Shown here: positions 1 through 64,000 of the stretch, piece by piece | How positions within the stretch are numbered: the stretch's first letter is position 1 | Layout of the letters: every line of letters starts with the position of its first letter | Source of the DNA: a virus | Taxonomy: Duplodnaviria; Heunggongvirae; Uroviricota; Caudoviricetes | Direction: 5' to 3' (one strand) | Length of the DNA stretch: 64,000 nucleotides | IMG/VR virus record: IMGVR_UViG_3300037471_001511 | Location: 1-64,000 of that record | Notes under the pieces: model-generated | Databases searched by the model: none | What the model saw: only the letters and a program-made list of their open reading frames with translations | What the model was told of the DNA's origin: nothing | Translations under genes and position numbers: made by a program

Positions 1-1320
1 GACGTCCCGGCCAAGCAGATCAAGCTGAAGATCATCGACCTGATCGGCGAGATGGCGAGCATCGAGCAGCGCATGAAGCTGTATCTGACGCCGTACCTGT
101 TCCTCACCGATCCCGAGACCGGACGGCTGTACCCGCACGTCAGCGCCATGCTGAACACGCGGCGCCTGGCGGCGGAGAGCCCGAACTCCGGCCAGATGAG
201 CAAGCGCGGCGAGTCGACCTACGTCCGCGGCTTCGTCGAGGGCGACACCCAGGACCACGTCGTGGTCAGCGTGGACTGGTCTTCGGTCGAGCTGGTGATC
301 ATCGGCGAGCTGTCGGACGACCCGCTGTTCCACGACGCGTTCGGACAGCGTCCGTACAAGGACCTGCACGCCGGCGCCGCGACCTCGGTGCTGCAGGTCG
401 AGATGCCGTGGCTGACCGAGGACCAGTTCAAGTCCCTGAAGTCGCTGCGCAAGCTCGAGGACTTCTACGACAGCTACGGCGTCCAGCCGACGGACGCCGA
501 GCGCCTGTTCACTAATCTCAAGGGCGAGCCGATCGAGGACTGCCCGGGCGCGTACAAGCTGTGGCGGACCGAGATCGGCAAGGGCGCCAACTTCAACTAC
601 TGGTTCTCGGGCTTCCTGCACACGATCGGCCAGAAGATGGGCTGGGGCCTGAACGTCACCGGCGCGGCCACCGACAACTACCGCAACCGGTTCTGGAAGG
701 CGGAAGAGTGGCGGCTCGACACCATCGACCACGCCCGGTCCTTCGGCTGGGTGGAGCTGCCCGACGGGCACCGCCGGCACAAGTACGAGGCGACCTGGCA
801 GTGGGTGGACGAGTTCAAGGCCAAATTCCCCCGCGACGAGCTGCTGGATCCCATCGTCCACGAGATCTGCCGGCGCATCCAGAAGCGGGCGCTGAACCAG
901 TGCGTCAACGCCGTGGTGCAGGGCACCTGCGCCACGCTGATGAAGCGCTCGACGCTGCGGATGCGCTCGCTGCTGCGGGAGCGGGGCTGGACCAAGGGCG
1001 ACATCGCCCGCTTCCTGATCCCGATCCACGACGAGAAGGTCTACAGCGTCCACCACGAGCTGGCGCCGTCGTTCATCACCACCCTGCGCGACGTGATGAT
1101 CGACCACCCGGACCTGTTCCGGAACCTGGTGCTCGACGCCAGCCCGGCCGTGGGCCTGACGTTCGAGCCGTGGCACCCGACCAAGGCCCCGTTCGGGCAG
1201 GTCGAGCTGGCCGAGCCGCCCGCCGAGATCGTGGGCGCCGCCCGCGCCGGCAAGCCGCTCGACGAGGAAGGTTACCGGGAGGTGATCCAGTACCTGCGGC
1301 ACACTAGGATGGCGGCATGA
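1..1320 (+). CDS. DNA polymerase I-like (family A) polymerase domain, C-terminal part; 5' end is upstream of the window
   Basis: DWSSVELVIIGELS (motif A-like, cf. DYSQIELR), KDLHAGAA, PIHDEKV (motif C-like, cf. QVHDE); strong GC3 bias in this frame; stop at 1318-1320. Confidence 0.8.
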   Translation, partial: DVPAKQIKLKIIDLIGEMASIEQRMKLYLTPYLFLTDPETGRLYPHVSAMLNTRRLAAESPNSGQMSKRGESTYVRGFVEGDTQDHVVVSVDWSSVELVIIGELSDDPLFHDAFGQRPYKDLHAGAATSVLQVEMPWLTEDQFKSLKSLRKLEDFYDSYGVQPTDAERLFTNLKGEPIEDCPGAYKLWRTEIGKGANFNYWFSGFLHTIGQKMGWGLNVTGAATDNYRNRFWKAEEWRLDTIDHARSFGWVELPDGHRRHKYEATWQWVDEFKAKFPRDELLDPIVHEICRRIQKRALNQCVNAVVQGTCATLMKRSTLRMRSLLRERGWTKGDIARFLIPIHDEKVYSVHHELAPSFITTLRDVMIDHPDLFRNLVLDASPAVGLTFEPWHPTKAPFGQVELAEPPAEIVGAARAGKPLDEEGYREVIQYLRHTRMAA

Positions 1321-1565
1321 AAAAGATTCTTCTGAACCTCATCGGCGGCCTCGGCAGCTTGTCGCTGGCTGGTGCCGTCCTGCTGCTCGCGATGCACGGC
1401 GAGTGGCGCTGGGCGATCGGCCTCTCCCCTGTCGTGATCGGTTTGGGCACGTTCGGGATGCGCTACGGGTTCGGCGGGAGCGCCCGTTCGGCGCTCACCC
1501 CGGCGCTGATCGTCACCGCCGCCTGTGCGGTGTGGGTGATCTTGGTATGGGGCAAGCTGCCGTAA
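1317..1565 (+). CDS. small hydrophobic membrane protein (82 aa)
   Basis: ATGA overlap with preceding stop; two predicted TM stretches (LLNLIGGLGSLSLAGAVLLLA, ALIVTAACAVWVILVW). Confidence 0.45.
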   Translation: MKKILLNLIGGLGSLSLAGAVLLLAMHGEWRWAIGLSPVVIGLGTFGMRYGFGGSARSALTPALIVTAACAVWVILVWGKLP

Positions 1566-1569
1566 TCTA

Positions 1570-1582
1570 GTTCCAGTGGAAC
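1570..1582. promoter_or_regulatory. GTTCCAGTGGAAC palindrome (member of recurrent motif family)
   Basis: perfect GTTCCA-N-TGGAAC in the 60-bp gap upstream of the resolvase/MTase/exonuclease operon. Confidence 0.5.
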
Positions 1583-1625
1583 CGAGCAGTCTTTTCACCC
1601 AAGACTGATAGCGTTCGGTATCCCG

Positions 1626-2063
1626 GTGTTCATGGTCAAGAACACCGGCAAGCCTTCGGAAGAGATTTTCGACAGCCACTGGCCGCTGCGCTACGGCAAG
1701 CGCGCTTGGGTGTTCAAGTTCACCGACTCCGCCGAGGCCACCGGCCAGAACAAGCGGATCACCAAGGTCAAGGCCCAGCCCAGCGACCGCGTCGTGGTCT
1801 GCAACGGGCGCACCATGTTCGCCGAGGTGAAGTCGACGTGGGACGCGTTCCGCTTCGACTTCAGCCTGCTGCGCCGGACGCAGAGCGCCATGGCCCGGAT
1901 GATCATGGTCGCCGGGGGCGAGTATTACGTGTACGTCCACGCGCTGGCCTTGGACCGATGGTTCTGTGTTCCCTACCGGACCATCCTGCAGACCAAGGAC
2001 GTGGGCCGCGCCTCACTCCGCTGGGAAGAGCTGCGCGGGCTCGAGTGGGACTGCGCGGCATGA
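1626..2063 (+). CDS. PD-(D/E)xK nuclease, Hjc-like Holliday junction resolvase (putative)
   Basis: PSDRVVVCNGRTMFAEVKST matches the D..(I/V)(I/V)A..NG....(I/A)E(V)K(S)(T) core of archaeal-type Hjc resolvases; 4-bp ATGA overlap with the downstream MTase. Confidence 0.5.
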   Translation: MFMVKNTGKPSEEIFDSHWPLRYGKRAWVFKFTDSAEATGQNKRITKVKAQPSDRVVVCNGRTMFAEVKSTWDAFRFDFSLLRRTQSAMARMIMVAGGEYYVYVHALALDRWFCVPYRTILQTKDVGRASLRWEELRGLEWDCAA

Positions 2064-3346
2064 GGTTCGCGACGGTCTGCTCAGGGGTTGAGGCCGTCAG
2101 CCTCGCGTGGGAGCCGCTGGGCTTCACGCCGGTGTTCTTCAGCGAGAACGCCAAGGCGCCGAGCAAGGTGCTCAAGCACCACTGGCCGCACGTCCCGAAC
2201 CTCGGCGACATGACCCAGATCGACGGCCGGGCGTGGCGCGGCCAGGTCGACGTGCTGTGGGGCTCGACGCCCTGCCAGAGCTTCAGCCTCGCCGGCCGGC
2301 GGGCCGGTCTGGCCGACCCGCGGGGCGGTCTGACCCTGAAGTTCGTGGACCTCGCCGACGAGATCGACCCAGCCTTCGTCTGCTGGGAGAACGTGAAGGG
2401 GGTGCTCAGTGACAAGCACAACGCTTTCGGATGCCTTCTCGCTGGTCTGGCCGGAGAAGATGTGCCGCTGGTCCCGTCAGGGACCAAATGGTCGAACGCT
2501 GGTTATGTGCTTGGACCCCAGAGAGCAGTCGCGTGGCGGCTCTTCGACGCCGAATACGCAGGCCTGGCGCAACGACGCGAGCGTGTCTTCCTTGTCAGCT
2601 GTCCTCGAGACGGGGCCGATCCCCGAGAGGTACTATTTGAGCGTGACGGCCTGCGTCGGGATCATCCGCCGAGCCGCGAAACGGGGACGGTCGTTGCCGC
2701 TCTTACTGCTCGCGGCGTTGGGGTCGGTGGTCCTGACCTCGCTCACGCCCAAGCAGGACATCTGCTCCCTGTTGTCGCTGTCCGCGGCGAAATAACCCAC
2801 CCCCTGCGCGGCGAAAGCCACGACGGCGGCGAGGACGGTCTCGGCAAGGGTACGCCGATCGTGGCGTTCTCCTGCAAGGACGACGGCGGCGACGCGGCCG
2901 GCGACGTGGCTCCGACGCTCAGGGCCATGACCCACGAGGGGTCGCACGCCAACGCAGGCGGTCAGCTGGCGGTCGCCTACGCCGTCGCCAGCCGTGGCCG
3001 GGACGACGGCGCCACCCTCGAGCTGGGCGGCGAGGTCGCCAACAGCCTGCGGGCGGCGGACGGCGGCGGCTCCCGTGAGCTGGTGCTGATCGCCGAGGCG
3101 CCCCTGTTCCAGAAGGTTCCGGTCACGCCACAGACGTTGGTGACGGCCGCACGGCTGGTCAGGGCGCGCGTTCGGCGGCTCACGCCGCTCGAGTGCGAAC
3201 GCCTGATGGGCTTTCCCGACAATCACACGCTGGTGCCGGGGATGGCCGACGCCCCCCGCTACAAGATGTGCGGCAACAGCGTGGCCGTTCCCGACGTCCG
3301 GTTCATCGGACAGGGCATCAAGAAGGTGGGGCTATGCAAGACGTAA
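2060..3346 (+). CDS. DNA (cytosine-5)-methyltransferase, orphan
   Basis: motif I VCSGVEA, motif IV GSTPCQSFSLAG, motif VI WENVKGVLS, C-terminal GNSVAVP (motif X); variable target-recognition region in the middle; start ATG 2060 in frame with track ORF 1706..3346. Confidence 0.9.
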   Translation: MRFATVCSGVEAVSLAWEPLGFTPVFFSENAKAPSKVLKHHWPHVPNLGDMTQIDGRAWRGQVDVLWGSTPCQSFSLAGRRAGLADPRGGLTLKFVDLADEIDPAFVCWENVKGVLSDKHNAFGCLLAGLAGEDVPLVPSGTKWSNAGYVLGPQRAVAWRLFDAEYAGLAQRRERVFLVSCPRDGADPREVLFERDGLRRDHPPSRETGTVVAALTARGVGVGGPDLAHAQAGHLLPVVAVRGEITHPLRGESHDGGEDGLGKGTPIVAFSCKDDGGDAAGDVAPTLRAMTHEGSHANAGGQLAVAYAVASRGRDDGATLELGGEVANSLRAADGGGSRELVLIAEAPLFQKVPVTPQTLVTAARLVRARVRRLTPLECERLMGFPDNHTLVPGMADAPRYKMCGNSVAVPDVRFIGQGIKKVGLCKT

Positions 3347-3894
3347 TGGTGGACATCGAGACCACGGGCACCGACCCGTGCCACACCTCGATCATCCAGC
3401 TCTCAGCGGTAAAGTTCGACTACGAGACCAGCCAGATCGGCGACTCGTTCGACATGTGCCTGTTCCCGCTGCCCGAGCGGTTCTGGGACGAGGACACCCG
3501 CGCGTTCTGGAACAAGAACAGCGAGGTGCTCGAGAGCATCCTGCACCGTGCCCAGGATCCGGCCGCGGTGATCCACGCCTTCGTGCAGTGGGTCCGCGAC
3601 GGCGGCAACGGCCAGCCGATGCGGCTCTGGGCCAAGCCGGCCACGTTCGAGCAGCCGTTCCTGGCCAGCTACTTCCGCCGCTTCGGCCTCGACAACCCGT
3701 TCCACTACCGCTTCACCATCGACCTGAACTCCTTCGTCCGCGGCATGCAGGGCGACCCCGGCGCCGAGCCGCTGGAGAAGAAGATCCCGTTCCAAGGCAA
3801 CATGCACGACGCGCTGGACGACGTGCTCCACCAAGTGAAGGTCGCGCTGATGGCCCGACACATGGTCGGGGGCGGCGCCGATGCGACTGCCTGA
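3334..3894 (+). CDS. DEDDh-type 3'-5' exonuclease (DnaQ-like)
   Basis: Exo I VDIETTG, Exo III HDALDD; ATG 3334 overlaps the MTase stop. Confidence 0.75.
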   Translation: MQDVMVDIETTGTDPCHTSIIQLSAVKFDYETSQIGDSFDMCLFPLPERFWDEDTRAFWNKNSEVLESILHRAQDPAAVIHAFVQWVRDGGNGQPMRLWAKPATFEQPFLASYFRRFGLDNPFHYRFTIDLNSFVRGMQGDPGAEPLEKKIPFQGNMHDALDDVLHQVKVALMARHMVGGGADATA

Positions 3895-4339
3895 CTGGCT
3901 GAAGGAGCGTCTGTTCAGTAGCGCGTTCGACGCGACCTGGCGCGACCCCGACCTGCTGATCGGGCCGGAGAACAACCCCTACCTGCGGCGCTGGTGGCTG
4001 GTCCCACGCAACCCGTTCCTGAACGTCTACCTGCACAACATCCGCAGGTCGGACGACGCGACCCGCGGCCTGCACGATCATCCATGGTGGTCGGTCAGCG
4101 TGCTGCTGAAAGGCAGCTACTACGAGATCGTGCCGCTGAACCCGCGCAACCCGAGGGGGCGGACGCAGCGCCTGTTCTGGCGATCAGGCTCGGTGATCTT
4201 CCGCGGCGCCAAGCACGCCCACCGGCTTGAGGTCACGCTTCCCAAGGCGAACGTCTGGACCCTGTTCATCACCGGTCCCCGCTTCCGCCAGTGGGGCTTC
4301 TGGGAACCCGAAGGATGGAGGGCGCACGATGCTCTATGA
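3881..4339 (+). CDS. hypothetical protein, possible cupin-fold metalloprotein
   Basis: GLHDHPWW (HxH) and a downstream AKHAHRLEV histidine, reminiscent of cupin metal-binding motifs; weak. Confidence 0.4.
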   Translation: MRLPDWLKERLFSSAFDATWRDPDLLIGPENNPYLRRWWLVPRNPFLNVYLHNIRRSDDATRGLHDHPWWSVSVLLKGSYYEIVPLNPRNPRGRTQRLFWRSGSVIFRGAKHAHRLEVTLPKANVWTLFITGPRFRQWGFWEPEGWRAHDAL

Positions 4340-4538
4340 CCTGAGCGCGTACCGTGAGGCTCGCGTCGAACCGCCTCCGGCCCCTCTGCCGGCCGAGGAC
4401 GAGGTGCTCTGCACCGTCACGATCACTTCCGAAGGGGTGCAGGTGTGGGTGTCCGACCAGGTCGCCACCCTGCCCCAGCGCGCCTGGCTGGCGCGCCGGA
4501 TCAATCAAGCGAAGGACATGCTGACATGGCGCGACTGA
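4329..4538 (+). CDS. hypothetical protein (69 aa)
   Basis: ATG 4329 in frame with track ORF 4227..4538; overlaps upstream stop. Confidence 0.35.
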   Translation: MLYDLSAYREARVEPPPAPLPAEDEVLCTVTITSEGVQVWVSDQVATLPQRAWLARRINQAKDMLTWRD

Positions 4539-5485
4539 AGCTCACCGGCGACGTCCATCTGGGCAAGAAGTTCCAGCAGAACGTCCCGCTTCACCGGCGC
4601 GGTGACCGCGAAAAGATGCAGTGGGAGCAGCTCGAGCGCGAGCTGATGGACTGCGACGGGGCCGACGCCCACATCCAGATGGGCGACATCTTCGACGGCT
4701 TCGTCGTCTCGTTCGCCGTGATCATGCGGCTGGTCGAGCTGTACAAGCGAGCCCGGGCCAAGAACCCGAACGTCCGCTTTGGCGTGCTCAGGGGCAACCA
4801 CGACGCGGACCGGGACCTGGACCGCGTGTCGGCGTTCGACGTGCTGGCCGAGCTGCTGGCCGCGATCGGCGTGGTGGTGGCCAAGGACGAGCCAGTGGAG
4901 ATCCTGCCCGGGCACTGGATGATCCCGTGGCACCCGATCATCTCGGCCCAGGCGATGGTCAACCACTACGCCGACCGGCTGGCCGGCGCCGCGGCGGTGT
5001 TCGGTCACTGGGACGTGGTCATGGGCGAGGAGAACCGCTGCCCGGCCCAGGCGCTGGCCCAGCTGGGCGTCGGCGCGATCTACACCGGCCACGACCACCT
5101 GCCGCGGATCGAGCGCGTGGACGGGGTCGACGTGTTCGTGGTGGGCTCGATGCAGCCCTACAGCCACGCCGAGGATCCGGGCGAGATCATCTACGTGACC
5201 CGCACCTTGGCCGAGGTCCGCGCCGACCCGAACGGCTTCGCCATGAAGGCGCTGCGCGTGGTGCTGGATCCGGGCGAGACCTTCGACCTGCAGATCGACT
5301 GCCTGCAGCTGCAGGTCACCCGCGGCAAGGTCGAGGCGGAGGAAGTCGACTTGGGCGAAGTCCAGTTCGAGGCCTTCGATCTGAACGAGCTGTTCGCGGC
5401 CGCCTGCCGGCAGATCGGGCTCGACGCCGAGACCCAGGCGCTCACCAGCCGGCGTCTGGAGGAAGAACGTGCGGCCCGCGCTTAG
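4526..5485 (+). CDS. sbcD: SbcD/Mre11-like metallophosphoesterase nuclease
   Basis: GDVHLG, GDIFDG, LRGNHD, GHWD, TGHDH calcineurin-like motifs; immediately followed by an SbcC-like ATPase. Confidence 0.8.
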   Translation: MARLKLTGDVHLGKKFQQNVPLHRRGDREKMQWEQLERELMDCDGADAHIQMGDIFDGFVVSFAVIMRLVELYKRARAKNPNVRFGVLRGNHDADRDLDRVSAFDVLAELLAAIGVVVAKDEPVEILPGHWMIPWHPIISAQAMVNHYADRLAGAAAVFGHWDVVMGEENRCPAQALAQLGVGAIYTGHDHLPRIERVDGVDVFVVGSMQPYSHAEDPGEIIYVTRTLAEVRADPNGFAMKALRVVLDPGETFDLQIDCLQLQVTRGKVEAEEVDLGEVQFEAFDLNELFAAACRQIGLDAETQALTSRRLEEERAARA

Positions 5486-5678
5486 CGACGCCCACGTCGC
5501 CGTGCTGACGGCCTGCCTCGAGCTGCCGCTCGCCCCGGGCGAAATGGCCCTGCTTCGATCCATCGTTCACCACGCCGGCATGGGAACCCTGCACGACTGG
5601 GGCATGGCCAACTTCATGCGCCAGGACGAGGTGAACGCCCTCTTCAACCGCTGTCAGGAGTTGCTCCGTGTTCCATAA
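5469..5678 (+). CDS. hypothetical protein (69 aa)
   Basis: short ORF bridging sbcD and sbcC, overlapping both. Confidence 0.35.
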   Translation: MRPALSDAHVAVLTACLELPLAPGEMALLRSIVHHAGMGTLHDWGMANFMRQDEVNALFNRCQELLRVP

Positions 5679-7749
5679 GCTGGACTACTCGGTCACCTTC
5701 GACAAAGGACCGAACGGCCCCCGCACGCTGCGGGCGTCGCTGAACTTCACCACCGGGTTCACCGTGATCAGCGGCCCGAACGAGGCCGGCAAGAGCTTCG
5801 TCTTCGAGATGATGCGCTTCGCCCTGTTCGGGACGCAGGCGCTGCGGGGCGCCGCTGAGGACTACAAGAGCCTGCGCATGTCGGCCGAGGTCGACATCCG
5901 CGGCGAGCGCTACCGGATCGACCGCAACATCGACAAGGCCACGCTGTACCGGGGCGGCCAGGTCGTCTGCAACGGCGTGCGCGCGGTCAACGACAAGATC
6001 GTCCGCATCCTGGGCTTCGGCCTGCAGGTGTTCGACGTGGCCTGCTCGGTGAACCAGGGCGAGGTCGAGCGCCTCGGCGCCATGGCGCCGGCGGAGCGCA
6101 AGAAGATGGTCGACGGCGTGGTCGGGATCGACACGCTGGACGTGGTGGCCAAGTGGTTCGTCGACGAGGCCAAGGTGTTCGACCGGGAGGCGGAGGCGAT
6201 CCGGTCCCGGCTCGTGGTCCCGGTCCGTCCGGCCGTGCCTGACGGCTATCGGTCCAGCGCCGAGATCCCGCTCGAGACCGCCCGCGCCCAGGCTCGCGAG
6301 CTGGCCGAGCTGACCGGCTGGTTGGCGCACGCCCGGCCCAAGCCGGCCGAGCCGACCTGCAAGGTCGATCTGCCGGCGGTGAACCTGACGGTGTTCGCCA
6401 ACAAGCGCCGCAAGCTGCGCGAAGAGATCGCCGACCTCGAAGCCGTGCCGCACGCGGTGGCGTTCTACACCGACGCGCAGCTCGACGAGGCGGAGACCGA
6501 CTGGCAGGCGTACGTCGAGTACGAGAACGCCCAAGCCTGGCTGCGCAACAACCCGGCGCCGCGGGCGACCGGCGAGCTGCAGCTCGACGTGTTCGAGGAC
6601 GACTGGACGGCGATCCACAACGTCGAGACGCGCGCCTCGCTCTGCCAGCGGATCAAGGCGCTGCAGGAGAAGGGCTTCAAGCTGTGCCCGCACTGCGGCG
6701 GCGAGATCCCGCTCGAGGAAGACGCCATCGAGCAGCTGGTCCAGCAGCACGACGCCCTGCCCGTGCCGGACAGCGGCCGGGCGCCGCCCACGCCGCCGCT
6801 CACCCCGGCCGAGATCGCGGTCGAGCGCCAGCGGCTGAAGACCTGGGACGCCGCGAAGGCCGAGCAGATGCGGGCCGTCGCGGAGATTCCCCGGCCGGGG
6901 ATTCCGAAGGAGGACATCCCGGTCCACCGCACGGTGATCAAGCAGGCCCAAGCTTGGAAGGACGCGCAGGGTCTGCTTGCGGCGACGCGGCATCAGTTCG
7001 CCGAGATGCCCGACTACGAGACCATGCTGATCGAGCGGCAGGCCTACGAGGAAGCCCTGCCCCGCTACCGGCAGGAGCTGGCCGACTGGGAGGCGTGGAA
7101 CACCGAGCGGCAGAAGAAGGAGCTGCGGCGCACCCAGCTGGCCGGCGCCGAGGCGACGCTCGCCGCGCTCGAGGCCGAGCACCGGACCGCCGTGGCGTTC
7201 GAGCAGCAGCTCGCCGTCTACGAGGCCGCCCGGCAGGCCTATGAGACCGGGGAGCGGGACGCCAACGACCTGACGGCCAAGGCCGAGCGCTACCGGAAGG
7301 TCCGCGACGTGATGGCGGTGCTGCGCTCGCTGATCAAGCAGCACCTGCTGCCCAGCCTGAACACGGTGGCCAGCGCGCTGCTGGCCGTCATGACCGGCGG
7401 CCAGCGCCGGTCGATCTACGTGGACGAGGAGTTCGACGTGCTGGTCGACGGCCAGCGCCTGAACACCCTGTCCGGCTCCGGCAAGGCCTGCGCCAACCTC
7501 GCGCTGCGCATCGCGCTCGGCCAGGTGCTGACCAACCGGGTGGTCTCGGTGCTGCTCGCCGACGAGATCGACGGCAGCATGGACGACTTCCGGGCCGAGA
7601 AAACGTCACAGATCCTATGGAACCTTACAAATAGCATCTCCCAGGTGCTGCTGGTCTCCCATAAGCAAATCGAAGGCGAACATCACGTTCGTATCGGAGG
7701 CTTAAGTGGGGACGGAGAACCAGCAGATCTCCTTGGATCGGCTGCGTGA
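5668..7749 (+). CDS. sbcC: SbcC/Rad50-like SMC ATPase
   Basis: Walker A GPNEAGKS near N-terminus, CPHCGG zinc hook in a coiled-coil middle, C-terminal LLADEIDGSMDD (Walker B/D-loop). Confidence 0.85.
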   Translation: MFHKLDYSVTFDKGPNGPRTLRASLNFTTGFTVISGPNEAGKSFVFEMMRFALFGTQALRGAAEDYKSLRMSAEVDIRGERYRIDRNIDKATLYRGGQVVCNGVRAVNDKIVRILGFGLQVFDVACSVNQGEVERLGAMAPAERKKMVDGVVGIDTLDVVAKWFVDEAKVFDREAEAIRSRLVVPVRPAVPDGYRSSAEIPLETARAQARELAELTGWLAHARPKPAEPTCKVDLPAVNLTVFANKRRKLREEIADLEAVPHAVAFYTDAQLDEAETDWQAYVEYENAQAWLRNNPAPRATGELQLDVFEDDWTAIHNVETRASLCQRIKALQEKGFKLCPHCGGEIPLEEDAIEQLVQQHDALPVPDSGRAPPTPPLTPAEIAVERQRLKTWDAAKAEQMRAVAEIPRPGIPKEDIPVHRTVIKQAQAWKDAQGLLAATRHQFAEMPDYETMLIERQAYEEALPRYRQELADWEAWNTERQKKELRRTQLAGAEATLAALEAEHRTAVAFEQQLAVYEAARQAYETGERDANDLTAKAERYRKVRDVMAVLRSLIKQHLLPSLNTVASALLAVMTGGQRRSIYVDEEFDVLVDGQRLNTLSGSGKACANLALRIALGQVLTNRVVSVLLADEIDGSMDDFRAEKTSQILWNLTNSISQVLLVSHKQIEGEHHVRIGGLSGDGEPADLLGSAA

Positions 7750-8104
7750 GATCTACGAAAAACACGGCGGCAATCTCAATCTGATCGCTGCTGAACTCGG
7801 GATTTCACAAGGGGACATTCAAGAGAAGTTCACGACGCCGCCGACGCCGCCGGCGCGGGGACGCACCCCGCCGGCGGACCTGGGGTCTGAGAGCCTGCGG
7901 CAATTCATCGTCGCGTACCGCCACGCCGACTGTCCGGTGTGGAGGAAGGAAGACCAGAAGAAAATCGAAGAGGCCCGCGCCCTGTACTGCGCCGGCACGC
8001 ACGAGGTCTTCCAGGGCCGCGACCAGAACTGGTTCATCCTCTACTGCCAGCCCCGCAAGAAACGTTGCGGCGCTCGCAAGTGGTACACGGCTTTCGGGGA
8101 ATAG
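7706..8104 (+). CDS. HTH plus Cys-cluster protein (GTG start), in a lower-GC island
   Basis: N-terminal LNLIAAELGISQGDIQEK HTH-like; C-terminal C..C..C cluster; RBS GGAGG upstream; local GC about 50%. Confidence 0.45.
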   Translation: MGTENQQISLDRLREIYEKHGGNLNLIAAELGISQGDIQEKFTTPPTPPARGRTPPADLGSESLRQFIVAYRHADCPVWRKEDQKKIEEARALYCAGTHEVFQGRDQNWFILYCQPRKKRCGARKWYTAFGE

Positions 8105-8110
8105 GGGGGT

Positions 8111-8344
8111 ATGATGCGTACAGATCCGCACGGTCCGCTGAACGCGAACCAGCGCGCGCTCATGACGAAATTCACCCGCGAGACGCTCGAGGGGAAGAAA
8201 GAGCCGCAGCGCGACTACTCAAATCGCAAGCCCTACCGCAACAAGAACCAGAAGAAGGTGGCCCGCATGACGGCCGCCCGCGGTCAGGACGGCGTCTGGC
8301 GCTCCAACGCGCCCACGATGCAGCACCCCGAGGTGCGCTCATGA
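8111..8344 (+). CDS. hypothetical basic protein (77 aa)
   Basis: Lys/Arg-rich; lower-GC region. Confidence 0.35.
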   Translation: MMRTDPHGPLNANQRALMTKFTRETLEGKKEPQRDYSNRKPYRNKNQKKVARMTAARGQDGVWRSNAPTMQHPEVRS

Positions 8345-8610
8345 CCCACAATCTAGCGGACACCAGCCGCTCGGCGTTCGAACAGAACGCTGAGCGGCTG
8401 CAGGCTACGCGCGCGCGGACGCTGGCAGAGCTTCGGCGACGCCCGCAGACCGCATTCGAACTGGCCGAGAGCCTGCACGAGCCGTTCTACAACGTGCAGC
8501 CGGCCTGCTCGAAGCTGCGTTCCGACGGCCAGATCAAGGACTCCGGCGAGCGCCGGCCGTCGCCGCGCAGCGGTCTGCCCGCCATCGTGTGGAAGGCGGT
8601 GGCGCCATGA
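8341..8610 (+). CDS. hypothetical protein, possible winged-helix
   Basis: ATG 8341; TAFELAESLHEP...KLRSDGQIKDSGERR resembles MarR-like wHTH. Confidence 0.4.
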   Translation: MTHNLADTSRSAFEQNAERLQATRARTLAELRRRPQTAFELAESLHEPFYNVQPACSKLRSDGQIKDSGERRPSPRSGLPAIVWKAVAP

Positions 8611-9161
8611 TCGTCGGGCTCACCGGCCGGAAGGGCTCCGGCAAGGACACCGCCGCCCAGGTCTTCGAAGCCTGCGGCTTCACGCACCTCAAATTCGCCG
8701 ACTGCCTCAAAGGCATGCTGGCCTACCTGCTGCGCTATCAGGGCCTGCCTCAGGAGCTGGTCCTGCGCATGGTCGAGGGCGACCTGAAGGAGACGCCGTC
8801 CCCCTACCTGGCGGGACGGACGCCTCGCTACGCCATGCAGACGCTGGGCACCGAGTGGGGCCGGCAGATGATGGGCGAGGACATCTGGGTCGACGCGGTG
8901 CTGCACGCCTCGCAGGAGTTCGATCACATCGTGATCAGCGATGTGCGGTTCCCCAACGAATTCGAGGCGATCAAGGAAGAAGAGGGCAACGTCGTCTACC
9001 GGATCGACCGACCCGGGCTCGACGCCTCCGACACCCACGCCTCGGAAAGCCACGTCGACAGCTTCGACGTGGACTGCGTGCTGCTGAACGACCGGCCCAC
9101 CCCGGAAGACTTCCAGCAGCTCGTCTACGGGGTGCTCAGCCCGGCGCAAGGAACCTGCTGA
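8607..9161 (+). CDS. deoxynucleoside monophosphate kinase (phage dNMP kinase-like)
   Basis: P-loop GLTGRKGSGKDT and ISDVRFPNEFEAIKE as in T4 gp1-type dNMP kinases; ATGA overlap upstream. Confidence 0.65.
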   Translation: MIVGLTGRKGSGKDTAAQVFEACGFTHLKFADCLKGMLAYLLRYQGLPQELVLRMVEGDLKETPSPYLAGRTPRYAMQTLGTEWGRQMMGEDIWVDAVLHASQEFDHIVISDVRFPNEFEAIKEEEGNVVYRIDRPGLDASDTHASESHVDSFDVDCVLLNDRPTPEDFQQLVYGVLSPAQGTC

Positions 9162-9394
9162 TGGACCGCTACTTCATCCCGGCCGCCAAGGCGGTCGCGT
9201 ACGTGATCGGCCTCGTGGCCGCACTGATCTTTCTGTTCCGGAACGTCGTCGGCCCCCTGTTCGGCTCGACCTCCGATCTGGGCGTGCTCGGCGCCGTGGG
9301 CGCCGCGATGCTCGGCCTGATCGGCTTCGCGTGGGCGGTCCGCGCCGCCGTCCGTGACCTTCGGCGCGAATTCCAGAAAGCCAACAAACAATGA
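9161..9394 (+). CDS. small membrane protein (77 aa)
   Basis: two hydrophobic helices; ATG 9161 overlaps preceding stop. Confidence 0.45.
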   Translation: MDRYFIPAAKAVAYVIGLVAALIFLFRNVVGPLFGSTSDLGVLGAVGAAMLGLIGFAWAVRAAVRDLRREFQKANKQ

Positions 9395-10227
9395 AACGCA
9401 TCATCACGTCTGTGGCGGCCCTCGGGGCCGCCCTGTCCCTGAGCGCCTGCATCGGCCAGACCGTCGACCCCGGCAACGTCGGGGTGAAGATCAAGCGCAT
9501 CGGCTCGGGCGCCGGCGTCCAGGCCGAGCCGCTGCCGGCCCGCTGGCACGCGCTGGGCTGGGGCGAGGACATCGTCCAGTACCCGATCATCCAGCGCACC
9601 TACCCGTTCGCCCGCGAGAAGTCGGCCGACGGCTCGACGGATAACGAGGAGCTGGTGTTCTCCGACAACACCGGCCTGCCCATGACCGCCGACGTGGCCC
9701 TGACCATGCAGGTCGACCCGGCCGCGGCGCCGAAGCTGTACACCAAGTACCGGCTGACCTTCGACCAGCTGCTGCTGGGACCGATCCGCAACGACCTGCG
9801 CTCGGCCATCGCCGCCGAGACCGAGAAGGTCGGCGTGGCCGATCTGTACTCCGGCGGCCGGCAGGCGGTGATCCACCGCGCGCTGGCGACGATCCAGCCG
9901 AAGTGGGCGGCCGAGGGCGTCCACATCAGCCAGCTCGAGTGGATCGGCTCCATCCGCTACCCGGAAGCGATCCTGCAGCAGATGCAGGAGAAAACCCGGC
10001 TCGAGCAGGAAGCCATCGCCGCCAAGGCGTTGGCCGCCAAAGCCGAAGCGCTGGCCGCCGCCAAGGTCGCCGAGGCCAAGGGCGACGCCGAGTCGACCCG
10101 GATCCGCGGCGAGGCGCTGCGTTCCAACCCCCAGGTGCTGCAGCAGCAGGCCATCATGAAGTGGAACGGCGTGCTGCCGACGGTGACGAGCGGCGGCGCC
10201 GTCCCGTTCGTCAATGTCAAGCCGTGA
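9391..10227 (+). CDS. SPFH/band-7 domain lipoprotein
   Basis: lipobox LSLSAC; SPFH-like core; C-terminal Ala/Glu-rich coiled coil as in HflK/C and prohibitins. Confidence 0.55.
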   Translation: MKRIITSVAALGAALSLSACIGQTVDPGNVGVKIKRIGSGAGVQAEPLPARWHALGWGEDIVQYPIIQRTYPFAREKSADGSTDNEELVFSDNTGLPMTADVALTMQVDPAAAPKLYTKYRLTFDQLLLGPIRNDLRSAIAAETEKVGVADLYSGGRQAVIHRALATIQPKWAAEGVHISQLEWIGSIRYPEAILQQMQEKTRLEQEAIAAKALAAKAEALAAAKVAEAKGDAESTRIRGEALRSNPQVLQQQAIMKWNGVLPTVTSGGAVPFVNVKP

Positions 10228-10325
10228 GAGGTCTAGTGGATCCTCAGAGTTAATCACTCTCGGCACGGTCGGGACGACCTAGCGTCATAGGTTCTTCCCG
10301 ACCCCTCCCGCAGGAGATCTCTCCC

Positions 10326-12536
10326 GTGATTGTGCGTGAACTCGACCCTGGCATGGGCCAGGCCGTCGCCGAGCGGACTGTGCTCCGCCGCCAGCCGGAT
10401 GGCACTTTCGAGACCTGGGGCGACGTCGCCCACCGCGTCGCGGTCGGCAACTCGATGCTGACCGGAGACGTCAGCGACTACGCCCTGATGAAGCACCACT
10501 TGGGCCAAGCGACGCTGCTGATGTCTGGCCGTCACCTGCAACACGGGGACGAAACTCAGCCACAACGCAACCAAGAAGTTTATACAAATTGCTCAACTGC
10601 TGCGTGTACATTCGCCCTGTTTCTGCTGCTGCTGAACGGCTCGGGCGTCGGCCGCTGCTACGACGACGACATGATGCAGGTCGACTGGGAGTATGCGCCC
10701 GCCCTGCGTGTCGTGCTCAGCGACAGCCACCCGGACTTCGACTGGGCCAAGCACGAGAGCCTGCGCGAGGCGCGGCACAAGTACCGGGGCGCGATCTGGC
10801 ACGTGGTCGAGGACAGCCGGGAGGGCTGGGCCAAGGCCGTGGAGCTGTGGGAGACGCTGGCGTTCGAGAAGATCCACCGGGACAAGCTCCTGGTGCTGGA
10901 CTTCAGCCGGGTCCGGCCCCGAGGCGCGCCGATCGCCGGCATGCAGAACCGCCCCGCTTCCGGCCCGGCGCCGCTGATGGACGCCTTTCTGAAGGCGAAC
11001 ACGGTCCGCGGCGCCGGCCTCGAGCCGTGGCAGCAGACCATGTACATCGACCACTACTTCGCGGAGTGCGTACTGGTCGGCGGCGCCCGCCGGGCTGCGC
11101 GCATGGCCACCAAGTTCTGGCGCGACCGCAGCGTGCTCGAGTTCATCCACGTCAAACGGCCCGTCGAGTACGAGGGCCTGACCATGGACGAGATCGCGGC
11201 GCTGCCGTTCAAACCGTCGTCGTTCCTGTGGTCGTCGAACAATTCGGTGGCGGTGGACGCGGAGTTCTGGGCGCTGCTCGAGCAACCAGCCGACAGCAGC
11301 GCCGACGCCGCCCACGCCCACCGCGTCTGGAAGGCGCTGACCGAAGCCTCCTACGGCGACGGCACCGGCGAGCCCGGGATCATCAACGTCGACAAGCTCG
11401 AGCGGAACGACGAAGGCCTGATCGAGGACGGCGACTTCATCGGGTCGCGGAAGTACCAGGTGAGCCGGGAGACCCGGCGCTACCTCGCCAAGCTGGCCAA
11501 GCGCGCCAGTCAGAAGACCTACAACGTCATCGTCAACCCGTGCGGCGAGATCGTCCTGAACCTGCTCGGGGCCTACTGCGTGATCGCCGACGTGGTGCCC
11601 TACCACGCCCCGAACCTGGACGAGGCCGAGGAGGCCTTCCGGGTGGCCACCCGGGCGCTGATCCGCGTCAACCTGATGGACTGCCTGTACGGCCGCGAAA
11701 CGCGCCGCACGAACCGGATCGGCGTCGGCATGACCGGGGTCCACGAGTTCGCCTGGAAGTTCTTCTGGGTCGGCTTCCGCGACCTGATCAACCCGGACTT
11801 CGACGGCATCGACCAGCACGATCCGCGCGTGCGGGCGGCGTGCTTCTGGCGGACCATCGCCCGCTTCCGCGAGGCGGTGAAGGACGAGGCGATCACCTAT
11901 TCGCGCGAGCTGGGCGTCGCGATCCCGCACACCGCGTTCACCATCAAGCCGGCGGGCACGACTTCGAAGCTGTTCGGCCTTACCGAGGGCTGGCACCTGC
12001 CGCCGATGCGCGAGTACCTGCGCTGGGTGCAGTTCCGCGAGGACGACCCGCTGATCGCCACCTACGAGGCGGCCGGCTATCCGATCCGCAAGCTGAAGAC
12101 CTACACCGGCACGGTGATCGTCGGCTTCCCGACGCAGCCGGCGATCTGCCGGCTCGGCATGGGCGAGGCGCTGGTCACGGCCGGCGAGGCCACGCCGGAA
12201 GAGCAGTACCGGTGGCTGCAGCTCGGCGAGCGGTTCTGGATCGGCGACGACGGCATGGGCAACCAGATCAGCTACACGCTGAAGTACGATCCCAAGGTCG
12301 TGGGCTTCGACCAGTTCGAGTCCATGATGCGTGCCTACCAGCCGACCATCCGCTGCTGCTCGGTCATGCCCCAGGTCGACATGGCGGCCTACGAGTACCA
12401 GCCGGAAGAGCGGATCTCGGAACTCGAGTACGCCCGTCTGGTGCAGCAGATCGAGCGCAAGGCCGAGGACGTCGACCGGGAGCACGTCGACTGTTCCACC
12501 GGCGCTTGCCCGATTGACTTCCGCAAGACCGCCTGA
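10326..12536 (+). CDS. nrdJ: ribonucleotide reductase class II (adenosylcobalamin-dependent)
   Basis: catalytic NPCGEIVL motif, C-terminal CSTGACPIDF redox cysteines; 736 aa. Confidence 0.9.
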   Translation: MIVRELDPGMGQAVAERTVLRRQPDGTFETWGDVAHRVAVGNSMLTGDVSDYALMKHHLGQATLLMSGRHLQHGDETQPQRNQEVYTNCSTAACTFALFLLLLNGSGVGRCYDDDMMQVDWEYAPALRVVLSDSHPDFDWAKHESLREARHKYRGAIWHVVEDSREGWAKAVELWETLAFEKIHRDKLLVLDFSRVRPRGAPIAGMQNRPASGPAPLMDAFLKANTVRGAGLEPWQQTMYIDHYFAECVLVGGARRAARMATKFWRDRSVLEFIHVKRPVEYEGLTMDEIAALPFKPSSFLWSSNNSVAVDAEFWALLEQPADSSADAAHAHRVWKALTEASYGDGTGEPGIINVDKLERNDEGLIEDGDFIGSRKYQVSRETRRYLAKLAKRASQKTYNVIVNPCGEIVLNLLGAYCVIADVVPYHAPNLDEAEEAFRVATRALIRVNLMDCLYGRETRRTNRIGVGMTGVHEFAWKFFWVGFRDLINPDFDGIDQHDPRVRAACFWRTIARFREAVKDEAITYSRELGVAIPHTAFTIKPAGTTSKLFGLTEGWHLPPMREYLRWVQFREDDPLIATYEAAGYPIRKLKTYTGTVIVGFPTQPAICRLGMGEALVTAGEATPEEQYRWLQLGERFWIGDDGMGNQISYTLKYDPKVVGFDQFESMMRAYQPTIRCCSVMPQVDMAAYEYQPEERISELEYARLVQQIERKAEDVDREHVDCSTGACPIDFRKTA

Positions 12537-12608
12537 CACCGTCGGGCTGTTGAGGCCGGGCTAGGGCTGGACCCCACACCCAACCGTGACACGCGGACAC
12601 GCGCAAGG

Positions 12609-12645
12609 CAGCGCCCCGGTCTACAGACCGGGGCGCTGTTTTCGT
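12609..12645 (+). terminator. rho-independent terminator after nrdJ
   Basis: GCGCCCCGGTCT-acag-ACCGGGGCGC followed by TGTTTTCG. Confidence 0.55.
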
Positions 12646-12656
12646 CTGTACGGCTT

Positions 12657-12702
12657 GTTCTACTGGAACCCGATACTTTCCTCCCCGACATCCACTGGAA
12701 TG
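12657..12702. promoter_or_regulatory. two motif-family half-palindromes (TTCTACTGGAACC, TCCACTGGAAT)
   Basis: located between the nrdJ terminator and the xis/int genes. Confidence 0.4.
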
Positions 12703-12751
12703 AACAACTCGCCGCCCGCAGGCCGGCGAGCGCCGAGTCATGGTCGCGTGC

Positions 12752-13054
12752 ATGGATCCGACTACGCTCCCGCCACGCCTGACGCGCTCGGAAGTCCTTG
12801 CTCTGGCGAGGATCAGCGACAACACGCTGCGCAAGCACATCCGCGCCGGTCGGTTCCCTGCGCCAATCGACCGCGGGAAAGAGCAACTCTTCGCGCGCGA
12901 CCAGGTACTCAAAGTGATACAATCACGCCAGCAAGTACCTGATGTACCTGCGCTTTCGGAGACAGAGTATGACCACCAGAGGCAAGAAGCGATCCGCCTC
13001 GAATTCGAAAGGATCGCCCGCCGAAGTCGAGCGAAGGTTTCTCGATCAACTTGA
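12752..13054 (+). CDS. xis: excisionase/AlpA-like HTH protein
   Basis: SEVLALARISDNTLRKHIRAGRFPAPI resembles AlpA/phage excisionase HTH; 3' end overlaps int, so the true extent is uncertain. Confidence 0.45.
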   Translation: MDPTTLPPRLTRSEVLALARISDNTLRKHIRAGRFPAPIDRGKEQLFARDQVLKVIQSRQQVPDVPALSETEYDHQRQEAIRLEFERIARRSRAKVSRST

Positions 13055-14222
13055 ACTCGGCCAGTACGTCGAGGCGCGGAAGCGTGCAAACGGCACGTAT
13101 GCGGTGCGGTTCAAACTGTCACCTGCCATGACGCCAAAGGACTGGCCCTCGGTCTGGCCGCTTCCCCGCACCGGCAATTGGCCTGGCAACCTACTCGACC
13201 CTCAAGAAGTCCAAGCCATCCGTGACGACGCCGCTGCGCTCCGCGTGGAAGTCCAGATGGCTCGGGCGACGCAGAAGGTCGATGAGAACCAGGCCCTGCA
13301 GCCTCGGACGTGGGAAACCCTACGTGACCGGTGGGAGGCCGATCCGGAATTTAAGCGTCTCGACGACACGACCAAGCACGGCTATCGCGCCAATGTCAGG
13401 CGGGCCATCAGGCTGGCCACCGAGGATAACGTTCGACCCTCGACCGCATCAGAACTGGAAATCACAACAGCTCTGAACCGGGTGACGCACCCAGTCACCC
13501 GTACGGCGACCCTTCACGCCTTCCGTGTGATGCTCCGTGACGCCAAACGGCTCGGTTGGCGCAAGGACAACCCTACCGAGGACATCAAGATCAAGGGCCG
13601 AGCCAAAGCATCGCAGCAATCCCGCGTCGGAATTTGGGAAGCCGACGACGTGGCGTTTTATGCCCGCAAGGCGGAGGAAGCCGGCCTAGTTTCACTGGCT
13701 GGCATCATTCAGACCGAGTGGGAGATCGGCCAACGCCTGACCGATGTGCGCCTGTTCCGCTACGCCAAGGACAAGAAGGATCGCGAGGGACAATACCTTC
13801 GCTCCGACGGCGTGTTCCGCTTCTGGCAGAACAAGACACAGCAGTGGGTGACCATCCCAGTTTCAGATCGTTTGATGGGCCTCCTGAACCGGCCCGGCGG
13901 AAGCCTGCTGTTCCCGCACCCCACCACTGGCGAAGCCTACACCAGTGACCAACTGACGAAGGAGTTTAACGGGCTCCGGAAGCTGGTCGGCCGGAACCGT
14001 CGCTTCCTCGAAATGAAGCACCTGCGCCACTCCTGCGTCGTTCAGTTGGCGACCGCTGAACCGGTCCCATGCGAGATCCTCGAGATCGCGGCGATCACGG
14101 GGCACACAGTCGCGTCTGTGAATACGATCATTCAGCGCTACTGCCCGAGGGACAATCGCCTGGCTTGGGCGGCGCAGCGGAAACGCGGACTGGTCCGTTC
14201 GGAGCCTGCGGTCGCCCAATAA
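12969..14222 (+). CDS. int: tyrosine integrase
   Basis: C-terminal HLRHSCVV..., ITGHT and terminal Y (RHRY catalytic pattern); N-terminal arm-binding-like region; start could be 12942 or 12969. Confidence 0.85.
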   Translation: MTTRGKKRSASNSKGSPAEVERRFLDQLELGQYVEARKRANGTYAVRFKLSPAMTPKDWPSVWPLPRTGNWPGNLLDPQEVQAIRDDAAALRVEVQMARATQKVDENQALQPRTWETLRDRWEADPEFKRLDDTTKHGYRANVRRAIRLATEDNVRPSTASELEITTALNRVTHPVTRTATLHAFRVMLRDAKRLGWRKDNPTEDIKIKGRAKASQQSRVGIWEADDVAFYARKAEEAGLVSLAGIIQTEWEIGQRLTDVRLFRYAKDKKDREGQYLRSDGVFRFWQNKTQQWVTIPVSDRLMGLLNRPGGSLLFPHPTTGEAYTSDQLTKEFNGLRKLVGRNRRFLEMKHLRHSCVVQLATAEPVPCEILEIAAITGHTVASVNTIIQRYCPRDNRLAWAAQRKRGLVRSEPAVAQ

Positions 14223-14323
14223 TGGCGTTGTCCCCAAATTGCGGTTCTGTGCGGCCCCATGAGGCTCTGTGCGGTTTCTTGTCCCCAAACATCAATAAAA
14301 TCAATAGCTTACCTCTGATTTCG

Positions 14324-14373
14324 GTGGATTCATAACCCACAGGTCGCGAGTTCGATCCTCGCCCCAGCTACCA
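14324..14373 (+). other. 3' portion of a tRNA-Met(CAT)-like gene (anticodon arm, T arm, acceptor 3' strand, CCA) with no 5' half; putative attP core
   Basis: GTGGA-TTCATAA-CCCAC anticodon arm, GCGAG-TTCGATC-CTCGC T arm, CCCAGCT-A-CCA; upstream sequence cannot form D arm or acceptor 5' strand; lies 100 bp downstream of int. Confidence 0.6.
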
Positions 14374-14400
14374 AATTTCCCCTTCTAAATCAGAGAGTTA

Positions 14401-14431
14401 GGCCCCCGGAAACGGGGGCCTCTTTTTGTTT
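14401..14431 (+). terminator. rho-independent terminator downstream of int
   Basis: GGCCCCCGG-aaa-CGGGGGCC followed by TCTTTTTGTTT. Confidence 0.65.
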
Positions 14432-14599
14432 GGGGACATTTTGGGGACATGACACTGTCCCCAACGTTTTCACACGTTCTCGAGAATCACTGGTCAATGA
14501 AATGTGGCGGGGCGGCGGGGCGCGTAACTCCCCTGTTAACGTGTCCGCCGCCCCGCCTCGTGGCTCTCCGTCCCCAGGTCGAGGGAGCCACGAACTTGT

Positions 14600-14672
14600 T
14601 GGACGCGGTCGGGATCGAACCGACGGCCGAGGACTTTAAGTTCCCCTGCTCTCACCACTGAGCTACGCGCCC
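14600..14672 (-). tRNA. tRNA-like gene (73 nt, no encoded CCA) with canonical acceptor, D and T arms but ambiguous anticodon loop
   Basis: reverse complement GGGCGCG-TA-GCTC-AGTGGTGA-GAGC-A-GGGGA-ACTTAAA-GTCCT-CGGCC-GTCGG-TTCGATC-CCGAC-CGCGTCC-A; the anticodon stem has a mismatch in either register, giving UUA or UAA. Confidence 0.65.
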
Positions 14673-14831
14673 GAAAAACACCGCTACTCCCAGAGCCGCA
14701 CGTGCGGCCCCTCGACCCGGCGCCAGTACCGCCATTTCAACGTCAGTAGCCGGTCGTAGCCCGACCCGCGCCGGAACGCTGCGGCGACCTTGCGCCGGTA
14801 CTTCCGCAGCCGATGGTGGTCAGACCACTTG

Positions 14832-15044
14832 TCAGCCGCGCCAAGCATCAGGCGAGCCCCTCGAGATCATCCGTTGGCCCAGCGCGGCCCTGTAGCCGTG
14901 CAGGAACCCGGTCCACAGGATCTGGATGTCGTGCCGGCGGTACTGGCCGTGCTCGGGGTGGCGCTGCAGGTAGGGCGGGCCTGGCGACCTGGCGCGCAGG
15001 TCCGCCTCGAACAGCTCGCGGATCGCGTCCTCGTTCCCGATCAC
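14832..15044 (-). CDS. hypothetical protein (70 aa, GTG start)
   Basis: very high GC3 in this frame; RBS GGGAGGA 5 nt upstream of GTG; GTGA overlap with upstream gene. Confidence 0.45.
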   Translation of the reverse strand: MIGNEDAIRELFEADLRARSPGPPYLQRHPEHGQYRRHDIQILWTGFLHGYRAALGQRMISRGSPDAWRG

Positions 15045-15331
15045 AGCCAATCCTCCCGGCCGCACACGGCGCAGCGATAGATGGTGTAGACGTTGCCGTG
15101 GATCGGCGGTGGCGACCAGTCGCAGATGTACTCGCCGCACCGGCCGTTCTCCGGCTCGTGCTGCAGCGCCGGATGGTCCGCTTGGATCACCGGCTCGTCG
15201 GGCATGGGCTTCAGGCCGGCGGCCTCGAGCAGCTCACCGGCCGCCTCTGCGGCGTCGACGAGCCCCAGCCCGCACCGACTGACCAAGAACGCCCCCACGG
15301 CGTTGAGCTGGGCGCGCGTGTAGTGGGTCAC
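15041..15331 (-). CDS. small zinc-ribbon-like protein
   Basis: C-terminal CGEYICDW...YRCAVCG; high GC3; alternative ATG start at 15205. Confidence 0.45.
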   Translation of the reverse strand: MTHYTRAQLNAVGAFLVSRCGLGLVDAAEAAGELLEAAGLKPMPDEPVIQADHPALQHEPENGRCGEYICDWSPPPIHGNVYTIYRCAVCGREDWL

Positions 15332-15516
15332 GACGCGAGCCCCATCCGCCTTGCGATCAGGTAGCCCAGTTCCGTCGCGGCGTGCGGGTCGTACTCTTCC
15401 TCGACCGTGACGCGCCGGCCCCGCCGACCGCGGTTCCGAGCCGCGGCCCGTTCGCGGGCGTAGTTCCACTCGATCTCGCAGCCCAAGGCCCACGGGCAGC
15501 GCCTATTCTTCGTCAC
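15328..15516 (-). CDS. hypothetical small protein (GTG start)
   Basis: high GC3, RBS GGGAGGG upstream. Confidence 0.35.
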   Translation of the reverse strand: MTKNRRCPWALGCEIEWNYARERAAARNRGRRGRRVTVEEEYDPHAATELGYLIARRMGLAS

Positions 15517-15691
15517 ACAGCCCTCCCCGCACGATGGTGGCCTTCCAGCCCTTGTGTTCGAAGTAGCTCCGGCACCACTGGGCGTTCCGGCCCAGGCACG
15601 CGTTGCGCAGGATCGGCGCAGCTTGGACGCAGACGTCCATCTTGAAGATCAGGCCGGCCACGAAATAGGGCGCCTCAACGCGGACCAGCAT
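15503..15691 (-). CDS. hypothetical Cys-containing small protein
   Basis: ORF in series with neighbours; weak. Confidence 0.3.
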   Translation of the reverse strand: MLVRVEAPYFVAGLIFKMDVCVQAAPILRNACLGRNAQWCRSYFEHKGWKATIVRGGLCDEE

Positions 15692-15950
15692 TTCGGTCGA
15701 GCCCGGCCGTCATCAGCGTGCGGTCGATCTCCCGCATCGTTTCTTCGGTGAACGAGAGCATGAAGGCGTGCGCCCAGTCCTGGGTGTAGTCGCACGACGG
15801 ACAGGCCCAGCCGGTCTCGTGCGCGATCAGCAGCTCGTCGGCGCCGGGCGCGTGCTTCTCCTTCGTGCCGCAGGTGAACCCATGGAAGCCGCCCCACTGC
15901 TGGTAGCGGTTCAGGTTCTCGACCTGCTCAGGCGTCCACGGGGCTTTCAT
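15675..15950 (-). CDS. hypothetical small protein with Cys pairs
   Basis: FTCG...CPSC motifs; overlaps neighbours by a few bp. Confidence 0.4.
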   Translation of the reverse strand: MKAPWTPEQVENLNRYQQWGGFHGFTCGTKEKHAPGADELLIAHETGWACPSCDYTQDWAHAFMLSFTEETMREIDRTLMTAGLDRNAGPR

Positions 15951-16306
15951 CCCAGCACCCCGTGTTTCTGCAACTGGGCGCGCAGCTCGAAGGCCTCGCC
16001 CCGCCGGCTCGCTTCGAAATTGTCGAGCAGGATCTTCAGCATGAGCGTGACCGCCTCAGGCCGGTCGAGCCGCTTGCCGCTCACCGCCTCGACGAACCCC
16101 GCCAAGCGGGCCGCGCCCGCGTTCACCCCGCCCATGGCGCCGGACATGGCCACGCTCAACAGGACCGCCGGGTTTCCTTCCAGCGAGGCGAGGTCCATCG
16201 TGTGTTCGAAGGCCCGTTCAATGTCGCCCTGCAGTTTATGGCACAGGTCCCGGGTCAGCTCGCCCTGTTGCCGGGCGTCCCAGACGACCTTGTCACGCGT
16301 TTCCAT
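15947..16306 (-). CDS. hypothetical protein (119 aa)
   Basis: ORF in operon series. Confidence 0.4.
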   Translation of the reverse strand: METRDKVVWDARQQGELTRDLCHKLQGDIERAFEHTMDLASLEGNPAVLLSVAMSGAMGGVNAGAARLAGFVEAVSGKRLDRPEAVTLMLKILLDNFEASRRGEAFELRAQLQKHGVLG

Positions 16307-16811
16307 TGACCATGACCTCGAGCACGTTGATGGCGGTGAGGCCGGCCCCGTAGTTTTCGGGCCAGACCCTGTCGGCGGTGGCGACGGTCTGTCGAAACCC
16401 GAACTCCTTCAGGATCATGTCGACCGCCACGATGTTGGGCAGTTTGCCGCCTTCGACCGAGACGGACAGATGGCGGGCCAGGCCCGGCGGCTGTTGTTCG
16501 TGGGTGTAGGTGACCGTGAAGCCCACGGGCAGGTCTATGGTGAACTTCAGCGGCAGCGTGCGCTTGCCGTCGCGCGAGCGAGGGTTCTCCGGATCGAAGC
16601 CCTTCGACCAGTCTTCCAGCTCTGCCAACGTGATCGGCTCGGCCTGCGCCAGCGCGATCAGCTCTTCGATCTTGGCGCGCTCGTCGGCGCCGATCACCAG
16701 TGGTCTCACTTCACCCTCCCCTTCAGCCGCACCCCGAGCTGCTCCACGATCTCCATGTGACCGGTCTCGGCTTCGGCCCAGGTCGCGTAGCGGTGGCACA
16801 GATCGGTCCAC
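16293..16811 (-). CDS. hypothetical protein; true start probably internal
   Basis: N-terminal approximately 35 aa of the track ORF are Arg/Gly-rich and look non-coding. Confidence 0.35.
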   Translation of the reverse strand: MDRSVPPLRDLGRSRDRSHGDRGAARGAAEGEGEVRPLVIGADERAKIEELIALAQAEPITLAELEDWSKGFDPENPRSRDGKRTLPLKFTIDLPVGFTVTYTHEQQPPGLARHLSVSVEGGKLPNIVAVDMILKEFGFRQTVATADRVWPENYGAGLTAINVLEVMVNGNA

Positions 16812-17077
16812 TCGTCGTTCTTCCAGTTCCCGTCCGCGGCCGGTCTGAAGATCATGGTCTCGAACAGGATCGGCGGCCCCTCGCCGAAGAAATTGTGGTC
16901 GAGTCCGAGGAACACGGTCGAGACCTCGAAACCCGACTCAAGCTTCGTGCGCGCCACCCTGCGGTCGGCCTGATCCATCCACAGCGCCCACGTCAGCAGA
17001 TCCGGCTCCGGCACCGGTTCGTGAGCGTCGTTGAGGGTGTAGCGGTCAACCATCCAAGTGCCGCCGCTCGATGTCAC
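16706..17077 (-). CDS. hypothetical protein (123 aa, Trp-rich)
   Basis: ORF in series. Confidence 0.4.
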   Translation of the reverse strand: MTSSGGTWMVDRYTLNDAHEPVPEPDLLTWALWMDQADRRVARTKLESGFEVSTVFLGLDHNFFGEGPPILFETMIFRPAADGNWKNDEWTDLCHRYATWAEAETGHMEIVEQLGVRLKGRVK

Positions 17078-17330
17078 GGCGCATCGCGTCGAGCGGCTCG
17101 GCCAGCTTCTGTGCGCGCTCGAGATCGTTCAGCGCGTCCTGGGCGATGGCGGCCACGTCGTTCCACGCCGCGTTCACGCCCTTCCAGAAGTCGGCGGTGT
17201 ACTCGGCGCCGCCGGTCGGACGGGCGTGCGCGCCCCCGCGCTCGACGATCTGCCGGAGCGCCACCTCCGCGATGGTCAGTTGGGCCGCGGCGCGCAGGCC
17301 GGCCTCGGCGAGTTCGTCTTCCCGGCTCAT
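17046..17330 (-). CDS. hypothetical protein (94 aa)
   Basis: ORF in series. Confidence 0.4.
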   Translation of the reverse strand: MSREDELAEAGLRAAAQLTIAEVALRQIVERGGAHARPTGGAEYTADFWKGVNAAWNDVAAIAQDALNDLERAQKLAEPLDAMRRDIERRHLDG

Positions 17331-17713
17331 GCGACGAACCAGCTCGGTGGCATGGGGATGGTCCCATGGTGCGGACGCCAGATGTGCAGGCAGTAGGGGT
17401 GGACGTTCTTGTAGTCCGACAGCGACGGGTGCAGCTGCATCGCCGTTTCGTGCGGCTCGAAGAACATCCGCTTGGTCTGTTCCATCTCATCCCAAGTCGG
17501 GCAGCGGTGCTCGAGCGAGACCGACACATGGTCCCAGCCCATCGCGTCGCTGACGATCGCACGCAGGATCGCGGCCTTCCGGCTGCTCTTGGACGGGTAC
17601 ATGAACACCCCTGCCTGGAAGACGCCGACGCCCTCCCACTCGCTGATCTCGCCGGTGAGCCGCAGTTCGTGGTCCCGCCGGCGCCACTTCTCGAGCGTGC
17701 GCAGGTCTACCAT
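17327..17713 (-). CDS. hypothetical protein (128 aa)
   Basis: ATG 17713 overlaps upstream TAG (ATGGTAG). Confidence 0.4.
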   Translation of the reverse strand: MVDLRTLEKWRRRDHELRLTGEISEWEGVGVFQAGVFMYPSKSSRKAAILRAIVSDAMGWDHVSVSLEHRCPTWDEMEQTKRMFFEPHETAMQLHPSLSDYKNVHPYCLHIWRPHHGTIPMPPSWFVA

Positions 17714-17949
17714 GGCTGAGACGCCTTGATTCCGATGAACTTCCAGTCGCCGCCCGGCACGTACCGGGCGGTGAAAAAGCCGCACCCGCGGCCCTGCACA
17801 GACCGTGCGACCCAAGGGGGCACGGCCTGCCTGCGCACGCCTTTGCGACCTTGAACGAACACGTCGTAGGCGCCCTCGAAGGCCTCGACCTTCACCACGA
17901 AAACGGCGCCCAGCTCGGCGTCGAACACCAGCGGTTTCACGTCGTCCAT
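17707..17949 (-). CDS. hypothetical protein (80 aa)
   Basis: C-terminal 80 codons of track ORF 17707..18468 look protein-like whereas the rest is Arg/Pro-rich; ATG 17949. Confidence 0.4.
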   Translation of the reverse strand: MDDVKPLVFDAELGAVFVVKVEAFEGAYDVFVQGRKGVRRQAVPPWVARSVQGRGCGFFTARYVPGGDWKFIGIKASQPW

Positions 17950-18515
17950 CATCGGCGATACCCCAACTTGACCTGTCGCATCGGCCGGGTGCCGCGGCCG
18001 GGCATGTCGTGGCTGGGGATCGCCACCTGCGCGCCGACGAACAACTGCGGGTACTGGGCGCGACTGTAGGTTTTCCCGGCCGGGGAAAAAATGGTGTGTC
18101 CTTCGGTTCCGCCGCCGACCACGACGATGGCCTTCAGGTCGATGGCGAGATTGCGCAAGCCCCGCTGCTGGGCCTTCCACGCGTCGGGCCGTTTCGGATC
18201 GACGTGGACCGTGAGCACCATCGGCGAGCCGTGCGGGTCGGACACGGCGACCACGAAGCCCACCTTCATCGGGTGCCACGCGTCGGGAATGTACTGGGTA
18301 GCCCGCCACAGGCAGTAGAACTCCTGACACGACTTGGGCCGCTCGGCGTACTTGGTGCAGCCGCAGCCCAGGCCCGGGGCCATCTGCAACGGGCAACGCA
18401 CGCCGGCCGGCTTGTCGGGCATCTCGTTGACGCCCAGCGCCTCGCAGCACAGGTCGCAGCCGCGGCACGACCGGCCGTTGGCTTCGATCTGGGCGATGAT
18501 GGCGTCGAAGTTCAT
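17949..18515 (-). CDS. Cys-rich protein with CRGCDLCC motif (YkgJ/UPF0153-like zinc/iron-binding)
   Basis: CRGCDLCC...C...CGC...C...C; the 18-bp palindrome copy at 18071 lies inside this ORF and encodes FSPAGK. Confidence 0.5.
   Translation of the reverse strand: MNFDAIIAQIEANGRSCRGCDLCCEALGVNEMPDKPAGVRCPLQMAPGLGCGCTKYAERPKSCQEFYCLWRATQYIPDAWHPMKVGFVVAVSDPHGSPMVLTVHVDPKRPDAWKAQQRGLRNLAIDLKAIVVVGGGTEGHTIFSPAGKTYSRAQYPQLFVGAQVAIPSHDMPGRGTRPMRQVKLGYRR
18071..18090. repeat. near-perfect copy of the TTTCCCCGGCCGGGGAAA palindrome (TTTTCCCGGCCGGGGAAAA)
   Basis: lies within a coding region, unlike the other four copies. Confidence 0.4.
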
Positions 18516-18805
18516 GACGCCCGCCGATGCTCCCGTTCGGACAGCGCCCGCATCAGCTCGCCCGTGGTGCGGCCCATCTCGAGCAGCAGCATGTTGGGGT
18601 TCTGGATCACCGTATCGAAATCGAGCGACGTGGTGAGCGCCCCCACGACACCGCCGTCGGCGCCCATCCGGCAGCAGACGACCTTGAACCCCTCCGGCTC
18701 AATCTCAAGCGTGGTCCGGTAGATGTTGCCGCCCTTGATCTGCGCTTCGCGCACGGCTGCGCCCAGGAACGCGTAGGCTTCGGCCACCGACGGTATGTGC
18801 GTCAC
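18512..18805 (-). CDS. hypothetical protein (GTG start)
   Basis: RBS GGGAAAGAAG upstream of GTG. Confidence 0.35.
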   Translation of the reverse strand: MTHIPSVAEAYAFLGAAVREAQIKGGNIYRTTLEIEPEGFKVVCCRMGADGGVVGALTTSLDFDTVIQNPNMLLLEMGRTTGELMRALSEREHRRAS

Positions 18806-19281
18806 TTCTTCTTTCCCTTCCCGAACAGCTCGTTCCACGTCTTTTCCGGATCGACCACCGGCGGAAACTCGACGCCGTCGTTGCGCGCCTTGGTGATCGC
18901 CGAGTAGACGGTGCCCACCTTGATGTTCAGCTCTCGGGCGATGTCGCCCGGCGGCATGCCCTCGATCCGAAGCTTGACCACCTGCGGCCACTTCACCTGC
19001 TCGCCGCCGTAGGTCCGCAGGTGTTCGTCCCCGAACTTCACCCCGAACTTCCGGGCCTGGGCGATCTCGGCCTTCACGGCTTGCAGCGACATGCCCTCGG
19101 CCTCGGCGATCCCTTCCGGGGTTTCGCCCCGCAGCCGCCGTTCGACGATCCGCGCCCCGGGGCTCTCGCTCACGTAGCCAGCCTGCTCGAGCGCGCCCTG
19201 CATCACCGCCTGACAGTTCGGCAGGTCGAGGAAGCGACGAACGAGGATCCAGAACTCCGCCTCGGTGAGGGGTTCGGTCAT
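18802..19281 (-). CDS. DNA-binding protein with two tandem sigma-70-region-4/GcrA-N-terminal-like HTH units
   Basis: GETPEGIAEAEGMSLQAVKAEIAQARKFG and GMPPGDIARELNIKVGTVYSAITKARNDG; basic C-terminal tail. Confidence 0.55.
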   Translation of the reverse strand: MTEPLTEAEFWILVRRFLDLPNCQAVMQGALEQAGYVSESPGARIVERRLRGETPEGIAEAEGMSLQAVKAEIAQARKFGVKFGDEHLRTYGGEQVKWPQVVKLRIEGMPPGDIARELNIKVGTVYSAITKARNDGVEFPPVVDPEKTWNELFGKGKKK

Positions 19282-19991
19282 GCGGCCTTCTTACGAACCT
19301 TGGGCAGCTTGCCGTGCTGGCGCATCCAGTAGATGTCGTTGTCGACCCGGTGCGGTTCGATTTTCAGCTCCTCGGCGATGGCTTTGTTGGTCATGCCGCG
19401 CAGGTGCAGCTTGCGGACCTCGGCGTGGCGGGCCTCGACCTCGGGGTCGCGTTTGTATGCCTTGCGCTGCGGCTTGGTGCCCTTCGCAAGGTACAGATAG
19501 TTGGCCACCTGCTTGCGGGTGACGCCCCCGCCCAGCGCCTTGGCGATGGCCCCCGGCTTCTGGCCGAGGTCCATCAGCGTCTTGGCCCGGAGCTTCTGGT
19601 CCTCGGTCAGCCCCGTTTTGTTGGACGGCGGGAACGGGTCGTCGCCGCCGCCGCTCAGGATCTTGCGCGCCGCCCCGCCTCGTGGCGCGGGCGGGAACTT
19701 CACCCCTTCGTTCACCATGCGCGCCAGCAGTTTGTGGATGATCGTCGGATCGACGTTTTCGTTCCTGGCGATCTGGGCGGGGATCTCGCCGCGCCGTCGG
19801 CGCTCGAGCACGCGGCTCTCGAAGTCCTCAGGCAGCGGGGCTTCGATGGCGAGCGGCGCCGGCCCGGCGATGGCACGGACGTGGTCCAGCAGCGTGCGCC
19901 GCGCCATGCCCCGCAGGCTGGCCAGCGCGTCGATCCAGTCGGCAGCGTCGTCGCTGGCGATGAAGGCGGCAAGCGACTGAGGATTGATCAT
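19278..19991 (-). CDS. DNA-binding protein with three tandem GcrA-N-terminal-like HTH units (paralogue of the previous gene)
   Basis: GEIPAQIARNENVDPTIIHKLLARMVNEG, GQKPGAIAKALGGGVTRKQVANYLYLAKG, GMTNKAIAEELKIEPHRVDNDIYWMRQHG; resemblance to GcrA SQIAKQLGGVTRNAVIGKVHRLG is from memory. Confidence 0.55.
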   Translation of the reverse strand: MINPQSLAAFIASDDAADWIDALASLRGMARRTLLDHVRAIAGPAPLAIEAPLPEDFESRVLERRRRGEIPAQIARNENVDPTIIHKLLARMVNEGVKFPPAPRGGAARKILSGGGDDPFPPSNKTGLTEDQKLRAKTLMDLGQKPGAIAKALGGGVTRKQVANYLYLAKGTKPQRKAYKRDPEVEARHAEVRKLHLRGMTNKAIAEELKIEPHRVDNDIYWMRQHGKLPKVRKKAA

Positions 19992-20341
19992 TTCGGCAGC
20001 ATGTAGGGGTTGACGTTGCGGTCGGCGCCGTCAGACCAGATCTTGGTCCAGCCGATGGCGCGCATCACCATGGTCATGGTGTAGTTCTGCGGGCGCTTGG
20101 TGCCGCCGTGCAGCCACCCGAGGATGGCGTAGCGGCTGACCTTGTTGCCCATTTTCTCGGTCTCGCGCTCGATCCACTCCGGCGTCTTGCCGCTCTCTCG
20201 GATCGCCGCGGTGACAAATTCCAGCTCGGGATCCTTGTCCCAGGTAAATCGGCCGGCGACTTCGGTCTTCGTCCCGATCTGGCGCAGGTCGTTCGGCTTG
20301 CGCCGGGGACCGGCTGGGTGTTGGGCGACAACAGCAGGCAC
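19988..20341 (-). CDS. hypothetical protein (117 aa)
   Basis: stop overlaps the ATG of the downstream gene. Confidence 0.4.
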   Translation of the reverse strand: MPAVVAQHPAGPRRKPNDLRQIGTKTEVAGRFTWDKDPELEFVTAAIRESGKTPEWIERETEKMGNKVSRYAILGWLHGGTKRPQNYTMTMVMRAIGWTKIWSDGADRNVNPYMLPK

Positions 20342-20353
20342 GTTTCCCTCCTT

Positions 20354-20596
20354 CTACAGGAACCACGTTTCGACGATCACAGGGTCGTCTTCTGGCGCCC
20401 TGTTGATCTGGTTGCAGAACCCTTCGCCCACGATGCGCTCCCGCAGCTCGTCAAGCGACTTCGAGATCAGGACGACACCGGTCGGTCGCGGCTCCGGCAG
20501 CGCGAACCACAGTCGGGCCACGTAGCTGTCCGGGCAGTCCGCCGGCTTGTCCGTCACCACCCAGTGTGGAAGCCAGTTCGGGTCGATGTTCGTCAT
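20354..20596 (-). CDS. hypothetical protein (about 80 aa)
   Basis: internal ATG (MTNIDPNWLPHWVV...); upstream part of track ORF is Arg/Ser-rich. Confidence 0.35.
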   Translation of the reverse strand: MTNIDPNWLPHWVVTDKPADCPDSYVARLWFALPEPRPTGVVLISKSLDELRERIVGEGFCNQINRAPEDDPVIVETWFL

Positions 20597-20704
20597 GGGT
20601 TTCGTTCCACGGAGACGGCGCGCCGCAGCGGGCGCACTCGGCCGAGAATGGCTGGTCCGTCTCGACGTCCCAAGCGTGGCCGACAAGTTTGCACCACAGA
20701 CGGA

Positions 20705-21016
20705 TCACAGGTCGGGCCTCTTAATCCCGCCCGGCGGTCGACGGATGATCGCGACGAGGAAGATGACGGTCAGCACCAGCATCAGGATGTTGGGCGCCGC
20801 GACCCATACAGGTTTGTGACCAGCGATGTTGCGCCCAAGCTCGCCGAGGTAGTTGCCGAGGACGGCCCCCCATCCCCCCAGCGCCATCGCCCGGAAGAAC
20901 TGGACGTCGCGGATCGCCAGGTCCATTACCCGTTCGAAGCGGGCAAACAGTTCTTCAATTGCTGTCGGCGCCCACGGCCCCCGCGCGCGTGGGTTCAGGT
21001 CGGGGAGGGTGTTCAC
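20705..21016 (-). CDS. membrane protein (C-terminal TM), co-transcribed with repressor
   Basis: NILMLVLTVIFLVAII TM segment; 4-bp overlap with repressor stop. Confidence 0.5.
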   Translation of the reverse strand: MNTLPDLNPRARGPWAPTAIEELFARFERVMDLAIRDVQFFRAMALGGWGAVLGNYLGELGRNIAGHKPVWVAAPNILMLVLTVIFLVAIIRRPPGGIKRPDL

Positions 21017-21645
21017 GCGACCTTCTCCACGAGGTAGCCGCTCCCGGTCGTCCGCACGGCGAGTCGTCCGGCCCCCACGCTGGCGGCCATCGACTTGACG
21101 GCCTGCGGCGAGCTGAAGATCCCGAACGGGAAGGTGATCTTCTCACCGGTGGATTTTTCGAGCAGCGATTCCATCTGCAGCCGCTCGGGCGACTTCTGCC
21201 GCCCGGTCTGCCGCGGCTGCACGGCGACGGTGACGGCGTCCTCACGGATCGGCGGCAGGTCGTTCCTGCAGCGAAGCTGACTGGCGCCTACGGCGAGATC
21301 CCTGATCAGCTTGCGCTGGGCCGGATGCAGTTCGAGCAGGGCGGTGACGATCTCATGACCGTAGTCGACCGCGAGCAGCTGCTCGAGCGGCGAGGAGGGC
21401 ATCTCGTACCCGGCCTCCAAGCCCTCGAAGAAGTAGGAAATGGGGACCTGCAGCTTCTTCGCCGCCATCATCAGGCTCGACGAGGAAACCCGGTTGGTGC
21501 CTTTCTCGTACTTCTGAACCTGCTGGAACGTGACCTCCATCGCGGTGGCCAGTTCCGATTGGGACACTCCGATCTGCTTGCGACGCGATCGGATACGAGT
21601 ACCCACGTAAACGTCGACTTCGTGCAAACCACTACCCCCGGTCAC
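21013..21645 (-). CDS. XRE-family HTH transcriptional regulator, candidate phage repressor (GTG start)
   Basis: IRSRRKQIGVSQSELATAMEVTFQQVQKYEKGTNRVSSSSLMMAAKKLQVPISYF is a classic XRE/Cro-CI HTH; about 110-aa C-terminal extension of unclear type. Confidence 0.7.
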   Translation of the reverse strand: MTGGSGLHEVDVYVGTRIRSRRKQIGVSQSELATAMEVTFQQVQKYEKGTNRVSSSSLMMAAKKLQVPISYFFEGLEAGYEMPSSPLEQLLAVDYGHEIVTALLELHPAQRKLIRDLAVGASQLRCRNDLPPIREDAVTVAVQPRQTGRQKSPERLQMESLLEKSTGEKITFPFGIFSSPQAVKSMAASVGAGRLAVRTTGSGYLVEKVA

Positions 21646-21797
21646 ATGTACCCGCGACGGTAGTAGCGTCGTTTCAGGGTTGTAAAGCCCCCTTGCGACG
21701 GCTGCGGCAAGAAATCACGATTTTTCACGATGAATGTTCGGTGAAAGACGATCACCTGAAAGAAATCGTGGGCCGGTGAACACGTTCGCTCATGAAC
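21646..21797. promoter_or_regulatory. AT-richer promoter/operator region with TCACGAT-type repeats upstream of the repressor gene
   Basis: AAATCACGAT-ttt-TCACGATG ... ACGATCAC ... AAATCGTG (21711-21772). Confidence 0.45.
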
Positions 21798-24434
21798 TCA
21801 TGTGTCGGTGGCGATGCTCGGAATAGCAACGCCGTTGATGCGCAGCGAATCGTTGGCCGGGATCGTCGTCGAATTGCGGCCGACGCGCTTGAGGTTCTGC
21901 GGCGTGTTGCCGCCCACCGCGGCCTGACCGGACTGGTCGAGCAGCCAGCGCTGCACCCAGATGTCACCGTAATTGAAATCGGTGCCGGTGTTCGTGTCCA
22001 TATAGAGCGCGTGGGTGGCCCAGTTGTTGGGCTTGAAGTTGTTGGCCGACTGGTTGTGCGTGCCGGCCACCACCCGGCAGTTGTTCATCACCACGTCGTT
22101 GACCTGGCCGACGAACCGGAAGGCCGCTCGGATGGTGGGGTGAGTCGCGCCCGAAACCACCGAGGTGTCCTGGAAGGTCATGCAGGCCGTGTCGTCGGCG
22201 GTGCAGCCGACCAGGTTCAGGGTGTGCATGTACTTCGAGTTGGCGATCACCCAGTTGTCGCCCATCGACTCCTGCCCGTGGCAGGCGATGAAGTCGGTGC
22301 GCCCGGCGCCCTCGAGCACCCAGTTGGCGTAGCGGTCCGACGTGCCGGGATCCGGCGGCGAGCCGGAGGTCGCCGACTTGCCGTTGAAGAACGACTTGCA
22401 GTTGGCGAAGCGGCACGAGGCGGTGGAGACGTAGAAGCCCGACTTGCTCGAGCCGCCCGCGTTCACACGGTCCAGGCTTAGGTCGAAGGAGTTGATTTCC
22501 ACGCCGCGCAGGGCCGAGTTGTAGATGCCGATGTCGCCGAACATCGACTCGCCGCGCAGCCAGTTGTAGGTCAGGCCGTTGCCGGCGATGTCCCACATGT
22601 GGATGTGGTGGAACCGCGTGTAGGTGTCGACGTAGTCGCCGACCTGCGGGAAGAACACCGAGCCCGCAGTGTCCTTGCTGGTGTCGAAGTAGATGCCGTG
22701 GACGAACGGTCCCGCGCCGCTGCCGCCGATGAAGTGCTTCTTGCCGTCCAGCCCGAAGCCGAACAGATGCAGGAACAGCGACGTGACGGAGTCGTAGCCG
22801 CTGGCCGGGCTCACATCCATCATGTTGATCATGGCGTCCCAGCGGCCGGCCTTGGAGCCGCCGGAGCCCGACGTGTCGGTCGCGCTGCTGGTCTTGTAGT
22901 TGCCCGGACGCGCCCACAGCTGGCACTGCAGCGGACCGTAGCCCATCAGCGCCACGCCCTGCGGGATCTTCAGCGGACCAGTCAGGTAGTTGCCGGGCGG
23001 TAGGACCACCACCGAGCTGGCGCGGGTGCGCGCCGAGGTGCCCTGCTTCTTCGCCGCGTTCAGCGCCGCCTGGATGGCGGCGGTGTCGTCGTGGCCCCAC
23101 AGCGCGCGACTGGCCGCCTGCGACGAGCCGGAGGCGGTGGTCAGGGTGACTTGGGTGGCGCTGTCGACCGAGCCGATGACCCGCGGGTTGAAAGTGCCGC
23201 CCACCGAGGCGAACCAGATGGTGGCCCCGACGTGCTCGGGCCGGAACGGACCGGACGCGGCGGTGACCGTCGTCGAGCCCGAGTTACAGACCACGTCGTG
23301 CGCTTCCTGGGCCGCACCCTTGGCGCCGTAGAGCAGCACGTTGAACGTGCGGCCGGTCATGGCCCGGGCCTTCTCGCCGAACGTCACGGCCTTCCACTCG
23401 CCCGACTGCCAGATCAGGTCGCCGTCGCCGTCCACCAGCTGGGAGTTGCTGTGGTTGAGGCCGGTGTAGGGCGTCATGCCGCCCCCACCCCCGCCGGCCG
23501 GCACCGTCCAGTTTCCCGTGCCGTTCAGGAACTTGGTGGCGTCGTTCGGGTAGGCCAGCAGCTTCGACGCGTGGGTGACGAAGGTGACCGCCGTGGTCCC
23601 CAGCGTGCCGCTCGAGGCGTCGTTGGTGCAGTAGAAGAACTTGTCGCCGTTGGTCGTGCCTTCCTGCACCTCGACGATGCACCCGGCCAGCTCGCCCCAG
23701 CTGTCCGCCTCCGGCGCGCGGGTCAGGGCGGCGCTCGACCCGTTGAACTTGTACACGCCGTTCTGCGACCCGGTGGTCTGCGACATCAGCAGCAGGTAGT
23801 CGCCGCTGGTCAGGGTCACGCCGTCGAAGATGGCCGCGCCAGGGTTGGTGACAGTGACGTTGCCGGTGGCCGCGGCCCGTGCCTTGACCGTCGTGGATGA
23901 CAGCGAGGTGCCGCCGGCGCCTGCGGCCTTGAGGTCGATCTTCCCGGTGGCGTCGTTGTAGGTGATGGTCACCGAGCTGTCGCTCGAGGTGAGCATCGCC
24001 GCAACGGTGTCCTGGATGAACTCGGCCGAGACGGTCAGATTGTAGGTGCCGCCGTTGTCGTCGTAGCTCAGCCCGACCGAGCCGTCGCTCGAGGTCAGCA
24101 TCGCGCCGACGATGTCCTGCACCGCCTCGGGCACCAGGCTGAGGTCCAGCACGTTGGCGGCGTCGTTGTAGGTCACCGCGACCGTGCCGCCGCTCGACAC
24201 CACGAACGCGCCGACGATGTCTTGGATCTGCTCGGTGGTGAGCGAGCTGCCGCCGCCGCTCGGCATGTCGCCGACGGTGTACGTGCCCCAGCCGTCGCCG
24301 GCCCGGTAGATGATCAGCTTGTCGGTCAGCTCGGCCGGGGCCAGGCTGCTGTAGCTGTTGATGTCGGTGGGCAGACCGCCGCTGCCGCTCAGCGTGGTCG
24401 AGCCGCCACCGGTGGGACCGAGGTTCACAGGCAT
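21798..24434 (-). CDS. tail fibre/tailspike with probable polysaccharide-depolymerase (beta-helix) domain
   Basis: N-terminal triple repeat (VAVTYNDAANVLDLSL, VGLSYDDNGGTYNLTV, VTITYNDATGKIDLKA); long Gly/Thr/Asn-rich beta-helix-like C-terminal part. Confidence 0.65.
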   Translation of the reverse strand: MPVNLGPTGGGSTTLSGSGGLPTDINSYSSLAPAELTDKLIIYRAGDGWGTYTVGDMPSGGGSSLTTEQIQDIVGAFVVSSGGTVAVTYNDAANVLDLSLVPEAVQDIVGAMLTSSDGSVGLSYDDNGGTYNLTVSAEFIQDTVAAMLTSSDSSVTITYNDATGKIDLKAAGAGGTSLSSTTVKARAAATGNVTVTNPGAAIFDGVTLTSGDYLLLMSQTTGSQNGVYKFNGSSAALTRAPEADSWGELAGCIVEVQEGTTNGDKFFYCTNDASSGTLGTTAVTFVTHASKLLAYPNDATKFLNGTGNWTVPAGGGGGGMTPYTGLNHSNSQLVDGDGDLIWQSGEWKAVTFGEKARAMTGRTFNVLLYGAKGAAQEAHDVVCNSGSTTVTAASGPFRPEHVGATIWFASVGGTFNPRVIGSVDSATQVTLTTASGSSQAASRALWGHDDTAAIQAALNAAKKQGTSARTRASSVVVLPPGNYLTGPLKIPQGVALMGYGPLQCQLWARPGNYKTSSATDTSGSGGSKAGRWDAMINMMDVSPASGYDSVTSLFLHLFGFGLDGKKHFIGGSGAGPFVHGIYFDTSKDTAGSVFFPQVGDYVDTYTRFHHIHMWDIAGNGLTYNWLRGESMFGDIGIYNSALRGVEINSFDLSLDRVNAGGSSKSGFYVSTASCRFANCKSFFNGKSATSGSPPDPGTSDRYANWVLEGAGRTDFIACHGQESMGDNWVIANSKYMHTLNLVGCTADDTACMTFQDTSVVSGATHPTIRAAFRFVGQVNDVVMNNCRVVAGTHNQSANNFKPNNWATHALYMDTNTGTDFNYGDIWVQRWLLDQSGQAAVGGNTPQNLKRVGRNSTTIPANDSLRINGVAIPSIATDT

Positions 24435-24862
24435 CAGCGGCTCCGATACGGCACGATGTTGACGGTGACGCTGCCGCTGGCCGACTTGAACTTGACGACG
24501 GCTCCCTCCTCGACCGGGAAGTTCTCAGGCCCCATCACGTAACCGGCGGCGCCGCTGGCGTCGCTGGTCGCCTTCCCGTCGGTGCGGATCCACAGCGAGC
24601 CGCCGATCGGCACCAAGCGGATGTAGCGACACGCGGCCGGGACCGTGTACGAGGCGTCCGCCGTCTCGTCGACGAAAACGTTCCGCGCGAAGTTGAAGTC
24701 GAGTAGAGGATCCTCCGCCGGGTGGAACGCGCGAGGGTCGATAGGAAGTCCCGTCTCGGGATCGGTCGCCAAGTGCATCGGCGCGTAGATCGGCACGCCG
24801 TCGTCCGCGACTTGTACAGCCGCGTAGTCGAACTGCGTCTTCCGCTCGATGGGATTGACCAT
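24434..24862 (-). CDS. hypothetical tail-associated protein (142 aa)
   Basis: first gene of the leftward tail-fibre operon; ATGA overlap with tail fibre. Confidence 0.45.
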   Translation of the reverse strand: MVNPIERKTQFDYAAVQVADDGVPIYAPMHLATDPETGLPIDPRAFHPAEDPLLDFNFARNVFVDETADASYTVPAACRYIRLVPIGGSLWIRTDGKATSDASGAAGYVMGPENFPVEEGAVVKFKSASGSVTVNIVPYRSR

Positions 24863-25067
24863 GGCGCACCTGGCATACGGCCGAGCAGCCGTAACATCGG
24901 GGTGCCCTTGACCCGGCGATTATCTTTGATGATCTAATGGAAGCGGACCCGCCCTACCCAGCATTGGGCAGGCGGGTCCGGGGGTCTCTCGACGCCGTGA
25001 CTAGACGGGGTCGAAGGATCGCTCTTATGGTGAAGACCGTCCCTCAGGCAACGGGGACGTGCGATCC

Positions 25068-25104
25068 GGTTCCAGCGGAACAGTTTCTTAGTTCCACTGG
25101 AACC
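25068..25104. promoter_or_regulatory. tandem motif copies GGTTCCAGCGGAAC and GTTCCACTGGAACC
   Basis: two copies 10 bp apart in the 310-bp gap upstream of the tail-fibre operon. Confidence 0.5.
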
Positions 25105-25172
25105 GGACAGTTCGTTGATCGGCGCTGATCAACGCAGGTGTATGTACGAGTCGGCCACGGGGTTGTGGCTCT

Positions 25173-25907
25173 CTACTCCTGACACGAACTCGGGGCGGAT
25201 CCGCAAAGGTCCGCCCTCTCTTTTAAGGCCCGGAAGGCCTTCACCCACCGTCGGCACAGGTCGCTGCGGACCACGTCCTCTTCGGTGAATTTGGTCACTG
25301 CGTGAGGGATGTCCTCCGCCCACGCCATCTGCAGCAACGTCGCAAGCACCCGTTCATCGGGAACGCGGTCGGACTGGTCGGGATCGCCTTCGATCACCAG
25401 ACGCGTGCCCGGTCCGTGCCTGGTCAGGACAGCCTCGGCCTGTTTCAACGACAGGTTTTGGGCTTCCGACACATGCACCAGAGCGTTGCTAAATGTCCTC
25501 CCTCGAATGTGAGCGATGGTGCAAAACTCGATGCGCTGTTGGTCTAACCAATTTCGAGTCCTGTCAACACCAGCGATCAAACGCACTTCCTGCAGCACCG
25601 GTTTCATCCATGGCTCAGTTTTTTGGTTTAGCGAGCCAGGCAGGTATCCCATCTCCTCGTCGTCCACCGCTATTGTTGGCCGGACGATGATGTACTTCTC
25701 GATCCCGCGCAGCGGATCTTCATCGTATTCGAGTAGACCTGCAACCGCTCTGTGCGCCGTTACATAGGTCTTGCCGGTCCCGGCGGGGCCGATCGCGAAG
25801 ACGAGGTCCGCAGAATTCAACTGCTCATGATAGCGTTGCTGGTTGGGCCGGCGGGCGCGAAAGGGCGGCAGCGGCTGGGGATCTGCCTTCTTCTTGCGCT
25901 GGGTCAA
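25173..25907 (-). CDS. phoH: PhoH-like ATPase
   Basis: Walker A VFAIGPAGTGKTY and PhoH-family core. Confidence 0.8.
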   Translation of the reverse strand: MTQRKKKADPQPLPPFRARRPNQQRYHEQLNSADLVFAIGPAGTGKTYVTAHRAVAGLLEYDEDPLRGIEKYIIVRPTIAVDDEEMGYLPGSLNQKTEPWMKPVLQEVRLIAGVDRTRNWLDQQRIEFCTIAHIRGRTFSNALVHVSEAQNLSLKQAEAVLTRHGPGTRLVIEGDPDQSDRVPDERVLATLLQMAWAEDIPHAVTKFTEEDVVRSDLCRRWVKAFRALKERADLCGSAPSSCQE

Positions 25908-26226
25908 CGCAGGCTCCCTCGATTATTTTGTTGGCCGCGAGGATGGAACAGACGCTGCGCAGCTGCCGTTCGCAGCCACGGTAGGCCTCGACGGCCTTGC
26001 GGCCCCATGTCGCAATTTCGGCGTCTGTGGCGCCCGGTCCCCAGGTCTGTGGATAGTTCGCCGGGCAGCGAAATTCAGTGGCGGGCAGTTTGAACGGCGG
26101 TCCCGGCGCCGTCGGGGCAGTCACCCTGAAGGGAGCACAGCTGGCGACGAAGCTCGACGACAGCAGGAGAAGAAGCACACTGGCGGTCCTGCGCACGGCC
26201 GGCCTCCTGGATTTTCGCGATGTCAC
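25825..26226 (-). CDS. outer-membrane lipoprotein, candidate o-spanin
   Basis: signal plus lipobox LLLLLSSSFVASC, Pro-rich mature part; start embedded in the i-spanin gene in another frame; 3' end overlaps phoH. Confidence 0.5.
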   Translation of the reverse strand: MTSRKSRRPAVRRTASVLLLLLSSSFVASCAPFRVTAPTAPGPPFKLPATEFRCPANYPQTWGPGATDAEIATWGRKAVEAYRGCERQLRSVCSILAANKIIEGACVDPAQEEGRSPAAAALSRPPAQPATLS

Positions 26227-26497
26227 GGTCCAGCCGGGCGCGGTGGACCTGTTCCGCTTGGTTGTTCTTGGAGATCGCGGTGGTGACGTCGGTCTGGACG
26301 TCGACTTTTTTCTGCAACTGGGCGTCGCTCCACGCCTTGGCCGCGTCGCGGATCCGGGCCGGGCAGGCGCCGTAGGAGCCGTGGGTCTGGATGTCCCGGG
26401 CGCAGCGGTCGACGTCGAACCAGTTCTTGGCGGACACGAAGGCCAGTGCGCCGCCCAGGACGGCGATGACGACCAGCAGGATGCGGATCACCCCTGC
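26075..26497 (-). CDS. candidate i-spanin (N-terminal TM plus periplasmic coiled region), GTG start overlapping endolysin stop
   Basis: VIRILLVVIAVLGGALAFV TM then charged/coiled region; GTGA overlap with endolysin stop. Confidence 0.45.
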   Translation of the reverse strand, partial: AGVIRILLVVIAVLGGALAFVSAKNWFDVDRCARDIQTHGSYGACPARIRDAAKAWSDAQLQKKVDVQTDVTTAISKNNQAEQVHRARLDRDIAKIQEAGRAQDRQCASSPAVVELRRQLCSLQGDCPDGAGTAVQTARH

Positions 26498-27270
26498 GCC
26501 CTCCGGATCTCGATCACCCGCTTGAGGAGCAGCGCGAGGGCCAGCAGGGTGACCGCGACGCTCGCCGCGGTGACCGCTGGCGCCCAGTCGATGCTGTCCT
26601 TGAACTGACCCAGCGCGTCCTTGATCTGGCCCAGCACGGTGATGGACCCGAGCCCCCCGGCGCCGAGCAGCCCCCACACGTCGGCGCTCTTGTGAACGGC
26701 CTTGTCCTCCGCGACGAGCGGCGCCGCTTCGACGTTGCAGGCGGCGGGTGCGAGTTTCGGGGCCGGTTTGGGCGGATCCTCGACGTGGTCGCACCACATG
26801 TGCGCCTCGGCCTGCCGGCGCCGCTGCAGGCCCGGCACCACCTTGCCGCCGTCGCGGCACCAGCGCAGGAACTGCTGCGTGATCTCCGCGTCGGACGCTC
26901 CGGCGTTGACCAGCTTCACCAGCGTCGACTTGGCGAACGCGGCGTTGCCGATGTTGTAGGCCAAGCTCACGCAGGCGTCGTACTGGTGCTGCCCGACAGG
27001 AACCTTCAGCGCCGCACGCACGGCCGGCTCGACCTTGGCCAGATCGTCCCGCAGCAGCTGCTCGGCGGTCTCCTTGGTGATCGACCGGCCGATCACGACG
27101 TCCGGCCCGGTGTGGCCGTAGCCGATCGTCAGCACCCCGATGGGTACGTCGCTCAGCTTGAGCACCTTCTTGGGCTGGCGGTCGTCGTAGGTGCGGCTGC
27201 GGAACTCTTCCCAGCCCGCGATGAACTTCACGCCTTCCGGCGAGATCTGCATGTCGGCCATCAGCCCCAT
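26488..27270 (-). CDS. endolysin, GH24 T4-lysozyme-like, with C-terminal hydrophobic extension
   Basis: ISPEGVKFIAGWEEF...D...LTIGYGHTG (E/D/T catalytic triad pattern of T4 lysozyme); C-terminal AVTAASVAVTLLALALLL. Confidence 0.75.
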   Translation of the reverse strand: MGLMADMQISPEGVKFIAGWEEFRSRTYDDRQPKKVLKLSDVPIGVLTIGYGHTGPDVVIGRSITKETAEQLLRDDLAKVEPAVRAALKVPVGQHQYDACVSLAYNIGNAAFAKSTLVKLVNAGASDAEITQQFLRWCRDGGKVVPGLQRRRQAEAHMWCDHVEDPPKPAPKLAPAACNVEAAPLVAEDKAVHKSADVWGLLGAGGLGSITVLGQIKDALGQFKDSIDWAPAVTAASVAVTLLALALLLKRVIEIRRAQG

Positions 27271-27560
27271 CCGAACAGCTTGCCGGCGCCCGCGATGGCG
27301 ATGCCGCCGATGATGGTGGCGAGGAACCCGATGACCCAGTTGATCACCTGGTCACGGCCCCGCCGGATCGCGAGTTCGTCCTTGATCTGGCCGAGCCCGG
27401 TCTCGAGGGCCTCGTGCTTGGCCTTGTTGTTCCGGTTGTCCGCCCGGATCTCTTCGAGCAGCGCGTCGAAGCGCTGGGCGAAGGTGTTGCCGAGGGCGAC
27501 GACGCGCTCGTCCAGCCGGATCAGCAGCGCGTCACGGTCGGAAGGCATGGGTTCAGACAC
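27261..27560 (-). CDS. putative holin/lysis membrane protein (single C-terminal TM)
   Basis: WVIGFLATIIGGIAIAGAG TM; immediately upstream of endolysin. Confidence 0.45.
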   Translation of the reverse strand: MSEPMPSDRDALLIRLDERVVALGNTFAQRFDALLEEIRADNRNNKAKHEALETGLGQIKDELAIRRGRDQVINWVIGFLATIIGGIAIAGAGKLFGWG

Positions 27561-27738
27561 GGCGCCGCTCTCCCGCCAGTTTCGGGTCCAGATCTCCGAA
27601 CAGCTCGAGGTACTTGGCGCGGATGGTGGCCACGAGAAAATCGCTGGCGCTGCGATGGCCCAAGGCCTTCGCGACCGCAGCCAGACGGAGGCGGTCTTCG
27701 TGTTCGCCGTAAGCGATGATGCCGTGGTTCCGTGCCAT
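27553..27738 (-). CDS. ribbon-helix-helix (CopG/ParD-like) protein
   Basis: GIIAYGEHEDRLRLAAVAKALGHRSASDFLVATIRAKY fits beta-alphaA-alphaB RHH. Confidence 0.5.
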   Translation of the reverse strand: MARNHGIIAYGEHEDRLRLAAVAKALGHRSASDFLVATIRAKYLELFGDLDPKLAGERRRV

Positions 27739-27790
27739 CGCGGATGGATGGCACGGCTTCGCTATCAGGTCTCTGGGGTCGTGCCTGAAG

Positions 27791-27801
27791 GTTCTACTGG
27801 A
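27791..27801. promoter_or_regulatory. motif half-copy GTTCTACTGGA upstream of the RHH gene
   Basis: same half-site as at 12658. Confidence 0.3.
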
Positions 27802-27804
27802 TAA

Positions 27805-28185
27805 TCACACTTCCTCACGCAGTCGAACGCCGAAGCGTTCCGGCGTGAGATCCAGTTGATCGTGCGCGTCCCACGCCCGTTCGACCAAGTCGACCACGGT
27901 GCGTTTCTGGAAGCCCAGTTCGCGGGTCAGGTCGACGGTCTGGCCTTCGGTGGTCATGATTACGGCTTGGTAGGGCGGTTGGGGCGCGATGAAATACGGC
28001 TCGAGCGCCTTGCCGTCTTCGCCGCAGACCGACCCGGTCAGCTCGAACACCAGTCGCGTCGGGTTCTTCAGCACCAGGTTCGTGCGGATCTTCACGATCC
28101 GCCCGGTCTCCGTCTCGAAGACGGTGTCTTCCGGGTTGATGTCCGTCAGGGTGTCGGTGATTTCGGTCGGGTTCTTGTTCGGCAT
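27805..28185 (-). CDS. hypothetical protein (126 aa)
   Basis: between gpJ-like gene and RHH gene. Confidence 0.45.
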   Translation of the reverse strand: MPNKNPTEITDTLTDINPEDTVFETETGRIVKIRTNLVLKNPTRLVFELTGSVCGEDGKALEPYFIAPQPPYQAVIMTTEGQTVDLTRELGFQKRTVVDLVERAWDAHDQLDLTPERFGVRLREEV

Positions 28186-28188
28186 GGC

Positions 28189-31100
28189 TCACAACCGGAT
28201 TGTGTATTTTCCACCCCCGCCGAGAGGCGGAGGCGGCGGGGGCGAGTAACCACCTGTCGTCAACTGGGTCAGCATGGCGCCGATGTAGAAGTACCGGCTG
28301 ATGTCCGTCCAATACGCGCCGGCGTTTTGCAGCGTGGCCGCGACATAGGTCATGGTCTGCAGGTCGAGGAACACATGATACCAGGTGTTCGCCGACAGGC
28401 CGTTGATCGCCGCGCCAGGCGCGCTCAGCGTTTCGGGACCGGGCAGCGTGTAGGTGTGCGCCGCGACGACGATGGCCGTTGAGAACGAGGACATCGGCGC
28501 GTCGTTGTCGCGGAAGTAGCTGTTGCCGGTCAACACGTTGCGCGCCAGCGCCCGGTAGTTGGTCATCACCCCCGACGTGTCGAAGTGCTGGGTGCGGTCG
28601 ACCACGTACTGGGAGTCCTGCAGGTTGCCCAGCGGCGTGCCCTGCGGCGCGCCGATCGTGGCGCCGAACTCGCCTTCCATGCCCTCCGTGAACGACGGAT
28701 TGGTCGTGGCGGTGCTGTGGATCTGCCGCAGGAACGGCATCTCGATCCCGAGCGTGCAGCCGCCGGTGGTCGTCGTGGCCTTCAGACCGATGAACTCCAC
28801 GTAGCAGAACTTGGCGGTGGCCGGGGCGTCGACGATCTCGAACGCCTCGGTGTCGTCCACGGTCGCGTCGAAGCTGCTCACCGGGGTCGGGTCGGCGATC
28901 GGCGTCAGGTTCTTGGTGAAGAACTTCACCCGCACACGCAGGCCGGTCGCGCCGGGACCGCGGCCGGTCAGGGTTCCCCCGCCCGCGTAGCGCTTGCCGC
29001 CCTTGATCTTGATGTACTGCGCCTTTCCCTTGGTGGTGTCGACGCCCAAGCTGCAGGCCGCGAACACGGTGTTGCCGGCCTGGCCCGTGCTGGTGCCGAG
29101 GATCATCACGGGATCCCCGGTCGTTCCGCCGAGGATCAGGCTCGAGGTGTTCAGCGTCGCCCCGCCGCCCGGGTTCTGGGTGATCGAGTGACCTTTGATG
29201 CCGAGCTGGTAGCGGGTCAGGCGGATCAGGTTGGAGCCGGCCGCGTTGATCGCGGACAGATCAGCCCCACTGGCCGACGCCGCGACATCGACTTGGGCAG
29301 GCACCGTGTACCAGTTCAGATCCTGCTGGCTGTAGGCGTCGTAGTGCGCCACCTGCACCGAATAGCTGCCCGGGGCGAGCGGGATGGTGACCTGCGCCGC
29401 CTTACCCGCGTCCTTCGCCGGTAGCCCGTTCACCTGCACCAGCGTGCCGGCGAAGTCGAGTTCGGGCGGCGGATCCCAGTCGACCAGCAGCGCGCCGGTC
29501 AACCCGGTCGCGTCCACGCCCACGGGCGTGGCCGGGGCCGGGTTGGTGACCGTCAGCTCGATTTCCGGCGACTCCTCGCCGAACTGATCGACGCAGCAGA
29601 CCTGGAAAGTGAAGGTCCGCAGGATCGTGCTCGCGAGCTGGTCGGGGAAATTGTACTTCCACGACCGCGCGTCGTTCACGTCGGCCTGCCGCACGAGCTG
29701 GCCGGTGTCGGGGTCGATGATCTTCACCCGGTAGGTCTTGAACAGCGGATCCGGGCTCAGCGGCGGATCCCACTCGAACACCGGGTCGAGCGTCTCGAAC
29801 GTCGTGCCGCCGCCGACCAGGCGCACGTTCTCGGGCGGGTCGAGCGCGCGGATCAGCAGGTCGCCGATCTCGTCGTTGTCGGAGACGTTGAAGAAGATCC
29901 GCACCGGCTTGCTTTCGCGGCCGAGCACGTTGATCGCCGTCACGTCGAAGACGTACTGACCCCGCTGCGCGTACGGCATGCGGAACTCGGTCAGGTACGT
30001 CTCCGACTCGTTGATCGGCTGGTTATTGACGTAGGCCTTGACCCGGAACCGGCGTACCCAGCGGTTCAGCGGCTTCACCCAGCTGATCACCAGGATCCGG
30101 CTGACGACGGCGCCGTGACGCTCGGTCAGCACGTCCACCTTCGCGCCGCGGATCTCGTCGACGAAGGTGTTGCTCAGGTCCGTGTAGCTCAGGTCGGGCT
30201 GTTCGACCGCCGTGTCGATGTAGGCGAACTTGTTCCGGTTCAGCTCGAGGGCGGTGAGCGTGATCACCTCGCCGGTGCTGGAGTCGTCGTCGATGTCGAG
30301 CAGACGGTACGGCTTGGGCAGGCCGGTCACCCCGTCGGCCGACAACGCGAAGGCGGCGTACTCCGGCAGGTTGTCCGGCAGGTCGTCGGCGAACTCGAGC
30401 GTGCTCAGGCCCGAGCCGGCCGGGGTGGCGACCTCGAGCTGGACGATCTTGAACGGGTTGGTTTCCCCGGCCGGGTAAGCCGGGTTCCGGATGGTGAAGG
30501 TGGCGATGTAGGTGAAGCCCGCCTCGAGCGAGACAGGGTCGCGCAGGGAGACCTGGCGCGGCCCGGTCACTTCGCGCACGCGCCCGGACAGGCCCCGCCC
30601 CTGTTTGGGATCGGCCACGAGGATCACGTCCCACTCGCGGAGGAACTTGCCCTGCCGGTTGGTGGTGAAGGTGACGAACTCCTTTTCGGTCAGGCCGCCG
30701 ATCAGGCGCCGGCGCATGCGCCGGTCGGCCTCCCACACGTTGGTGCAGCCGACCATCTCGAAGGGCTCGGTGATCCGGCCGTAGTCGGCGATGTCCTGCT
30801 CGTCGCGGAGGATGCGGGTGTCCGACTGCCAGTTCAGCTCCGGATTGATGAAGGTGCCCTGGATCTCGTTGGCGCGGGTCTGGCGGTCCGAGTAGCTGTA
30901 CTTGAAGCCGTCCTCGCTGACGTTCTCGGGCGTGAACAGCGCCACCGGATCATCGTTGGCGTCGATCAGGATCTCGACGTTGCCCGCGCCGTCGTCCACG
31001 TATTTGGCCGCGCCGATCGAGGCGATGAACTGCGCCATCTCCCGCGCGTCGCGGGGCTGCTGCAGGTAGTCGTTGTAGGTCCAGCGCGGCTGGGTCGTGC

Positions 31101-32643
31101 CGTCGGGCAGCGGCACCCGCTCGTCGCAGGACACGCCCCACTGGTAGATCTGGGCGTTGTTGACGACGTGCGGATAGACCGACGACAGGCCGTAGCGGTC
31201 GTTCTCGACGAAGTCCTTGAACACGAAGGCGGGGTTGTTGTTGCACGCCAGCTTCCAGGTGCCGTCCCACGTTCCGCTGAAGATGCGCGTGTCGGGATCG
31301 TAGTTCGACGGCACGCGGATGATCCGGCCCATGTAGATGCCGTTCCATGTCGGCAGGGCCGTGAACTGGTCGGACGCTTGGCCGACCACGCGGGCCATCG
31401 CCAGACCGTAGAAGGTCCGCGCCTCGCGCTTGATCTCCGTGAAGCTCTCGAAGGTGACGTCGCGGAACTGGGTCTTCGCGTTGCTGTCGGGGGACAGCTT
31501 GGTCACCCGCACCTCGACCGGGTATTCCTGCTTGGGGATCAGGATCCGGATGTCCTTGGGCGTGGGCGAAGTCGCCTTGGCGACGATCGACCAGACGCCG
31601 TCCTCGGTAGACCCTGAAATGATCTGGGTGGGGCTGCCCGACTTCAGCCAGCTTCCGGTGAAGTAGATGTACCACTGACCGTTGCTGGTGTTCTTCCACA
31701 TGTCGCCCGCGACCGCGTTCTTGCGCATGTCGGCGGTGAGCGAGGGCGTAGCCGGCCAGATCCGGTGGACCCGCCCCTGCTGATCGGTGAAGCTGCCGCC
31801 GGTGATGGTGCTGGCGTCGAGGATCTGTTCCCACGTCTGCTCCGGCAGGGTGTTCAGCACCACGTCGTCGGCGAACAGCGCCACCGGGTGGGATTGGGCG
31901 TAGAGCGTGCCGGTGAGCGTATCCTCGTAGACCGCGTTCGGATCGGTGACGGTCGTGGAGACCGAGGGCGGCCCCTCCCCGGTCACGATCTGGCGGGAGC
32001 CTTGGAAGGTGGCCGACGTCGGCGCCGAGGCGGTGGTGTCGCTGGTCCAGTGGTCGCCGGTCGGATCGCCGCTCGGCGGGAACGTGTCCGGCACCTCGAT
32101 GTGGGCGGCCGCCGGGATCGCGGGACGCCACGCCGCCTCGTGGATGCCTTTCCACTCGAGCTTGACCTTCAGGTCGAGTTCGAAGGTGCCGTCGTCGTTG
32201 GTCTTCTGCAGGTTGTTGACGACGAGGCGGAAGTCGATGGCGTCGATGCCGTAGGTCAGACCACGGCGGACGACGGGCGTGTCCTGGGCCAGCGGTACGC
32301 CCACCTGGATCGGGTTCGCGAAGCCGCCGAGGTGCATCGCCACCTCGTGGCCGGTCTCGTTGCCGGGCCAGGTGTCGAGCGTGAAGTTCTTGAAGTTGGG
32401 CTTGCCGCTGCCCTCGTTGATCAGCGGCGTGTCGTCCAGCATGAACGACTTCGGCCCGTTCTTCAGACCGAGGATCGGCCCCTCGGAGATCCCGAGCAGC
32501 ACCTCGACCGTATCGTCCGACCGCAGCGTGTCCGGCGTGCGTTGGGGCGAGTCGCCCGAGCCGCCCTTGCGGAAGAGCAGTTCCTGTCCCATCACGCCGC
32601 CTCGCTGAACATCTCGGGGGTGACGACGGCGCGGCCCACGCAA
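28189..32643 (-). CDS. tail tip/host-specificity protein (lambda gpJ-like), 1484 aa
   Basis: size, position after gpI-like gene, Thr/Gly/Asp-rich beta-rich sequence with fibronectin-III-like stretches. Confidence 0.75.
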   Translation of the reverse strand: MRGPRRRHPRDVQRGGVMGQELLFRKGGSGDSPQRTPDTLRSDDTVEVLLGISEGPILGLKNGPKSFMLDDTPLINEGSGKPNFKNFTLDTWPGNETGHEVAMHLGGFANPIQVGVPLAQDTPVVRRGLTYGIDAIDFRLVVNNLQKTNDDGTFELDLKVKLEWKGIHEAAWRPAIPAAAHIEVPDTFPPSGDPTGDHWTSDTTASAPTSATFQGSRQIVTGEGPPSVSTTVTDPNAVYEDTLTGTLYAQSHPVALFADDVVLNTLPEQTWEQILDASTITGGSFTDQQGRVHRIWPATPSLTADMRKNAVAGDMWKNTSNGQWYIYFTGSWLKSGSPTQIISGSTEDGVWSIVAKATSPTPKDIRILIPKQEYPVEVRVTKLSPDSNAKTQFRDVTFESFTEIKREARTFYGLAMARVVGQASDQFTALPTWNGIYMGRIIRVPSNYDPDTRIFSGTWDGTWKLACNNNPAFVFKDFVENDRYGLSSVYPHVVNNAQIYQWGVSCDERVPLPDGTTQPRWTYNDYLQQPRDAREMAQFIASIGAAKYVDDGAGNVEILIDANDDPVALFTPENVSEDGFKYSYSDRQTRANEIQGTFINPELNWQSDTRILRDEQDIADYGRITEPFEMVGCTNVWEADRRMRRRLIGGLTEKEFVTFTTNRQGKFLREWDVILVADPKQGRGLSGRVREVTGPRQVSLRDPVSLEAGFTYIATFTIRNPAYPAGETNPFKIVQLEVATPAGSGLSTLEFADDLPDNLPEYAAFALSADGVTGLPKPYRLLDIDDDSSTGEVITLTALELNRNKFAYIDTAVEQPDLSYTDLSNTFVDEIRGAKVDVLTERHGAVVSRILVISWVKPLNRWVRRFRVKAYVNNQPINESETYLTEFRMPYAQRGQYVFDVTAINVLGRESKPVRIFFNVSDNDEIGDLLIRALDPPENVRLVGGGTTFETLDPVFEWDPPLSPDPLFKTYRVKIIDPDTGQLVRQADVNDARSWKYNFPDQLASTILRTFTFQVCCVDQFGEESPEIELTVTNPAPATPVGVDATGLTGALLVDWDPPPELDFAGTLVQVNGLPAKDAGKAAQVTIPLAPGSYSVQVAHYDAYSQQDLNWYTVPAQVDVAASASGADLSAINAAGSNLIRLTRYQLGIKGHSITQNPGGGATLNTSSLILGGTTGDPVMILGTSTGQAGNTVFAACSLGVDTTKGKAQYIKIKGGKRYAGGGTLTGRGPGATGLRVRVKFFTKNLTPIADPTPVSSFDATVDDTEAFEIVDAPATAKFCYVEFIGLKATTTTGGCTLGIEMPFLRQIHSTATTNPSFTEGMEGEFGATIGAPQGTPLGNLQDSQYVVDRTQHFDTSGVMTNYRALARNVLTGNSYFRDNDAPMSSFSTAIVVAAHTYTLPGPETLSAPGAAINGLSANTWYHVFLDLQTMTYVAATLQNAGAYWTDISRYFYIGAMLTQLTTGGYSPPPPPPLGGGGKYTIRL

Positions 32644-33764
32644 CCGAAGCGGTCGTCGTAGGTCATGCAGCTGGCTTCCTGCTCGCTCAGGTACGCGTGC
32701 CGGGCGGAGTGGGAGTCGGGCGCGGCCAGCGTCGGGTGCTGGATCACCTTGACGCCCGGGAACTCCTTCTCGTCGACGTGGTGCCGGTGCCCGGTGTGGA
32801 TGTAGCGCTTGCGGGTCGCGCCCCAGACCACCGGGTAGCGCGCGGCGAACAGCAGCGGCAGGCTCTCGTTCTTGGCCAGATGGCCGTGGTGCATGCCCAG
32901 CATCACCACGCCGTGCTGGTGGACGTAGTAGGGCAGTTCGGAGTCATCGACGAACAGCCGCGGCTCGCGCTCGTACAGCGCCTTGAACATGTGCCGCAGC
33001 CACAGCGAGGACACGAGGTCGTGGTTGCCCTCCGCGAACACCACGTAGACTTCCTCGTGCGTGCGCAGCGCCAGGTCGATCATCCGCCGCAGCACCCGGA
33101 TCGCCGCCGCGATGATCTCCGAGAGCTTGCCGGCCGCGTCGAGGACGTGGCCGTGGGTGGGCGTGACCGGCAGCAGGCTGTCGAAGTGCAGGAAGTCGCC
33201 TTGGATGTTCAGCAGCGCCGTCCGGGCCGCCGGCGCCGAGACCAGCATGTGGCGAAACACCGAGAACAGCAGCCGCTCGGCGATCTCGATGTTCCAGTCG
33301 GCGCCGGTCTCCTTGCCCCAAGCCAGCATGCCGAGGTGGTAGTCGGTGAAGGTGTAGAGGTTCAGCAGGTGGGCGAAGACGTCGTCCGGCGGCGCGATCG
33401 GCTCGAGCCGAGGCAGCTCCGCGGTCATCGCCTCGAGCGCGGCCTGCCGTGCGGCCTCGAGCTGCTCGGCGTCCGGCTTGGCCTGCACCCACTGGCCGCC
33501 GACCTTGCCGTCACGGCCGTAATAGGTGGACACCTTGCTGACTTGGAAGGTGTCGGGCACCGGGCGGGTCATCCCGTGTTCAGGCGCGTAGCCGCGGCTC
33601 GCTGCCTTGGCGACCAGTCGCTTGATCGTCACCCGGATGGTGCCGTCGCTGACGCCGAGCACCCGGGCGGCGGGACGGAAGCCGCCGTACTTGTTCACGG
33701 CCTCGAGGAACTCGCTCTGCCGGGGCGAGGCGTAGCGCTTCAGGCCCTCGTCGAGCGGCTTCAT
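32592..33764 (-). CDS. N-terminal HTH fused to calcineurin-like metallophosphoesterase, embedded in tail module
   Basis: HTH GGFRPAARVLGVSDGTIRVTIKRL; phosphoesterase motifs TDYH (DxH), QGDF (GD), FAEGNHD (GNHD), GMHHGH, HTGHRHH (GHxH). Confidence 0.7.
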   Translation of the reverse strand: MKPLDEGLKRYASPRQSEFLEAVNKYGGFRPAARVLGVSDGTIRVTIKRLVAKAASRGYAPEHGMTRPVPDTFQVSKVSTYYGRDGKVGGQWVQAKPDAEQLEAARQAALEAMTAELPRLEPIAPPDDVFAHLLNLYTFTDYHLGMLAWGKETGADWNIEIAERLLFSVFRHMLVSAPAARTALLNIQGDFLHFDSLLPVTPTHGHVLDAAGKLSEIIAAAIRVLRRMIDLALRTHEEVYVVFAEGNHDLVSSLWLRHMFKALYEREPRLFVDDSELPYYVHQHGVVMLGMHHGHLAKNESLPLLFAARYPVVWGATRKRYIHTGHRHHVDEKEFPGVKVIQHPTLAAPDSHSARHAYLSEQEASCMTYDDRFGCVGRAVVTPEMFSEAA

Positions 33765-34321
33765 TTCTTGCCCACGTCCTTGGCGTCGATGTTCAAGGAC
33801 ATGATGTGGCCGCCGCAGCGGTACTCGCCGTAGAGCAGCGGGATCGGTGTCCCGATCTTCACGGTGTTCTGGGTCGAGGGAAGGTACTTGGAGCGCTTCT
33901 CGGGGCTCTCCGGCTTGGGCACCGGGTAGAGCATCTGCATGACGCCGCCGATCACCAGCGATAGGCCCATCATGAACAGCTTCAACGACAGCGTGCCGCC
34001 GGTGAATTCGTCCATGGGCGCGATGGCGATGGCCGTGATGATCAGGACCACCCCGATGATCGTCTGGATCACCCCCTGCCGCTTGGCGAAGGTCAGCGCC
34101 GGGAAGACGTGGATGTCCTCCTCGTTGGTCGGCGCGCGCAGACTCTCCAAGCTGTAGAAGCCGGCGACCTGGACGCGCTTGCGGCCGTCGAGGTCCGGCT
34201 TGAAGCCCGGGAGCTGGCGGGTCACCAGCTCGATGGCCTCCCAGACCGTGGCCGCCACCACTTCGATCGGCCCGTCGTGGAAGGCGGCGAAGGCGCCGTG
34301 CAGGTGGACACGCTTACGCAT
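33761..34321 (-). CDS. tail assembly protein (lambda gpI-like)
   Basis: size, position and hydrophobic central segment IIGVVLIITAIAIAP. Confidence 0.55.
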   Translation of the reverse strand: MRKRVHLHGAFAAFHDGPIEVVAATVWEAIELVTRQLPGFKPDLDGRKRVQVAGFYSLESLRAPTNEEDIHVFPALTFAKRQGVIQTIIGVVLIITAIAIAPMDEFTGGTLSLKLFMMGLSLVIGGVMQMLYPVPKPESPEKRSKYLPSTQNTVKIGTPIPLLYGEYRCGGHIMSLNIDAKDVGKK

Positions 34322-34658
34322 TGACCACCGCCCTTCCCTTGACGGCGTACCAGCGTACTCCGTCGGTCCCGACGATGGCGTGCAGCCACGCGGGCCAGCC
34401 CCGGAAGGTCTCCCAGTCTTCGGTGGTCAAAGTGGCGCTGGCGTCCGGATGGGTGTGCCAGCTCGCCACCACGCGGTGTTCGTACGGGATCAGTTGCCCG
34501 ACGTCGAAGACCGCCAGGTTTTCAGGGTCGTCGGCCAGATTGATGAACTCGACGACGCTGCCGTCGTCGAGGATCACCCCTCCCCGTTCAGGTCCGGGGG
34601 CCAGCCGCTCCGTCAGCGCCGCGTCGAGTTCTGAGTTCTTCCAGGCGGCGTTCGACAT
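34314..34658 (-). CDS. JAB/MPN-domain protein (lambda gpK N-terminal-like) as a separate gene
   Basis: SWHTHPDASATLTTED approximates the JAMM HxHx7Sx2D motif. Confidence 0.5.
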   Translation of the reverse strand: MSNAAWKNSELDAALTERLAPGPERGGVILDDGSVVEFINLADDPENLAVFDVGQLIPYEHRVVASWHTHPDASATLTTEDWETFRGWPAWLHAIVGTDGVRWYAVKGRAVVNA

Positions 34659-35109
34659 GCTGCGGGAGCACCGTTCGGAAATCGACAGCGGTCTCGACGC
34701 GGACCCTCGGCGCGCTCTTGTGCCGATAGACCCCGACGAGGTTGTTCCTGAAGATCCCGCCGTAAGCGGTCTCGCAGGACAGTTGTCCGACTAGGTGATG
34801 CAGGATCCTGTTATTGTCGAGCCAGATCATGCAGTGATTTCCAATGGAACTTTCCACTGCGGACACCAGCACGTCGCCGACTTTCCACTCCCGTGGATTT
34901 AATTCCACTGGAACGAAATCTTCCTCGGCCGCCAGATCACGGAACAGGTCGAGCGAGCAGAACCCCTGCCCCCAGTTGGCCGGGTAGGGGTAGTCGCTCA
35001 GCTCGAGGCCGAAGTTGTCCCGGTAGAAGTCCCGCACCAGCGTGTAGCAGTAGCGGGCGTTGGGATCCCACGGGATGCCGATCAGGTGCCGGTAGCGCAG
35101 CTCGTTCAT
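34588..35109 (-). CDS. NlpC/P60-family protein (lambda gpK C-terminal-like)
   Basis: RYCYTLV...GNHCMIW...HH Cys/His pattern; ATG 35109. Confidence 0.55.
   Translation of the reverse strand: MNELRYRHLIGIPWDPNARYCYTLVRDFYRDNFGLELSDYPYPANWGQGFCSLDLFRDLAAEEDFVPVELNPREWKVGDVLVSAVESSIGNHCMIWLDNNRILHHLVGQLSCETAYGGIFRNNLVGVYRHKSAPRVRVETAVDFRTVLPQHVERRLEELRTRRGADGAAGPRT
34837..34915. promoter_or_regulatory. intragenic cluster of four motif-family copies inside the NlpC/P60 gene
   Basis: ATTTCCAATGGAAC, TTTCCACTGCGGAC, TTTCCACTCCCGTGGA, ATTCCACTGGAACG within 80 bp; local GC clearly below genome average. Confidence 0.45.
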
Positions 35110-35906
35110 CACAGCACCACGAACGGATAACCTTCGCTCGGCGAGAAGATCCGGCGCGGCGTCTGCCATGCCGGCATGTCGAGCGGCGAACCGAGTTCGA
35201 GCGTCAGCACCTGGTCGGTGACCTCGAGCGGCCGGCGCACCAGCCACAGGCGCTTCTGGAAGATGTTGACGTTGGCGAGCACGTGCCGGCCGAGCACGCG
35301 GAAGCGCGTCACCTCCGCCAGATCGAAGAAGCCCTCGGCAGCGTAGGCGCCGAAGACGTTCTCCGGGTTGACCACGATCAGTTTCGGCCGGGCCGCCTGG
35401 TCGTCGGTCGAGCGCCGCTCGCCCTGCATCTGACAGGCCAGCGCCTCATAGGTCTCGCCCTGCCAGACAATCTCGGCGCCGTCGCTCACGGCCTGGGTGA
35501 AGCGGTAGATGATGCCCACCTTCTTCAGGCGGATCTCCCACAGGTCGACGTAGCCGTCGGCCTCGAGCTTGAGCGACTCGTCGATGTGGTCCCCGGGCGG
35601 CGCCCCCGGGCCGACCTGCGGGACGCTGGGCGGCAGCGGCGGAGGCGGCGGAGGCGGCGGAGGCGGCGGCGAGGGCAGCGGACCGGGATCGTCGGGGCTG
35701 TCGTAGAGCACCGCGAACGCGGTCAGCTTGGAGACCTTGTACTCTTCCGACGGGACGAGTACCGCGAACTTGCTGATCTTGGTGGCGACGACAGCGTCCG
35801 AAGGCGGCCCCAGCACCGCGAAGCCCGTTACCTTGGTGACGACGGGATTGCCGGTCGGGGGCGTCAGGACCGCGAACGCTACGAGCTTGGAGACGTCCAC
35901 GCTCAC
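35109..35906 (-). CDS. minor tail protein (lambda gpL-like) with N-terminal 4x repeat module and polyproline linker
   Basis: repeats VSKLVAFAVLTPP, VTKVTGFAVLGPP, ATKISKFAVLVP, VSKLTAFAVLYDSP; PPPPPPPPPPPLPP; gpL-like C-terminal half. Confidence 0.6.
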   Translation of the reverse strand: MSVDVSKLVAFAVLTPPTGNPVVTKVTGFAVLGPPSDAVVATKISKFAVLVPSEEYKVSKLTAFAVLYDSPDDPGPLPSPPPPPPPPPPPLPPSVPQVGPGAPPGDHIDESLKLEADGYVDLWEIRLKKVGIIYRFTQAVSDGAEIVWQGETYEALACQMQGERRSTDDQAARPKLIVVNPENVFGAYAAEGFFDLAEVTRFRVLGRHVLANVNIFQKRLWLVRRPLEVTDQVLTLELGSPLDMPAWQTPRRIFSPSEGYPFVVL

Positions 35907-36289
35907 AGCGGTTGCTCCACCAAGGTCAGCTCGAGCTTGTCGGTGGCCCCCGCCGCGTTCTTCAGGCTCTGCGGCGTCTCAAGCGGCTCCTTGAACCGGA
36001 CGATCAGAGTTCCATACACCGGGTGCGGGTAGAGGAACTTCTTCCAGGTCTGGTGTTCCTCATAGAACTCGATCAGCCGCTGCATGTTGATGCCCGGCTC
36101 GGTCGCGGTGTCGGCCGAACCGTCGTCGTTCAGGAACCAGACCATCGCCTCGAAGGTCAGCTTGAACGTCCGCTGCGGCGGACCGAACGGCTTGGCGGCG
36201 AACTCGTAGCCGTTGCCGAACTTGAAGCTGTCGCCCTTCGGGTAGACGTGGGTGACCGTGTGGTTGGGGAAATCGAAGATCTCCATCAC
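35903..36289 (-). CDS. minor tail protein (lambda gpM-like)
   Basis: size and position between tape measure and gpL-like gene. Confidence 0.55.
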   Translation of the reverse strand: MMEIFDFPNHTVTHVYPKGDSFKFGNGYEFAAKPFGPPQRTFKLTFEAMVWFLNDDGSADTATEPGINMQRLIEFYEEHQTWKKFLYPHPVYGTLIVRFKEPLETPQSLKNAAGATDKLELTLVEQPL

Positions 36290-39200
36290 AGCCCCCCGAC
36301 CTGGACTTGTTTGATCAGCTTCTTGGTCATCCCGCCGGTCTGGATGTCGTCGGAGATGACGGCGATCACGTCGCGCTTGGTCATCTGCGGCTTGTGGTTC
36401 GGCGCGACGACGTAGACGTTGACCTGATCGGGCTCGCGCTTCTGCTGCGCAGCCATGGGCGTGACCGCGCTGAGCCGGCGGTTGCCCATGGCGTTGACCT
36501 GCGACAGATGATCCTCGCCGATCATGTCAACCGCCGACTTGTTCAGGATCGCCTCGCCCGGCATCACCTTGGCGAGCACGCTGTCACGGAACGGCGCCGG
36601 CGTGCCCTGCGCGTAGCCGCGGACCGGCACCATGCCTTGCGCCGCCGCCATCCAGCCGGACGCCTCGCCCGCCGTGGAGAGGATGTCGGCGGTCTCGGCG
36701 GCGGGCGCCCCCATCCCGAACGCCCCCAGCACCGCGTTGGTGATGCCGCTGAACGTGCCGCCGGCGCCGAAGGCGTTGGCGATGCCTTGGATGGCCGCCT
36801 TCGCGGCGATCTCCGCAAGCATGTCGAGCGCCGCGTCCAGGATGCGGTGGATCATGCCCATGATCCCCTGCTCGACCGATACTTGGCCGGAGAGGATGTC
36901 GTGGATCGACGACCGCAGGCCTTCCTTGGCCTCGGCGAAGACGTTGCGCATGCCATCCGCGACGTCGGCGAGGACCGGCCGGTTTAGGCTCGCCTGTTCA
37001 CGGAAGCTCGCCCAAGCCGCCGCGATGGCCTCCGACGCGTTCTGGAATTCCTGGGCCGGCGCGGTCAGGCTGTCGAGCCGGACCTTCGTGGCGGCTACCG
37101 CCCGCTCGGCGTCTTGGAACGCGCGCGCGGTCTCACGCGCTTGGGCGGCGAACTCCTTGCTGCCGGTATCGGTCGCCGCCTTGTGCTGCGCCTCGACCAT
37201 CTCGCCGCGGCGCTTTTCCATCTCCGCGACGGCGCGGTTGTAGTCTGCCCGGGCGGCGTCGGCGGCGTTCAGGTCAGAGATCCGCTGCACGATCCGCTCG
37301 CGCTGCACCTCGCCGACCCGGCCTCGATTGATCGGGTTGTCGAGCGCGGCGAGCACGCCCTCGCGACGGGTGATCCGCTGGCGAACCACCTGCTCTTCGT
37401 TGATGGCGCGTTGCAGCACCGCCTCGAGCAGCGTGTTCGCGTCGGTCGCGGCCTTGTCGACGTACTCGTTGGTGATCTTCCGGCGCGCCTCGACCGCCTC
37501 GTGCGCGGTCGCCACCTGCTCGGCGGTCAGGTGCTTCTCACGCATGAACTTGGCGTCGGAGGCCGCGAGCGCCTGCTTCAGCGCATCCTGCCACGCCGTC
37601 ATGACGCCCTTGTTGGCCTGCTCGAGCGTCATCGAGCCGTTCTCGACGGCCTGGGCGGCGTCGGCGGTGGTCCGGTTGGCGGTCCGCTCGGCCTCGAGCG
37701 CCAGCAGGTCGTGGTAGGCTTCCAGGTTGCCGCCCACGATCTTGTCGAGGAACGCCTTGACGTCCTTGTCGCGGAAGGCCTCCAGACGTTCCTGCAACTG
37801 GCCGGCGTCGATCCCTTCGGCCTTGCCCTGCTGGCGGATGGCGTTCTCCTTCAACGCCTTCCACTGATCGAGCATGGCTTGGAGCTGCTTCAGTTTCTCC
37901 GGGTCCTGCAGATCCTTGGCCTCGGGGCCGAAGGACGCGACGAAGCTCTCGATCTGCTGCTGCAGGGCGTCGGCCTGCTTGGCAAAGGTGGTCGACCGGC
38001 TCTTGGCGGCCATGTCGAACTTCGAGCCGCCGCCACGCTCAGGCTTGAGCGGCGTGTTCTCAGCGATCCCGAGGTTGTCGGCGGCGGTCGCCGGGTCTTC
38101 GCCGTTGGCGATGGCCTTGTCGAACGCGGCTTCGGCCTTGAGACCCTGCGCCTTCTTACGCAGCTCGTCACGCTTCTTCTTGTCCTTCTCGTTCGCGGCC
38201 TCGGCCTCGTACTTCTTGGCCAGCACCTCTTTGGTCGACGCCGGCATGTCGGCGAGCTGCCGGCCGCCCGCCGCCGCGATCTCGGGACCACCCTCGACAC
38301 GGGACAGCAGGTATTCCTCCGCCGCCTTGTTCAGATCGACGACTTTGTTCTTGGCCTTGGGGTCGACGAAGATGCCGCGCCGATTAGCGAAGGCGGTGAG
38401 CATCTCCGTCGCGCCCGGCGTCTTCAGGAAGTCGGGCACGTTGGACTGCACGGTCTTCAGCAGTTCCTGATAGTTCTGCTGCGCCTGCGTGCGCCCTTGT
38501 AGGGCGGCGGCGGCCTTCTCGGCGGTGGTCCCGCCCGGCTGCGGTTTCTCCCGATGGATAATCGTGTCCGCCGCGCCCTGCACGTTCTGGTACGCCTTGC
38601 TGAGTACGGCGTCGGTTTGGCTCAGCTGTTCGTTCAGCGTGTCGATGTGACGATCCTGCGCCTCCACCTCGTTGGCTTGGATGGTCGCCTGGTCGAGCCC
38701 CTGTGTCAGGCCGCGCGCGTCGATGCCGCGGAATAGCCCGGCGTTCAGCGGCTTCCGGCCCGATCCCTCCGCCGGATGGTTCGCCTTGAACAGCTGGTCC
38801 TGAAGCTTGCGGAAGTCGGCCGGAGCGAGGGTCTTGCCCTGCGCCAGCACCTCGACCAGTTTTTTGTCCACGCCGGCTTCCTCGAGCGCGCCGCCGCGAA
38901 GCAGCAGCAGGCTCTGGGCGTAGCCCCGGGTCATCTGCACCGCCTTGTCGCGAGCCGACTCGGCGGCGTTGCGGGTGGCGGTGGCCTTCGAGCGCTCGAG
39001 CACGAGGAAGTCGCGGGCCTGCTTGGCCTGCTCGACGCTCAACTGGCGCAGCTTCACGATCAGGCCGTCGACATGGATCCCCACGTCGTCGATCTTCAGG
39101 CCCCAGTCCCCGAACTTCTTGATCGCGTTCTCGGTCGCGGTCCGGACGTTGTTGGTCTCGCCCGCTAGGTCGGCGTGGTGGTTGGTCAGGAACTTGATGT

Positions 39201-42200
39201 AGCCGTCGATCTCGGCCACCCGGTCCTGATACATCTTCACCTTGCCGGCCAGCTCGTCCATCTCGCCCTTGAACTTCTGCACCTGCGCCGTCGCGGACGC
39301 CTGCACCGCGTCGTAGCCGCTCAGGGCGAAGGTCAGGGCGGTGATCGCCGCCCCCATGAGGAAGACCGGGTTAGTGATCATCGCGGCCGTGAAGCCGCGT
39401 ACGGCGCCACCAGCGATGGCGGCCGACATGCCCACGTCCTTGATGTTCAGAGCGGCCAAGGCGAGACCGCTGGCGAGGATCCGCGTGGCGGGTGTCATGC
39501 CCAGGAAGCCGATCGTCAGACGTGTCAGCCACATGACCGTCGACGCCAGCCCCATGGACGCCAGCGCGATGGCGATCACTTGGAACGCGGGACCGGCCCG
39601 CGCCGCGCCGCTGACCACGGCGGCCAGCCCCTTGATGAACCCACCGAGCACCGCCAGCACCGGGGCGCCGGCCGTGTAGGTGAATTGGGTCACCGCGTTG
39701 GTGAGCTGGGTCCAGCGGGCCGCGAAGGTGTTGAGCTGGATCGCCGCCGCCTCGTTGGCCGCGTGGCTGTCCCGCACCGCTTCGGAGACCTCGTGCAGCT
39801 TGTCGAGGTTGCCGCTGAGCGCCGCGAACATGGACGCCGAACGGATCTCCAAGGTGTTCATCGCGTCGGCTGTGGTGAAGCCAGCGGTCTTCAGCGTCTC
39901 GAGCGCCCCCTCCAGCCCGTGCAGCGTGGGGTTCACGTCGGAGGCCGACAGGTGGAGCTTGGTCAGCACCGCCTGCAGCTTCTTGTTCGGCTCTTCCAGT
40001 TCGGTCAGCAGCGAGCGCACGCCGGTGCCGATTGTGGAACCGCTCTTGATGCCGGCGTCGGCAGCCGCCGACATGGCCCCGACCAGCTCCTCGAACTCGA
40101 TGCCGGTCTGCGCCGCCGTGTTGCCGGCATACTGGATGCCCAGGCTCAGCTGCTCCATCGACAGCTTCGAACGGTTCAGCGCCTCGGTCAGGGCGTTGGC
40201 CACGTAGCCTGACCGCTCGATGGACATGTTCCAGATGTTCAGCACCGAGGTGACGATGTTCGTCGCGTCCTCGAGGCTGGACCCGGACGCCGCCGCCAGC
40301 TTGGCGATGTCGCCCAGCGCCATCTGGATCTGGCTGGCGCTGTAGCCGGCCTGCGCCATGGTGGTGGCCGACTTGGCCAGTTCCGCCGTGGAGAATTTCG
40401 AGGTCTGGCCGATCTCGAAGATCGTGCTCCGCAGCTTGTCCATCGCCGGGTCGGTCGCCTGGGCGATGGCCTGCAGGTTCTTCAGCTCCTTTTCGAGCTG
40501 GATGGTCGACGACGCCGCGTAGGCCGCCGTGCCGATGCCGGCCCCGAGCAAGGCGTAGTTGCCGAGGAACCCGGCCTGCAGTCCGAGCTGGGCGGCGCCG
40601 CCCTGTGCGCTCTGCCGCATCCGGCTGTACTGGATGCCGGCTTGGACCCGTTCCTCCATGGTGGGGGTGGGTGCCTTGGTGGCGACAGGCGTGGGCGTGC
40701 GCGGCGGCTTGGGCGGCAGCGGCACGAACGACGCCATGCGGGCGTTGATTTCCTTGTCGAGCACCGCCGCCAAGCTCGCCCGGTCGGGCACGAACCCGGA
40801 CGGTCCGTAGGCCGTGCCGTGGCCGACCAGCCGGTTCAGCACCTCTTCGCGCCGGACGCCGCGCAGTGCGGCGTCGGGCAGCTTGGCGATGGTGCCGGCC
40901 GCGTTCTTGGCGAAGCGCTCGAGGCTCTTCTGTTCGAGGTCGAACCGCTCCTTGACGGCCTTCGTCTTGGCCGCGGTGACCTCGTCCTCGAACTTCTTGT
41001 AGTCGCCCATCGCGCCGCGGACGAACTCACGCCAGTTCGGGTCGCCGGGGCGGACGCCGTAGAGCTGGGCGGCGCCCGACACGTAGGCGCGGCGCGTGTC
41101 GGCCGCCGTGCCGCCGAGGGCGGAGGCGCGCTCGAACAGCACCTTGCGCAGCGCCTCGTCGCGCCCCGCCTCGGCCTTCATCAGCTTCAGACGCTGGACG
41201 GCCGGGTCGTGCTTCAGATCGTCGAGGATCTGCTGCGCCTTCGGCGCCGTCTTGGGCAGCTTGTCCACCACCGTGGCCAGATGCTGCGCGATGGCGTCGT
41301 CGAGCTTGGCGGCGAGCTTGCCCTTCTCGAGCGTGAAGCCCTCGGGCGAGAACCGGCCCGAGTAGCGCTCCAAGCCCTCGAGCGCCTTGGCGACGGCGAC
41401 GGCCCGCTCACCTTCCGGCAAGCCGGCGATCTTGCCGGCCGAGCGCGCGGCCAGGTTCTCGAGCCGCTCCTGCTCGAGCTGCATCGCCGACTTGCCGACC
41501 TTCACCGGCCTGGGTTTGGCGACCTGCTCGACCGCGGTGGCGATGTGACGCTCGATCTCCCGGTCCAGTTCGGCCGTGAGCTTCGCCGAGTTGAGCCGAA
41601 CGCCCTCGGTGTCGGCCAGATCCTGCAGGCGCTTGACCACCAGATCCCGGCGCTGGGCGCGGATCTCCGGATCCTGGATACGGGCGATGGACCGGGCCGA
41701 ACGCTTGGCTTGGCGCTCGAAGTCGGCCTGCTCGACCCGGGCGCGCTGGTCGAGCGCCTTCTTGGCGATGACCGCGCGCTCGTCCTCGAACTTCTGGAAG
41801 TTGGCGATCTCGTCGCGGCGGAGCTGCTCGAAACGCTCCTTGTCGGCCTTGGCGATTCCGACCGCCCGGGCCACCTCGTTCACGTAGACCTTCTGCAGGT
41901 CGGACGCCCGCGCGTTCTGGGGCGCCGCCGCACGGATGCGGTCGTAGAGCACCCGGCGCGCATCGAGCACCTTGTTCAGTTCCGTCTCGGTCTTGATCAG
42001 ACGCACCACGCCGTCGGCCTGGACGGTGTTCGCCAGCGCCCGCTGCTGGGCGTTGGTGAGCGCGACCTCGGGCGTGCCCTGACCGATGGCGGCCACCGCC
42101 CGGGTCAGGCTCTTCATGTTGGCGGGGAGTTTGACCTCGCCGAACTGACGCTGGATCTTCTCGAAGCCCTTGGGGATGTCGACCGATAGCGCCTGTCGCA

Positions 42201-42327
42201 GACGGACCTCGAACGCCTCGAGCACGCCGATGAGCTGCACCAGCTCTTGGGAGGTGGTCCGGATGGCGTTGTTGGCGGCTGTCGCGTCCGCCTCGACAAT
42301 GACGTCGACTTCCTGCCGGTCGGTCAT
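36286..42327 (-). CDS. tail tape measure protein (2013 aa)
   Basis: very long, Ala/Glu/Lys-rich coiled regions plus hydrophobic central segments; follows the G/GT chaperone genes. Confidence 0.9.
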   Translation of the reverse strand: MTDRQEVDVIVEADATAANNAIRTTSQELVQLIGVLEAFEVRLRQALSVDIPKGFEKIQRQFGEVKLPANMKSLTRAVAAIGQGTPEVALTNAQQRALANTVQADGVVRLIKTETELNKVLDARRVLYDRIRAAAPQNARASDLQKVYVNEVARAVGIAKADKERFEQLRRDEIANFQKFEDERAVIAKKALDQRARVEQADFERQAKRSARSIARIQDPEIRAQRRDLVVKRLQDLADTEGVRLNSAKLTAELDREIERHIATAVEQVAKPRPVKVGKSAMQLEQERLENLAARSAGKIAGLPEGERAVAVAKALEGLERYSGRFSPEGFTLEKGKLAAKLDDAIAQHLATVVDKLPKTAPKAQQILDDLKHDPAVQRLKLMKAEAGRDEALRKVLFERASALGGTAADTRRAYVSGAAQLYGVRPGDPNWREFVRGAMGDYKKFEDEVTAAKTKAVKERFDLEQKSLERFAKNAAGTIAKLPDAALRGVRREEVLNRLVGHGTAYGPSGFVPDRASLAAVLDKEINARMASFVPLPPKPPRTPTPVATKAPTPTMEERVQAGIQYSRMRQSAQGGAAQLGLQAGFLGNYALLGAGIGTAAYAASSTIQLEKELKNLQAIAQATDPAMDKLRSTIFEIGQTSKFSTAELAKSATTMAQAGYSASQIQMALGDIAKLAAASGSSLEDATNIVTSVLNIWNMSIERSGYVANALTEALNRSKLSMEQLSLGIQYAGNTAAQTGIEFEELVGAMSAAADAGIKSGSTIGTGVRSLLTELEEPNKKLQAVLTKLHLSASDVNPTLHGLEGALETLKTAGFTTADAMNTLEIRSASMFAALSGNLDKLHEVSEAVRDSHAANEAAAIQLNTFAARWTQLTNAVTQFTYTAGAPVLAVLGGFIKGLAAVVSGAARAGPAFQVIAIALASMGLASTVMWLTRLTIGFLGMTPATRILASGLALAALNIKDVGMSAAIAGGAVRGFTAAMITNPVFLMGAAITALTFALSGYDAVQASATAQVQKFKGEMDELAGKVKMYQDRVAEIDGYIKFLTNHHADLAGETNNVRTATENAIKKFGDWGLKIDDVGIHVDGLIVKLRQLSVEQAKQARDFLVLERSKATATRNAAESARDKAVQMTRGYAQSLLLLRGGALEEAGVDKKLVEVLAQGKTLAPADFRKLQDQLFKANHPAEGSGRKPLNAGLFRGIDARGLTQGLDQATIQANEVEAQDRHIDTLNEQLSQTDAVLSKAYQNVQGAADTIIHREKPQPGGTTAEKAAAALQGRTQAQQNYQELLKTVQSNVPDFLKTPGATEMLTAFANRRGIFVDPKAKNKVVDLNKAAEEYLLSRVEGGPEIAAAGGRQLADMPASTKEVLAKKYEAEAANEKDKKKRDELRKKAQGLKAEAAFDKAIANGEDPATAADNLGIAENTPLKPERGGGSKFDMAAKSRSTTFAKQADALQQQIESFVASFGPEAKDLQDPEKLKQLQAMLDQWKALKENAIRQQGKAEGIDAGQLQERLEAFRDKDVKAFLDKIVGGNLEAYHDLLALEAERTANRTTADAAQAVENGSMTLEQANKGVMTAWQDALKQALAASDAKFMREKHLTAEQVATAHEAVEARRKITNEYVDKAATDANTLLEAVLQRAINEEQVVRQRITRREGVLAALDNPINRGRVGEVQRERIVQRISDLNAADAARADYNRAVAEMEKRRGEMVEAQHKAATDTGSKEFAAQARETARAFQDAERAVAATKVRLDSLTAPAQEFQNASEAIAAAWASFREQASLNRPVLADVADGMRNVFAEAKEGLRSSIHDILSGQVSVEQGIMGMIHRILDAALDMLAEIAAKAAIQGIANAFGAGGTFSGITNAVLGAFGMGAPAAETADILSTAGEASGWMAAAQGMVPVRGYAQGTPAPFRDSVLAKVMPGEAILNKSAVDMIGEDHLSQVNAMGNRRLSAVTPMAAQQKREPDQVNVYVVAPNHKPQMTKRDVIAVISDDIQTGGMTKKLIKQVQVGGL

Positions 42328-42982
42328 CCCAGTCTCTTAAGCAGAAGGGCCTCGAGTTGGTCCGCCGTCTTGGGTGCGCTGGAAGGATCGGCGCCCTTCT
42401 TCCCGCCACCGAGAGCCCTCGCCACGACGATGCTTAGGGTCTCGTAGAACTGAGCAACATCAGCCGTCTTTTCTTCACACCGCAGATTGATCTTGGCCTT
42501 CAGATCTTCGTACGAGCACCGACCATAAAGATCGCGGAGTTCGCTCGGGACTACGCCGAACGCCCAGCAGCAAGATCTTTCGAAATTAAGTCGCGTAAGC
42601 CAGGAAGTGACGACTGAAGGGCCGCCGTGATCGGTTCCAGATTTGCGGCCTGCTTTGCTGACATCTGGAACTGCCTCGCGAAAAAACTCATCAGGTGCCC
42701 TTGCACCCACATGAGGATCTTCTCGATTTCATCGGCGGTGAGTTCGTCTTCGGCCAGCGGGTAGTCGAGACCTCCGGCCGGGCCGGCCTTGCTGTCGAGC
42801 ATGACCTTCAGGATCATCTCGCTGAGGTCCGGGTCGTAGACCAGGAACGGAAGGCGGTCCGGCTCGCCCAGCATCCGCAGACACTGGTTCAGGCGCAGGA
42901 ACGACATGAACAGTTCGCGCGGCCCGTCTCGGTGCGTGATCTCAAGTCGGGCCGGCGGGATGGGGATTTCAGCGGCTTCCAA
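42324..42982 (-). CDS. tail assembly chaperone G-T fusion produced by programmed -1 frameshift
   Basis: the -1 frame of the gpG-like gene continues as track ORF 42324..42710 (EFFREAVPDVSK...) from the slippery heptamer. Confidence 0.6.
42551..42982 (-). CDS. tail assembly chaperone (lambda gpG-like)
   Basis: position upstream of tape measure; contains slippery site. Confidence 0.65.
   Translation of the reverse strand: MEAAEIPIPPARLEITHRDGPRELFMSFLRLNQCLRMLGEPDRLPFLVYDPDLSEMILKVMLDSKAGPAGGLDYPLAEDELTADEIEKILMWVQGHLMSFFARQFQMSAKQAANLEPITAALQSSLPGLRDLISKDLAAGRSA
42680..42686 (-). other. slippery heptamer T TTT TTC for -1 ribosomal frameshift
   Basis: minus-strand ATG AGT TTT TTC GCG; X XXY YYZ pattern. 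Confidence 0.6.
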
Positions 42983-43061
42983 GGAGGGGCTCCGATACGG
43001 AAAGGGCCTGCGCCGCGAATTTCGCGTGGCGCAGGCCCCCCTTCAAGGACAAGCCTCGGAG

Positions 43062-43078
43062 CGGTTCCAGTAGAACCG
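43062..43078. promoter_or_regulatory. motif copy CGGTTCCAGTAGAACCG
   Basis: between the major tail gene and the G/GT genes. Confidence 0.4.
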
Positions 43079-43079
43079 G

Positions 43080-43874
43080 TTAGCGCTTCAGCACCTTCCA
43101 GGTCTTCAGCCCGCCGAATTCAGCATAGTGCGCGTCCGCCGGCAGCAGCGTGTACGGCGTGAACTCGAACGGCATGTTGCTGAAGTTGTCGGTCTGGAAG
43201 GCCAGATTGATGCCCTTGGTGATCTTCACTTTCGGGAAGATCAGCACGCAGGGCTCGCCCGACTCCGGCAGGTTGCCGACCAGCTTGATGCCGTACTGGG
43301 GCTGGCGGGCTTGGCCGCCCACGTTGATCGAGTGGACCCGGTAGACCGTGGTGGTGGCGACCGCCCAGCTCCGCTTGATCGGGTAGCCCGACGCCATGGT
43401 CAGGGTGTCGGTGGACTTGGACGCGACCTTGCCGACGTAGACGTCGTCGGAGTCGGTGGTCTGCATCAGCACCCAGTCGCCCGCGGCGAAGTCGGCGCCG
43501 TCGCCGGTGCCCAGAGGCAGCGTCACGTTGCTCGGACCGCCGGTGATCGCCGAGCCCAGCGCGTAGGTGTCGGTGATCGGGTCGTACGTGGACGGCGAAC
43601 CGTCGAGGCCGGCGCCGTAGGCCAGGTTGCGGGCGGTGTATTCGTAGATCTCGGCCGAGATCTTGGCAGTGTTCTGGGTGTTCACCGAGGCCACGACCTG
43701 CGCCTGCACGCCCTGCGTCAGCTCGACGAAGGACTGCTCCACGCTCACCTGGACGTTCTTCACCAGTCCGAGGCTGTGCGTGGTGGGGATCAGATCGAAG
43801 ACGTCCGCCGACGGGCCGACCATGAGGGTCGCGTTGGTCAGCAGGAAGTCATTGGTTTTAGCCTCACCGCTCAT
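43080..43874 (-). CDS. major tail protein (gpV-like)
   Basis: 264 aa, position upstream of G/GT, Thr/Val/Gly-rich. Confidence 0.6.
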   Translation of the reverse strand: MSGEAKTNDFLLTNATLMVGPSADVFDLIPTTHSLGLVKNVQVSVEQSFVELTQGVQAQVVASVNTQNTAKISAEIYEYTARNLAYGAGLDGSPSTYDPITDTYALGSAITGGPSNVTLPLGTGDGADFAAGDWVLMQTTDSDDVYVGKVASKSTDTLTMASGYPIKRSWAVATTTVYRVHSINVGGQARQPQYGIKLVGNLPESGEPCVLIFPKVKITKGINLAFQTDNFSNMPFEFTPYTLLPADAHYAEFGGLKTWKVLKR

Positions 43875-43973
43875 GGCGGAGCCCTCCGAGATCTCTGGCG
43901 AGTATCAGGAGGGTATTTGCCGACGGCCTATTCTGCTGTACATGATGGAGAATAATGAAAAGGACGGAACTAT

Positions 43974-44406
43974 GAGCAAGCAGCGCAACATCAGCTTCAT
44001 GGTCCCGAAGTATCTACTGGAACAAATCGAAAATCGGGCCAGGCTGAACGGCCGCAAGCGCAACGCCGAGGTGCGCTACCTCGTGGCCATGGCGCTCGAC
44101 CTTGTCGGGGACGAGGACTTCCGCCTCGACCTGCCGCCCGCCGCCGAGGTGCCGTGGGTCCACATCCCGGCCGGCTTCAAGCACGAGACGTTCTCCCAGA
44201 TCGAGGAGCGCGCCGAACGCTTCGAACGCTCCGTCGGCCGCGAGATCGTCCGCCTCGCCGGCTACGCGCTGCAGGAGACCGCCAACCGCGACATCAAGCT
44301 GCTCGCAGACCTGATGCAGCACCAGGATCCAGCAGGGCCTGCACGTTCAGAAACCGGACCGAGCGCATTTCCGCCTTCGCCGGAGGCGACACTTCCTGCG
44401 GCGTGA
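43974..44406 (+). CDS. ribbon-helix-helix (Arc/MetJ-like) DNA-binding protein on the opposite strand within the tail/head module
   Basis: ISFMVPKYLLEQIENRARLNGRKRNAEVRYLVAMAL; possible second RHH-like unit (FERSVGREIVRLAGYAL); AT-richer 100-bp upstream region; 3' end overlaps a convergent gene, so true stop is uncertain. Confidence 0.5.
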
Positions 44407-44761
44407 CCACCACCATCCAGGTGGCCGGCTCAGTGCTGTCGTGGTCGTAGACCGCCATCCGCGTCGTCGGCTTCAGAAGGCCGCGCAGCTCGGAAATCAT
44501 CTTGGTCAGGGTGAAGTGGTTCGGGTCCGACACCACGCACACGCCGATCGAGAAGGTGATCAGGTAGATCCCCTCCTCCTCCTCCCGCAGCGAGATCATC
44601 GCCGGCCCGACGAGGTTCCCCTCCGGCAGCTCAGACAGCTCGGCGTGGGCGTCCCAGTTCACGTACTTCAGCTTGGACGCGACGGTCTGGGTCTCGCGCC
44701 AGTCCTGCACCCACTTCACCACCGACTGGTAGACGTTGTTGAACAGGTCCACGTCCTTCAT
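44294..44761 (-). CDS. hypothetical head-tail joining/tail terminator-like protein (155 aa)
   Basis: position between major tail and head genes. Confidence 0.4.
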   Translation of the reverse strand: MKDVDLFNNVYQSVVKWVQDWRETQTVASKLKYVNWDAHAELSELPEGNLVGPAMISLREEEEGIYLITFSIGVCVVSDPNHFTLTKMISELRGLLKPTTRMAVYDHDSTEPATWMVVVTPQEVSPPAKAEMRSVRFLNVQALLDPGAASGLRAA

Positions 44762-45687
44762 CGCTGCCCCCTCGACGAACGGTTGACGAAGCCGGTCAGA
44801 CGCCGGCGCAGCACGTTGGGCAGGCGCACGAGCACCCAGAACTGCACCGCCGGGGCGACCAGCCCCCGATAGTGAGAAACCAGAGCCCCGTGTCCCCGAC
44901 CTTGGCCGTGCGAGTGCCAGTGGCGCTGTACGAGCTTGGCCGCCGTGCGCAGGCCGCCGAACATCGCTTCCTCAAGCCGGCCGGACTGGTTCACGTTCGC
45001 CCAGTTACCGCTGAACAGGCCCGGCGCGACCAGCGGGCTCAGCTTCGGGAACATGCGAACGCGCAGCGTCCCGATGATGAACTTGTCCACCGACGCGGCG
45101 GCGCCCTTGCCGGGTCCGAGCCCCACGAGCTGGCGGCTCCGGCCGCCGACGTTCAGGTGCAGCCGCTGGTTCTGCCCCTTCGAGATCGCGCCGTCCGCGA
45201 TCTCGACCTGCACGCCGCCAAGCCGGCTGTGGACGATGGAGACGCCGAAGCGGTTGAAGTAGGCCTTCAGCCCGCCGCGCAGCACGAAGAACTTGTGGGC
45301 GTTGTGCGGGAACTTTCGCCGCTTGTAGTTGGCGTAGCGGAGCGTCAGCGACCGCCACTCGACGTTGCCGCCCGCCCGCAGCACGGAGGGCACCTCGCCC
45401 AGGCTGCCGCCGGCCAGCATCTTGCCGGTGAGCAGGTTGTAGTCCGTGCCCAGTCGGGACTGGTCGATGATCTGGGCGATGGTCGGGAACAGCCTGTTGG
45501 CTTCCTCGACCGCGGCGATTTGGAGCTTCGCCCGCAGCTCTCGGAGCATCTGCGGCGAGGCGTCGAGCGTGGCCTGCTTGACCTCGTCCACCAAGATCGA
45601 CTGCAGACGGTTCTGTGCCGTGGCCAGAAACGCAGGCTTGCCCGGCCGCGACTCGAGCACCAGTTGCCGGCCGACGAACACCTTCAT
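44758..45687 (-). CDS. hypothetical structural protein (309 aa)
   Basis: internal ATG (MKVFVGRQLVLESRP...); upstream part of track ORF is Arg-rich. Confidence 0.4.
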   Translation of the reverse strand: MKVFVGRQLVLESRPGKPAFLATAQNRLQSILVDEVKQATLDASPQMLRELRAKLQIAAVEEANRLFPTIAQIIDQSRLGTDYNLLTGKMLAGGSLGEVPSVLRAGGNVEWRSLTLRYANYKRRKFPHNAHKFFVLRGGLKAYFNRFGVSIVHSRLGGVQVEIADGAISKGQNQRLHLNVGGRSRQLVGLGPGKGAAASVDKFIIGTLRVRMFPKLSPLVAPGLFSGNWANVNQSGRLEEAMFGGLRTAAKLVQRHWHSHGQGRGHGALVSHYRGLVAPAVQFWVLVRLPNVLRRRLTGFVNRSSRGQR

Positions 45688-46217
45688 CCCTGCAGCACCG
45701 CGATGGTGACGCCGAGCGCCGAGGCGACGCGGTCCACCTTCTTGCCGTCGATGTAGTCGTTGATCTGCACCGGGGCGCCGGTGGCGATGGTGTACTGTTC
45801 CTGCGAGATGCGCAGGCTCAGGTCGACGAACTCGCGTCGCACCCGCTCCCACATCACCCAGATCGTGCCGAGCAGCTCCTGCTGACCCCCTGCGCGTTCG
45901 AGCTTGGTCAGCGGATCGACGCCCACCTGCGGCCGGGTCCAGTCGACCTGACGGTCGCATCGGAACAGATGATGGATCCGCCAGTCCTGGTCGGAGAAAT
46001 GGTCGCAGACGAGGTAGTTGGCCCCGCCCTGGATGGTGATCACCTGCCCCGACTTCACCAAGCTGTCCCGCCGCACCCGGCAGGTCAGCTTGGGGTGGGC
46101 GAACTCGAGGCCGGGCTGATCGACCTGCGAGGGGCGCTGCACGATGGCGCGGGTCTTCGGCCCGCCGATGATCTGGACGGGCTCGAAGAACCGCTCGTCG
46201 GTCTTCGAGATCCTCAT
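45684..46217 (-). CDS. hypothetical head-tail connector region protein
   Basis: ORF in series, overlapping stops/starts. Confidence 0.4.
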   Translation of the reverse strand: MRISKTDERFFEPVQIIGGPKTRAIVQRPSQVDQPGLEFAHPKLTCRVRRDSLVKSGQVITIQGGANYLVCDHFSDQDWRIHHLFRCDRQVDWTRPQVGVDPLTKLERAGGQQELLGTIWVMWERVRREFVDLSLRISQEQYTIATGAPVQINDYIDGKKVDRVASALGVTIAVLQG

Positions 46218-46218
46218 C

Positions 46219-46932
46219 TCACACCCCCAAGAACGGATCGGTGCGGTCGGTGAAGATCAGCGGCTGGTAGCCGGTCAGGGTCCGCCCGGAGAGCGTGGTG
46301 ACGGCCGCATCCAGTTCGAGGGCGGCGACGCGCCGCAGTTTCTCGAGGTCGACCGGGAACCGTTCGGTCTTCAGCGCGCCGTCGGCCTCCGACTTGGTCA
46401 GCCGCAGCTGCAGCGACGGGATCAGGTTCAGCACGGCCTGGGCGACCACCGCCTTGTTGGCGGAGCGCTCGTCGACCTCGTCGCCGGCCAGCGCAGCGTC
46501 CAGCACGGTCAGGGTCAGTTTCTCGCCGACGTCGAAGTAGGCGGCGACCATGTCGATGTCGGCGTCGGGCAGCTCGCTCGGCGACACGCCGACGAAGCTG
46601 CGCACGTCGGCCGGCCCCACCGCCAGGTTCAGGAAGCCGATCAGGCGGTAGACCACCGGGATCGAGAACGGCTTGTTGTCGACCGTGCCGCTGACGATGA
46701 GCGTGCGCTTCTCGGTCTTCCGCCCGCCGCTCAGGGCGTTGTTGATCGCGCCGATCGGCACGAGCGCGACGGTGTCGGTCTGGCCGGACAGCGCCCAGTT
46801 CACCAGAACCGCGCCGGTATGTCCGCGCAGCTCGAGATTGATGCTCCCTGCGTCGGCCACGAAGGGTTCGTCGTCCCGCAGCAACGGGACGGCGAGGGTG
46901 ATGTCCGTGCCGGCGAGGAAGGCCTGCGTCAT
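46219..46932 (-). CDS. hypothetical structural protein (237 aa)
   Basis: ORF in series. Confidence 0.45.
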   Translation of the reverse strand: MTQAFLAGTDITLAVPLLRDDEPFVADAGSINLELRGHTGAVLVNWALSGQTDTVALVPIGAINNALSGGRKTEKRTLIVSGTVDNKPFSIPVVYRLIGFLNLAVGPADVRSFVGVSPSELPDADIDMVAAYFDVGEKLTLTVLDAALAGDEVDERSANKAVVAQAVLNLIPSLQLRLTKSEADGALKTERFPVDLEKLRRVAALELDAAVTTLSGRTLTGYQPLIFTDRTDPFLGV

Positions 46933-47282
46933 CCCTTGCCTCGACGGGGATAGGTCTTGCTGGCGGCCACCGATTTCGGCGCTTGCGGCGCCGGCGCCTC
47001 AGGCGCTGGCGCGGGTTCAGGCGCCGCGGCGGCTTCGACCGGATACATGGCCAGGAAGGCGGCGACCGCGAGGTCGGCCCCGTCCTGCTTCACCATGGCG
47101 GCGAGTTCCTTGTCGGTGCCGGCGTCGTTGACCTGGCCCAGCACCTTCACGCGCCCGCGCGCGACGGCCTGGTCGACCAGCGTGAACGACCGCACGACGC
47201 ACGGCCGCTGCGGACGGACCCACTGCTCTTCGCCAGCGCCGTAGATCTGGAACGGTCCCGTGGTGGCGACGACCAGTTTCAT
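46929..47282 (-). CDS. hypothetical protein with Ala/Pro-rich C-terminus (117 aa)
   Basis: internal ATG 47282. Confidence 0.4.
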   Translation of the reverse strand: MKLVVATTGPFQIYGAGEEQWVRPQRPCVVRSFTLVDQAVARGRVKVLGQVNDAGTDKELAAMVKQDGADLAVAAFLAMYPVEAAAAPEPAPAPEAPAPQAPKSVAASKTYPRRGKG

Positions 47283-47338
47283 GATGGATGCTCCAAGTAG
47301 AAAGGGCCGGGGTTTCCCCCGGCCCCCTCGTCTCGCCG

Positions 47339-48556
47339 TTAGGCGCTGTAGTCGAAGATCGACCGGGTGTCGCCGAAGACCAGGCGGTAGCCCGCGTTGA
47401 TGGTCTTCACGTACTTCACCTCTTGGGTCTCGATGGACCGCTCGGACTCGTTGATCAGCGAGCCCGCTTCGACCAGCTCTTCCAGCGTGTCGGCCTTGGA
47501 GAAGCCAATGAGCTGGTTGGCCGGCGCCGTCGAGGACAGGACGAAGTCCACCGAGCCCTGCAGGATCGGGATCCCGCGCAGCTGGTAGCCCGAACGGGCC
47601 ATCAGCTCGACGTCGGTGTGGAGCTTGTCGCTCGAAGGCACCGCGAAGAGCCACAGCCACTGCAGGTAGGCGTCCCAGTTACCGACGATGGTGTCGACCG
47701 GGGTGCCGTTCTTCGCGCGGCTGATCAGCCAAGCCGTCAGGTTGCGGTAGGCGATCTTGCCGGGCGTCGAGGCGACACCGGCGTCGGTGTCGAAGTCCGA
47801 CTGGTCGACCACGGTGGCCGCCGGGTGGGCGGACAGGCCGTCGCCGTTGATCAGCATGGAGGTCGCCGCGGCCACCTTCGAACGCTCGATCTGGGCTTGG
47901 GTGCGCTGGGCGTACGGGGTCAGCAGGTCGAGGCCGGCCCGACGAGCGAACTCGTAGGTGACCTTGTAGCCGTTGCCGTACTTCCAGAACTTCACCGAGT
48001 GCTCGGACGTGCGGATCGAGTGGATCGGCACGCGCGAACCTTCGGCGATGGCCCGGGTCGTCTCTTCGTAGTCCGCCTGCGCGTCCTCGACGACGGTGGT
48101 GAGCAGCTCCACGCCGTTGACGGTGCGGGTCTGCGCGACCATGCCGGCCGTGGTCTCGAAGTTGGTCTGGCGGTACTTCCACTGGACCATGTCGTCGATC
48201 ACTTCGGGGAACATCGCCCGAGTGCCCGGGAAGGTCTGGAAGGTGTCCGCCGCGGCCTGCAGCATGATGCCGCCATCGAGGTCGTCCCGCACCGGCAGAT
48301 GGAGGTAGCTGAGCGCCGCCTCGTAGCCGTTGATGAACTTGCCCTCGCCGTCGACGTACTGCTTGCGCTCGTCGCCTTCGGACAGACGGGGATCGACCGC
48401 CAGGCGCAGGTAGGAGCGCAGGTCCAGCCCGTAGTCACGGGCCGAGGCGATCAGCTTCAGGCCGGCCTCCTTCGACTGGCCTTCGCTTTCCGACCGGAGG
48501 CCGGAGAGCAGGGCCGAAGGAGCCTGGCGCTTGATGTCGGTGGTGCTGCGGAGCAT
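47339..48556 (-). CDS. major capsid protein (HK97-fold candidate)
   Basis: 405 aa, position after scaffold/decoration genes, RBS GGAAG. Confidence 0.65.
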   Translation of the reverse strand: MLRSTTDIKRQAPSALLSGLRSESEGQSKEAGLKLIASARDYGLDLRSYLRLAVDPRLSEGDERKQYVDGEGKFINGYEAALSYLHLPVRDDLDGGIMLQAAADTFQTFPGTRAMFPEVIDDMVQWKYRQTNFETTAGMVAQTRTVNGVELLTTVVEDAQADYEETTRAIAEGSRVPIHSIRTSEHSVKFWKYGNGYKVTYEFARRAGLDLLTPYAQRTQAQIERSKVAAATSMLINGDGLSAHPAATVVDQSDFDTDAGVASTPGKIAYRNLTAWLISRAKNGTPVDTIVGNWDAYLQWLWLFAVPSSDKLHTDVELMARSGYQLRGIPILQGSVDFVLSSTAPANQLIGFSKADTLEELVEAGSLINESERSIETQEVKYVKTINAGYRLVFGDTRSIFDYSA

Positions 48557-48575
48557 GGGTCAGGCTTCCTTCAGG

Positions 48576-48998
48576 TCAGACCTTCAGCACCCAGGCGGTG
48601 CTGCCGGAGACTTCGACGACGAGGGGGTAGGCGGGCGCGCCGAGGTCGGTGCTGCCGTCCACGGCCTTGATCTCACCGGAGCCGGCGCCCTTGACGCGCG
48701 AGCCGACGGCCACGACCGCGGCGCCCGACAGGCCCGACTTGATGGTGAGCTTGGCGGCGAAGCGCAGGGCGACGGTGCCGAGCAGCGTGCCTTCGTTGGT
48801 GCGGTCCTCGACCGTCTCGAGACGGCCGATGATCACGTCGCCGTCGCCAGCGAGCTTCACCGTGTTGGCGGCGGACGTGTCGAGCGACACGGCCTTGCCG
48901 ACGTCACTGGTGGTGATGCCGGACTTCAGCTTGAAGGTCAGCTGGCTGTCGGGGAAAGAATAGCCCGACAGGTGAACCTGAGTGTGGAAAGCAGCCAC
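48576..48998 (-). CDS. head decoration-like protein (GTG start)
   Basis: 140 aa Gly/Ala/Val/Thr-rich; RBS AGGAGGG. Confidence 0.45.
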   Translation of the reverse strand: MAAFHTQVHLSGYSFPDSQLTFKLKSGITTSDVGKAVSLDTSAANTVKLAGDGDVIIGRLETVEDRTNEGTLLGTVALRFAAKLTIKSGLSGAAVVAVGSRVKGAGSGEIKAVDGSTDLGAPAYPLVVEVSGSTAWVLKV

Positions 48999-49010
48999 GT
49001 CGATCCCTCC

Positions 49011-50117
49011 TTAACGGGCGGTCTTGAACGCGGTGCTGGACCGCGTGTTGGTGTCGGCGTTGTCGACGCCCGGCCCCTTGGACTTGCCGCCGACCGGAAC
49101 CACCGCAGCGAATTGCGCGCGATGCTCGTCGATCAGGGCCAGAAGGGCGTCGACGTCTGAGGGCAGGTTGTCCGAAGACTTGCCGCAGGCGGTCAGGACC
49201 GTGCGGGCTTCGGCCTGGAGCGCGGTGACCGCCTTCTCGACGGCGGCCTTGGCCGCGTCGCGTTCGGTCGCGGCAGCGGCCAGCGGCTCCAGTTCGGCCA
49301 CCCGGGCGTTGGCCGCCTCGAGCTGCGTGGTGGCGGCGGCCAGCTGGGCGAGCGCGGTCGCCTTCTCGGAGGCGGACGCCTCGAGACGCGTCAGGAGTTC
49401 AGGGTCCATCTTGGCGGGGTCCTGCTTGGGGGTCGGAGGCGTGGCGGTCAGGCGCACGCCCGCGAAGCCGGTCTCGGCTCGGGCGGAAGCGGCCAGGCGC
49501 TGGGTTTCGGCGCTGCGGGCGAGGACGGCGTCGGACGGGCCGACGATGCGGGCGCCGTTGGCGGCGCCCTTGCCCACGAGGGACAGTTCGAAGAAGTTCT
49601 TCAGCCCGTCGACGAAGACGTGGACGCCGTTCTCGCCGATGGCGTGGCCTTCGTCGCAGGTCAGCTCGTAGCGCTGCTCCCACGCGTCCGGACCCATGTA
49701 GTCGAAGCCGCAGGCCGAGCAGGTCAGCGACTTCATGAGGAAGCCGACCGAGACCTGGTCGATGACGCCGCTGTCGAGCTTGGCGACGACCTCGGGGTGG
49801 GTGGATCCGTCGACGGCGAACCAGCCGCGTAGCTGGTCGTCGGACCCGACCTCGCCGTAGAAGAGCCGGCCGAACGGCGCAGCCTCGGTGTCGTGCTGCA
49901 TCTGCAGCGGCACCGACTCCTTGTTGATGGCGGTCGCCATCTCGCTCAGCAGCGAGAGGCTGTTGCGCGCACCTTGGAAGATCCCGCTGGATTTCCGGAG
50001 CGGCAGAGTGTTGAGCAGCGTCGCCTCGTAGACCGCAAGACGCGACAGGTCGGCGTCCGCGCCGAAAGCGGCGCGAAGTCGCTCAAGAACCTGCGGGGTC
50101 TTCGAGATCTGCTTCAT
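49011..50117 (-). CDS. prohead protease/scaffolding protein
   Basis: N-terminal globular domain followed by long Ala/Glu-rich coiled-coil (scaffold-like); position after portal region. Confidence 0.5.
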   Translation of the reverse strand: MKQISKTPQVLERLRAAFGADADLSRLAVYEATLLNTLPLRKSSGIFQGARNSLSLLSEMATAINKESVPLQMQHDTEAAPFGRLFYGEVGSDDQLRGWFAVDGSTHPEVVAKLDSGVIDQVSVGFLMKSLTCSACGFDYMGPDAWEQRYELTCDEGHAIGENGVHVFVDGLKNFFELSLVGKGAANGARIVGPSDAVLARSAETQRLAASARAETGFAGVRLTATPPTPKQDPAKMDPELLTRLEASASEKATALAQLAAATTQLEAANARVAELEPLAAAATERDAAKAAVEKAVTALQAEARTVLTACGKSSDNLPSDVDALLALIDEHRAQFAAVVPVGGKSKGPGVDNADTNTRSSTAFKTAR

Positions 50118-50194
50118 GCGGCCAGATAAATGACCGCACGACAGGTTGAAGCAACAGCTTCACTCTATGACGACTGATGAGAACTGATGATCTA

Positions 50195-50431
50195 CTAGAA
50201 ATTTCCGAGCAGAGACTGCCCGGCGAACGCCGCCCGGGGCTTCAGCACCGCGAACGCCGCGACCTTGCTGACCATGAACTTGTCAGATGGATTCAGCACC
50301 GCGAACGCGGTGAACTTGGTCACCCCCAGGCCGCTCATGCCCAAGACCGCAAAGGAGGTCACTTTGGTGACCACTTCGCGGTCGCTGGGCGGCCCGAGGA
50401 CCGCAAAGCTGGAGAGCTTTGAAACGTCCAT
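50195..50431 (-). CDS. small protein made of four copies of the same VSK..FAVL repeat found at the gpL-like N-terminus
   Basis: VSKLSSFAVLGPP, VTKVTSFAVLG, VTKFTAFAVLNP, VSKVAAFAVLKP. Confidence 0.5.
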   Translation of the reverse strand: MDVSKLSSFAVLGPPSDREVVTKVTSFAVLGMSGLGVTKFTAFAVLNPSDKFMVSKVAAFAVLKPRAAFAGQSLLGNF

Positions 50432-50434
50432 GGC

Positions 50435-51410
50435 TTAGGCGATGGACTTCACGCCGATCTCGGCGGCGTTCAGGTTGGTGGCGCCCCAGATCGACCCGGT
50501 CGACGGGTCGGTGGCGAAGATCCCGACAACCGGTCCGAACCCCGACGACACGTTCGACAGGTTGCTCGAGAAGTAGTTGGTGCCGCCGATGCGCAGGGCC
50601 GCCTGCAGGTTCTGCGGACCGGTGGCGCCCTTCTTGGCCCGGGCGGTGACCACCAGCGCCTTGATGTCCAACGACCCGATGGTGGCGTCGGTGCAGCCGT
50701 AGGTCTCGACGTCGCCAGCCGAGGTCGAGCTGATGAAGTCGGTGTCGTCGAACGTCGTGGCCTCGTCGACCGCGTTGAAGTCGCCGGTCCACGCCGTGTT
50801 GGTGGCGCTGTTGGCGTTCGGATACATAGTCGCCAGCTTCATGCCGACCGTGCTCTCGTCGGCGCAGATGATCTGTGACCAGTTCAGCGACCCGCCGGTT
50901 TGCGAATGGCGGAACCGGGCCGAAGCGATGTTGGTCACCGCCGACGTGGTGATGGCGCCGGTGGTGGCGACTTGGCTCCCACTTTGGAACAGGGTGGCGG
51001 TCGTCGTCGCGCCGACGACGATGTGGACGTCCCAGGTCTGCAGGTTGGTGTAGTCGAGGGACGTGGGCGACGTGCCCGCCTGCCACGCCGACCCGTCCCA
51101 CACCTCGAGACGCCAGACGTTGCTGCCCGAGGAACTGTTGCGCAGGCGCACGACGTTGGTGCCGCTGCCGTTGAACCACTGGATGCAGTCCGCCACCGCC
51201 GAGCCGAAGTTCGAAAGCTTGGCCTCGAAGTGGCACCAGTAGTCGGTCGTGTTCGCGTGCGTCGGCGTGTCGAAGTAGCTGGTTTGGTTGCTCACGCTTA
51301 TCGCCGACCGGGCGTAGGTCGAGTTGAACGTCCCGGCGGTGGTGACTTCAGTCACGGAGCCGGTCGGGGTGAAGGCGGAAAGTTCGCCGCCAGCGTGAAG
51401 GATCGTCATG
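50435..51410 (-). CDS. hypothetical structural protein (Ser/Thr/Gly-rich, 325 aa)
   Basis: ATG 51410. Confidence 0.45.
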
Positions 51411-51783
51411 CGGCCTCCAGTGCGCCGAAGAGGGTCCAAGTGTCGGTGCCGGTCTTCAGCAGCTGCAGCACGCCGTACTGGCCGGTCGCGGAAGCGTTGA
51501 AGTTGGTCACCTTGTTGATGGTCACGCCGCCGGCGCCGACCACGCTGACCTTGCCGGCGCCGCTCTGGTGCAGCGCGATCGGCGTCCACAGCGGGAAGGC
51601 GACCGAGGCGTTGGTCGGCACGGTCACGGTGACCGCCGAGGCGCTGGTGTAGTCCACCACCCCGCCCAGGTCGGCCAGCACCAGCGTGTCGGTGGTCCCC
51701 GACACGGTGCGGGAGGGCATCGCGTTCTTGGCGAACGCGTCCCGGCTCTGGCTGTCGGTCAGGGCGGCGCCGAGGTACTGCAT
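51406..51783 (-). CDS. hypothetical structural protein (125 aa)
   Basis: TGATG stop/start overlap with upstream gene. Confidence 0.4.
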   Translation of the reverse strand: MQYLGAALTDSQSRDAFAKNAMPSRTVSGTTDTLVLADLGGVVDYTSASAVTVTVPTNASVAFPLWTPIALHQSGAGKVSVVGAGGVTINKVTNFNASATGQYGVLQLLKTGTDTWTLFGALEAA

Positions 51784-52580
51784 CAGCCGACCACCACGAC
51801 GCGGTAGGCGTTGGTCGCCGGCGCCGAAGCGAAGGCGACGGTCACCTGGTTGACCGAGGTGCGGGTGACATCGGCGAGCACCTCGTCGTAGCTGCCGCTG
51901 TTCTTGTAGACCGCGACGGTCACGTCCCGGGTGTTGAGGTTGTGGTTCAGCACGAAGCTCGTCGCCGAGCCGTCGCCGAGGTTGCCAGCCGCCTTCTTGA
52001 TCCGGCCCGACCACGTCGCGAGCTTCAGCGGCGTGACGATCCGCGCGTCGTCGGTGCCGGCGTCCACTTCCGATTGGGTGGCGATCTCGGCGATGCCGGC
52101 GGTGCTCTCGCTGGCGCTCGGCGCGGTCGGAATGAAACTGGTGAAAGTGATGGCGGTGGTGCCGACGGTCGGATCGGCGACGGTGCAGCGCCACGTCGTG
52201 CCGCCGTTGTTGGCGCCACCCGGCTTCACCGGGACGATCGCCGAGTTGAACTCGGCGGAGACGCTCATGTCGGCGGCGCGGGTGGCCGCGCTCGAGGCCC
52301 CGTTCCAGACGTAGATCCCGTTCTCCGAGGGGTCGGTCTGGTTGGGCGCAAGGAAGCGGTCGTTCAGGCCCATGGTCACGCCGTCCAGGCTCGCGCCCGG
52401 CGAGGCGAGGTTCACGTTGACGGCCGGGGCGGCCACCACGTCGTCCTTCCACGCCATGCCCTCGACGGCGGCGTTGAGCTGCTCGTAGACGACCGGCTGG
52501 CCGCTGGCGGTCGCGACCGGCAGGCCGTCGATGCCGGCGCCGCCAGCGAACAGGAGGGAGGTCAGGACGGGTTTGGACAT
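51783..52580 (-). CDS. hypothetical structural protein (265 aa, Ig-like/beta-rich)
   Basis: Ala/Gly/Thr/Val-rich. Confidence 0.45.
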   Translation of the reverse strand: MSKPVLTSLLFAGGAGIDGLPVATASGQPVVYEQLNAAVEGMAWKDDVVAAPAVNVNLASPGASLDGVTMGLNDRFLAPNQTDPSENGIYVWNGASSAATRAADMSVSAEFNSAIVPVKPGGANNGGTTWRCTVADPTVGTTAITFTSFIPTAPSASESTAGIAEIATQSEVDAGTDDARIVTPLKLATWSGRIKKAAGNLGDGSATSFVLNHNLNTRDVTVAVYKNSGSYDEVLADVTRTSVNQVTVAFASAPATNAYRVVVVG

Positions 52581-52590
52581 CGGTGTTCCC

Positions 52591-52890
52591 TCAGATGCAG
52601 CGGACCGAGCCCGTGAACGGGACGGCGAAGGTGACCTGCAGCAGGTTGTCGGTGAGGTGCGCGACGGCCGCCTCCACCTCGAGGCCGCCGTCGCTCAGGA
52701 CGGTGACCACGGGCTTGCGGCCGAGGTTGTGGTTGACGTTCCAGGTGGCCGAGATGCTCGACTGGACATGGACGAAGTCGTCGATGGTCCCGGTCGGGCC
52801 GGCCGGGCCACGCGGACCGCGGATCACCTGCGACACGCCCGCGCGCAGGATCTCGGTGGTGCGGGGACGGCGGATGACCTGCGTCGTCAT
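52591..52890 (-). CDS. small protein with collagen-like GPRGPAGPTG segment
   Basis: Gly-X-Y triplets then beta-rich domain. Confidence 0.4.
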   Translation of the reverse strand: MTTQVIRRPRTTEILRAGVSQVIRGPRGPAGPTGTIDDFVHVQSSISATWNVNHNLGRKPVVTVLSDGGLEVEAAVAHLTDNLLQVTFAVPFTGSVRCI

Positions 52891-53216
52891 GGATCGACGC
52901 TTTCGATCACGATGACTTCGCCACGCAGGAAGGCTTCGGTCTCGAAGTCGATCTGCAGGTCGTAGGTCCCGACCGTGGCGTCGTCGGGCACGTCGTAGAC
53001 GATCTGGAAGCCGGCTCCGCCCGTCTTGCCGACGGTGAGCGTGATCGGCGCCGGCCGGACCTTCCCCGGGCCGACGCGCAGCCGCATGGAGGCGGTGATG
53101 GTGGTGCCCGACAGATCGTCAGGGTCGGTCAGGTCTTCGCCATAGCTTTCGAACGGCTCGATCCAGCGTCGGCCGGTGTAGGCGTAGTACGGCTCGGTCG
53201 CGATGGCGGCTGACAT
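52887..53216 (-). CDS. hypothetical protein (109 aa)
   Basis: ORF in series after portal. Confidence 0.4.
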   Translation of the reverse strand: MSAAIATEPYYAYTGRRWIEPFESYGEDLTDPDDLSGTTITASMRLRVGPGKVRPAPITLTVGKTGGAGFQIVYDVPDDATVGTYDLQIDFETEAFLRGEVIVIESVDP

Positions 53217-53253
53217 GCGGCAGAGCAGATGCCGCAGTCTAGATCAGACGCAA

Positions 53254-54756
53254 TTATGAGGTCTGATGATCCAGTAGATCGAGCGCGGCTTTCACCTTGT
53301 TGTCCCGCGTCTTCTTCGCGCCGTCTGAAACCATGCTCTTGCCGACGGTGCCGCCGTTGACGTTGGAACTGACGTTGTCGGTGTTCACGCCGGCCGGCTG
53401 GGGTTGCATGAAGTTGGTGCCCGACAGCGGCGGCGCGCCGTCGTTGGGCAGGCGGCCGTACATCTGCAGGGTGTACTCCTCGTCGGTGATGATCCCGCTG
53501 CTGAGATCCGCCAGCAGGCGGGTCGACTTCAGCACCCGCTGCGGCTCCAGCTCCAGTTCCGGGCGCAGTTCGGCCGGGGCGAAATGCACCTCGACGAAGC
53601 CGGGGATGCCGTTGGCGTTGAGCAGGAAGGTCAGCAGCTGGTCGAAGAACTGCTTCAGCGGCACGTTCAGCTCGTCGGCGGTCATGGCCGCGATCCGCGC
53701 CTCGACCGAGGCCATGTTGACCCCGCCCTGCCCGCCGCGGCCGATCACCGTGGCCATGGTCTTCAGGGCGGCCTGGTTCTGCGCGTTCAGCACCTCGATC
53801 ACCGAGGTGATGTCGAGCCCGGCGCCCGGGTTCTTCTCGTTGATCATCGACGGCTCGACGCTGTCGAAGTGGACCACCGGCTCGTCGGCGCGCACCGTGC
53901 TCCACGCCTGGGCGATGGCGGTGAGCTGGTCCTTGGCCCACTTGGTCAGTTCTTCCGGCTGGTCGCGGACGTTGGCCGGCGCGTTCTTGAGCAGCACCTC
54001 CTCGACCACCTTGACCGAGATCCGGGGGAAGCCGGTCACGTTCATGATGCGGTAGAGATCGTTGATCACCTGCTGGCGGGCGGCCACGATGTTGATGGCC
54101 GAGACCAGGCTCGAGGTCGGGTAGATGTCGAGCGGGTCGCGGCGATGGAAAGCCACGAAGAAGCTCGGGATGTCGAGCATCACCGGGTCGGATTTGCCCG
54201 GGATCTGCTGGCCGGGCTTCAGGACGCCGGCCTCCTTCTCGAACCACTTGATGGTGTCGATGTCGACGAGCTGGATCCGGTTGGGGACCAGCTTCTTGTC
54301 GAACACCAGTTCGCCCGCGATGGCCCCGCGCAGCAGCAGCATGTAGCGCAGGTCGGCGCACAGGTTGGGCAGGTCGAACTTGAGCTGGAAGCCCTGCGTG
54401 TAGTCGACCGGCCGGGTCAGGATGGTGACCGCCTTGTTCAGTTCGAGGGTGGCGGCCGGGTCGATCTGGCCGTCCGGGTCCTTGACCAGCCAGGTCATGG
54501 GCGTGTTGGCCAGGGTCAGGTGACCGTGGACCGCGGCCGACACGTCCGGGTCGCCCTTGAACAGATCCCGCAGCAGTTCGCGGGAGGTCTTGATCGGCCG
54601 GTCGTCGTACAGCGAGGCGATGTGCTCTCGGTACTGCGGCGCGGTCAGGACCTGGTCCTTCTGCGTCGGCTGGAAGGTCGGGGTGATGGACTGCGCAGCC
54701 TTGGGCTGGCGCTTCACGCCGATCGCGGTGAGGACGGAGTCGAAGACGCTGGCCAT
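53254..54756 (-). CDS. portal protein
   Basis: 500 aa; start ATG 54756 overlaps terminase stop (TGATG); position immediately after large terminase. Confidence 0.7.
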   Translation of the reverse strand: MASVFDSVLTAIGVKRQPKAAQSITPTFQPTQKDQVLTAPQYREHIASLYDDRPIKTSRELLRDLFKGDPDVSAAVHGHLTLANTPMTWLVKDPDGQIDPAATLELNKAVTILTRPVDYTQGFQLKFDLPNLCADLRYMLLLRGAIAGELVFDKKLVPNRIQLVDIDTIKWFEKEAGVLKPGQQIPGKSDPVMLDIPSFFVAFHRRDPLDIYPTSSLVSAINIVAARQQVINDLYRIMNVTGFPRISVKVVEEVLLKNAPANVRDQPEELTKWAKDQLTAIAQAWSTVRADEPVVHFDSVEPSMINEKNPGAGLDITSVIEVLNAQNQAALKTMATVIGRGGQGGVNMASVEARIAAMTADELNVPLKQFFDQLLTFLLNANGIPGFVEVHFAPAELRPELELEPQRVLKSTRLLADLSSGIITDEEYTLQMYGRLPNDGAPPLSGTNFMQPQPAGVNTDNVSSNVNGGTVGKSMVSDGAKKTRDNKVKAALDLLDHQTS

Positions 54757-56489
54757 CAGATGACCCTTTCGAGGCGGCGGCCTTTGCCGGGGAGCTGGCC
54801 GAGCGTGGCGAGGGGAGCGGTCCGGACCCCGAGCAGCCCGACGAGCGTGCGCAGCTCGGTCTCGGACTGGGCGAGGATGATGTTGCGGATCTTCACGCTG
54901 GCCTTGAGCATCACCAGCGAGTGCATGAAGTGGTCGGCCCCGGTGGTCTTCTCCCAGGTGGCCGGCTTCTCGTCCGTCTCGATGCGGACCATGTCGCACA
55001 TGTGCTCGATCAGCACCGAGGCGAGCCCGCCGTAGCCGCGCATCTCGAAGCTGCGGTTCAGCACCGCCTTGACCACCGCGTCGATGGCGGCGGTGCGGTT
55101 GATCTGCACGAAGTTCAGGTTGTCGTACTCGTCGTGGACCAGGTTCACGAGCGGGGCGCCGCGGTACTCCACCGGCAGGACCACGCCCCTGCTCAGGATC
55201 CGGATCCGGTCGGCGGTGGGCGTGTACGGGTGGCGGTCCACCGCGCCGGCCACGATGTTGTAGCTCCGCAGCAGCTGCTCGATGCGGTCCTCAATCTTCT
55301 CCGAGGGCACCTGCTCGAAGTGGAACGGGTCGACGTCGTCACCGCGGGGCACGCCCAGCACGAGGTGGCAGGTCTTGCCCATGTCGCAGCCCAGCGCGAC
55401 GGGAACGGTGGATCCGACCTCGACGCGTTCGGGACCGCGCATGATCAGCTTGACCTTGTCGGGCTCGAGCTTGGAGTTGCCGTCCGAGTAGGTCTGGCCG
55501 AGCACGGTGTTGTACCAGCCCTTGAGCTGGTTGAGCTGCTTCATGCGCAGCAGCTGCTGCAGGATGTACTGGACGGTGATGCGTCCGTGGCAGGGCGAGA
55601 ACGGCGACACCCGGTAGCCGCGGCCCATTCGCGCCGGGTAGGCGGCGACCCACTCCCGCTTGCCGGGATCCCAGAGGTCGAGCTTGGCCGAACAGTGCTC
55701 GCACTTCACGTAGCAGCCGTCGAGGTCGATGCCGGCCACGCCGTCGGCGTCCAGATCGTCGAGCTTTCCGTCGCCCGCGTAGCCGGGCAGGTGCAGGAAG
55801 CCCATCTCGAACCCCGGCGCCTGCCAGTGCCCGCAGCCGTCGCAGCGGACCATGTACTGGCGCTGGTCGGAGGCCTGGTAGGCGGCGTCGATGCCGAAGC
55901 CCGGGTGGGTCGGGGTCGAGAACCGCTGAGTGATCTTGAAGTCGGAGTTCTGCAGGCGCGACTGGTACAGGCCGATCATGGCTTGGTCGGACAGGTCCAG
56001 CTCGTCGTGGAACAGGATGTCGGCCGGTGTCGAGGTGGCGTCGCCCTCGGTCATGCCCAGGATGTGGGCGAAGGAGCCGTCGATCTCGTAGAGTTCCATC
56101 GACCGCGAGGGCTTGGTCTCGTTCAGGGTCGAATTGAACACCGGCTGCGAGACCACGGGCTTGATGCGGGTCTTGCTGTTCTTCTTGAACATCTTCTCGT
56201 CGGGGAAGGTGAAGATCCCAGACGTCGAGCGGTGCCGCTTCAGGAAGGCGAGGAACTTGCGGATCTGCGTTTCGGTCAGGCCGATCTGCGAGCATTTGAT
56301 CACCGCCATGTCGGGGTGCATGTCGTCGACGATCGCCTGCTGGAACTCGAAGCCCTTGAACCCGAACGGCCGCACGCCCAAGCGCGTGTTGGCGGCCAGC
56401 CACTGCGAATAGGTCATCGTCGCGCCGTCCAGCGGGTAGCGGGCGCGCAAGTCCTGATGGAACTGCTCGAGGTGGGGGTTCCGGGCCAT
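54756..56489 (-). CDS. terL: terminase large subunit (lambda gpA-like)
   Basis: 577 aa; CDGCGHW...CEHCS zinc-finger-like pairs as in GpA family; first gene of leftward morphogenesis operon. Confidence 0.7.
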   Translation of the reverse strand: MARNPHLEQFHQDLRARYPLDGATMTYSQWLAANTRLGVRPFGFKGFEFQQAIVDDMHPDMAVIKCSQIGLTETQIRKFLAFLKRHRSTSGIFTFPDEKMFKKNSKTRIKPVVSQPVFNSTLNETKPSRSMELYEIDGSFAHILGMTEGDATSTPADILFHDELDLSDQAMIGLYQSRLQNSDFKITQRFSTPTHPGFGIDAAYQASDQRQYMVRCDGCGHWQAPGFEMGFLHLPGYAGDGKLDDLDADGVAGIDLDGCYVKCEHCSAKLDLWDPGKREWVAAYPARMGRGYRVSPFSPCHGRITVQYILQQLLRMKQLNQLKGWYNTVLGQTYSDGNSKLEPDKVKLIMRGPERVEVGSTVPVALGCDMGKTCHLVLGVPRGDDVDPFHFEQVPSEKIEDRIEQLLRSYNIVAGAVDRHPYTPTADRIRILSRGVVLPVEYRGAPLVNLVHDEYDNLNFVQINRTAAIDAVVKAVLNRSFEMRGYGGLASVLIEHMCDMVRIETDEKPATWEKTTGADHFMHSLVMLKASVKIRNIILAQSETELRTLVGLLGVRTAPLATLGQLPGKGRRLERVI

Positions 56490-56535
56490 CCAAGTGACGG
56501 AAGGGCGAAAACCTACTGAAAGCAAGGTTTGATAC

Positions 56536-56565
56536 TTCCACTGGAACCAATGGTTCCAGTAGAAC
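56536..56565. promoter_or_regulatory. 30-bp compound palindrome TTCCACTGGAACCAATGGTTCCAGTAGAAC in the divergent region between terminase and the primase operon
   Basis: two overlapping motif copies sharing a CCAATGG centre. Confidence 0.55.
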
Positions 56566-56626
56566 CCGACAGTTACCACGACCGTCCTACTAGACGATCC
56601 GAGCATTTAATGAACAGCTCGGACTC

Positions 56627-57088
56627 ATGACTGAAAATCCCACCTACCCGACCCTGACGGACGCCGCCCTGGTTCCGTTCCGCGCGCTCGAGGTCCAGCT
56701 CGACAAGTTCCCTGACCTGTTCGACCGGCCCGACTGCCCCTACCCGCCTCACATCCGCACCGTCGTGCAGCGCCTGTGCGGCGTGACCGCGGAGGCGCCC
56801 ACCGCCTACGACGACGAGAGTCTCGAGAGCGAGATCGTCAGCCTCTACAACGAGCTGAAACGCGTCGGCCTGAACGTCACCGGCGTCGACGCCAAGGAAA
56901 AAATCGCCCTGCTCAAGACTTCGGGCGATCTGCTGACCAAGATGGTCCAGCTCCGAGAGCGTCAGATCAACGTACGAGAGATGGGCGCCTTCCAGCGACT
57001 GGTGATCCAGTTCATGGAAGAGAGCATGACGCCTGCTCAGCGCAACGAATTCATTGAAAAGATGGGGAAATACCTCGATGTTCGCTGA
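56627..57088 (+). CDS. hypothetical protein (153 aa)
   Basis: first gene of rightward operon. Confidence 0.45.
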   Translation: MTENPTYPTLTDAALVPFRALEVQLDKFPDLFDRPDCPYPPHIRTVVQRLCGVTAEAPTAYDDESLESEIVSLYNELKRVGLNVTGVDAKEKIALLKTSGDLLTKMVQLRERQINVREMGAFQRLVIQFMEESMTPAQRNEFIEKMGKYLDVR

Positions 57089-59513
57089 GTACGCCCCGTT
57101 CTACTGGGCCAAGGGCCTGCCGGCGATGCCGCTGCGGCCCAGGTCCAAGATCCCGGCCCTGATGTCGTGGCAGCACTTCGCCAAGAAGATGCCCAACGCC
57201 GACGAACAGGCGGCCTGGCTGGCCGCCTACCCCGACGGCAACATGGGCCTGCCGCTGGGCGAGCAGTCGAGGATCGTGGTGATCGACCTCGACACCGACG
57301 ACCCCAAGGTGCTCAGGATCCTCGAGAGCCTGATGCCGCCGACCCCGTGGGTGAGACGGGGCAAGAAGGGCGCGGTCTACGCGTTCCGCTTCAACGGCGA
57401 GCGCAGCTTCCGCATCAAGGACGAGGACGGCGCGTCGATCCTGGAGGTGCTGTCGAGCGGCACGCAGGTGGTGCTGCCGCCGTCGATCCACCCCGACACC
57501 CAGCTGCCCTACGAGGCCAACGCGCCGCTGTACGAGGTGCTCGACCGGCTGAACCCGCTGCCGGCCAACTTCGAGGGCGCCGTCCGCAAGGCGCTGATCG
57601 ACGAGGGCTACAAGCTCACCACGCGCGGCCAGACCAAGCTGATCGAGTGGGTGCCGGCCGGCGGCCGGGACTCGGCGCTGGTGTCCGTCGCCGGCCTCAC
57701 CGCCCGCGACATCCTGAGCGGGCGGATTTCGCTGCTCGAGGGGCTGAACCAGATCGCCACCTGGGTGTCCGCGTTCACCGAACGGGTGATCGGCGACAGC
57801 ATGAGCGCGGCCAAGGCGCAGGAGAAGGTGCTCGAGTTCCTCCGCCGCGACGTGGTCGAGCACAAGAAGATGCTCCCGCCCGGCTGGGACGCCGGCATGG
57901 ATCCGAGCGAGGTGATCCGCCTGCGCACCTACTTCGGCGAGGACGTCGAGGAATGGGACCAGGCCCGGCTGCTGGACTACCTGACGCAGAAGTTCATCGA
58001 GATCCCGCGCGAGGACATCCTGGGCCGCACCAAGATCATCGACGAGACGGTGATCAGGATCGCCCGCTCGACGGCGCTGACCAGCATCGACGAGGACGTG
58101 ATCGTCCGCTTCATCGTCTCGGCCAACAACCGGCTGATCACCGCCGAGTCGCTGCGCAAGGAGCTGAAGAAGCTGCGGGCCGGCGAGATGCAGGGCAACG
58201 ACCACACCGAGATCGCCACCGCCCTGCTGGAACGGCTCGAGGCCTACGGCGAGATCCGCTTCTACGGCACCACCTTCTACCAGTGGCGGGGGTCGCACTG
58301 GCAGGAGCTGCCCGAGACCCGGCTGTTCGACGAGCTGGCCAAGGAGTTCGGCAAGCTGCCGGCCGCGCGCCGGCACGCCGACCACAAGGGCATCATCGCG
58401 GTGGTCCGCACGCTGGCCAGCAAGCCGCTGGTCGAGCTGTCGGTCCCGGGCGTCAACTTCGCCAACGGCTACCTGACCCTGGACCTCGAGCTGCGCCCCC
58501 ACGAGCCGAAGTACGGGGCCACCTACGTGCTGCCGTACCGCTACATGCCCGAGTGCGGCACGCCGCTGCGCTTCCTGTCGTTCCTCGACCAGTGCTGGGG
58601 CGAGGATCCCGACTACCCTGAGAAAGTGCAGGCGGTGCGCGAGGCGGTGGCGGTGACGCTGTTCGGCCTGGCCGCCCGTTTCTCGAGGGCGATCTGCCTG
58701 TACGGCGTGCCCAACTCGGGCAAGTCGACCCTGTCGAAGATCGTGCTCGGCCTGGTCCCCGAGAGCGCCGCCTGCAGCGTCCCGCCGCACGACTGGGGCG
58801 ACAAGTTCCTGCCCAGCCAGATGGCCGGCAAGTTGGTCAACTTCTGCGGCGAGCTGTCGGAGTCGGCGATGATCTCGGGCTCGGCGTTCAAGTCCATCGT
58901 CGAGGGCGAGGAGATGAACGGCCAGCACAAGGGCAAGGACATCTTCAAGTTCCGCCCGTTGTGCGCCCACTGGTTCGCCTCCAACCACCTGCCCCGCACC
59001 CGGGACACCAGCGCAGGCTTCAACAGGCGGTGGCTGTTCCTGCACTTCACCCGGGCGATCAGCCAGGCGATCAAGGTGCTGGGTCTCGAGAACGACATCC
59101 TGGCCGAAGAGCGCGAGATGATCGCGTCGTGGGCGGTGGGGGTCCTACCAGAGCTGCTGCAGCGGCAGGAGTACACGCTGCCGCGGTCGCACTGGGAGCT
59201 GGTGTCGGAGGTGGCGGCGTCCAACAACAGCATCCGTTTTTTCTTGCTGTCGGGAGCGGTCGAGGTCCGCGCCGCTCCCGAGGACGGGGGATCCTCGATC
59301 CGCACGTCCGAGAGGGACCTGTACGGGCGCTACTATGCCTTCTGCAAGACGTTGGCCAATGTACCGCCTGTTGCCTTGAAGCGCTTCAGGCTGATGGCCC
59401 AGGAGCTGCAATCCGAGCTAGGGTTCAACATCCGCGTCACCACGGGCAATTGCGGGGAAGAGTGCCACTACGAGAACCTCATGCTCGTCACTGCAGCAAA
59501 GAGGGCCTCGTAG
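57078..59513 (+). CDS. primase-helicase (N-terminal PrimPol-like domain, C-terminal P4/D5-type SF3 helicase)
   Basis: VVIDLDTDD acidic primase motif near N-terminus; Walker A GVPNSGKST in C-terminal half. Confidence 0.7.
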   Translation: MFAEYAPFYWAKGLPAMPLRPRSKIPALMSWQHFAKKMPNADEQAAWLAAYPDGNMGLPLGEQSRIVVIDLDTDDPKVLRILESLMPPTPWVRRGKKGAVYAFRFNGERSFRIKDEDGASILEVLSSGTQVVLPPSIHPDTQLPYEANAPLYEVLDRLNPLPANFEGAVRKALIDEGYKLTTRGQTKLIEWVPAGGRDSALVSVAGLTARDILSGRISLLEGLNQIATWVSAFTERVIGDSMSAAKAQEKVLEFLRRDVVEHKKMLPPGWDAGMDPSEVIRLRTYFGEDVEEWDQARLLDYLTQKFIEIPREDILGRTKIIDETVIRIARSTALTSIDEDVIVRFIVSANNRLITAESLRKELKKLRAGEMQGNDHTEIATALLERLEAYGEIRFYGTTFYQWRGSHWQELPETRLFDELAKEFGKLPAARRHADHKGIIAVVRTLASKPLVELSVPGVNFANGYLTLDLELRPHEPKYGATYVLPYRYMPECGTPLRFLSFLDQCWGEDPDYPEKVQAVREAVAVTLFGLAARFSRAICLYGVPNSGKSTLSKIVLGLVPESAACSVPPHDWGDKFLPSQMAGKLVNFCGELSESAMISGSAFKSIVEGEEMNGQHKGKDIFKFRPLCAHWFASNHLPRTRDTSAGFNRRWLFLHFTRAISQAIKVLGLENDILAEEREMIASWAVGVLPELLQRQEYTLPRSHWELVSEVAASNNSIRFFLLSGAVEVRAAPEDGGSSIRTSERDLYGRYYAFCKTLANVPPVALKRFRLMAQELQSELGFNIRVTTGNCGEECHYENLMLVTAAKRAS

Positions 59514-59579
59514 ACTTCGACCTGTGGGAACACGGCTGGGCGTGGAAGATCCTCCACGCCCAACCGGAGAAGCGCCCCG

Positions 59580-59813
59580 TCACGTCGAAGCGGCGGTGAA
59601 CGTCAGGTAGTAGGCCTTGCCGGGCTCGAACTGGATGGCGGCGTCAGGGTTGTCGATCGTCATCCAGAGTTCGCCCGACGGCGTGGCCTTCGTGAACCGC
59701 TTGTTCTCCTCGTTCTCGCCGAGCGCCCCCTCATAGACGGGGATCAGCTTGACCTTCTTCGAGTAGCCGTAGTCCTCGACAGAAATGCAGGTGAATTTCG
59801 CGCGCACGGACAT
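59580..59813 (-). CDS. hypothetical protein (77 aa)
   Basis: protein-like composition. Confidence 0.45.
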   Translation of the reverse strand: MSVRAKFTCISVEDYGYSKKVKLIPVYEGALGENEENKRFTKATPSGELWMTIDNPDAAIQFEPGKAYYLTFTAAST

Positions 59814-59956
59814 GCGTGTGCTCCTATGGCTTTCAAGGTTTGGGGGAGGCCTCCCCAGTCTCTGTCGGCCCGGAATTGGATCGTCGGGCGAGACGGGCTG
59901 GGGATCAGCTCGAACGGCCTAGCACGGCCTCGGTCGGCGCGGTCGGAAACCTATTC

Positions 59957-59979
59957 GGTTCCACTGGAACACTGGTTCC
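59957..59979. promoter_or_regulatory. motif copy GGTTCCACTGGAAC plus partial ACTGGTTCC
   Basis: 145 bp upstream of the 59813 gene start. Confidence 0.45.
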
Positions 59980-60101
59980 GGACTTGCGGACCTTTTCCCG
60001 TAATGACCACCTCGCTGGCACGAGGCCCACCCCACGGGTAGCAGGTCCGCCTTGATGCCCGCCCTGTCCAGACATGGGCCGCGGGGAGTCCCTGGGGTGG
60101 C

Positions 60102-60302
60102 TTAGGTGTGTTGGTCGAGAAAGTTGCGGAGCGCTTCCAGCTCGAGCTGGTCGATCCTGTGCTCGAGCAGCTCGTATTCGGTCTCGACGGCGAGGACCGC
60201 GCCGCCCTCGGGGCGGATCGCGAGGCTGAAACCGCTGTCTTCGGGCCGGCCTGGCCACCCGTAGGTGTCGCCCGACACCACGCCGAACTGGATCTGGCTC
60301 AT
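60102..60302 (-). CDS. hypothetical protein (66 aa)
   Basis: ATGA-coupled to upstream tiny gene. Confidence 0.4.
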   Translation of the reverse strand: MSQIQFGVVSGDTYGWPGRPEDSGFSLAIRPEGGAVLAVETEYELLEHRIDQLELEALRNFLDQHT

Positions 60303-60400
60303 CGGTTGGCCACCCAAGTGCAGAAAGCGAGCGCCACAAGGCCCATCACCCAGACGATGCCTTCGATGGCGGCGATTTTGACGTCGTTGTCGGTCTTCAT
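60299..60400 (-). CDS. tiny membrane protein (33 aa)
   Basis: MKTDNDVKIAAIEGIVWVMGLVALAFCTWVANR. Confidence 0.3.
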   Translation of the reverse strand: MKTDNDVKIAAIEGIVWVMGLVALAFCTWVANR

Positions 60401-60530
60401 GCTCGGCTCTCCGGCCTCGGTCGGCGGGGTACGGCTCGGGACCGTCCCCGCCGGCCTCGGTGCGTTGCCAGGGAGGCTACACAGCGAAGCTAGACCCGAA
60501 AAACGCGATTGGGGGCCGGAATCGTCACTA

Positions 60531-60542
60531 TTCCACTGGAAT
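60531..60542. promoter_or_regulatory. motif copy TTCCACTGGAAT followed by an AT-rich stretch
   Basis: in divergent intergenic region 60401-60835. Confidence 0.45.
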
Positions 60543-60787
60543 TGGCGAAAAATGGGCCGTTTTTGAGTAAATCCGGCTCATTTTTGAAGATTTCGCTATG
60601 ATAGCAGTCAATTTTCGAAAATTTCCGCGAGGTATTTTCGAGATGGTCGGCCTGGGGCCATTGATTTTGCTCAATAAATCGGTGTACGGCTCCTGGCCGA
60701 GGTCCTCATCCGCGACCATAGGTCCGTCAGTTGTATTGTTCGGGTGCGAGTATCCTTCTGTCGCTGCGGCGACGGGGGCCGCGCCTC

Positions 60788-60809
60788 GGTTTCCCCGGCC
60801 GGGGAAAAC
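60788..60809. repeat. palindrome GGTTTCCCCGGCCGGGGAAAAC, copy 1
   Basis: 27 bp upstream of ATG 60836. Confidence 0.6.
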
Positions 60810-60835
60810 GCAACGCAACCGAGAGGCTTAGACCC

Positions 60836-61714
60836 ATGACCGTTGTCGATACCGCCGCCCCCGTGGCCCCCGCCGCGACCGTGGCCCCCGCCCCCGTCGC
60901 CCCCGTCGCCCCCGCGACGCAAACCGCGTCGGCGCCGCTCGCCGCCGCGTCGGCTCCGGCCGAACAACCGGCCGTCCTGTACTCGGCTGAAGTGTACGTC
61001 GCCCCCTTCCGCGACAACGTGTCCAACGCGGTGAACGTGTTGATCGAAGCGAACAAATCGCTCCTCGCCCGCACGTCCGAACTCGCCTTGGCGTACATGG
61101 CCGCGTTCCCCGCCGCGTCGGTCGGGGATTGGACGAAATACATGAAGGACGCGGAACCCTCCGACGGTTCGGTTTCCACCTCCACGCTCAACAACAACCG
61201 GACCTATGTGAAGAACTGGCTGAACGCGGGGCACATGGCGGGGGTCCGTCACCACGTCGGCGACCCGTCGCGACTGACGGCCGAACAGTTCAAGGCGGCC
61301 GTAGTGGCGTACGCGGAAAAGAACGGGACGGCGCCCCGCCCGACCGAAACCCGCACCACGCGGGCCGCGCAACCCCCCGCGCAACCGGCCCCCGCGCAAG
61401 GGACCATCGGCACGTCGCAACCGGCGCCCGAACCGGCCCCCGCCGCGACCACGCAACCGGCGCCGGAACCGGCCCCCGCGACCACGACGGCGGACCCGGC
61501 CCCCGTCGCGGCCACGGGCGACGGCGCGGCCAAGGCGGACAACCTGCGGGGCCGCGTGTGCGACTTGATCGCCATGCTGGAGGCCGACGCGGTGACGGGC
61601 GACGGCCACGCGCTCGCCGCCTTGGAGGCGATCGCCGAACGGGTGACGGTCGCGCTCGCCGCCGCGACCGCTCCGGCCCCCGCCACGGCGGCGACGGCCC
61701 CCGCCGTCCACTAA
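60836..61714 (+). CDS. Ala/Pro-rich protein (292 aa) with central globular domain
   Basis: APVAPAATVAPAPVAPVAPA and QPAPEPAPA low-complexity flanks. Confidence 0.5.
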   Translation: MTVVDTAAPVAPAATVAPAPVAPVAPATQTASAPLAAASAPAEQPAVLYSAEVYVAPFRDNVSNAVNVLIEANKSLLARTSELALAYMAAFPAASVGDWTKYMKDAEPSDGSVSTSTLNNNRTYVKNWLNAGHMAGVRHHVGDPSRLTAEQFKAAVVAYAEKNGTAPRPTETRTTRAAQPPAQPAPAQGTIGTSQPAPEPAPAATTQPAPEPAPATTTADPAPVAATGDGAAKADNLRGRVCDLIAMLEADAVTGDGHALAALEAIAERVTVALAAATAPAPATAATAPAVH

Positions 61715-61739
61715 CGGTTTCCCCGGCCGGGGAAAACCG
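61715..61739. repeat. palindrome CGGTTTCCCCGGCCGGGGAAAACCG, copy 2
   Basis: starts 1 bp after stop of the 292-aa gene. Confidence 0.6.
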
Positions 61740-61744
61740 ACCTC

Positions 61745-61777
61745 GCCCCCCGGGCTCCGGCCCGGGGGGCCTTTCCC
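61745..61777 (+). terminator. GC-rich hairpin GCCCCCCGGG-ctccgg-CCCGGGGGGC followed by CTTTCCC (weak U-tract)
   Basis: perfect 10-bp stem. Confidence 0.4.
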
Positions 61778-61831
61778 GCATCGACGCCCAGGATCCTGGG
61801 CCGCGCCTTCCGTGCGCGAAGGGAGATCCGC

Positions 61832-62048
61832 CATGACCGTTTCCGCCGGCCGCGCCGCCGAATGGCGCGCCCGCGCTCACGCCGCCTTGACGCGGCGCGA
61901 GGCGATTTTCGACGAACTCGAAACCGAGACCGATCCGGAGCGCGCGGCCCTGTTGCGCCGCTCGCTGGAGGACGAACGCGCCCGCTTCGAGACCGCCCTG
62001 CAGACCGCCGGCCGCTACATGCGGTTCCGGCCCCGGTCCGCCGCCTGA
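61832..62048 (+). CDS. hypothetical protein (72 aa)
   Basis: ATG 61832. Confidence 0.4.
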
Positions 62049-62066
62049 TTTCCCCGGCCGGGGAAA
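62049..62066. repeat. palindrome TTTCCCCGGCCGGGGAAA, copy 3
   Basis: fills the 35-bp gap between two small genes, starting 1 bp after a stop; RBS AAGGAG follows. Confidence 0.6.
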
Positions 62067-62083
62067 CCGCCAAGGAGACCGCC

Positions 62084-62470
62084 ATGCCGATCACGATCAC
62101 GACGGTGATCCGCCGTCGCGTCGAGCCCCCGCCCCCGCCCGAGGCGGTGGACGGAACCATCCACTACGACCCGCGCGACCCGGCCGGGTTTTCCGATCCC
62201 GGTCGGCGCCGCTACGACGACCGCTCCGGCACGTGGCTGCGCGTGCCCGATCCCGATCCGCGGGACACCCGACGGCCGGCGTTCAAGACCGTGACCCCGC
62301 GCACCGTGGCCGGGGGATCGCCCTACGTGGTTCGGGACCGCGTCACGGGCTCGATCCTGTGGCGCTTCCGGGCGTGGACGCGCCAGGCCGCGCAGTCGGA
62401 GTGCGACCGCCTGACCCTGCTCTCGGGCGGACGCGTGCATTGGACCAGGCTGGAGGACGACGCATGCTGA
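62084..62470 (+). CDS. hypothetical protein (128 aa)
   Basis: RBS AAGGAGACC; ATG 62084. Confidence 0.45.
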   Translation: MPITITTVIRRRVEPPPPPEAVDGTIHYDPRDPAGFSDPGRRRYDDRSGTWLRVPDPDPRDTRRPAFKTVTPRTVAGGSPYVVRDRVTGSILWRFRAWTRQAAQSECDRLTLLSGGRVHWTRLEDDAC

Positions 62471-62601
62471 TCCGCTCGAACCCGTACGGGGCCTACCGGC
62501 CGTCGCTGACGCTCGACCTGCGCCGTCGCGAACTGGTGTGGATCGCCCGCACCTTCATCGTGGTCTGGGGCCGCTATGTGGAGTACGCGTGGCGGGTCTG
62601 A
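62464..62601 (+). CDS. hypothetical small protein (45 aa)
   Basis: ATGCTGA overlap with previous stop. Confidence 0.3.
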   Translation: MLIRSNPYGAYRPSLTLDLRRRELVWIARTFIVVWGRYVEYAWRV

Positions 62602-62689
62602 CCGGGAGGGGGGTGCCGTCGCCGCCGCCCGGGAGGCTTGCGTCGGTAGAATGTGGCCTTTTTGCGCCCGAAAAGTGCCTTTACGCCTC

Positions 62690-62860
62690 AAGTCTCCTTA
62701 CTTTGATTTCTTCAGACACAGATTGTTCTATTAGAAATATATATAAGATTTGATGCTAAATTAGGGACGATGAAGCGTTTAATGCTATCATCGTTTGTCG
62801 ATAAATAACCTAGCCAGCCCGCAAATTTCACGCGAGCCAAGCTTTTGTATTGCTTGTTGA
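62690..62860. other. AT-rich island (about 30% GC in a 65% GC genome)
   Basis: ctattagaaatatatataagatttgatgctaaattaggg...atcatcgtttgtcgataaataacc. Confidence 0.6.
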
Positions 62861-62880
62861 TTTCCCCGGCCGGGGAAATC
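62859..62880. repeat. palindrome GATTTCCCCGGCCGGGGAAATC, copy 4 (perfect 22-mer)
   Basis: 75 bp upstream of ATG 62953. Confidence 0.6.
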
Positions 62881-62952
62881 CGAGCCCGATCCCCACCCTG
62901 AACCTTCACCCACGCCGCTCGATCCTCGGGCCGCTGCAAAGGAGCCTGCGTC

Positions 62953-63318
62953 ATGCACGTCTTCGTCGATCTCACCGACCCCCAGCTCGACCAGCTGCTC
63001 AAGAACAGCATCGAGCGGGTCGTGAACACCAGCATCAGCATCATCGAAACGACGCCGTCGGACGAGCCCGACCTGATCGAGACCAACCTGCTCGACTGGA
63101 AAGCGCTCAAGCCGATCGTCGTCGCCCTGTGGAGCGCGGCCCAAGCAGCGCGCAGACAGGATCTGCAGCCCGCACCCCCGATCATGGTCGACGCGGACAC
63201 GACCAAGATCCGCACCGTCCAACTCATGGGTATGGTCCACCACGCCTTCGAGGTGAATGGTGAGCTGTATGTCAGCCCCAAGCCGATCGGCCGGGTTGGC
63301 GACTGCATCCGCCCCTAG
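62953..63318 (+). CDS. hypothetical protein (121 aa)
   Basis: RBS AAAGGAG; protein-like. Confidence 0.45.
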   Translation: MHVFVDLTDPQLDQLLKNSIERVVNTSISIIETTPSDEPDLIETNLLDWKALKPIVVALWSAAQAARRQDLQPAPPIMVDADTTKIRTVQLMGMVHHAFEVNGELYVSPKPIGRVGDCIRP

Positions 63319-63330
63319 AAGGAGCTAGCC

Positions 63331-63606
63331 ATGTGGCCTGTCGTCGACGTTCCTGTACCACCCGCCCAGGTCCAAGCCTACGTGGTCGAGACCTGCATGC
63401 GCCGGCCCAGCTCGACGCCGCTGATCGTCACCAACGAGCGGCAGATCGACTGCGTAGGGCGCTTCGGGACCACCCGCTACGTGCTGCTGCCCACGCCCAA
63501 GGGCACCAAGGTGCAGGTGTCCGCCGAAGAACCGCTCATGACGCCGCAACAGGCCGAGGAGGACGCCCAGCGCTGGGCCGACGGCGTGAGGGAAGAATTC
63601 CCATGA
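63331..63606 (+). CDS. hypothetical protein (91 aa)
   Basis: RBS GAAGGAG; overlaps downstream start. Confidence 0.45.
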   Translation: MWPVVDVPVPPAQVQAYVVETCMRRPSSTPLIVTNERQIDCVGRFGTTRYVLLPTPKGTKVQVSAEEPLMTPQQAEEDAQRWADGVREEFP

Positions 63607-64000
63607 GATACAGCACCTTGGACGGCATGCGCGGCGTGGCCGCACTGGCCGTCGTCGTCGCCCACGTGTGCGAAATGCTGTTCGAGCTGCGCCTCGAGAA
63701 CATCAGCTTCGCGGTCGACTTCTTCTTCGCGCTCAGCGGCTTCGTGCTGGCCGACCCCAAGCCCGGCTTTCTCAAGCAGCGCGCGATCCGTCTGCTGCCG
63801 CTGAGCCTGCTCGGCCTCGTCGCCGGCCTGCTGCTGGACCCCTCTCCACCCTACAACTACGTGGTGCCGTGGAACGGGCCGCTGTGGTCGCTGGTGGTGG
63901 AGGCCGCAGCCAATCTCGTGTGGGGGCTCGCCGCACCGTACCTGCGGACGCGCCACCTCGTCCTCATCACCGCCACCTTCGGCGCCGTCCTGCTGGTCGA
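63603..64000 (+). CDS. acyltransferase-3 family membrane O-acetyltransferase (Oac/OafA-like), 3' end beyond the window
   Basis: N-terminal LDGMRGVAALAVVVAHV signature followed by multiple TM helices. Confidence 0.65.
   Translation, partial: MRYSTLDGMRGVAALAVVVAHVCEMLFELRLENISFAVDFFFALSGFVLADPKPGFLKQRAIRLLPLSLLGLVAGLLLDPSPPYNYVVPWNGPLWSLVVEAAANLVWGLAAPYLRTRHLVLITATFGAVLLV

Follow-up and report, generated by a model that had tools for sequence, protein, structure and literature searches.

A recurrent palindrome beside the starts of most non-early gene blocks in a Caulobacter-type phage

Dispersed regulatory sites in other phages

In the temperate phage phiC31, ~18 dispersed 17-bp inverted repeats (CIRs) occupy intergenic DNA near promoters and terminators and are bound by the c repressor. 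The window, the whole 64,000-nucleotide stretch of viral DNA analysed here, shares with this arrangement ~18 dispersed, largely intergenic palindromic sites. In contrast, phiC31 is an actinophage, its repressor is unrelated and its repeats serve lysogeny specifically, whereas the element family of the window reaches a lytic relative. The window sites also resemble the stoperators of cluster A mycobacteriophages (L5 gp71 type), 20–30 dispersed 13-bp sites, mostly in short intergenic gaps, whose consensus varies among related phages (PMC6550527; PMC9283540). However, stoperators are asymmetric, transcription-oriented, mostly away from promoters and bound by a monomeric repressor, whereas the window sites are palindromic, unoriented and upstream of promoters, with a variant in the lytic relative.

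In P2/P4 (activators Ogr, Delta) and Mu (Mor, C), activator-dependent late promoters have a dyad-symmetric site that lies upstream of the -35 or abuts it, at about -55 for Ogr and -43 for Mor/C. Each of several late operons with a weak core promoter carries a copy, as in the window, where five promoters have centres at -52 to -59. However, there are 4 sites in those systems, whereas the ~18 of the window extend to replication, xis-int and intragenic positions and vary in their distance to the -35; a scan of ~30 window proteins found none of Ogr or Mor/C type. In the host group of the window, the phage-derived GafY/GafZ regulator of the Caulobacter GTA binds ~20 sigma-70 promoters that are dispersed and whose -35 elements are degenerate, and GafZ, with a sigma-like HTH, requires a near-perfect palindrome (PMC11150451). 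Unlike the window element, this palindrome (GCGCCCG-CTGGCGC) is single and lies between the -35 and the -10, and GafY binds far upstream and requires IHF.

Ribbon-helix-helix (RHH) proteins are mostly repressors. The Mnt operator of P22 reads GGTCCAC-G-GTGGACC; the alternative half-sites TGGA and TAGA of the window recall the Mnt and Arc boxes, and its half-sites lie 2 bp nearer to each other than those of the Mnt operator. Mnt is a tetramer that binds a palindrome, and its half-site GTGGACC compares with sTGGAACC in the 7-1-7 layout of the window (PMC2726951). The window also encodes an Arc-like RHH protein. However, P22 has one operator for each repressor against ~18 genome-wide sites in the window, the window protein is a single chain of tandem RHH domains, and its DNA-facing residues are N/S/M rather than H/N/R. 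In a PDB search with this protein, P22 Mnt was the only RHH match, at a non-significant E of 0.58.

Sites and linked promoters in the window

The palindrome recurs ~18 times across this Caulobacter-type phage and, for most gene blocks other than early ones, adjoins the start signals. The exact 13-mer GTTCCAnTGGAAC occurs 3 times in the window against 0.01 expected from dinucleotide-preserving shuffles, the 11-mer TTCCANTGGAA (TTCCAnTGGAA) 7 times against 0.04, the 13-mer with up to 2 mismatches 16 times against 1.9, and the relaxed 9-mer core TCYAnTRGA 20 times against 1.09. By our own gene calls, 14 of these 20 cores fall in the non-coding DNA, which is 7.9% of the window (binomial P ~9e-12). 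A previous sequence-only reading had claimed enrichment beyond chance, a bias to intergenic gaps at operon starts and a dyad symmetry indicative of an oligomeric DNA-binding regulator; this much of its interpretation stands, and its GcrA-like binders are poorly supported. All copies that it listed exist, with coordinates off by at most 1–2 nt, and weaker sites at 10230, 24931, 44011, 50189, 53268 and 62725 are added here. Several copies are intragenic. The coding matches at 19323 and 48176 are probably the 1 or 2 expected by chance; that at 19323/19325 is a coding coincidence (Ile-Tyr-Trp-Met). The sites are dyad-symmetric, and asymmetric variants show no consistent orientation relative to transcription; sites are listed without strand:

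1570–1582: site GTTCCAGTGGAAC, 6 nt past the stop of 1317–1565, 44–50 nt upstream of the resolvase-like gene
1626/1632: start of the resolvase-like gene, which heads the replication/recombination operon
10230–10242: weaker site GGTCTAGTGGATC, 2 nt past the stop of 9391–10227 (core TCTAGTGGA 4 nt past it); ribonucleotide reductase (RNR) gene (10326) ~90 nt downstream
12657–12669: site GTTCTACTGGAAC, directly past the RNR terminator, distal of the two sites preceding xis (12740) and int
12689–12701: site CATCCACTGGAAT, proximal of the xis/int pair, centre ~-45 from the xis ATG
24931–24943: weaker site GATCTAATGGAAG, centre ~-75 from ATG 24862 (142-aa gene, first in the tail-fibre operon)
25069–25081: site GTTCCAGCGGAAC, left of a 22-bp-spaced pair between the PhoH-like gene 3' end and the tail-fibre operon
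25091–25103: site GTTCCACTGGAAC, right of that pair
27791–27803: site GTTCTACTGGATA, 1 nt from the stop of 27805–28185 (minus strand), ~59 nt upstream of ATG 27738, the start of the first lysis-block gene
34588–35107, minus strand: NlpC/P60-like tail gene
34838–34914: cluster of two full (34838–34850, 34902–34914) and two half sites inside that gene
43064–43076: site GTTCCAGTAGAAC, 3 nt past the major tail gene stop (core 5 nt past it), before a terminator hairpin; on the minus strand, 20 nt lead to TTGAAG and 17 nt more to GAAATT in the loop of that hairpin (hairpin 43005–43040)
43972–44406, plus strand: Arc/Mnt-like gene, running antisense inside the late operon and encoding two tandem RHH domains
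44011–44023: site TATCTACTGGAAC, inside codons 13–17 of the Arc/Mnt-like gene
50189–50201: weaker site overlapping the stop of 50195–50338 (minus strand), centre ~-78 from the scaffold/protease ATG (50117)
53268–53280: site GATCCAGTAGATC, within the final codons of the portal gene; TTGCGT follows 16 nt downstream, at -37 from ATG 53216
56489–56525, minus strand: inferred core promoter of TerL, with TTGCTT at -36, a weak -10 and the ATG where transcription is expected to start
56535–56565: paired sites (56535–56547, 56553–56565), 18 bp apart, between the divergent TerL and primase-operon promoters; centres -52/-70 from the TerL ATG and -68/-86 from ATG 56627
59958–59970: site GTTCCACTGGAAC, between the small leftward genes 60102–60302 and 59580–59813
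60530–60542: site ATTCCACTGGAAT, left edge of the AT-rich divergent region 60543–60790
62725–62737: degenerate site GTTCTATTAGAAA, in the AT-rich intergenic region 62602–62952; L132 and L148 have similar AT-rich intergenic elements

Two composite arrangements differ in part from their earlier description. The TerL/primase copies do form a compound palindrome (31 bp, with central GAACCAATGGTTC); they are separated by 5 bp and do not overlap. The four-copy cluster exists, as two full and two half sites. Because its two full copies stand in different reading frames, it does not derive from a peptide repeat, and it is possibly an internal regulatory node.

Each intergenic site lies at the upstream edge of its gap. 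At the readable promoters the site is 11–37 bp (11, 16, 20 or 37 bp) upstream of a sigma-70-type -35 (TTGnnn), which precedes the ATG by 36–37 nt, a leaderless-mRNA geometry from which we infer leaderless transcripts. These promoters have a recognisable TTGnnn and poor -10 hexamers; no convincing -35 was found for the starts at 27738, 24862 and 12740. Site centres fall at ~-52 (TerL, 6 phages) and at -56 to -59 (1632, 53216, 27738), upstream of the -35. The sites adjoin sigma-70-type promoters on their upstream side, which is more than mere position in a gap. The earlier exclusion of LexA, CtrA and sigma-54 sites is borne out, and inspection of the sites for an ECF-type reading (GGAAC as -35) found no conserved -10 at 16–17 nt.

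The element in related phages

A search of related phages, as had been suggested, located the element at matching positions in relatives whose TerL is 55–68% identical: the TerL-primase gap, upstream of the scaffold gene, past the major tail gene and inside the antisense Arc/Mnt-like gene. At least 6 related phages retain the core. CCAnTGG is constant and the outer bases vary from phage to phage (GTT/AAC, TAT/ATA, GAT/ATC, ATAT/ATAT), so that the element is best read as a family, T-C-Y-A-n-T-R-G-A, with flanks specific to each phage. In the window and in relatives L132, L149, L150 and L148, the TerL pair is spaced 18 bp and the proximal core ends 11 nt before the TTGnnn -35. The scaffold-gene site (50189 in the window) aligns in five phages, the window and four others; the window, L132, L149 and L003 share the site past the major tail gene, which in L150 is a CCCAGTAGA variant. 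In the lytic Caulobacter phage Seuss (host C. crescentus), TCCAnTGGA is missing and the element is represented solely by an AT-rich variant, found at the late promoters of TerL and scaffold. The motif is absent from a prophage in a Brevundimonas genome.

Both halves of the Arc/Mnt-like protein match Arc-like models (Pfam Arc, E 1.4e-5; PHROG Arc-like for the second half). The gene was found in every relative whose fetched locus reaches that point; its carriers are the window, L132, L003, L007, L149, L150, Seuss and L001. In five phages the motif occupies the same Leu-Leu-Asp/Glu codons, with CTA after a T-ending codon. In the window, Tyr-Leu-Leu-Glu is written with rare codons as TAT-CTA-CTG-GAA; CTA makes up 1.7% of Leu codons, and TAT-CTA-CTG has P ~0.001 under the phage's own codon usage. 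In L007 the site is in the 5'UTR of the gene. Whatever the binder, the Arc/Mnt-like gene is a conserved target. The beta-strand residues of its product show no covariation with the motif among the phages compared: Seuss has the N/S/M of the window, yet lacks TCCAnTGGA, and L149 has S/T/E, yet its core is that of the window.

Candidate regulators and modes of control

The palindromes are very probably promoter-linked sites of a phage transcription factor. Because they stand just upstream of the readable promoters, one protein would gate most of the non-early units read. A single phage-encoded, symmetric oligomer (dimer or tetramer) acting on middle and late promoters is the best explanation as a whole, at slightly under an even chance. 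Such a phage-wide regulon would comprise the promoters of the replication/recombination operon, RNR, xis-int, the primase operon and TerL, and further those of the post-portal genes, scaffold/capsid, tail assembly, lysis and tail fibre. The leading candidate for the binder, tentatively, is the Arc/Mnt-like protein. Made from its own strong promoter, it would recognise the 7-1-7 site GGTTCCAnTGGAAC(C) in a manner resembling that of Mnt at its operator, and the copy within its gene would provide feedback. Against this candidate, the true binder could be encoded in the ~10 kb of the source contig outside the window. Control may be negative, with a temporal or lysogenic gate that titration or another factor would relieve; this sign is weakly inferred, positive control from ~-52 is nearly as likely, and centres at -52 to -80, upstream of the -35, are more typical of activators than of repressors. 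Binder and sign, taken jointly, are unlikely to be both correctly named. The type of control would be a familiar one, in a phage family not previously studied.

The sites could instead be upstream activating sequences, from which an early phage protein brings host RNA polymerase to middle and late promoters that are weak, in the way of P2 Ogr or Mu Mor/C; this is a possible reading to which we give lower weight. Besides the site centres beyond the -35 and the poor -10 elements, it draws on the blocks at 14.8–21 kb and 60.8–63.6 kb, which lack the motif except for the degenerate 62725; this absence fits because the products of these small-gene blocks would switch on all else. The AT-rich version at late promoters of lytic Seuss also agrees with it; this occurrence indicates that the element is not lysogeny-specific. 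The site just past the strong arc promoter would silence the antisense gene at the onset of late transcription, and GafY, which activates ~20 promoters, sets a precedent in the host's group (PMC11150451). However, no activator was identified among the window proteins examined, the distances to the -35 are out of helical phase, and one conserved site is downstream of a promoter, a repressing position. The binder would be another factor, the HTH protein at 7706–8104 (also present in Seuss) or the sigma-region-4/LuxR-type multi-HTH proteins at 18802–19991. The latter had been called GcrA-like and proposed as binders; Pfam instead gives Sigma70_r4_2, HTH_23 and a weak GerE (LuxR-family). The 159-aa sigma-r4 protein among them matches only itself among 5.8 billion proteins and no relative of it was found in the early regions of related phages, whereas the core is conserved, and no convincing site accompanies either gene.

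It is improbable that the prophage immunity repressor XRE/HTH_3 (21013–21645) uses the sites as operators to keep all lytic units silent in the lysogen, as happens with stoperators or CIRs. The phage does carry xis and int, its sites are spread over both arms, including structural genes and xis-int upstream, flanks vary among relatives as among heteroimmune phages, and 434-type HTH_3 dimers bind ~14-bp palindromes. Seuss lacks int, the XRE gene and the entire 12.7–27.5 kb block along with the canonical motif. However, neither the vicinity of the XRE gene nor the 152-bp gap upstream of it contains a site, and the presumed early operons are motif-poor (one degenerate site at 60.8–63.6 kb, one probable chance coding match at 14.8–21 kb). 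Sites lie upstream of promoters rather than over them, without orientation bias; L149, a 74-kb rIIB-carrying contig, has the canonical motif, and XRE homologues occur only in L148 among the relatives fetched. That the phage exploits a transcription factor or nucleoid protein of its host (Caulobacterales) as the binder is less probable still. Phages from different samples share CCAnTGG, and the phage binder is so far putative; however, phage-specific and internally consistent flanks would be unusual for a conserved host factor, two relatives of the same host range (Seuss, the Brevundimonas prophage) lack the motif, and it is not known to match any alphaproteobacterial site (LexA, CtrA, FixK, sigma-54, EcfG). 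A role outside transcription (packaging, replication-origin iterons, partition, recombination or methylation sites, an RNA-level element) is very improbable, with ~18 copies scattered at gene boundaries and promoter spacing conserved. The TerL pair must act on DNA, because it lies between two divergent -35s, in DNA not expected to be transcribed; a 6-1-6 palindrome alone cannot close a hairpin, and a Rfam search matched no family. In favour of such a role, a pair adjoins the terminase gene and one degenerate copy (62725) is in an AT-rich, possibly origin-like region.

The palindrome and its conservation

The palindrome recurs in the window well beyond expectation, as the sequence-only reading had proposed: GTTCCANTGGAAC occurs 3 times for 0.01 expected, TTCCANTGGAA 7 times for 0.04, and the palindrome with up to 2 mismatches 16 times for 1.9. 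Comparison of relatives allows a conserved core, TCYANTRGA, to be recognised, with 20 copies in the window (1.09 expected). Fourteen of these lie in non-coding DNA, which makes up 7.9% of the window by gene calls (P ~9e-12); three more fall within an NlpC/P60-like tail gene and the Arc-like gene, one coincides with the final codons of the portal gene, and those at 19325 (Ile-Tyr-Trp-Met) and at 48178 probably arose by chance. The coordinates of the earlier reading are correct to 1-2 nt, and the dyad symmetry it described stands, the consensus being a 6-1-6 or 7-1-7 palindrome. The 4-copy cluster that it reported (34838-34914) is intragenic; its two full copies lie in different reading frames, so that selection acts on the DNA. 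With respect to the downstream gene, the asymmetric variants TCTACTGGA and TCCAGTAGA point either way. A tail, CnGAcAGT, is found to the right of sites 1570, 25091 and 56553 and of no others, and no consistent function was found for it at these three sites. The weaker sites 50191, 53270, 24933 and 10232 carry a 3′ extension, T(c/a)(a/t)TCA(c/g), always directed towards the downstream gene, as do sites in four loci from related phages (L132 11421, L003 13873, L007 8181, L004 4337); this extension resembles the WATCACW heptads of ω-type RHH sites.

The window is a siphophage-type genome segment with a GC content of ~66%. Among its genes are those for DNA polymerase, ribonucleotide reductase, XRE and TerL, together with a recombination/replication module, xis-int beside tRNA-Leu, a long run of small leftward genes, the genes for tail fibre, lysis, tail and head, and a divergent primase operon. 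The closest non-identical TerL relatives are at most 68% identical, and the sole close isolate is the lytic Caulobacter phage Seuss (TerL 64% identical), which has the structural and replication modules in common with the window and shares none of 12.7-27.5 kb. Neither the motif nor the regulation of Seuss is described in any paper found. The tRNA-Leu(TAA) gene (14600-14672, minus strand), ~380 nt downstream of the integrase gene, is only 73 nt long and lacks a long variable arm; it could belong to the attachment region or be a tRNA of the phage itself.

The motif persists in related phages as a core at matching places, and the exact 11-mer of the window is absent from all relatives examined. 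In the gap between TerL and primase, two core copies lie 18 bp apart in the window, L132, L149, L150, L148 and L151. Before the scaffold/protease gene (MKQI...), the element likewise stands at the start of the intergenic gap in the window, L132, L003, L007 and L004 (alignment A1), and it directly follows the stop codon of the major tail gene in the window, L132, L149 and L003, and in L150 as the variant CCCAGTAGA. The outer bases are uniform within a phage and differ between phages: GTT/AAC in the window, TAT/ATA in L132, GAT/ATC in L149, ATAT in L150 and TACCCACTGTAT in L148. In Seuss the canonical core is not enriched (1 copy, 2.4 expected), and an AT-rich counterpart, T(A/G)TAsTATATATGCA, lies exactly at the TerL and scaffold promoters. 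Nor is the core enriched in the Brevundimonas prophage L001 (one coding match, 0.6 expected). A pattern scan of viral-contig DNA with GTTCCANTGGAACCNGA returned only scattered, mostly low-GC chance matches and tandem repeats with zero relatives, and close-relative scans of viral contigs with the sigma-r4, Arc-like and J-like tail proteins gave no match. A metagenome scan with the TerL alignment found mostly distant relatives (TerL at most 48%; one 2.9-kb fragment at 60%), in none of which core copies exceed chance.

Predicted promoters beside the sites

Promoters were read from the cross-phage conservation of aligned start regions, an E. coli-type promoter scan being uninformative. A TTG lies 35-38 nt before the TerL ATG in the window, L132, L149, L150, L148, L151 and Seuss; before the scaffold ATG in the window, L132, L149, L150, L148, L003, L007 and Seuss; and before the first gene of the primase operon in L132, L149 and L150, where the window has TAGACG. 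Window gene 53216 has a TTG in the same interval. The aligned start regions contain a weak A/T-containing hexamer at -14 to -8 and no Shine-Dalgarno, which, together with the TTG spacing, corresponds to the geometry of a sigma-70-type promoter with a transcript starting from the ATG. Judged from sequence, several units open with a gene whose start is laid out as expected for a leaderless mRNA, a class well documented in Caulobacter. Among the first genes of units, the TTG is at -36/-37 from the ATG at 56489, 53216, 50117 and 56627 in the window and at 5463 in Seuss, where the TerL start is apparently annotated 72 nt too far downstream (MARNP... begins at 5463).

At many sites, the TTGnnn of a -35 element follows at a distance of 11-37 bp downstream. 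At TerL, 11 nt separate the end of the palindrome from the -35 in five phages and 14 nt in L151; the gap is 36-37 nt at the scaffold promoter and 16 nt at the 53216 promoter. For genes 27738, 24862 and 12740, no convincing -35 could be read. The TerL palindrome is centred near -52 and its second copy at -70, and the same pair lies at -68/-86 from the divergent promoter. The pair has a divergent -35 element on either side, and transcription of the DNA between these elements is not expected; the pair would therefore act on DNA and not on RNA. In four phages, the site behind the major tail gene precedes TTGA(G/A)n by 11-20 nt, a -10-like hexamer comes after a spacer of 17 nt, and this hexamer sits in the loop of a terminator hairpin:

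43005-43076, window: sigma-70-like promoter elements within a terminator hairpin
18585-18676, L132: sigma-70-like promoter elements within a terminator hairpin
20147-20224, L149: sigma-70-like promoter elements within a terminator hairpin
15413-15503, L150: sigma-70-like promoter elements within a terminator hairpin

We infer that a transcript starting in the hairpin would be devoid of its 5′ arm and so escape termination, which would explain a promoter-type element upstream of a terminator. Elsewhere, to the right of site 25091 and ~90 nt from it, there is a plus-strand terminator-like hairpin with a T-run (25192-25217, within 25104-25225). The genes flanking 25104-25225 are on the minus strand, and the region could encode a small plus-strand transcript.

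Candidate binding proteins

The window encodes the following DNA-binding candidates:

7706-8104: HTH protein, weak Myb-like HTH
8341-8610: winged-helix-like protein of 89 aa, judged by eye, no Pfam match
12740-13054: Xis
18802-19991: two multi-HTH proteins, Sigma70_r4_2, HTH_23 and weak GerE
21013-21645: XRE protein
32592-33764, minus strand: phosphoesterase with N-terminal HTH
43972-44406, plus strand: tandem-RHH Arc-like protein

The multi-HTH proteins at 18802-19991, at first proposed as GcrA-like candidate binders of the palindrome, are not GcrA; they match Sigma70_r4_2, HTH_23 and, weakly, GerE. The 159-aa sigma-r4 protein found only itself among 5.8 billion proteins, and the early regions of the relatives have almost nothing in common with the window, which argues against this protein reading a core conserved across the family. 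The homologue search with the 89-aa winged-helix-like protein likewise returned only itself. The XRE gene has no site inside or adjoining its 152-bp upstream gap, and among the fetched relatives a homologue occurs in L148 only. The gene at 32592-33764 encodes 390 aa, with an HTH-like N-terminal segment and a metallophosphoesterase/DNA-repair-exonuclease match (phrog_704, E 2e-109); it is located inside the tail module, between a tail-assembly gene and the J-like gene, and has no Seuss homologue.

Of the DNA-binding genes, only the Arc-like gene was found in every relative for which the locus extends that far. The gene is antisense to the late genes on either side and is preceded by a strongly conserved TTGCCG-N17-TATAnn promoter; its product matches Pfam PF03869 Arc over residues 5-39 (E 1.4e-5) and the Arc-like phrog_3178 over residues 75-117. 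The Seuss homologue (KT001914.1 15198-15557, minus strand) is unannotated and falls in a 437-bp annotation gap. The motif occurs at the same Leu-Leu-Asp/Glu codons, xxT-CTA-CTG-GAx, of this gene in the window, L132, L003, L149 and L150. CTA accounts for 1.7% of Leu codons, and 5% of all codons end in T, which gives P ~0.001 for TAT-CTA-CTG in the window. In L007 the motif is found in the 5′ UTR, as is a Seuss-type element, TTTTATGCAC, in Seuss. The Arc-like gene is thus a conserved target, and by the logic of autoregulation its protein is, on sequence grounds, the best candidate for binding the palindrome.

As in the Arc/Mnt systems, the window encodes an RHH protein of this family. Operators of these systems are palindromes with half-sites of TGGA/TAGA type, to which two dimers bind; the half-site spacing of the window's sites differs by 2 bp from that of the Mnt operator. 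Mnt binds as a tetramer to a palindrome with the half-site GTGGACC (PMC2726951), to be compared with sTGGAACC in the predicted site of the window. The only RHH match of the Arc-like protein in the PDB is Mnt, and it is not significant (E 0.58). Counting against the Arc-like protein as the binder, no covariation was found among relatives between the predicted DNA-facing β-strand residues and the motif: Seuss has N/S/M as in the window yet lacks the motif, and L149 has S/T/E yet the same core.

Mode of control and known systems

Whether the sites activate or repress may be argued both ways. Their position upstream of the -35, the weak -10 elements, the scarcity of the motif in presumed early blocks and the fact that a lytic relative also has a member of the element family favour activation of the linked promoters. 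Repression, or a dual switch, is favoured by an RHH binder, by the conserved copy that comes after the strong arc promoter, by the intragenic cluster and by the copies before xis-int; the intragenic copies (34838-34914, 44011) could serve as elongation roadblocks. In its fullest form, the proposal is that the antisense, single-chain tandem-RHH protein encoded inside the late operon would be the master regulator of ~18 mostly leaderless sigma-70-type promoters, an arrangement that we consider improbable as a whole. The regulated promoters would span a family of ~75-85 kb Caulobacterales siphophages and would include those hidden inside terminator hairpin loops, late transcription would be tied to genome copy number by the many operator copies, serving as a titration timer, and the operator flanks would diversify from phage to phage.

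The motif belongs with other phage-wide regulator motifs, among them stoperators, phiC31 CIRs and the late-promoter sites of Ogr or Mor/C. Like stoperators, which number 20-30 dispersed sites with a consensus that differs between related phages, the ~18-20 sites have flanks that differ between the window, L132, L149 and L150. Stoperators are asymmetric, oriented and mostly away from promoters (PMC6550527). The stoperator reading was rejected because the sites form a palindrome, have no preferred orientation and in many cases lie upstream of predicted promoters: unlike the asymmetric 13-bp stoperators of cluster A mycobacteriophages, which keep mainly one orientation with respect to transcription, the consensus is palindromic and its variants occur both ways. 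CI/Cro operators cluster between divergent repressor and early lytic genes and overlap the promoters; the sites here are dispersed, upstream of the -35 and never near the XRE gap, so this reading too was discarded. In the late promoters of Ogr/Delta and Mor/C, a dyad site is fixed upstream of or abutting the -35. Here the distance is constant at orthologous promoters (TerL 11 bp, scaffold 36-37 bp) and differs between promoters (11/16/20/37), and no Ogr zinc-finger or Mor/C activator was matched in Pfam or PHROG among ~30 window proteins (DNA-binding candidates and small unknowns); the source contig extends ~10 kb beyond the window. Inspection of the site architecture upholds the earlier exclusion of the LexA and sigma-54 sites: the GTTC/GAAC arms form an inverted repeat, spaced by 5 bp, in contrast to the alphaproteobacterial LexA box (GTTC-N7-GTTC), and the -12 position reads GT rather than the GC of sigma-54 (TGGCAC-N5-TTGC). 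An ECF -35 (GGAAC) was rejected in the same way, as no conserved element follows 16-17 nt downstream. The comparison with the GafY/GafZ regulators of GTAs is a functional analogy. Some details are unusual, namely the antisense tandem-RHH gene and the predicted promoters in terminator loops.

For the Seuss-related Caulobacter/Brevundimonas siphophages, hitherto unstudied, the analysis provides a regulon map of ~18 sites, the accompanying promoters, mostly of leaderless geometry, and candidate regulators. Should the antisense tandem-RHH protein be the binder, an Arc/Mnt-type protein would be serving genome-wide, which is unusual. The flanks, specific to each phage, form a natural series in which the joint drift of operator and regulator specificity could be followed, and sites and promoters could be used as orthogonal, phage-controlled expression parts in Caulobacter.

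The window's final ORF (63603-63998, plus strand) runs past the window end and has a multi-pass membrane look, judged by eye; it is perhaps an acyltransferase-3-type protein, with lysogenic conversion as a possible role. Another perfect palindrome, TTTCCCCGGCCGGGGAAA, unrelated to the first, is present four times (60790-60807, 61718-61735, 62049-62066, 62861-62878), 17-97 nt upstream of start codons in a rightward small-gene operon. Analogous early-region palindromes are present in L148 (TTTACCGGTAAA), L132 (GGTTACC-N2/3-GGTAACC), L003 (TTTAACsGTTAAA) and Seuss (TTTACCTnAGGTAAA, where ribosome-binding sites are annotated). These may be the sites of a second regulator or RNA hairpins. AT-rich intergenic regions at 60543-60790 and 62690-62810, in a genome of 66% GC, have similar counterparts in L132 (1094-1282) and L148 (3997-4280) and are candidate early promoter or origin regions.

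Follow-up and report, generated by a model that had tools for sequence, protein, structure and literature searches.

Organization of the locus

The window, the whole stretch of DNA analyzed here (64 kb; positions 1 to 64,000 of IMG/VR virus record IMGVR_UViG_3300037471_001511), contains at 14229-14465 a dense group of repeats around the 3' part of a tRNA gene (Table 1). The segment follows a gene for a tyrosine integrase (int), which is preceded by a gene for a small Xis-like protein. Besides five copies of a 10-mer it includes two copies of a second direct repeat, a match to the IHF consensus, an inverted repeat and an intrinsic terminator. A preliminary description of this DNA had read the integrase, the tRNA fragment and the repeats as the attachment site of a phage (attP). 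Every element that it described is present where it had been placed, and the attP interpretation is supported by our analysis.

Table 1 Features of the attP region and of related genes in the window.
Feature	Position	Strand	Remarks
Xis-like small helix-turn-helix gene, candidate excisionase or directionality factor	12740..13054	+	3' end overlaps the start of int
Tyrosine integrase gene (int), 417 aa	12969..14222	+	Public gene call P0001, exact; longest open reading frame from 12942; stop at 14222
10-mer TGTCCCCAAA, candidate arm-type site P1	14229..14238	+	7 bp past the int stop
TCTGTGCGG, two direct copies, also written (T)CTGTGCGG	14246-14254, 14266-14274	+	20 bp apart, between the left 10-mers
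10-mer TGTCCCCAAA, candidate arm-type site P2	14280..14289	+	
IHF-consensus match AATCAATAGCTTA (consensus WATCAANNNNTTR)	14299..14311	+	Between P2 and the core
9-bp inverted repeat CTCTGATTT / AAATCAGAG	14313-14321 / 14387-14395	+	Brackets the tRNA fragment
3' fragment of tRNA-Met(CAU), 52 nt; attP core or identity block	14322..14373	+	tRNA positions 26-77; starts 100 bp past the int stop
Anticodon loop TTCATAA, predicted 7-bp overlap (strand-exchange) region	14329..14335	.	
Intrinsic terminator: 9-bp G+C-rich hairpin (14400-14421) and T run CTTTTTGTTT	14400..14431	+	
Two tandem 10-mers, candidate P'1 and P'2	14429-14438, 14440-14449	-	+ strand reads TTTGGGGACA; 11-bp period
TGTCCCCAAC, 10-mer with one mismatch, candidate P'3	14456..14465	+	
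XRE/CI-type repressor candidate, 210 aa	21013..21645	-	PHROG transcriptional repressor/regulator families, best 2e-11

The integrase and its Xis-like neighbor

The identification of int as an integrase gene holds at the level of both family and fold. Its product matches phrog_1, a PHROG integrase family, with an E-value of 1.9e-11; it scores under the Pfam threshold for PF00589, a domain carried by its 40%-identical homologs. Across 47 sequences of the integrase family, the catalytic residues R256, K289, R353, H379 and Y391 do not vary. The AlphaFold (AF2) model (pLDDT 89) consists of an N-terminal three-strand sheet and helix (strands 34-38, 44-49 and 62-64, then a long helix at 78-110), a core-binding domain and a catalytic domain. 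Its best PDB matches in Foldseek are structures of full-length lambda Int, 1z1b (E 2e-8, 387 alignment columns) and 1z1g, and the fold also matches Tn1549 Int, Xer and Cre. The gene encodes a lambda-like, three-domain tyrosine recombinase with the catalytic R-K-(H)-R-H-Y set, for which a separate N-terminal arm-binding domain is predicted at the level of the structural model.

The 40%-identical homologs sit at prophage ends, adjoining tRNA genes. At four positions of the N-terminal domain, an arginine conserved in 93% or more of the homologs is replaced in the window integrase. The next-best integrase is 43% identical; IMG/VR searched with the integrase gave no relatives, and a blastn search of INPHARED with 12700-15000 gave no match. 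Logan contigs with the same integrase (L007) and with a gene from the right end (L006) match the window at 100% identity and therefore add no independent evidence. The Xis-like gene matches Pfam HTH_17 (1.9e-5) and Exc (4.7e-4), as well as the PHROG family phrog_66, 'excisionase and transcriptional regulator' (2.2e-6).

A tRNA-Met fragment forms the core

The fragment holds the anticodon stem-loop, the variable loop, a complete T arm, the 3' acceptor strand, the discriminator A and CCA, with the anticodon CAT at 14331-14333 in the loop TTCATAA. Its partial nature, anticipated in the preliminary description, is reflected in the tRNA searches: ARAGORN finds no tRNA there, and the match to the Rfam tRNA model is partial and stays below threshold (17.7 bits, E 0.73). 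Alignment with the tRNA-Met of the IMG/VR locus L014, of Phenylobacterium sp. (L046) and of Caulobacter sp. (L047) shows 46 identical positions out of 52, which confirms the fragment as the 3' part of a tRNA-Met. The six differences make up three compensatory T-stem pairs, each a double change that preserves pairing, and the phage-supplied piece includes both strands of this stem. No change is seen in the strands that pair with host 5' strands, on the 3' sides of the anticodon stem and of the acceptor. A perfect block of 25 nt (14322-14346) shared with the Caulobacter sp. and Phenylobacterium sp. tRNA-Met spans the anticodon arm, and a chimera of host 5' and phage 3' parts is called tRNA-Met(CAT) by ARAGORN.

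Judged from its sequence, the fragment appears able to regenerate a split tRNA gene, following the Islander principle. It illustrates a known rule: changes in the phage half of a tRNA are confined to helices of which the phage supplies both strands. The predicted attB is a Caulobacteraceae tRNA-Met(CAU) gene. Crossover probably takes place in the anticodon loop. On either side of TTCATAA lie the halves of an imperfect inverted repeat, GGTGGA / CCCACA, formed by the anticodon stem; these are candidate core-type sites. Twelve other viral contigs have homology to the same tRNA-Met that begins exactly at TTCATAA.

A tRNA-Met of this kind is an attB in use by other prophages. The same tRNA-Met stands at prophage ends in IMG/VR (L014, L018), and the integrated state is seen in contig 3300011212_000013, which belongs to a different phage and shares the int-then-fragment polarity of the window; there, an int-adjacent fragment (L020) and an intact tRNA-Met (L011) are 39 kb apart. 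In two Caulobacteraceae genomes the predicted target adjoins a glycosyltransferase / asparagine-synthase pair.

The expectation that a host tRNA would share the 3' sequence is borne out only in part, for the Caulobacteraceae tRNA-Met at the 46 positions given above but not for the phage version of the T stem. This stem (GCGAG/CTCGC), combined with the same anticodon arm or acceptor, was not found in 185,579 species genomes, JGI metagenome contigs or IMG/VR, and the exact attB is therefore unobserved. The phage tRNA version gave no matches in the JGI metagenome contigs, either with or without the end of the D arm, in a collection without the source contig, and the same phage-version 34-mer gave none in IMG/VR. 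Among the 185,579 species genomes, the sole match of the exact 30-mer of T arm and acceptor is a Patescibacteria tRNA-Met, which was rejected as the host target as it has a different anticodon arm and no CCA. BLAST of plasmids and phages with the Caulobacteraceae tRNA-Met yielded nothing above 84% identity. A search of IMG/VR for the 10-mer 35-65 nt past a tRNA-Met 3' end had no matches, and neither the integrase relatives nor these IMG/VR junctions revealed an integrated copy of the phage or of a near relative. The product is thus unobserved, which does not speak against the mechanism. Integration elsewhere with different junctions, which would have spoken against the site, was likewise not found.

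Repeats to the left and right of the core

The five 10-mers lie two to the left and three to the right of the tRNA fragment, with the second repeat twice between the left copies, just as first described. Relative to the center of the anticodon at 14332, the copies start (+ strand) at -103 and -52 and at +97, +108 and +124. Allowing one mismatch, the 10-mer has 5 matches on both strands of the 64 kb, against 2.0 expected, dispersed over the whole window, and all are within 237 bp; this clustering is far beyond chance. P'2 and P'3 together make the palindrome TTGGGGACA-N6-TGTCCCCAA. Distinct from the core sequence and present on both of its sides, the 10-mers are arm-type repeats and candidate Int sites. 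Their arrangement is that of arm-binding sites, as the preliminary description had claimed, and the same 10-mers flank the att cores of other phages, while binding by Int is what we infer from this geometry.

The TCTGTGCGG pair represents a second repeat class that is confined to the int-proximal arm, and its copies are candidate Xis sites or alternative Int sites. They resemble GTCTGACGG repeats found at the int stop codon of the 40%-identical homologs. The IHF-consensus match is the single one on both strands of the 64 kb, where 0.21 would be expected. RNA folding of 14305-14432 (z = -3.47) predicts the 9-bp stem that brackets the tRNA fragment. A match to the Rfam family 'Phe_leader' (26.7 bits, where the gathering score is 55) was dismissed as a chance match to this stem and the terminator.

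The site lies in an unintegrated, Seuss-like phage genome

The closest sequenced phage is Caulobacter phage Seuss (Seussvirus), with identities of 63.5% for TerL, 62% for the major head protein, 56% for the primase and 59% for the DNA polymerase over the part of the gene that lies inside the window. Gene order is shared across the window. To the left of the site, polymerase, nuclease and kinase genes correspond to 43-54 kb of Seuss; to the right, tail, head, portal, terminase and primase genes correspond in order to 2.4-28 kb. Identities of the flanking genes to Seuss are 35-64%. Since both flanks are colinear with one Seuss genome, the site is an unintegrated attP and not a prophage edge, and the presence of the 10-mer on both sides of the core means that both arms are phage-derived. 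The earlier statement that phage genes continue on both sides is in this way substantiated. Annotation of window ORFs brought up no bacterial housekeeping genes.

Seuss has no annotated integrase, and the window Int and Xis have no tblastn match in it. At ~40.2 kb, Seuss has convergent terminators where the window has a class II RNR, xis, int, attP and a tRNA. The lysogeny cassette of xis, int and attP is thereby placed at a junction of convergent transcription, and the only cultured relative is a phage without an annotated integrase. The repressor candidate is consistent with a temperate lifestyle.

Taken together, we assign 14229-14465, with a probability of roughly 0.8, as the attP of a temperate Seuss-like siphophage in its unintegrated form, with a host that probably belongs to the Caulobacteraceae. 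Through this site the uncultured phage is marked as temperate, and both its host family and its target, tRNA-Met(CAU), are predicted.

The 10-mer in other phages

In distant phages, the tandem 10-mer flanks att cores beside unrelated integrases. Pairs of the 10-mer flank tRNA-derived cores beside tyrosine integrases at three loci (L028, L029, L031). In the virion-derived genome of a Latilactobacillus phage (L048), a pair flanks a core that again lies beside a tyrosine integrase, and at two prophage junctions (L025, L035) the 10-mers come after intact tRNAs. The preliminary description had suggested looking for the same 10-mers near the attP of related phages; they recur in these distant phages, and the 40%-identical integrase homologs lack them. 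Two scrambled tandem controls for the 10-mer gave no matches. Integrases beside the same 10-mer elsewhere are 14-18% identical to the window Int or not alignable. GGGGACA clusters also adjoin primase genes at loci that lack a nearby integrase (L049, L027/L037).

A search for a shared protein behind the 10-mer, in which Int, its N-terminal domain and Xis were compared by phmmer and BLASTP with motif-near ORFs of 15 loci among the matches listed, returned nothing significant. Literature on the 10-mer or GGGGACA in connection with attP amounted to primers and unrelated matches. A tblastx comparison of the IMG/VR loci with the window was discarded as composition-driven noise. Reading TTGTCCCCA as a DnaA box was set aside by reasoning, since the same C-rich 10-mer, and not TTATCCACA, is what low-G+C phages have.

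The 10-mer occurs in phages of 26% to 66% G+C, among them Caulobacter-type and Latilactobacillus phages and many uncultured lineages; among the tyrosine integrases beside 10-mer-flanked cores there is no detectable sequence similarity. This raises the possibility, which we regard as rather doubtful, that TGTCCCCAAA, typically in tandem one helical turn apart, is an att-site organizing motif found across phyla. Its recurrence in unrelated phages could, if real, be of wider import. With one conserved reader of the 10-mer, the recognition of arm sites would be far less idiosyncratic than the examples of lambda, P2 and L5 suggest, and the reader could be either a structurally conserved code of the Int N-terminal domain or an unrecognized shared accessory protein. 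The 10-mer would then offer a sequence handle for locating att sites directly.

Alternative interpretations

The alternative that deserves most attention accepts the attP but not the role of the 10-mers, which would be bound by the Xis-like protein or by another accessory or regulatory protein, or would be iteron-like, leaving TCTGTGCGG to the N-terminal domain of Int. The 40%-identical homologs, all of which lack the 10-mer, have two to three GTCTGACGG at the int stop codon; as the window has the similar TCTGTGCGG twice, in the int-proximal arm, the 10-mers need not be Int sites. Their occurrence in phages with sequence-unrelated integrases, the GGGGACA clusters by primase genes without an integrase and the P'2/P'3 palindrome, as for a dimeric helix-turn-helix protein, point the same way. 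However, TCTGTGCGG occurs on one arm, whereas heterobivalent integrases need both, and it is the 10-mer that is distributed 2 + 3 over ~240 bp. P1, directly past the int stop, occupies the same place as the repeats of the homologs, and the replacement of four conserved N-domain arginines is expected of a changed arm specificity. On balance we consider this alternative unlikely, although it is one to keep in view.

Two further readings deny that the segment is an attP at all. The fragment could be a decayed, 5'-truncated phage tRNA gene with no role in integration, the repeats serving some other end; a phage-borne tRNA is indeed only 230 bp away, and the three collections hold no exactly matching host tRNA. 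Yet the piece is undecayed, with pair-preserving differences and unchanged host-pairing strands, and its truncation falls at the anticodon stem, where the tRNA-Met fragments of many elements start, which is the commonest attP class. It also lies 100 bp past a Xis-Int pair in a repeat-flanked 240-bp unit with an IHF site, so we hold decay to be very improbable. Scarcely any weight can be given to the idea that the window is bacterial chromosome, with the site as a prophage edge (attR) or the boundary of two integrated elements and host DNA or a second prophage to the right. An attR, too, would have a tRNA fragment after int, and a convergent tRNA gene and hairpins do come next, but this reading conflicts with the colinearity of both flanks with one Seuss genome at 35-64% identity, with annotated ORFs among which no bacterial housekeeping genes were recognized, and with the 10-mer on both sides of the core, by which both arms are phage-derived.

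A model for integration and excision

With 14229-14465 as an unintegrated attP, the core-binding and catalytic domains of Int would bind the anticodon-stem inverted repeat GGTGGA / CCCACA, while its N-terminal domain would bind arm repeats ~45-130 bp away on both sides, most likely the five copies of TGTCCCCAAA. An IHF-type bend at 14299-14311 may help the ~240-bp intasome to fold. Strand exchange with the host tRNA-Met(CAU) would occur inside the shared 25-nt block, most likely across TTCATAA.

The predicted attL consists of the host tRNA 5' part, the phage 3' part with its own T stem, and the phage terminator, leaving the tRNA gene intact; its junction would read host GGCTGGGTAGCTCAGATGGTTAGAG followed by the window from 14322 onward. 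At attR, int would stand beside the displaced host 3' fragment, the junction running from the window through 14346 into the host T arm GCGGTTCGATCCCGCCCCCAGCTACCA and the host flank. The terminator would end int as long as the phage is free and, in the lysogen, the rebuilt tRNA-Met. Excision would be directed by the Xis-like protein.

Comparison with known attachment sites

A half-tRNA between repeated motifs is a well-known arrangement, and the site, although correctly identified, is ordinary. In P2-like phages, attP has direct repeats with the consensus tgTGGaCa on both sides of the core, which are read by the N-terminal domain of Int (PMC3448106). This consensus is one base off the TGGGGACA part of the window 10-mer, and the ~11-bp spacing of tandem pairs in P2 recurs in the P' arm of the window and in L028, L029 and L048. 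In contrast to P2, the left copies in the window are 51 bp apart and not tandem, and the right tandem pair is inverted with respect to them. By sequence, the window Int is not a homolog of P2 Int, the catalytic domain of which is only at rank 50 in the fold search. A P2-type attP has at least two direct tgTGGaCa per side and a P2-family integrase; the window does not have this combination, and the likeness is one of resemblance only. P2 is not known to target a tRNA gene.

Integrative elements that target tRNA genes through an anticodon-centered attP are reported (Williams 2002). In the Islander classification, the anticodon-centered attP (class A) is the commonest class, and its elements carry the 3' part of the target tDNA, regenerating the gene, next to a tyrosine integrase (PMC4383910). 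The window shares these properties; its fragment starts at the anticodon stem, and the same tRNA-Met is used likewise by other prophages. It departs from class A elements in that three compensatory T-stem pairs set its copy apart from the one candidate target known so far and in that the integrated form of the phage has not been observed.

Lambda offers a parallel in the proteins and in overall layout. Its core is a 15-bp intergenic sequence rather than a 52-nt tRNA-gene fragment, its arm motif is different, and lambda Int and the window Int are ~16% identical in the structural alignment. Nevertheless, both attP sites measure ~240 bp and have five arm-type repeats arranged 2 + 3 around the core, with an IHF-consensus site between arm and core. 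Both systems employ a tyrosine integrase, heterobivalent in lambda and predicted to be so in the window, full-length lambda Int being the best match of the window Int model, and xis, or the Xis-like gene in the window, overlaps int. In lambda as in the window, int adjoins attP, and the 3' flank of int therefore changes on integration.

Layout of the attachment site

The elements listed in the preliminary description, an integrase gene followed by a tRNA-Met fragment bracketed by five arm-type repeats, are all present in 14222-14470. Four of the five 10-mers (P1, P2, P'1 and P'2) are exact copies of TGTCCCCAAA, while P'3 (TGTCCCCAAC) carries one mismatch. With up to one mismatch allowed, the whole 64 kb contains no further match on either strand, and all five lie inside 237 bp; the chance level from dinucleotide-preserving shuffles is 2.0 matches over the whole window, and the clustering is not due to chance. 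The left copies are in direct orientation, 51 bp apart, with two copies of TCTGTGCGG, spaced by 20 bp, between them. P'1 and P'2 follow each other in tandem at an 11-bp period and point the opposite way to the left pair, and P'3 forms a palindrome with the neighbouring 10-mer.

Features of the attP site, with one comparison locus
Sequence	Feature	Position	Strand	Remark
Window	int stop	14222	+	
Window	10-mer P1	14229	+	
Window	TCTGTGCGG x2	14246, 14266	+	
Window	10-mer P2	14280	+	
Window	IHF consensus match	14299-14311	+	sole match in window, 0.21 expected
Window	anticodon stem-loop core GGTGGA-TTCATAA-CCCACA	14323-14341	+	
Window	remainder of tRNA fragment	up to 14373	+	
Window	terminator	14400-14431	+	
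Window	10-mer P'1	14429	-	
Window	10-mer P'2	14440	-	
Window	10-mer P'3	14456	+	
Latilactobacillus phage OP455936.1	locus L048	2341-2520		

A perfect 9-bp inverted repeat, CTCTGATTT (14313-14321) and AAATCAGAG (14387-14395), encloses the tRNA fragment. When 14305-14432 is folded as RNA (z = -3.47), the repeat forms a stem around the T-arm hairpin, followed by the terminator. Integration would split its arms and leave int with a 3' UTR structure in the prophage unlike that in the phage, which presumably recalls lambda sib.

A tRNA-Met fragment and its predicted target

ARAGORN calls no tRNA at the fragment, and its match to the Rfam tRNA model is only partial and below threshold (17.7 bits), as expected of a fragment rather than a gene. 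The exact 30-mer covering T arm and acceptor is absent from 185,579 species genomes save for one Patescibacteria tRNA-Met, in which the anticodon arm differs. A looser pattern, with the anticodon loop, 3' stem strand and variable loop fixed and the T stem free, matches at least 15 IMG/VR stretches of 59-70% G+C. Among the matches listed, L011, L014 and L018 are intact tRNA-Met genes located at the ends of prophages, and the other 12 are 3' fragments whose homology starts exactly at the anticodon loop TTCATAA. Traced through the serine recombinase beside the L014 tRNA, the identical 77-nt tRNA-Met occurs in two genomes, Phenylobacterium sp. GCA_030698145.1 and Caulobacter sp. GCA_046295055.1, which shows that tRNAs of the L014 type are genuine chromosomal genes.

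Window 14322-14373 is identical to positions 26-77 of this tRNA-Met at 46 of 52 bases, in successive runs of 25, 9 and 12 matches separated by two blocks of 3 mismatches. The six differences convert, from tRNA-Met to phage, G50-C64 to C-G, C51-G63 to G-C and G52-C62 to A-T, all of them compensatory, and the resulting T-arm variant is also present in a natural tRNA-Met. The altered helix is the sole one with both strands in the phage-supplied piece. Unchanged are the 3' strands of the anticodon stem and the acceptor, which would have to pair with host 5' strands after integration. ARAGORN calls a chimera of host positions 1-26 and the phage fragment as tRNA-Met(CAT). The alignment, the compensatory changes and the chimera support, at sequence level, the proposal that the fragment could rebuild the host tRNA. 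The expectation that a host tRNA shares its 3' sequence is borne out in part: a Caulobacteraceae tRNA-Met does so with six differences, and the exact phage version was not found in any collection searched. This is explained either by a true host that has yet to be sampled or by divergence of the phage copy at positions free to change.

Other elements at the same tRNA-Met

In IMG/VR record 3300011212_000013, a fragment (L020, at 5.6 kb) and the intact L011 tRNA-Met (at 44.7 kb) lie on the same strand. The arrangement is the integrated product as predicted for the window phage, with the same int-then-fragment polarity, and was produced by an integrase of a different family. The gene running into the L020 fragment is a tyrosine integrase with a 431-codon frame (measured to the upstream stop), ending at the TAA of the anticodon loop. 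Loci L008, L012, L015 and L020 share this other tyrosine-integrase family (~400-430 codons), with the stop codon inside the attP core, at the TAA of TTCATAA.

Serine-recombinase prophages also occupy this tRNA-Met, so that one Caulobacteraceae gene is used by at least three recombinase families. The large serine recombinase abuts the tRNA 3' end at L014 (114-1742), L046 (Phenylobacterium, 3001-4617) and L047 (Caulobacter, 3001-4587).

Phage genes on both sides of the site

To the left, on the + strand, lie genes for DNA polymerase A, an exonuclease, an SbcCD-like nuclease, a dNMP kinase and a class II ribonucleotide reductase; to the right, on the - strand, are endolysin, tail, tape-measure, major head, portal and large terminase genes, then primase. 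The nearest known phage is Caulobacter phage Seuss (TerL 63.5% identical). Colinear matches of 25 window proteins, the left genes to Seuss 43-54 kb and the right genes to 2.4-28 kb, indicate from gene order that both flanks are one Seuss-like genome. This, and the presence of 10-mers to the left and right of the core, upholds the attP configuration first proposed and rules out both an attL/attR junction and a pair of abutting elements. The xis-int-attP cassette occupies the place of a convergent terminator pair in Seuss, which has no annotated integrase and no match to the window Int and Xis. Window 10326-14700 holds a single-chain class II (B12-type) ribonucleotide reductase and the xis-int-attP-tRNA cassette, and the corresponding Seuss 40.2-43.1 kb holds class I large and small subunits and the convergent terminators.

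The neighbouring tRNA-Leu(TAA) call (14600-14672, - strand) is atypical. It is 73 nt in length, belongs to class I and lacks a long variable arm; it combines a G3.U70 wobble with A73, its anticodon stem contains an A.C mismatch, and CCA is not encoded. G3.U70 and A73 are the alanine identity set. TTA occurs once in ~16,800 codons of phage ORFs. The tRNA might be charged with alanine while reading leucine codons, or might be degenerate. Just downstream of its 3' end, a perfect G+C-only 13-bp inverted repeat (14506-14518 / 14545-14557, 26-nt loop, no T run) is possibly its terminator or processing hairpin.

Integrase and associated genes

The int ORF (12942-14222) falls below Pfam thresholds and matches the PHROG integrase family phrog_1 at 1.9e-11; it has hundreds of homologues at ~40% identity, many with PF00589. 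Across 47 aligned family members, the catalytic residues Arg256, Lys289, Arg353, His379 and Tyr391 are invariant. The AlphaFold model derived from this alignment (pLDDT 89) places an N-terminal three-strand sheet and long helix ahead of a helical core-binding domain and a catalytic domain, and its top PDB matches are full-length lambda integrase (1z1b, 1z1g). A 104-aa HTH_17/excisionase-like gene overlaps the start of int, and a candidate CI-type repressor (210 aa) is encoded at 21013-21645.

Homologous integrases in Phenylobacterium and other Caulobacteraceae assemblies lie at the ends of prophage-like gene blocks, directly adjoining tRNA-Arg, tRNA-Lys, tRNA-Leu or tRNA-Ser genes; the family habitually targets tRNA genes. 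At or overlapping the stop codon of ~40%-identical homologues are two to three direct repeats of GTCTGACGG / GTCTAACG (L002 7129-7200; L003 7149-7181; L004 7152-7184; L043 6177-6209; L045 6170-6200). These homologues adjoin different tRNA genes, and the repeat is a family-level arm motif distinct from the window 10-mer.

The 10-mer in other phages and its candidate binder

Scanning IMG/VR for tandem TTTGGGGACAnTTTGGGGACA yields at least 15 stretches from at least eight unrelated lineages (26-57% G+C), against 0 matches for two composition-matched scrambled controls. The 10-mer thus recurs near att sites of other phages, a comparison that the preliminary description had called for. L028, L029 and L031 each have a tyrosine integrase next to a tRNA 3' fragment with pairs of the 10-mer around it; a tandem pair lies 3' of an intact tRNA at the prophage-host junction in L025 and L035; and virion-derived genomes of Latilactobacillus sakei phages have two tandem pairs, spaced by 150 bp, directly adjoining the integrase gene. 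Across L023-L037 and L048, tandem TGTCCCCAAA/TTTGGGGACA has an 11-bp period, often in two clusters 150-300 bp apart that often surround a tRNA fragment beside a tyrosine integrase. A search of the genes near the 10-mer loci turned up no protein common to them.

Fionnbharthvirus mycobacteriophages and L027/L037 have GGGGACA clusters as well, there adjoining primase genes and with no integrase in the vicinity, so the motif is not exclusive to att sites. Dense GGGGACA / TGTCCCC clusters in both orientations sit just downstream of primase/polymerase genes in L049 (Mycobacterium phage Cheetobro, 47.7-48.0 kb), L027 (380-720) and L037 (2150-2560). The primase-side clusters could be iterons or regulator sites.

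We consider it probable (about 0.6) that the integrase N-domain binds the 10-mers. They are present on both arms, P1 sits where the 40% homologues have two to three copies of GTCTGACGG at the int stop, and the similar consensus tgTGGaCa is found in P2-type phages, with at least two direct repeats per arm (PMC3448106). Four N-domain arginines that are ≥93% conserved in homologues are replaced in the window Int (R45A, R53A, R55T, R71W), which is what a specificity switch would look like. Against the integrase, TCTGTGCGG resembles GTCTGACGG, and the 10-mer is common to phages with unrelated integrases (14-18% identical to the window Int, or not alignable). Binding by Xis or another factor we regard as unlikely.

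Comparison with known systems

The attP finding is real and its initial reading correct. Sites of this kind are very well known, and this one is a new instance. What it contributes is a prediction of host and target, a tidy set of compensatory changes and one unexplained side observation, a single 10-mer shared widely among phages.

The site parallels lambda attP in its 237-bp span, 2+3 split of candidate arm sites and predicted bend site. A lambda-type intasome would assemble here, with strand exchange probably in the anticodon loop. In the lysogen, the rebuilt tRNA would rely on the T stem and terminator supplied by the phage, and int would be left without its terminator, which would lie at the other prophage end. 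The arrangement is ordinary, since in the Islander collection of tDNA-targeting elements 3760 of 3919 islands have a 3' tDNA fragment and 2083 of 3919 an anticodon-centred attP (PMC4383910).

What the first reader, a model, noticed from the sequence alone, without database searches (positions are those of the whole stretch)
14600..14672. Phage-encoded tRNA-like gene with a non-canonical anticodon loop (possible UUA ochre-suppressor or aberrant UAA)
Acceptor stem (7 bp with one G-U), D arm and T arm (GTCGG-TTCGATC-CCGAC) are canonical, but the anticodon arm is not. In register A (loop ACUUAAA) the anticodon is UUA, which would decode the UAA stop codon, with C33 instead of U33. In register B (loop CUUAAAG) it is UAA (Leu-UUA), but the variable arm is only 4 nt, which is incompatible with class II tRNA-Leu architecture. 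Either way it is not a standard elongator tRNA. It could be a suppressor tRNA, a tRNA-like regulatory RNA, or a decoy.
Basis: seen in the sequence. Interest (0 to 1): 0.6.

Follow-up and report, generated by a model that had tools for sequence, protein, structure and literature searches.

The report
Phage tRNA with eight-base anticodon loop
A virus of a GC-rich bacterium carries one intact transfer-RNA gene whose amino-acid end looks like alanine tRNA but whose decoding loop is one base too long and carries a leucine/stop-type anticodon, so it may deliberately misread the genetic code, although nothing in this virus's own genes depends on it.

Summary
The tRNA is real. It lies on the minus strand at 14600-14672 (ARAGORN; Rfam tRNA, 53.6 bits, E 1e-8).

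RNAfold prefers it (-5.5 vs -1.0 and +1.9 kcal/mol). Six unrelated phage or metagenome tRNAs share the loop on different, compensating stems.

Four other viral tRNAs combine G3:U70 with an unambiguous UAA anticodon.

The phage is a Seuss-like Caulobacter-type siphovirus that uses TAA as a true stop. It has only about three UUA codons, and its tail-chaperone frameshift is an ordinary -1 slip. So this is not a recoding suppressor for the phage's own genes.

The neighbouring integrase has its own separate attP, built on a CAU-tRNA fragment.

Best reading: an alanine-charged tRNA that reads UUA/UUG (a Leu-to-Ala missense tRNA). This is unproven. Rivals are an ochre suppressor, a Leu tRNA and a relic. 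I rate it a new variant of a known kind.

The parts
14600..14672 (-). Complete 73-nt tRNA gene with a canonical 7/5 cloverleaf and no encoded CCA.
   Evidence: ARAGORN; Rfam tRNA 53.6 bits, E 1e-8; RNAfold cloverleaf, -30.3 kcal/mol.
14666..14672 (-). Acceptor-stem 5' strand GGGCGCG (RNA 1-7). G3 is at 14670.
   Evidence: Pairs 7/7 with 14601-14607. The same acceptor, with A73, occurs in true tRNA-Ala(GGC) and tRNA-Ala(UGC) of a jumbo-phage contig.
14600..14607 (-). Acceptor-stem 3' strand CGCGUCC plus discriminator A73 (14600). U70 is at 14603, giving G3:U70.
   Evidence: Read directly from the sequence. In a background set, G3:U70 occurs in 6/7 Ala tRNAs and 1/160 other tRNAs.
14642..14646 (-). 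Anticodon-stem 5' strand GGGGA (RNA 27-31).
   Evidence: RNAfold MFE; pair counts.
14634..14641 (-). 8-nt anticodon loop ACUUAAAG (RNA 32-39). It contains UAA (35-37), preceded by U34 and followed by A38. It also contains UUA (34-36), preceded by C33.
   Evidence: The same loop sits on compensating stems in L012, L038a/b, L046, L056 and L081.
14629..14633 (-). Anticodon-stem 3' strand UCCUC (RNA 40-44). It is followed by the 4-nt variable loop GGCC (14625-14628).
14506..14593 (-). Two hairpins just 3' of the tRNA on the minus strand: 14558-14593, and a GC-rich 13-bp stem at 14506-14557 followed by ACAUUUCAUU. They are the likely end of the late transcript that carries the tRNA.
   Evidence: Inverted repeats I22 and I3. 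Terminator function is inferred.
14229..14464 (+). Neighbour, not part of the tRNA: attP. It has five exact TTGGGGACA arm-type repeats around a 3' fragment of a CAU-anticodon tRNA (about 14324-14373), followed by a terminator at 14400-14421.
   Evidence: The repeats are the only exact copies in the window. Weak tRNA match at 14305-14362. Terminator scan.
12942..14222 (+). Neighbour: tyrosine integrase gene, ending in TAA.
   Evidence: phrog_1 integrase, E 1.5e-11. 374 homologues, many with PF00589. Relatives abut tRNA genes in Caulobacteraceae genomes.

Best explanation
This is a genuine phage-carried tRNA gene, probably transcribed at the 3' end of the late operon.

Its body is a normal 7/5 cloverleaf. 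Its anticodon arm is a 5-bp stem closing an expanded 8-nt loop, A-C-U-U-A-A-A-G.

Its acceptor end carries the universal alanine identity set (G3:U70, G2:C71, A73). AlaRS ignores the anticodon, so the host enzyme should charge it with alanine. This step is inferred.

From its relatives, the loop is most simply a canonical C32-U33-UAA-A37-R38 loop with one extra 5' A. It would then present anticodon UAA and read UUA (and UUG) leucine codons as triplets. This step is also inferred.

The result would be a natural Leu-to-Ala missense tRNA. UUA is almost absent from this GC-rich phage, so the tRNA is not needed to translate the phage's own genes. It would act mainly on the rare UUA/UUG-containing messages of the infected or lysogenic cell.

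Shown here: the gene, the fold, the identity nucleotides, the recurrence of this design in other phages, and the absence of recoding in this phage. Not shown: expression, charging and decoding.
For: - It is a real tRNA.
- The 8-nt-loop fold is the MFE. It scores -5.5 kcal/mol against -1.0 and +1.9 for the two 7-nt registers.
- Seven independent tRNAs with the loop A[C/G]UUAAA[A/G] give 33/35 pairs in the 8-nt model, against 19/35 and 21/35. Their closing pairs (A-U vs G-C) and inner pairs compensate.
- All other stems are perfect, and the invariant positions (U8, A14, G18G19, G53-U54-U55-C56, A58, C61) are intact.
- The G3:U70/A73 acceptor is identical to those of bona fide phage tRNA-Ala.
- G3:U70 is otherwise confined to Ala tRNAs (6/7 Ala, 1/160 others). 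It occurs in 3/30 UAA-loop tRNAs in the background set; one of the three (L021) parses ambiguously.
- Four further viral tRNAs (L011, L013, L088, L089) combine G3:U70 and A73 with UAA in a 7-nt CUUAAAA loop. The stem is fully paired in L089 and carries one mismatch in the other three.
- About 30 class-I tRNAs have a CUUAAAR loop, i.e. U33 + UAA + A37.
- Literature: AlaRS reads G3:U70 and not the anticodon (PMC10543346). Natural allo-tRNAs with G3:U70 and non-Ala anticodons insert Ala in E. coli, and an allo-tRNA(UAA) missense-decodes UUA (PMC5389517). A yeast mitochondrial tRNA with an 8-nt loop decodes triplets, and Ashbya mt-tRNA-Ala(UAG) reassigns Leu codons to Ala (PMC7609411).
Against: - There is only one sequence of this exact gene. 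No close relative of the phage was found, so conservation cannot be measured.
- The closest phage, Seuss, has no tRNA.
- The phage has only about 3 real UUA codons in about 19,000, so there is no obvious benefit.
- Several 8-nt-loop relatives have A3:U70 or G3:C70. G3:U70 here could therefore be a drift product of A3:U70 in a GC-rich genome.
- The relatives look polyphyletic (Phe-, Asn- and Ala-like bodies).
- G38 rather than A38 in the UAA register is atypical.
- The family was gathered with patterns that required the loop sequence, so there is ascertainment bias.
- No promoter was detected.
- Expression, charging and decoding are all untested.
Confidence: 0.4

Rival explanations
1. Non-functional relic or hitchhiker. 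On this view it is a tRNA gene that arrived with the integrase-attP cargo cassette, and its anticodon arm has drifted out of use.
For: - It sits in a 2-kb insertion, absent from Seuss, at the convergent junction. That insertion has lower GC than the rest of the window.
- The phage has no codon need for it.
- It has no encoded CCA and no promoter hit.
- The loop is non-canonical, and the Rfam score is lowered by the anticodon arm.
Against: - Every other stem and every invariant tertiary position is intact. The 'defect' is instead a perfectly paired stem plus a loop sequence that recurs in six independent tRNAs, some of them inside phage tRNA clusters.
- Random decay should not spare 16 of 16 other stem pairs.
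Confidence: 0.25
2. Alanine-inserting ochre (UAA) suppressor. On this view the loop presents U34-U35-A36 (register A), with C33 and A37-A38.
For: - Infernal's optimal alignment uses this register.
- A36-A37-A38 fits tRNAs that read U-starting codons (my own knowledge of MiaA substrates).
- Two viral tRNAs have well-paired stems (5/5 in L037; a longer stem with one AxC mismatch in L010) and 7-nt loops ACUUAAA / CCUUAAA, i.e. UUA with C33. One of them lies beside a CUA tRNA (L037, L010).
- Natural G3:U70 allo-tRNAs with a UUA anticodon are reported (PMC5389517).
Against: - In this tRNA, register A costs a mismatch and 4.5 kcal/mol.
- TAA is a working terminator here. It ends 10 of 64 genes, including capsid and portal, and these end where the Seuss homologues end.
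- Read-through frames after TAA are not special. The downstream in-frame genes have their own starts and RBS.
- The four other G3:U70 relatives have UAA, not UUA.
Confidence: 0.15
3. A leucine-accepting, short-armed UUA decoder of the kind common on phages and mobile elements. Its altered loop might make it resistant to host anticodon nucleases.
For: - Phage and mobile-element tRNA arrays carry only class-I-length tRNA-Leu (L014, L028, L072).
- It has A73, the main LeuRS determinant (established knowledge).
- The L038-type clusters show no other Leu tRNA beside the two 8-nt-loop tRNAs.
- Phage tRNAs are proposed to escape anticodon nucleases through loop changes (PMC10264068).
Against: - G3:U70 should divert it to AlaRS.
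- Its D arm (G15, C48) is unlike the short tRNA-Leu of the arrays, which have A15 and U48.
- The phage hardly uses UUA.
Confidence: 0.12
4. A +1 frameshifting or quadruplet (UUAA) decoder, like laboratory suf tRNAs with 8-nt loops. It would serve a programmed frameshift.
For: - It has an 8-nt loop with a central, self-complementary UUAA.
- A neighbouring family member was called '(ttaa)' by ARAGORN.
Against: - The only frameshift signal found is a classical -1 slip, T_TTT_TTC, in the tail chaperone. The T frame is the -1 frame.
- +1 frames after TAA or UUA lead nowhere.
- Natural tRNAs with odd loop sizes are not known to frameshift (PMC5009743).
Confidence: 0.05
5. Part of the integration apparatus: either the attP core, or the complementing tRNA of 'tRNA-dependent lysogeny'.
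For: - It lies 378 bp from the integrase stop codon.
- Integrase relatives integrate next to tRNA genes.
- The tRNA-dependent lysogeny phenomenon is described in PMC10865867.
Against: - A complete attP lies elsewhere, at 14229-14464. It has arm repeats on both sides of a roughly 45-bp CAU-tRNA 3' fragment ending in CCA, with its own terminator. That site would rebuild the host tRNA.
- The odd tRNA is of a different isotype and lies outside the arm sites.
Confidence: 0.02

Closest known systems
Allo-tRNAs of Acidobacteria and other bacteria (Mukai et al. 2017, PMC5389517)
   Same: These are natural tRNAs whose anticodon does not match their amino-acid identity. Some have Leu (UAA and others) or UAA-stop anticodons. 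Some carry G3:U70 and insert Ala in E. coli. An allo-tRNA(UAA) misreads UUA.
   Different: Allo-tRNAs have 8/4 or 9/3 acceptor/T-stem geometry and a long variable arm, and most are Ser acceptors. This tRNA has a canonical 7/5 geometry, a class-I body and an 8-nt loop, and it is phage-borne.
Ashbya gossypii mitochondrial tRNA-Ala(UAG) and yeast mitochondrial tRNA-Thr(UAG) (reviewed in PMC7609411)
   Same: In Ashbya, G3:U70 on a Leu-box anticodon gives Leu-to-Ala reassignment. In yeast, an 8-nt anticodon loop still decodes triplets.
   Different: Those are organellar systems with full codon reassignment, and they read CUN codons. Here the element is an accessory phage gene for UUR codons, with no sign of reassignment in the phage's genes.
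Phage suppressor tRNAs of stop-codon-recoded phages (bioRxiv 10.1101/2021.08.26.457843; PMC9523058)
   Same: These are phage-encoded tRNAs that change the meaning of a codon. They are often expressed with late genes.
   Different: Those phages have in-frame TAG or TGA throughout their late genes. This phage has no in-frame TAA and uses TAA as a stop.
Frameshift-suppressor tRNAs with 8-nt loops (sufD/sufJ type; discussed in PMC5009743)
   Same: They share the expanded 8-nt anticodon loop.
   Different: Those are laboratory mutants selected on frameshift alleles. No +1 site was found here.
Short (class-I length) tRNA-Leu of phage and mobile-element tRNA arrays (seen here in L014, L028, L072)
   Same: They share a UAA anticodon, a short variable loop, A73 and a phage or mobile-element location.
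   Different: Those have a Leu-like D arm (A15, U48), a 7-nt loop and no G3:U70.

Membership tests
tRNA (Rfam RF00005, canonical cloverleaf) | 7-bp acceptor stem, 4-bp D stem, 5-bp T stem, and conserved D-loop and T-loop nucleotides. | tested here: met
   53.6 bits against a gathering score of 29, full-length model match. ARAGORN structure.
tRNA (Rfam RF00005, canonical cloverleaf) | 5-bp anticodon stem closing a 7-nt loop with U33 and a purine at 37. | tested here: not met
   Both 7-nt registers need a mismatch. The best fold has an 8-nt loop.
Bacterial tRNA-Leu (class II) | Long variable arm and a Leu-type D arm. | tested here: not met
   The variable loop is 4 nt (GGCC). The D arm is UAGCUCAG..GAGC with G15 and C48.
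Bacterial tRNA-Leu (class II) | Discriminator A73. | tested here: met
   A at 14600.
Alanine-accepting tRNA (AlaRS substrate) | G3:U70 wobble pair in the acceptor stem, with A73 and G2:C71. | tested here: met
   G at 14670 and U at 14603. The acceptor is identical to phage tRNA-Ala GGC/UGC.
Alanine-accepting tRNA (AlaRS substrate) | Actual aminoacylation with alanine. | not testable with these tools
   Needs a charging assay or mass spectrometry.
Stop-codon-recoding suppressor tRNA (ochre) | Anticodon UUA presented in a functional loop. | tested here: inconclusive
   UUA is available only in the less stable register, with C33. Two other viral tRNAs do show C33-UUA in 7-nt loops on well-paired stems.
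Stop-codon-recoding suppressor tRNA (ochre) | In-frame TAA in the phage's genes, or avoidance of TAA as a terminator. | tested here: not met
   TAA ends 10 of 64 genes. The ends coincide with Seuss homologues, and there is no coding signal through TAA beyond chance.
+1 frameshift-suppressor-type tRNA | 8-nt anticodon loop. | tested here: met
+1 frameshift-suppressor-type tRNA | A gene that needs a +1 shift at the cognate codon. | tested here: not met
   The tail-chaperone shift is -1, at T_TTT_TTC. +1 frames after UUA or TAA are short or non-coding.
Allo-tRNA (Mukai 2017) | 8/4 or 9/3 acceptor/T-stem configuration. | tested here: not met
   The configuration is 7/5.
attP core / tRNA-dependent lysogeny tRNA | Lies between the integrase arm sites, or has the same isotype as the host tRNA disrupted by integration. 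| tested here: not met
   The arm repeats flank a separate CAU-tRNA fragment at 14324-14373. The odd tRNA lies outside them and has another anticodon.

The most novel reading that the evidence does not exclude
Phages repeatedly evolve 'code-bending' tRNAs, and this is one of them. Such a tRNA has an alanine-identity acceptor joined to a UAA anticodon, here in an 8-nt loop. It would deliberately mistranslate UUA/UUG codons as alanine, or read UAA/UUAA.

In GC-rich hosts, UUA codons should be concentrated in AT-rich, horizontally acquired genes such as defence systems and rival mobile elements. That is general knowledge and was not tested here. Such a tRNA would then selectively corrupt those proteins while sparing the phage, whose own genes almost lack UUA.
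Probability: 0.15. Interest if true: 0.85.

Novelty: new variant of a known kind. Interest (0 to 1): 0.55.

Why it matters
If this tRNA is charged with alanine and decodes UUA/UUG, it would be a phage-borne, canonical-shaped example of a naturally mistranslating tRNA. That kind is so far documented mainly for bacterial allo-tRNAs, Streptomyces tRNA-ProX and organelles.

It would also give a natural bacterial-system case of an 8-nt anticodon loop whose decoding behaviour (triplet, stop or quadruplet) could be measured directly.

Similar tRNAs recur in unrelated viral contigs: G3:U70 with UAA in five lineages, and 8-nt A[C/G]UUAAA[A/G] loops in seven. This suggests a class that annotation pipelines currently label 'tRNA-Leu', 'tRNA-Stop' or 'tRNA-???' and then ignore.

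For practical annotation, the case shows that ARAGORN and Infernal disagree on the anticodon, and that neither reports the best fold.

Tried and rejected
1. The tRNA as attP core. Rejected: a complete attP with arm repeats and a CAU-tRNA fragment lies at 14229-14464.
2. tRNA-dependent lysogeny. Rejected: wrong isotype, and the attP core is long enough to rebuild the host tRNA.
3. TAA recoding. Rejected.
4. The tRNA driving the tail-chaperone frameshift because two of the rare TTA codons lie there. Rejected: the shift is a standard -1 slip upstream, and the TTA codons sit in the dual-coding overlap.
5. Using homologue alignments at the three TTA codons to infer the inserted amino acid. Uninformative, because the regions are not conserved.
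6. Partial duplicates of the tRNA in the flanks. Only chance-level matches.
7. Near and distant BLAST against 50,697 phage records. No relative of the region; only generic tRNA similarity to Lys/Arg (window tRNA), Asn (L013) and Phe (L046).
8. Integrase-based search for related viral loci. None.
9. Exact-pattern scans for the whole tRNA or its 3' end in IMG/VR. None.
10. Crude ORF-coverage tests for TAA recoding in contigs carrying related tRNAs. Not discriminating on such short loci.
11. Gene context of relatives. No shared neighbourhood.
12. Host attB.

Full report
**What is there.** ARAGORN finds a single tRNA in the 64-kb window, at 14600-14672 on the minus strand. It calls it tRNA-Leu with anticodon UAA. 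Rfam's tRNA model matches the same 73 bases end to end (53.6 bits, gathering score 29, E 1e-8). It aligns the loop as ACUUAAA, marks a non-standard 31-39 pair, and shows its lowest posterior probabilities across the anticodon arm.

The RNA reads GGGCGCG-UA-GCUC-AGUGGUGA-GAGC-A-GGGGA-ACUUAAAG-UCCUC-GGCC-GUCGG-UUCGAUC-CCGAC-CGCGUCC-A. The acceptor (7 bp), D (4 bp) and T (5 bp) stems are fully paired and the invariant nucleotides are in place. No CCA is encoded.

**The anticodon arm.** A third register pairs G27-C44, G28.U43, G29-C42, G30-C41 and A31-U40. It leaves an 8-nt loop ACUUAAAG and a 4-nt variable loop. This is the RNAfold minimum-energy structure of the whole molecule. As an isolated hairpin it scores -5.5 kcal/mol, against -1.0 for the Infernal register and +1.9 for the ARAGORN register.

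Pattern scans of viral, metagenome and genome collections recovered six other distinct tRNAs with the loop A[C/G]UUAAA[A/G]: L012, L038a, L038b, L046, L056 and L081. Their stems differ (GCCGG/CCGGG, GCGGA/UCCGA, GCGGG/CCCGU, CAGGA/UCCUG, GGGGA/UCUCU, CCGGA/UCCGG). Across the seven, the 8-nt model forms 33 of 35 pairs. The 7-nt registers form 19 and 21 of 35. The closing pair switches between A-U and G-C. In six of the seven, the MFE fold has the 8-nt loop. Two of them sit side by side inside a phage-like tRNA cluster.

These relatives were collected with patterns that demanded the loop sequence, so their number says nothing about frequency. The compensating stems do show that the architecture is not a one-off defect.

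**Identity.** The single G-U pair is G3:U70. With G1:C72, G2:C71 and A73 it makes up the alanine identity set. A scan for the same acceptor in viral contigs returned only two tRNAs, both true tRNA-Ala (GGC and UGC) of a 424-kb phage contig.

I built a background set of distinct tRNAs from all fetched loci, leaving out those chosen by acceptor sequence. There, G3:U70 occurs in 6 of 7 Ala tRNAs and 1 of 160 other tRNAs (a doubtful parse). It occurs in 3 of 30 tRNAs with a UAA-type loop, one of which (L021) parses ambiguously.

Four further viral tRNAs combine G3:U70 and A73 with an unambiguous 7-nt loop C-U-UAA-A-A: L011, L013, L088 and L089. In L013 this tRNA lies next to a different, Leu-like short tRNA-Leu(UAG), so the two kinds coexist.

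AlaRS recognises G3:U70 and not the anticodon (PMC10543346). Natural G3:U70 allo-tRNAs insert Ala in E. coli (PMC5389517). Alanylation of this tRNA is therefore a reasonable inference, but it has not been shown. One caution: four of the 8-nt-loop relatives have A3:U70 in the same GGA...UCC-A frame. G3:U70 here could therefore have arisen by a single transition.

**Which codon.** Among class-I tRNA-like sequences with the CUUAAA core, about 30 distinct ones fold with a canonical 7-nt loop CUUAAAR. That loop has U33, anticodon UAA and A37. Only two fold with NCUUAAA, i.e. anticodon UUA with C33 (L037, L010). In all seven 8-nt loops the extra base is a 5' A in front of [C/G]UUAAAR. The simplest reading is therefore anticodon UAA (codons UUA/UUG) with one added 5' nucleotide.

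A precedent for triplet reading by an 8-nt loop is yeast mitochondrial tRNA-Thr(UAG). A precedent for Leu-to-Ala reading is Ashbya mt-tRNA-Ala(UAG) (both PMC7609411). The UUA (ochre) register stays possible: L037 and L010 show that C33-UUA loops exist, and L010 is adjacent to a CUA tRNA.

**Genome context.** The window is a phage genome collinear with Caulobacter phage Seuss. The large terminase is 63% identical, the capsid 62% and the portal 54%. Replication genes lie on the plus strand (1-12536). Late genes lie on the minus strand (14684-56606).

At the convergent junction Seuss has only a terminator and no tRNA. Here the junction holds a 2-kb insert of slightly lower GC. The insert contains:
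- a tyrosine integrase (12942-14222);
- a textbook attP;
- the tRNA.

The attP has five exact TTGGGGACA repeats, the only exact copies in the window. They flank a plus-strand 3' fragment of a CAU-anticodon tRNA that runs from the anticodon loop to CCA (about 14324-14373). A terminator follows. Integrase relatives at about 40% identity abut tRNA-Lys or tRNA-Arg genes in Caulobacteraceae genomes.

The odd tRNA lies outside the arm sites and has another anticodon. It is therefore neither the attP core nor the complementing tRNA of tRNA-dependent lysogeny (PMC10865867). On the minus strand it lies 11 nt after the last small late ORF and is followed by two hairpins. This suggests co-transcription with late genes, which is an inference. 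No sigma-70-like promoter was found.

**Does the phage need it?** Of 64 GC3-supported genes, 41 end in TGA, 13 in TAG and 10 in TAA. The TAA-terminated capsid, portal and two tail genes end at the same residues as their Seuss homologues. After TAA, read-through or +1 frames are either short or are simply the next gene with its own start and RBS.

TTA occurs seven times in about 19,000 codons, and only about three of these are in credible genes. Two of the three lie in the tail-chaperone G gene, downstream of a classical -1 slippery heptamer T_TTT_TTC (42686-42680). That region also encodes the T extension in the -1 frame, which explains the odd codons. The phage therefore shows no stop-codon recoding, no +1 site and no UUA demand.

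**Verdict.** The feature is a real tRNA gene with an intact body. It has an expanded 8-nt anticodon loop and an alanine-type acceptor, and it is carried as cargo beside an integration module.

The best-supported mechanism is an Ala-charged tRNA reading UUA/UUG (confidence about 0.4). The rivals are:
- a relic (0.25);
- an Ala-inserting ochre suppressor (0.15);
- a Leu-accepting short-armed UUA decoder (0.12);
- a quadruplet or frameshift reader (0.05).

Tested against known families, it meets the tRNA cloverleaf, the AlaRS identity set and the 8-nt loop criteria. It fails class-II tRNA-Leu, allo-tRNA geometry, recoded-phage suppressor and attP membership.

I found no description of phage tRNAs combining G3:U70 with a UAA anticodon or this 8-nt loop in the searchable literature. 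A review does note unexplained non-standard loop sizes in 'tRNAs in a phage' (PMC5009743). I rate it a new variant of a known kind, namely natural tRNAs whose anticodon and identity are mismatched, and of moderate interest pending expression and charging data.

Noticed in passing
window 14229-14464: A complete attP-like site. Five exact TTGGGGACA repeats (14229-38, 14280-89, 14429-38, 14440-49, 14456-64) flank a 3' fragment of a CAU-anticodon tRNA (about 14324-14373, ending CCCAGCT-A-CCA). A terminator follows at 14400-14421. The host attB was not located.
   Followed up: partly
window 12942-14222 (+): A tyrosine integrase sits in an otherwise Seuss-like genome. The int-attP-tRNA block (about 12.6-14.7 kb) is an insertion at the convergent junction, where Seuss has only a bidirectional terminator.
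   Followed up: partly
window 42680-42686 (-), within 42327-42982: Tail assembly chaperone G/GT has a canonical -1 slippery heptamer T_TTT_TTC. The -1 frame runs to the tape-measure start codon. Two of the phage's rare TTA codons lie in the dual-coding overlap.
   Followed up: yes
L014, L028 (viral contigs); L072 (Acidithiobacillus chromosome): Large tRNA arrays in which every tRNA-Leu isoacceptor is class-I length (75-77 nt, A15/U48, A73), while tRNA-Ser and tRNA-Tyr keep their long variable arms.
   Followed up: no
L010 4536-4713; L037 4713-4788: Viral contigs with tRNAs whose 7-nt loops read C33-UUA-AA (ochre-type anticodon); the stem pairs 5/5 in L037 and is longer, with one AxC mismatch, in L010. 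In L010 the tRNA sits 17 nt from a CUA (amber-type) tRNA. The ORF-coverage test for recoding was inconclusive on these short loci.
   Followed up: partly
L038 839-1047 (also L039, L047, L049): Two neighbouring tRNAs with 8-nt loops (ACUUAAAG and AGUUAAAA) lie on the opposite strand inside a GC-rich tRNA cluster. That cluster shows no other Leu tRNA in the sequence available.
   Followed up: partly
L057, L059, L060, L074, L075, L086, L087 (bacterial MAG contigs): tRNAs with a tRNA-Phe-like body (GCC...GGC-A-CCA, GUGUC variable loop) but anticodon UAA instead of GAA. These are possible Phe-identity readers of Leu codons.
   Followed up: no
L046 1929-2079 (also L052): A tRNA-Cys with anticodon ACA next to a normal tRNA-Cys(GCA), in the same cluster as an 8-nt-loop tRNA.
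   Followed up: no
L056 and L077 (one 87-kb Thermoanaerobaculia MAG contig): Two identical copies of an 8-nt-loop tRNA (GGGGA-ACUUAAAA-UCUCU, 4-nt variable loop) at two places on one contig. These could be att-site duplicates or a repeated gene.
   Followed up: no
window 14506-14557: A GC-rich perfect 13-bp inverted repeat (GGCGGGGCGGCGG ... CCGCCGCCCCGCC) between the tRNA and the attP arm sites. It is probably the minus-strand terminator of the late operon.
   Followed up: no
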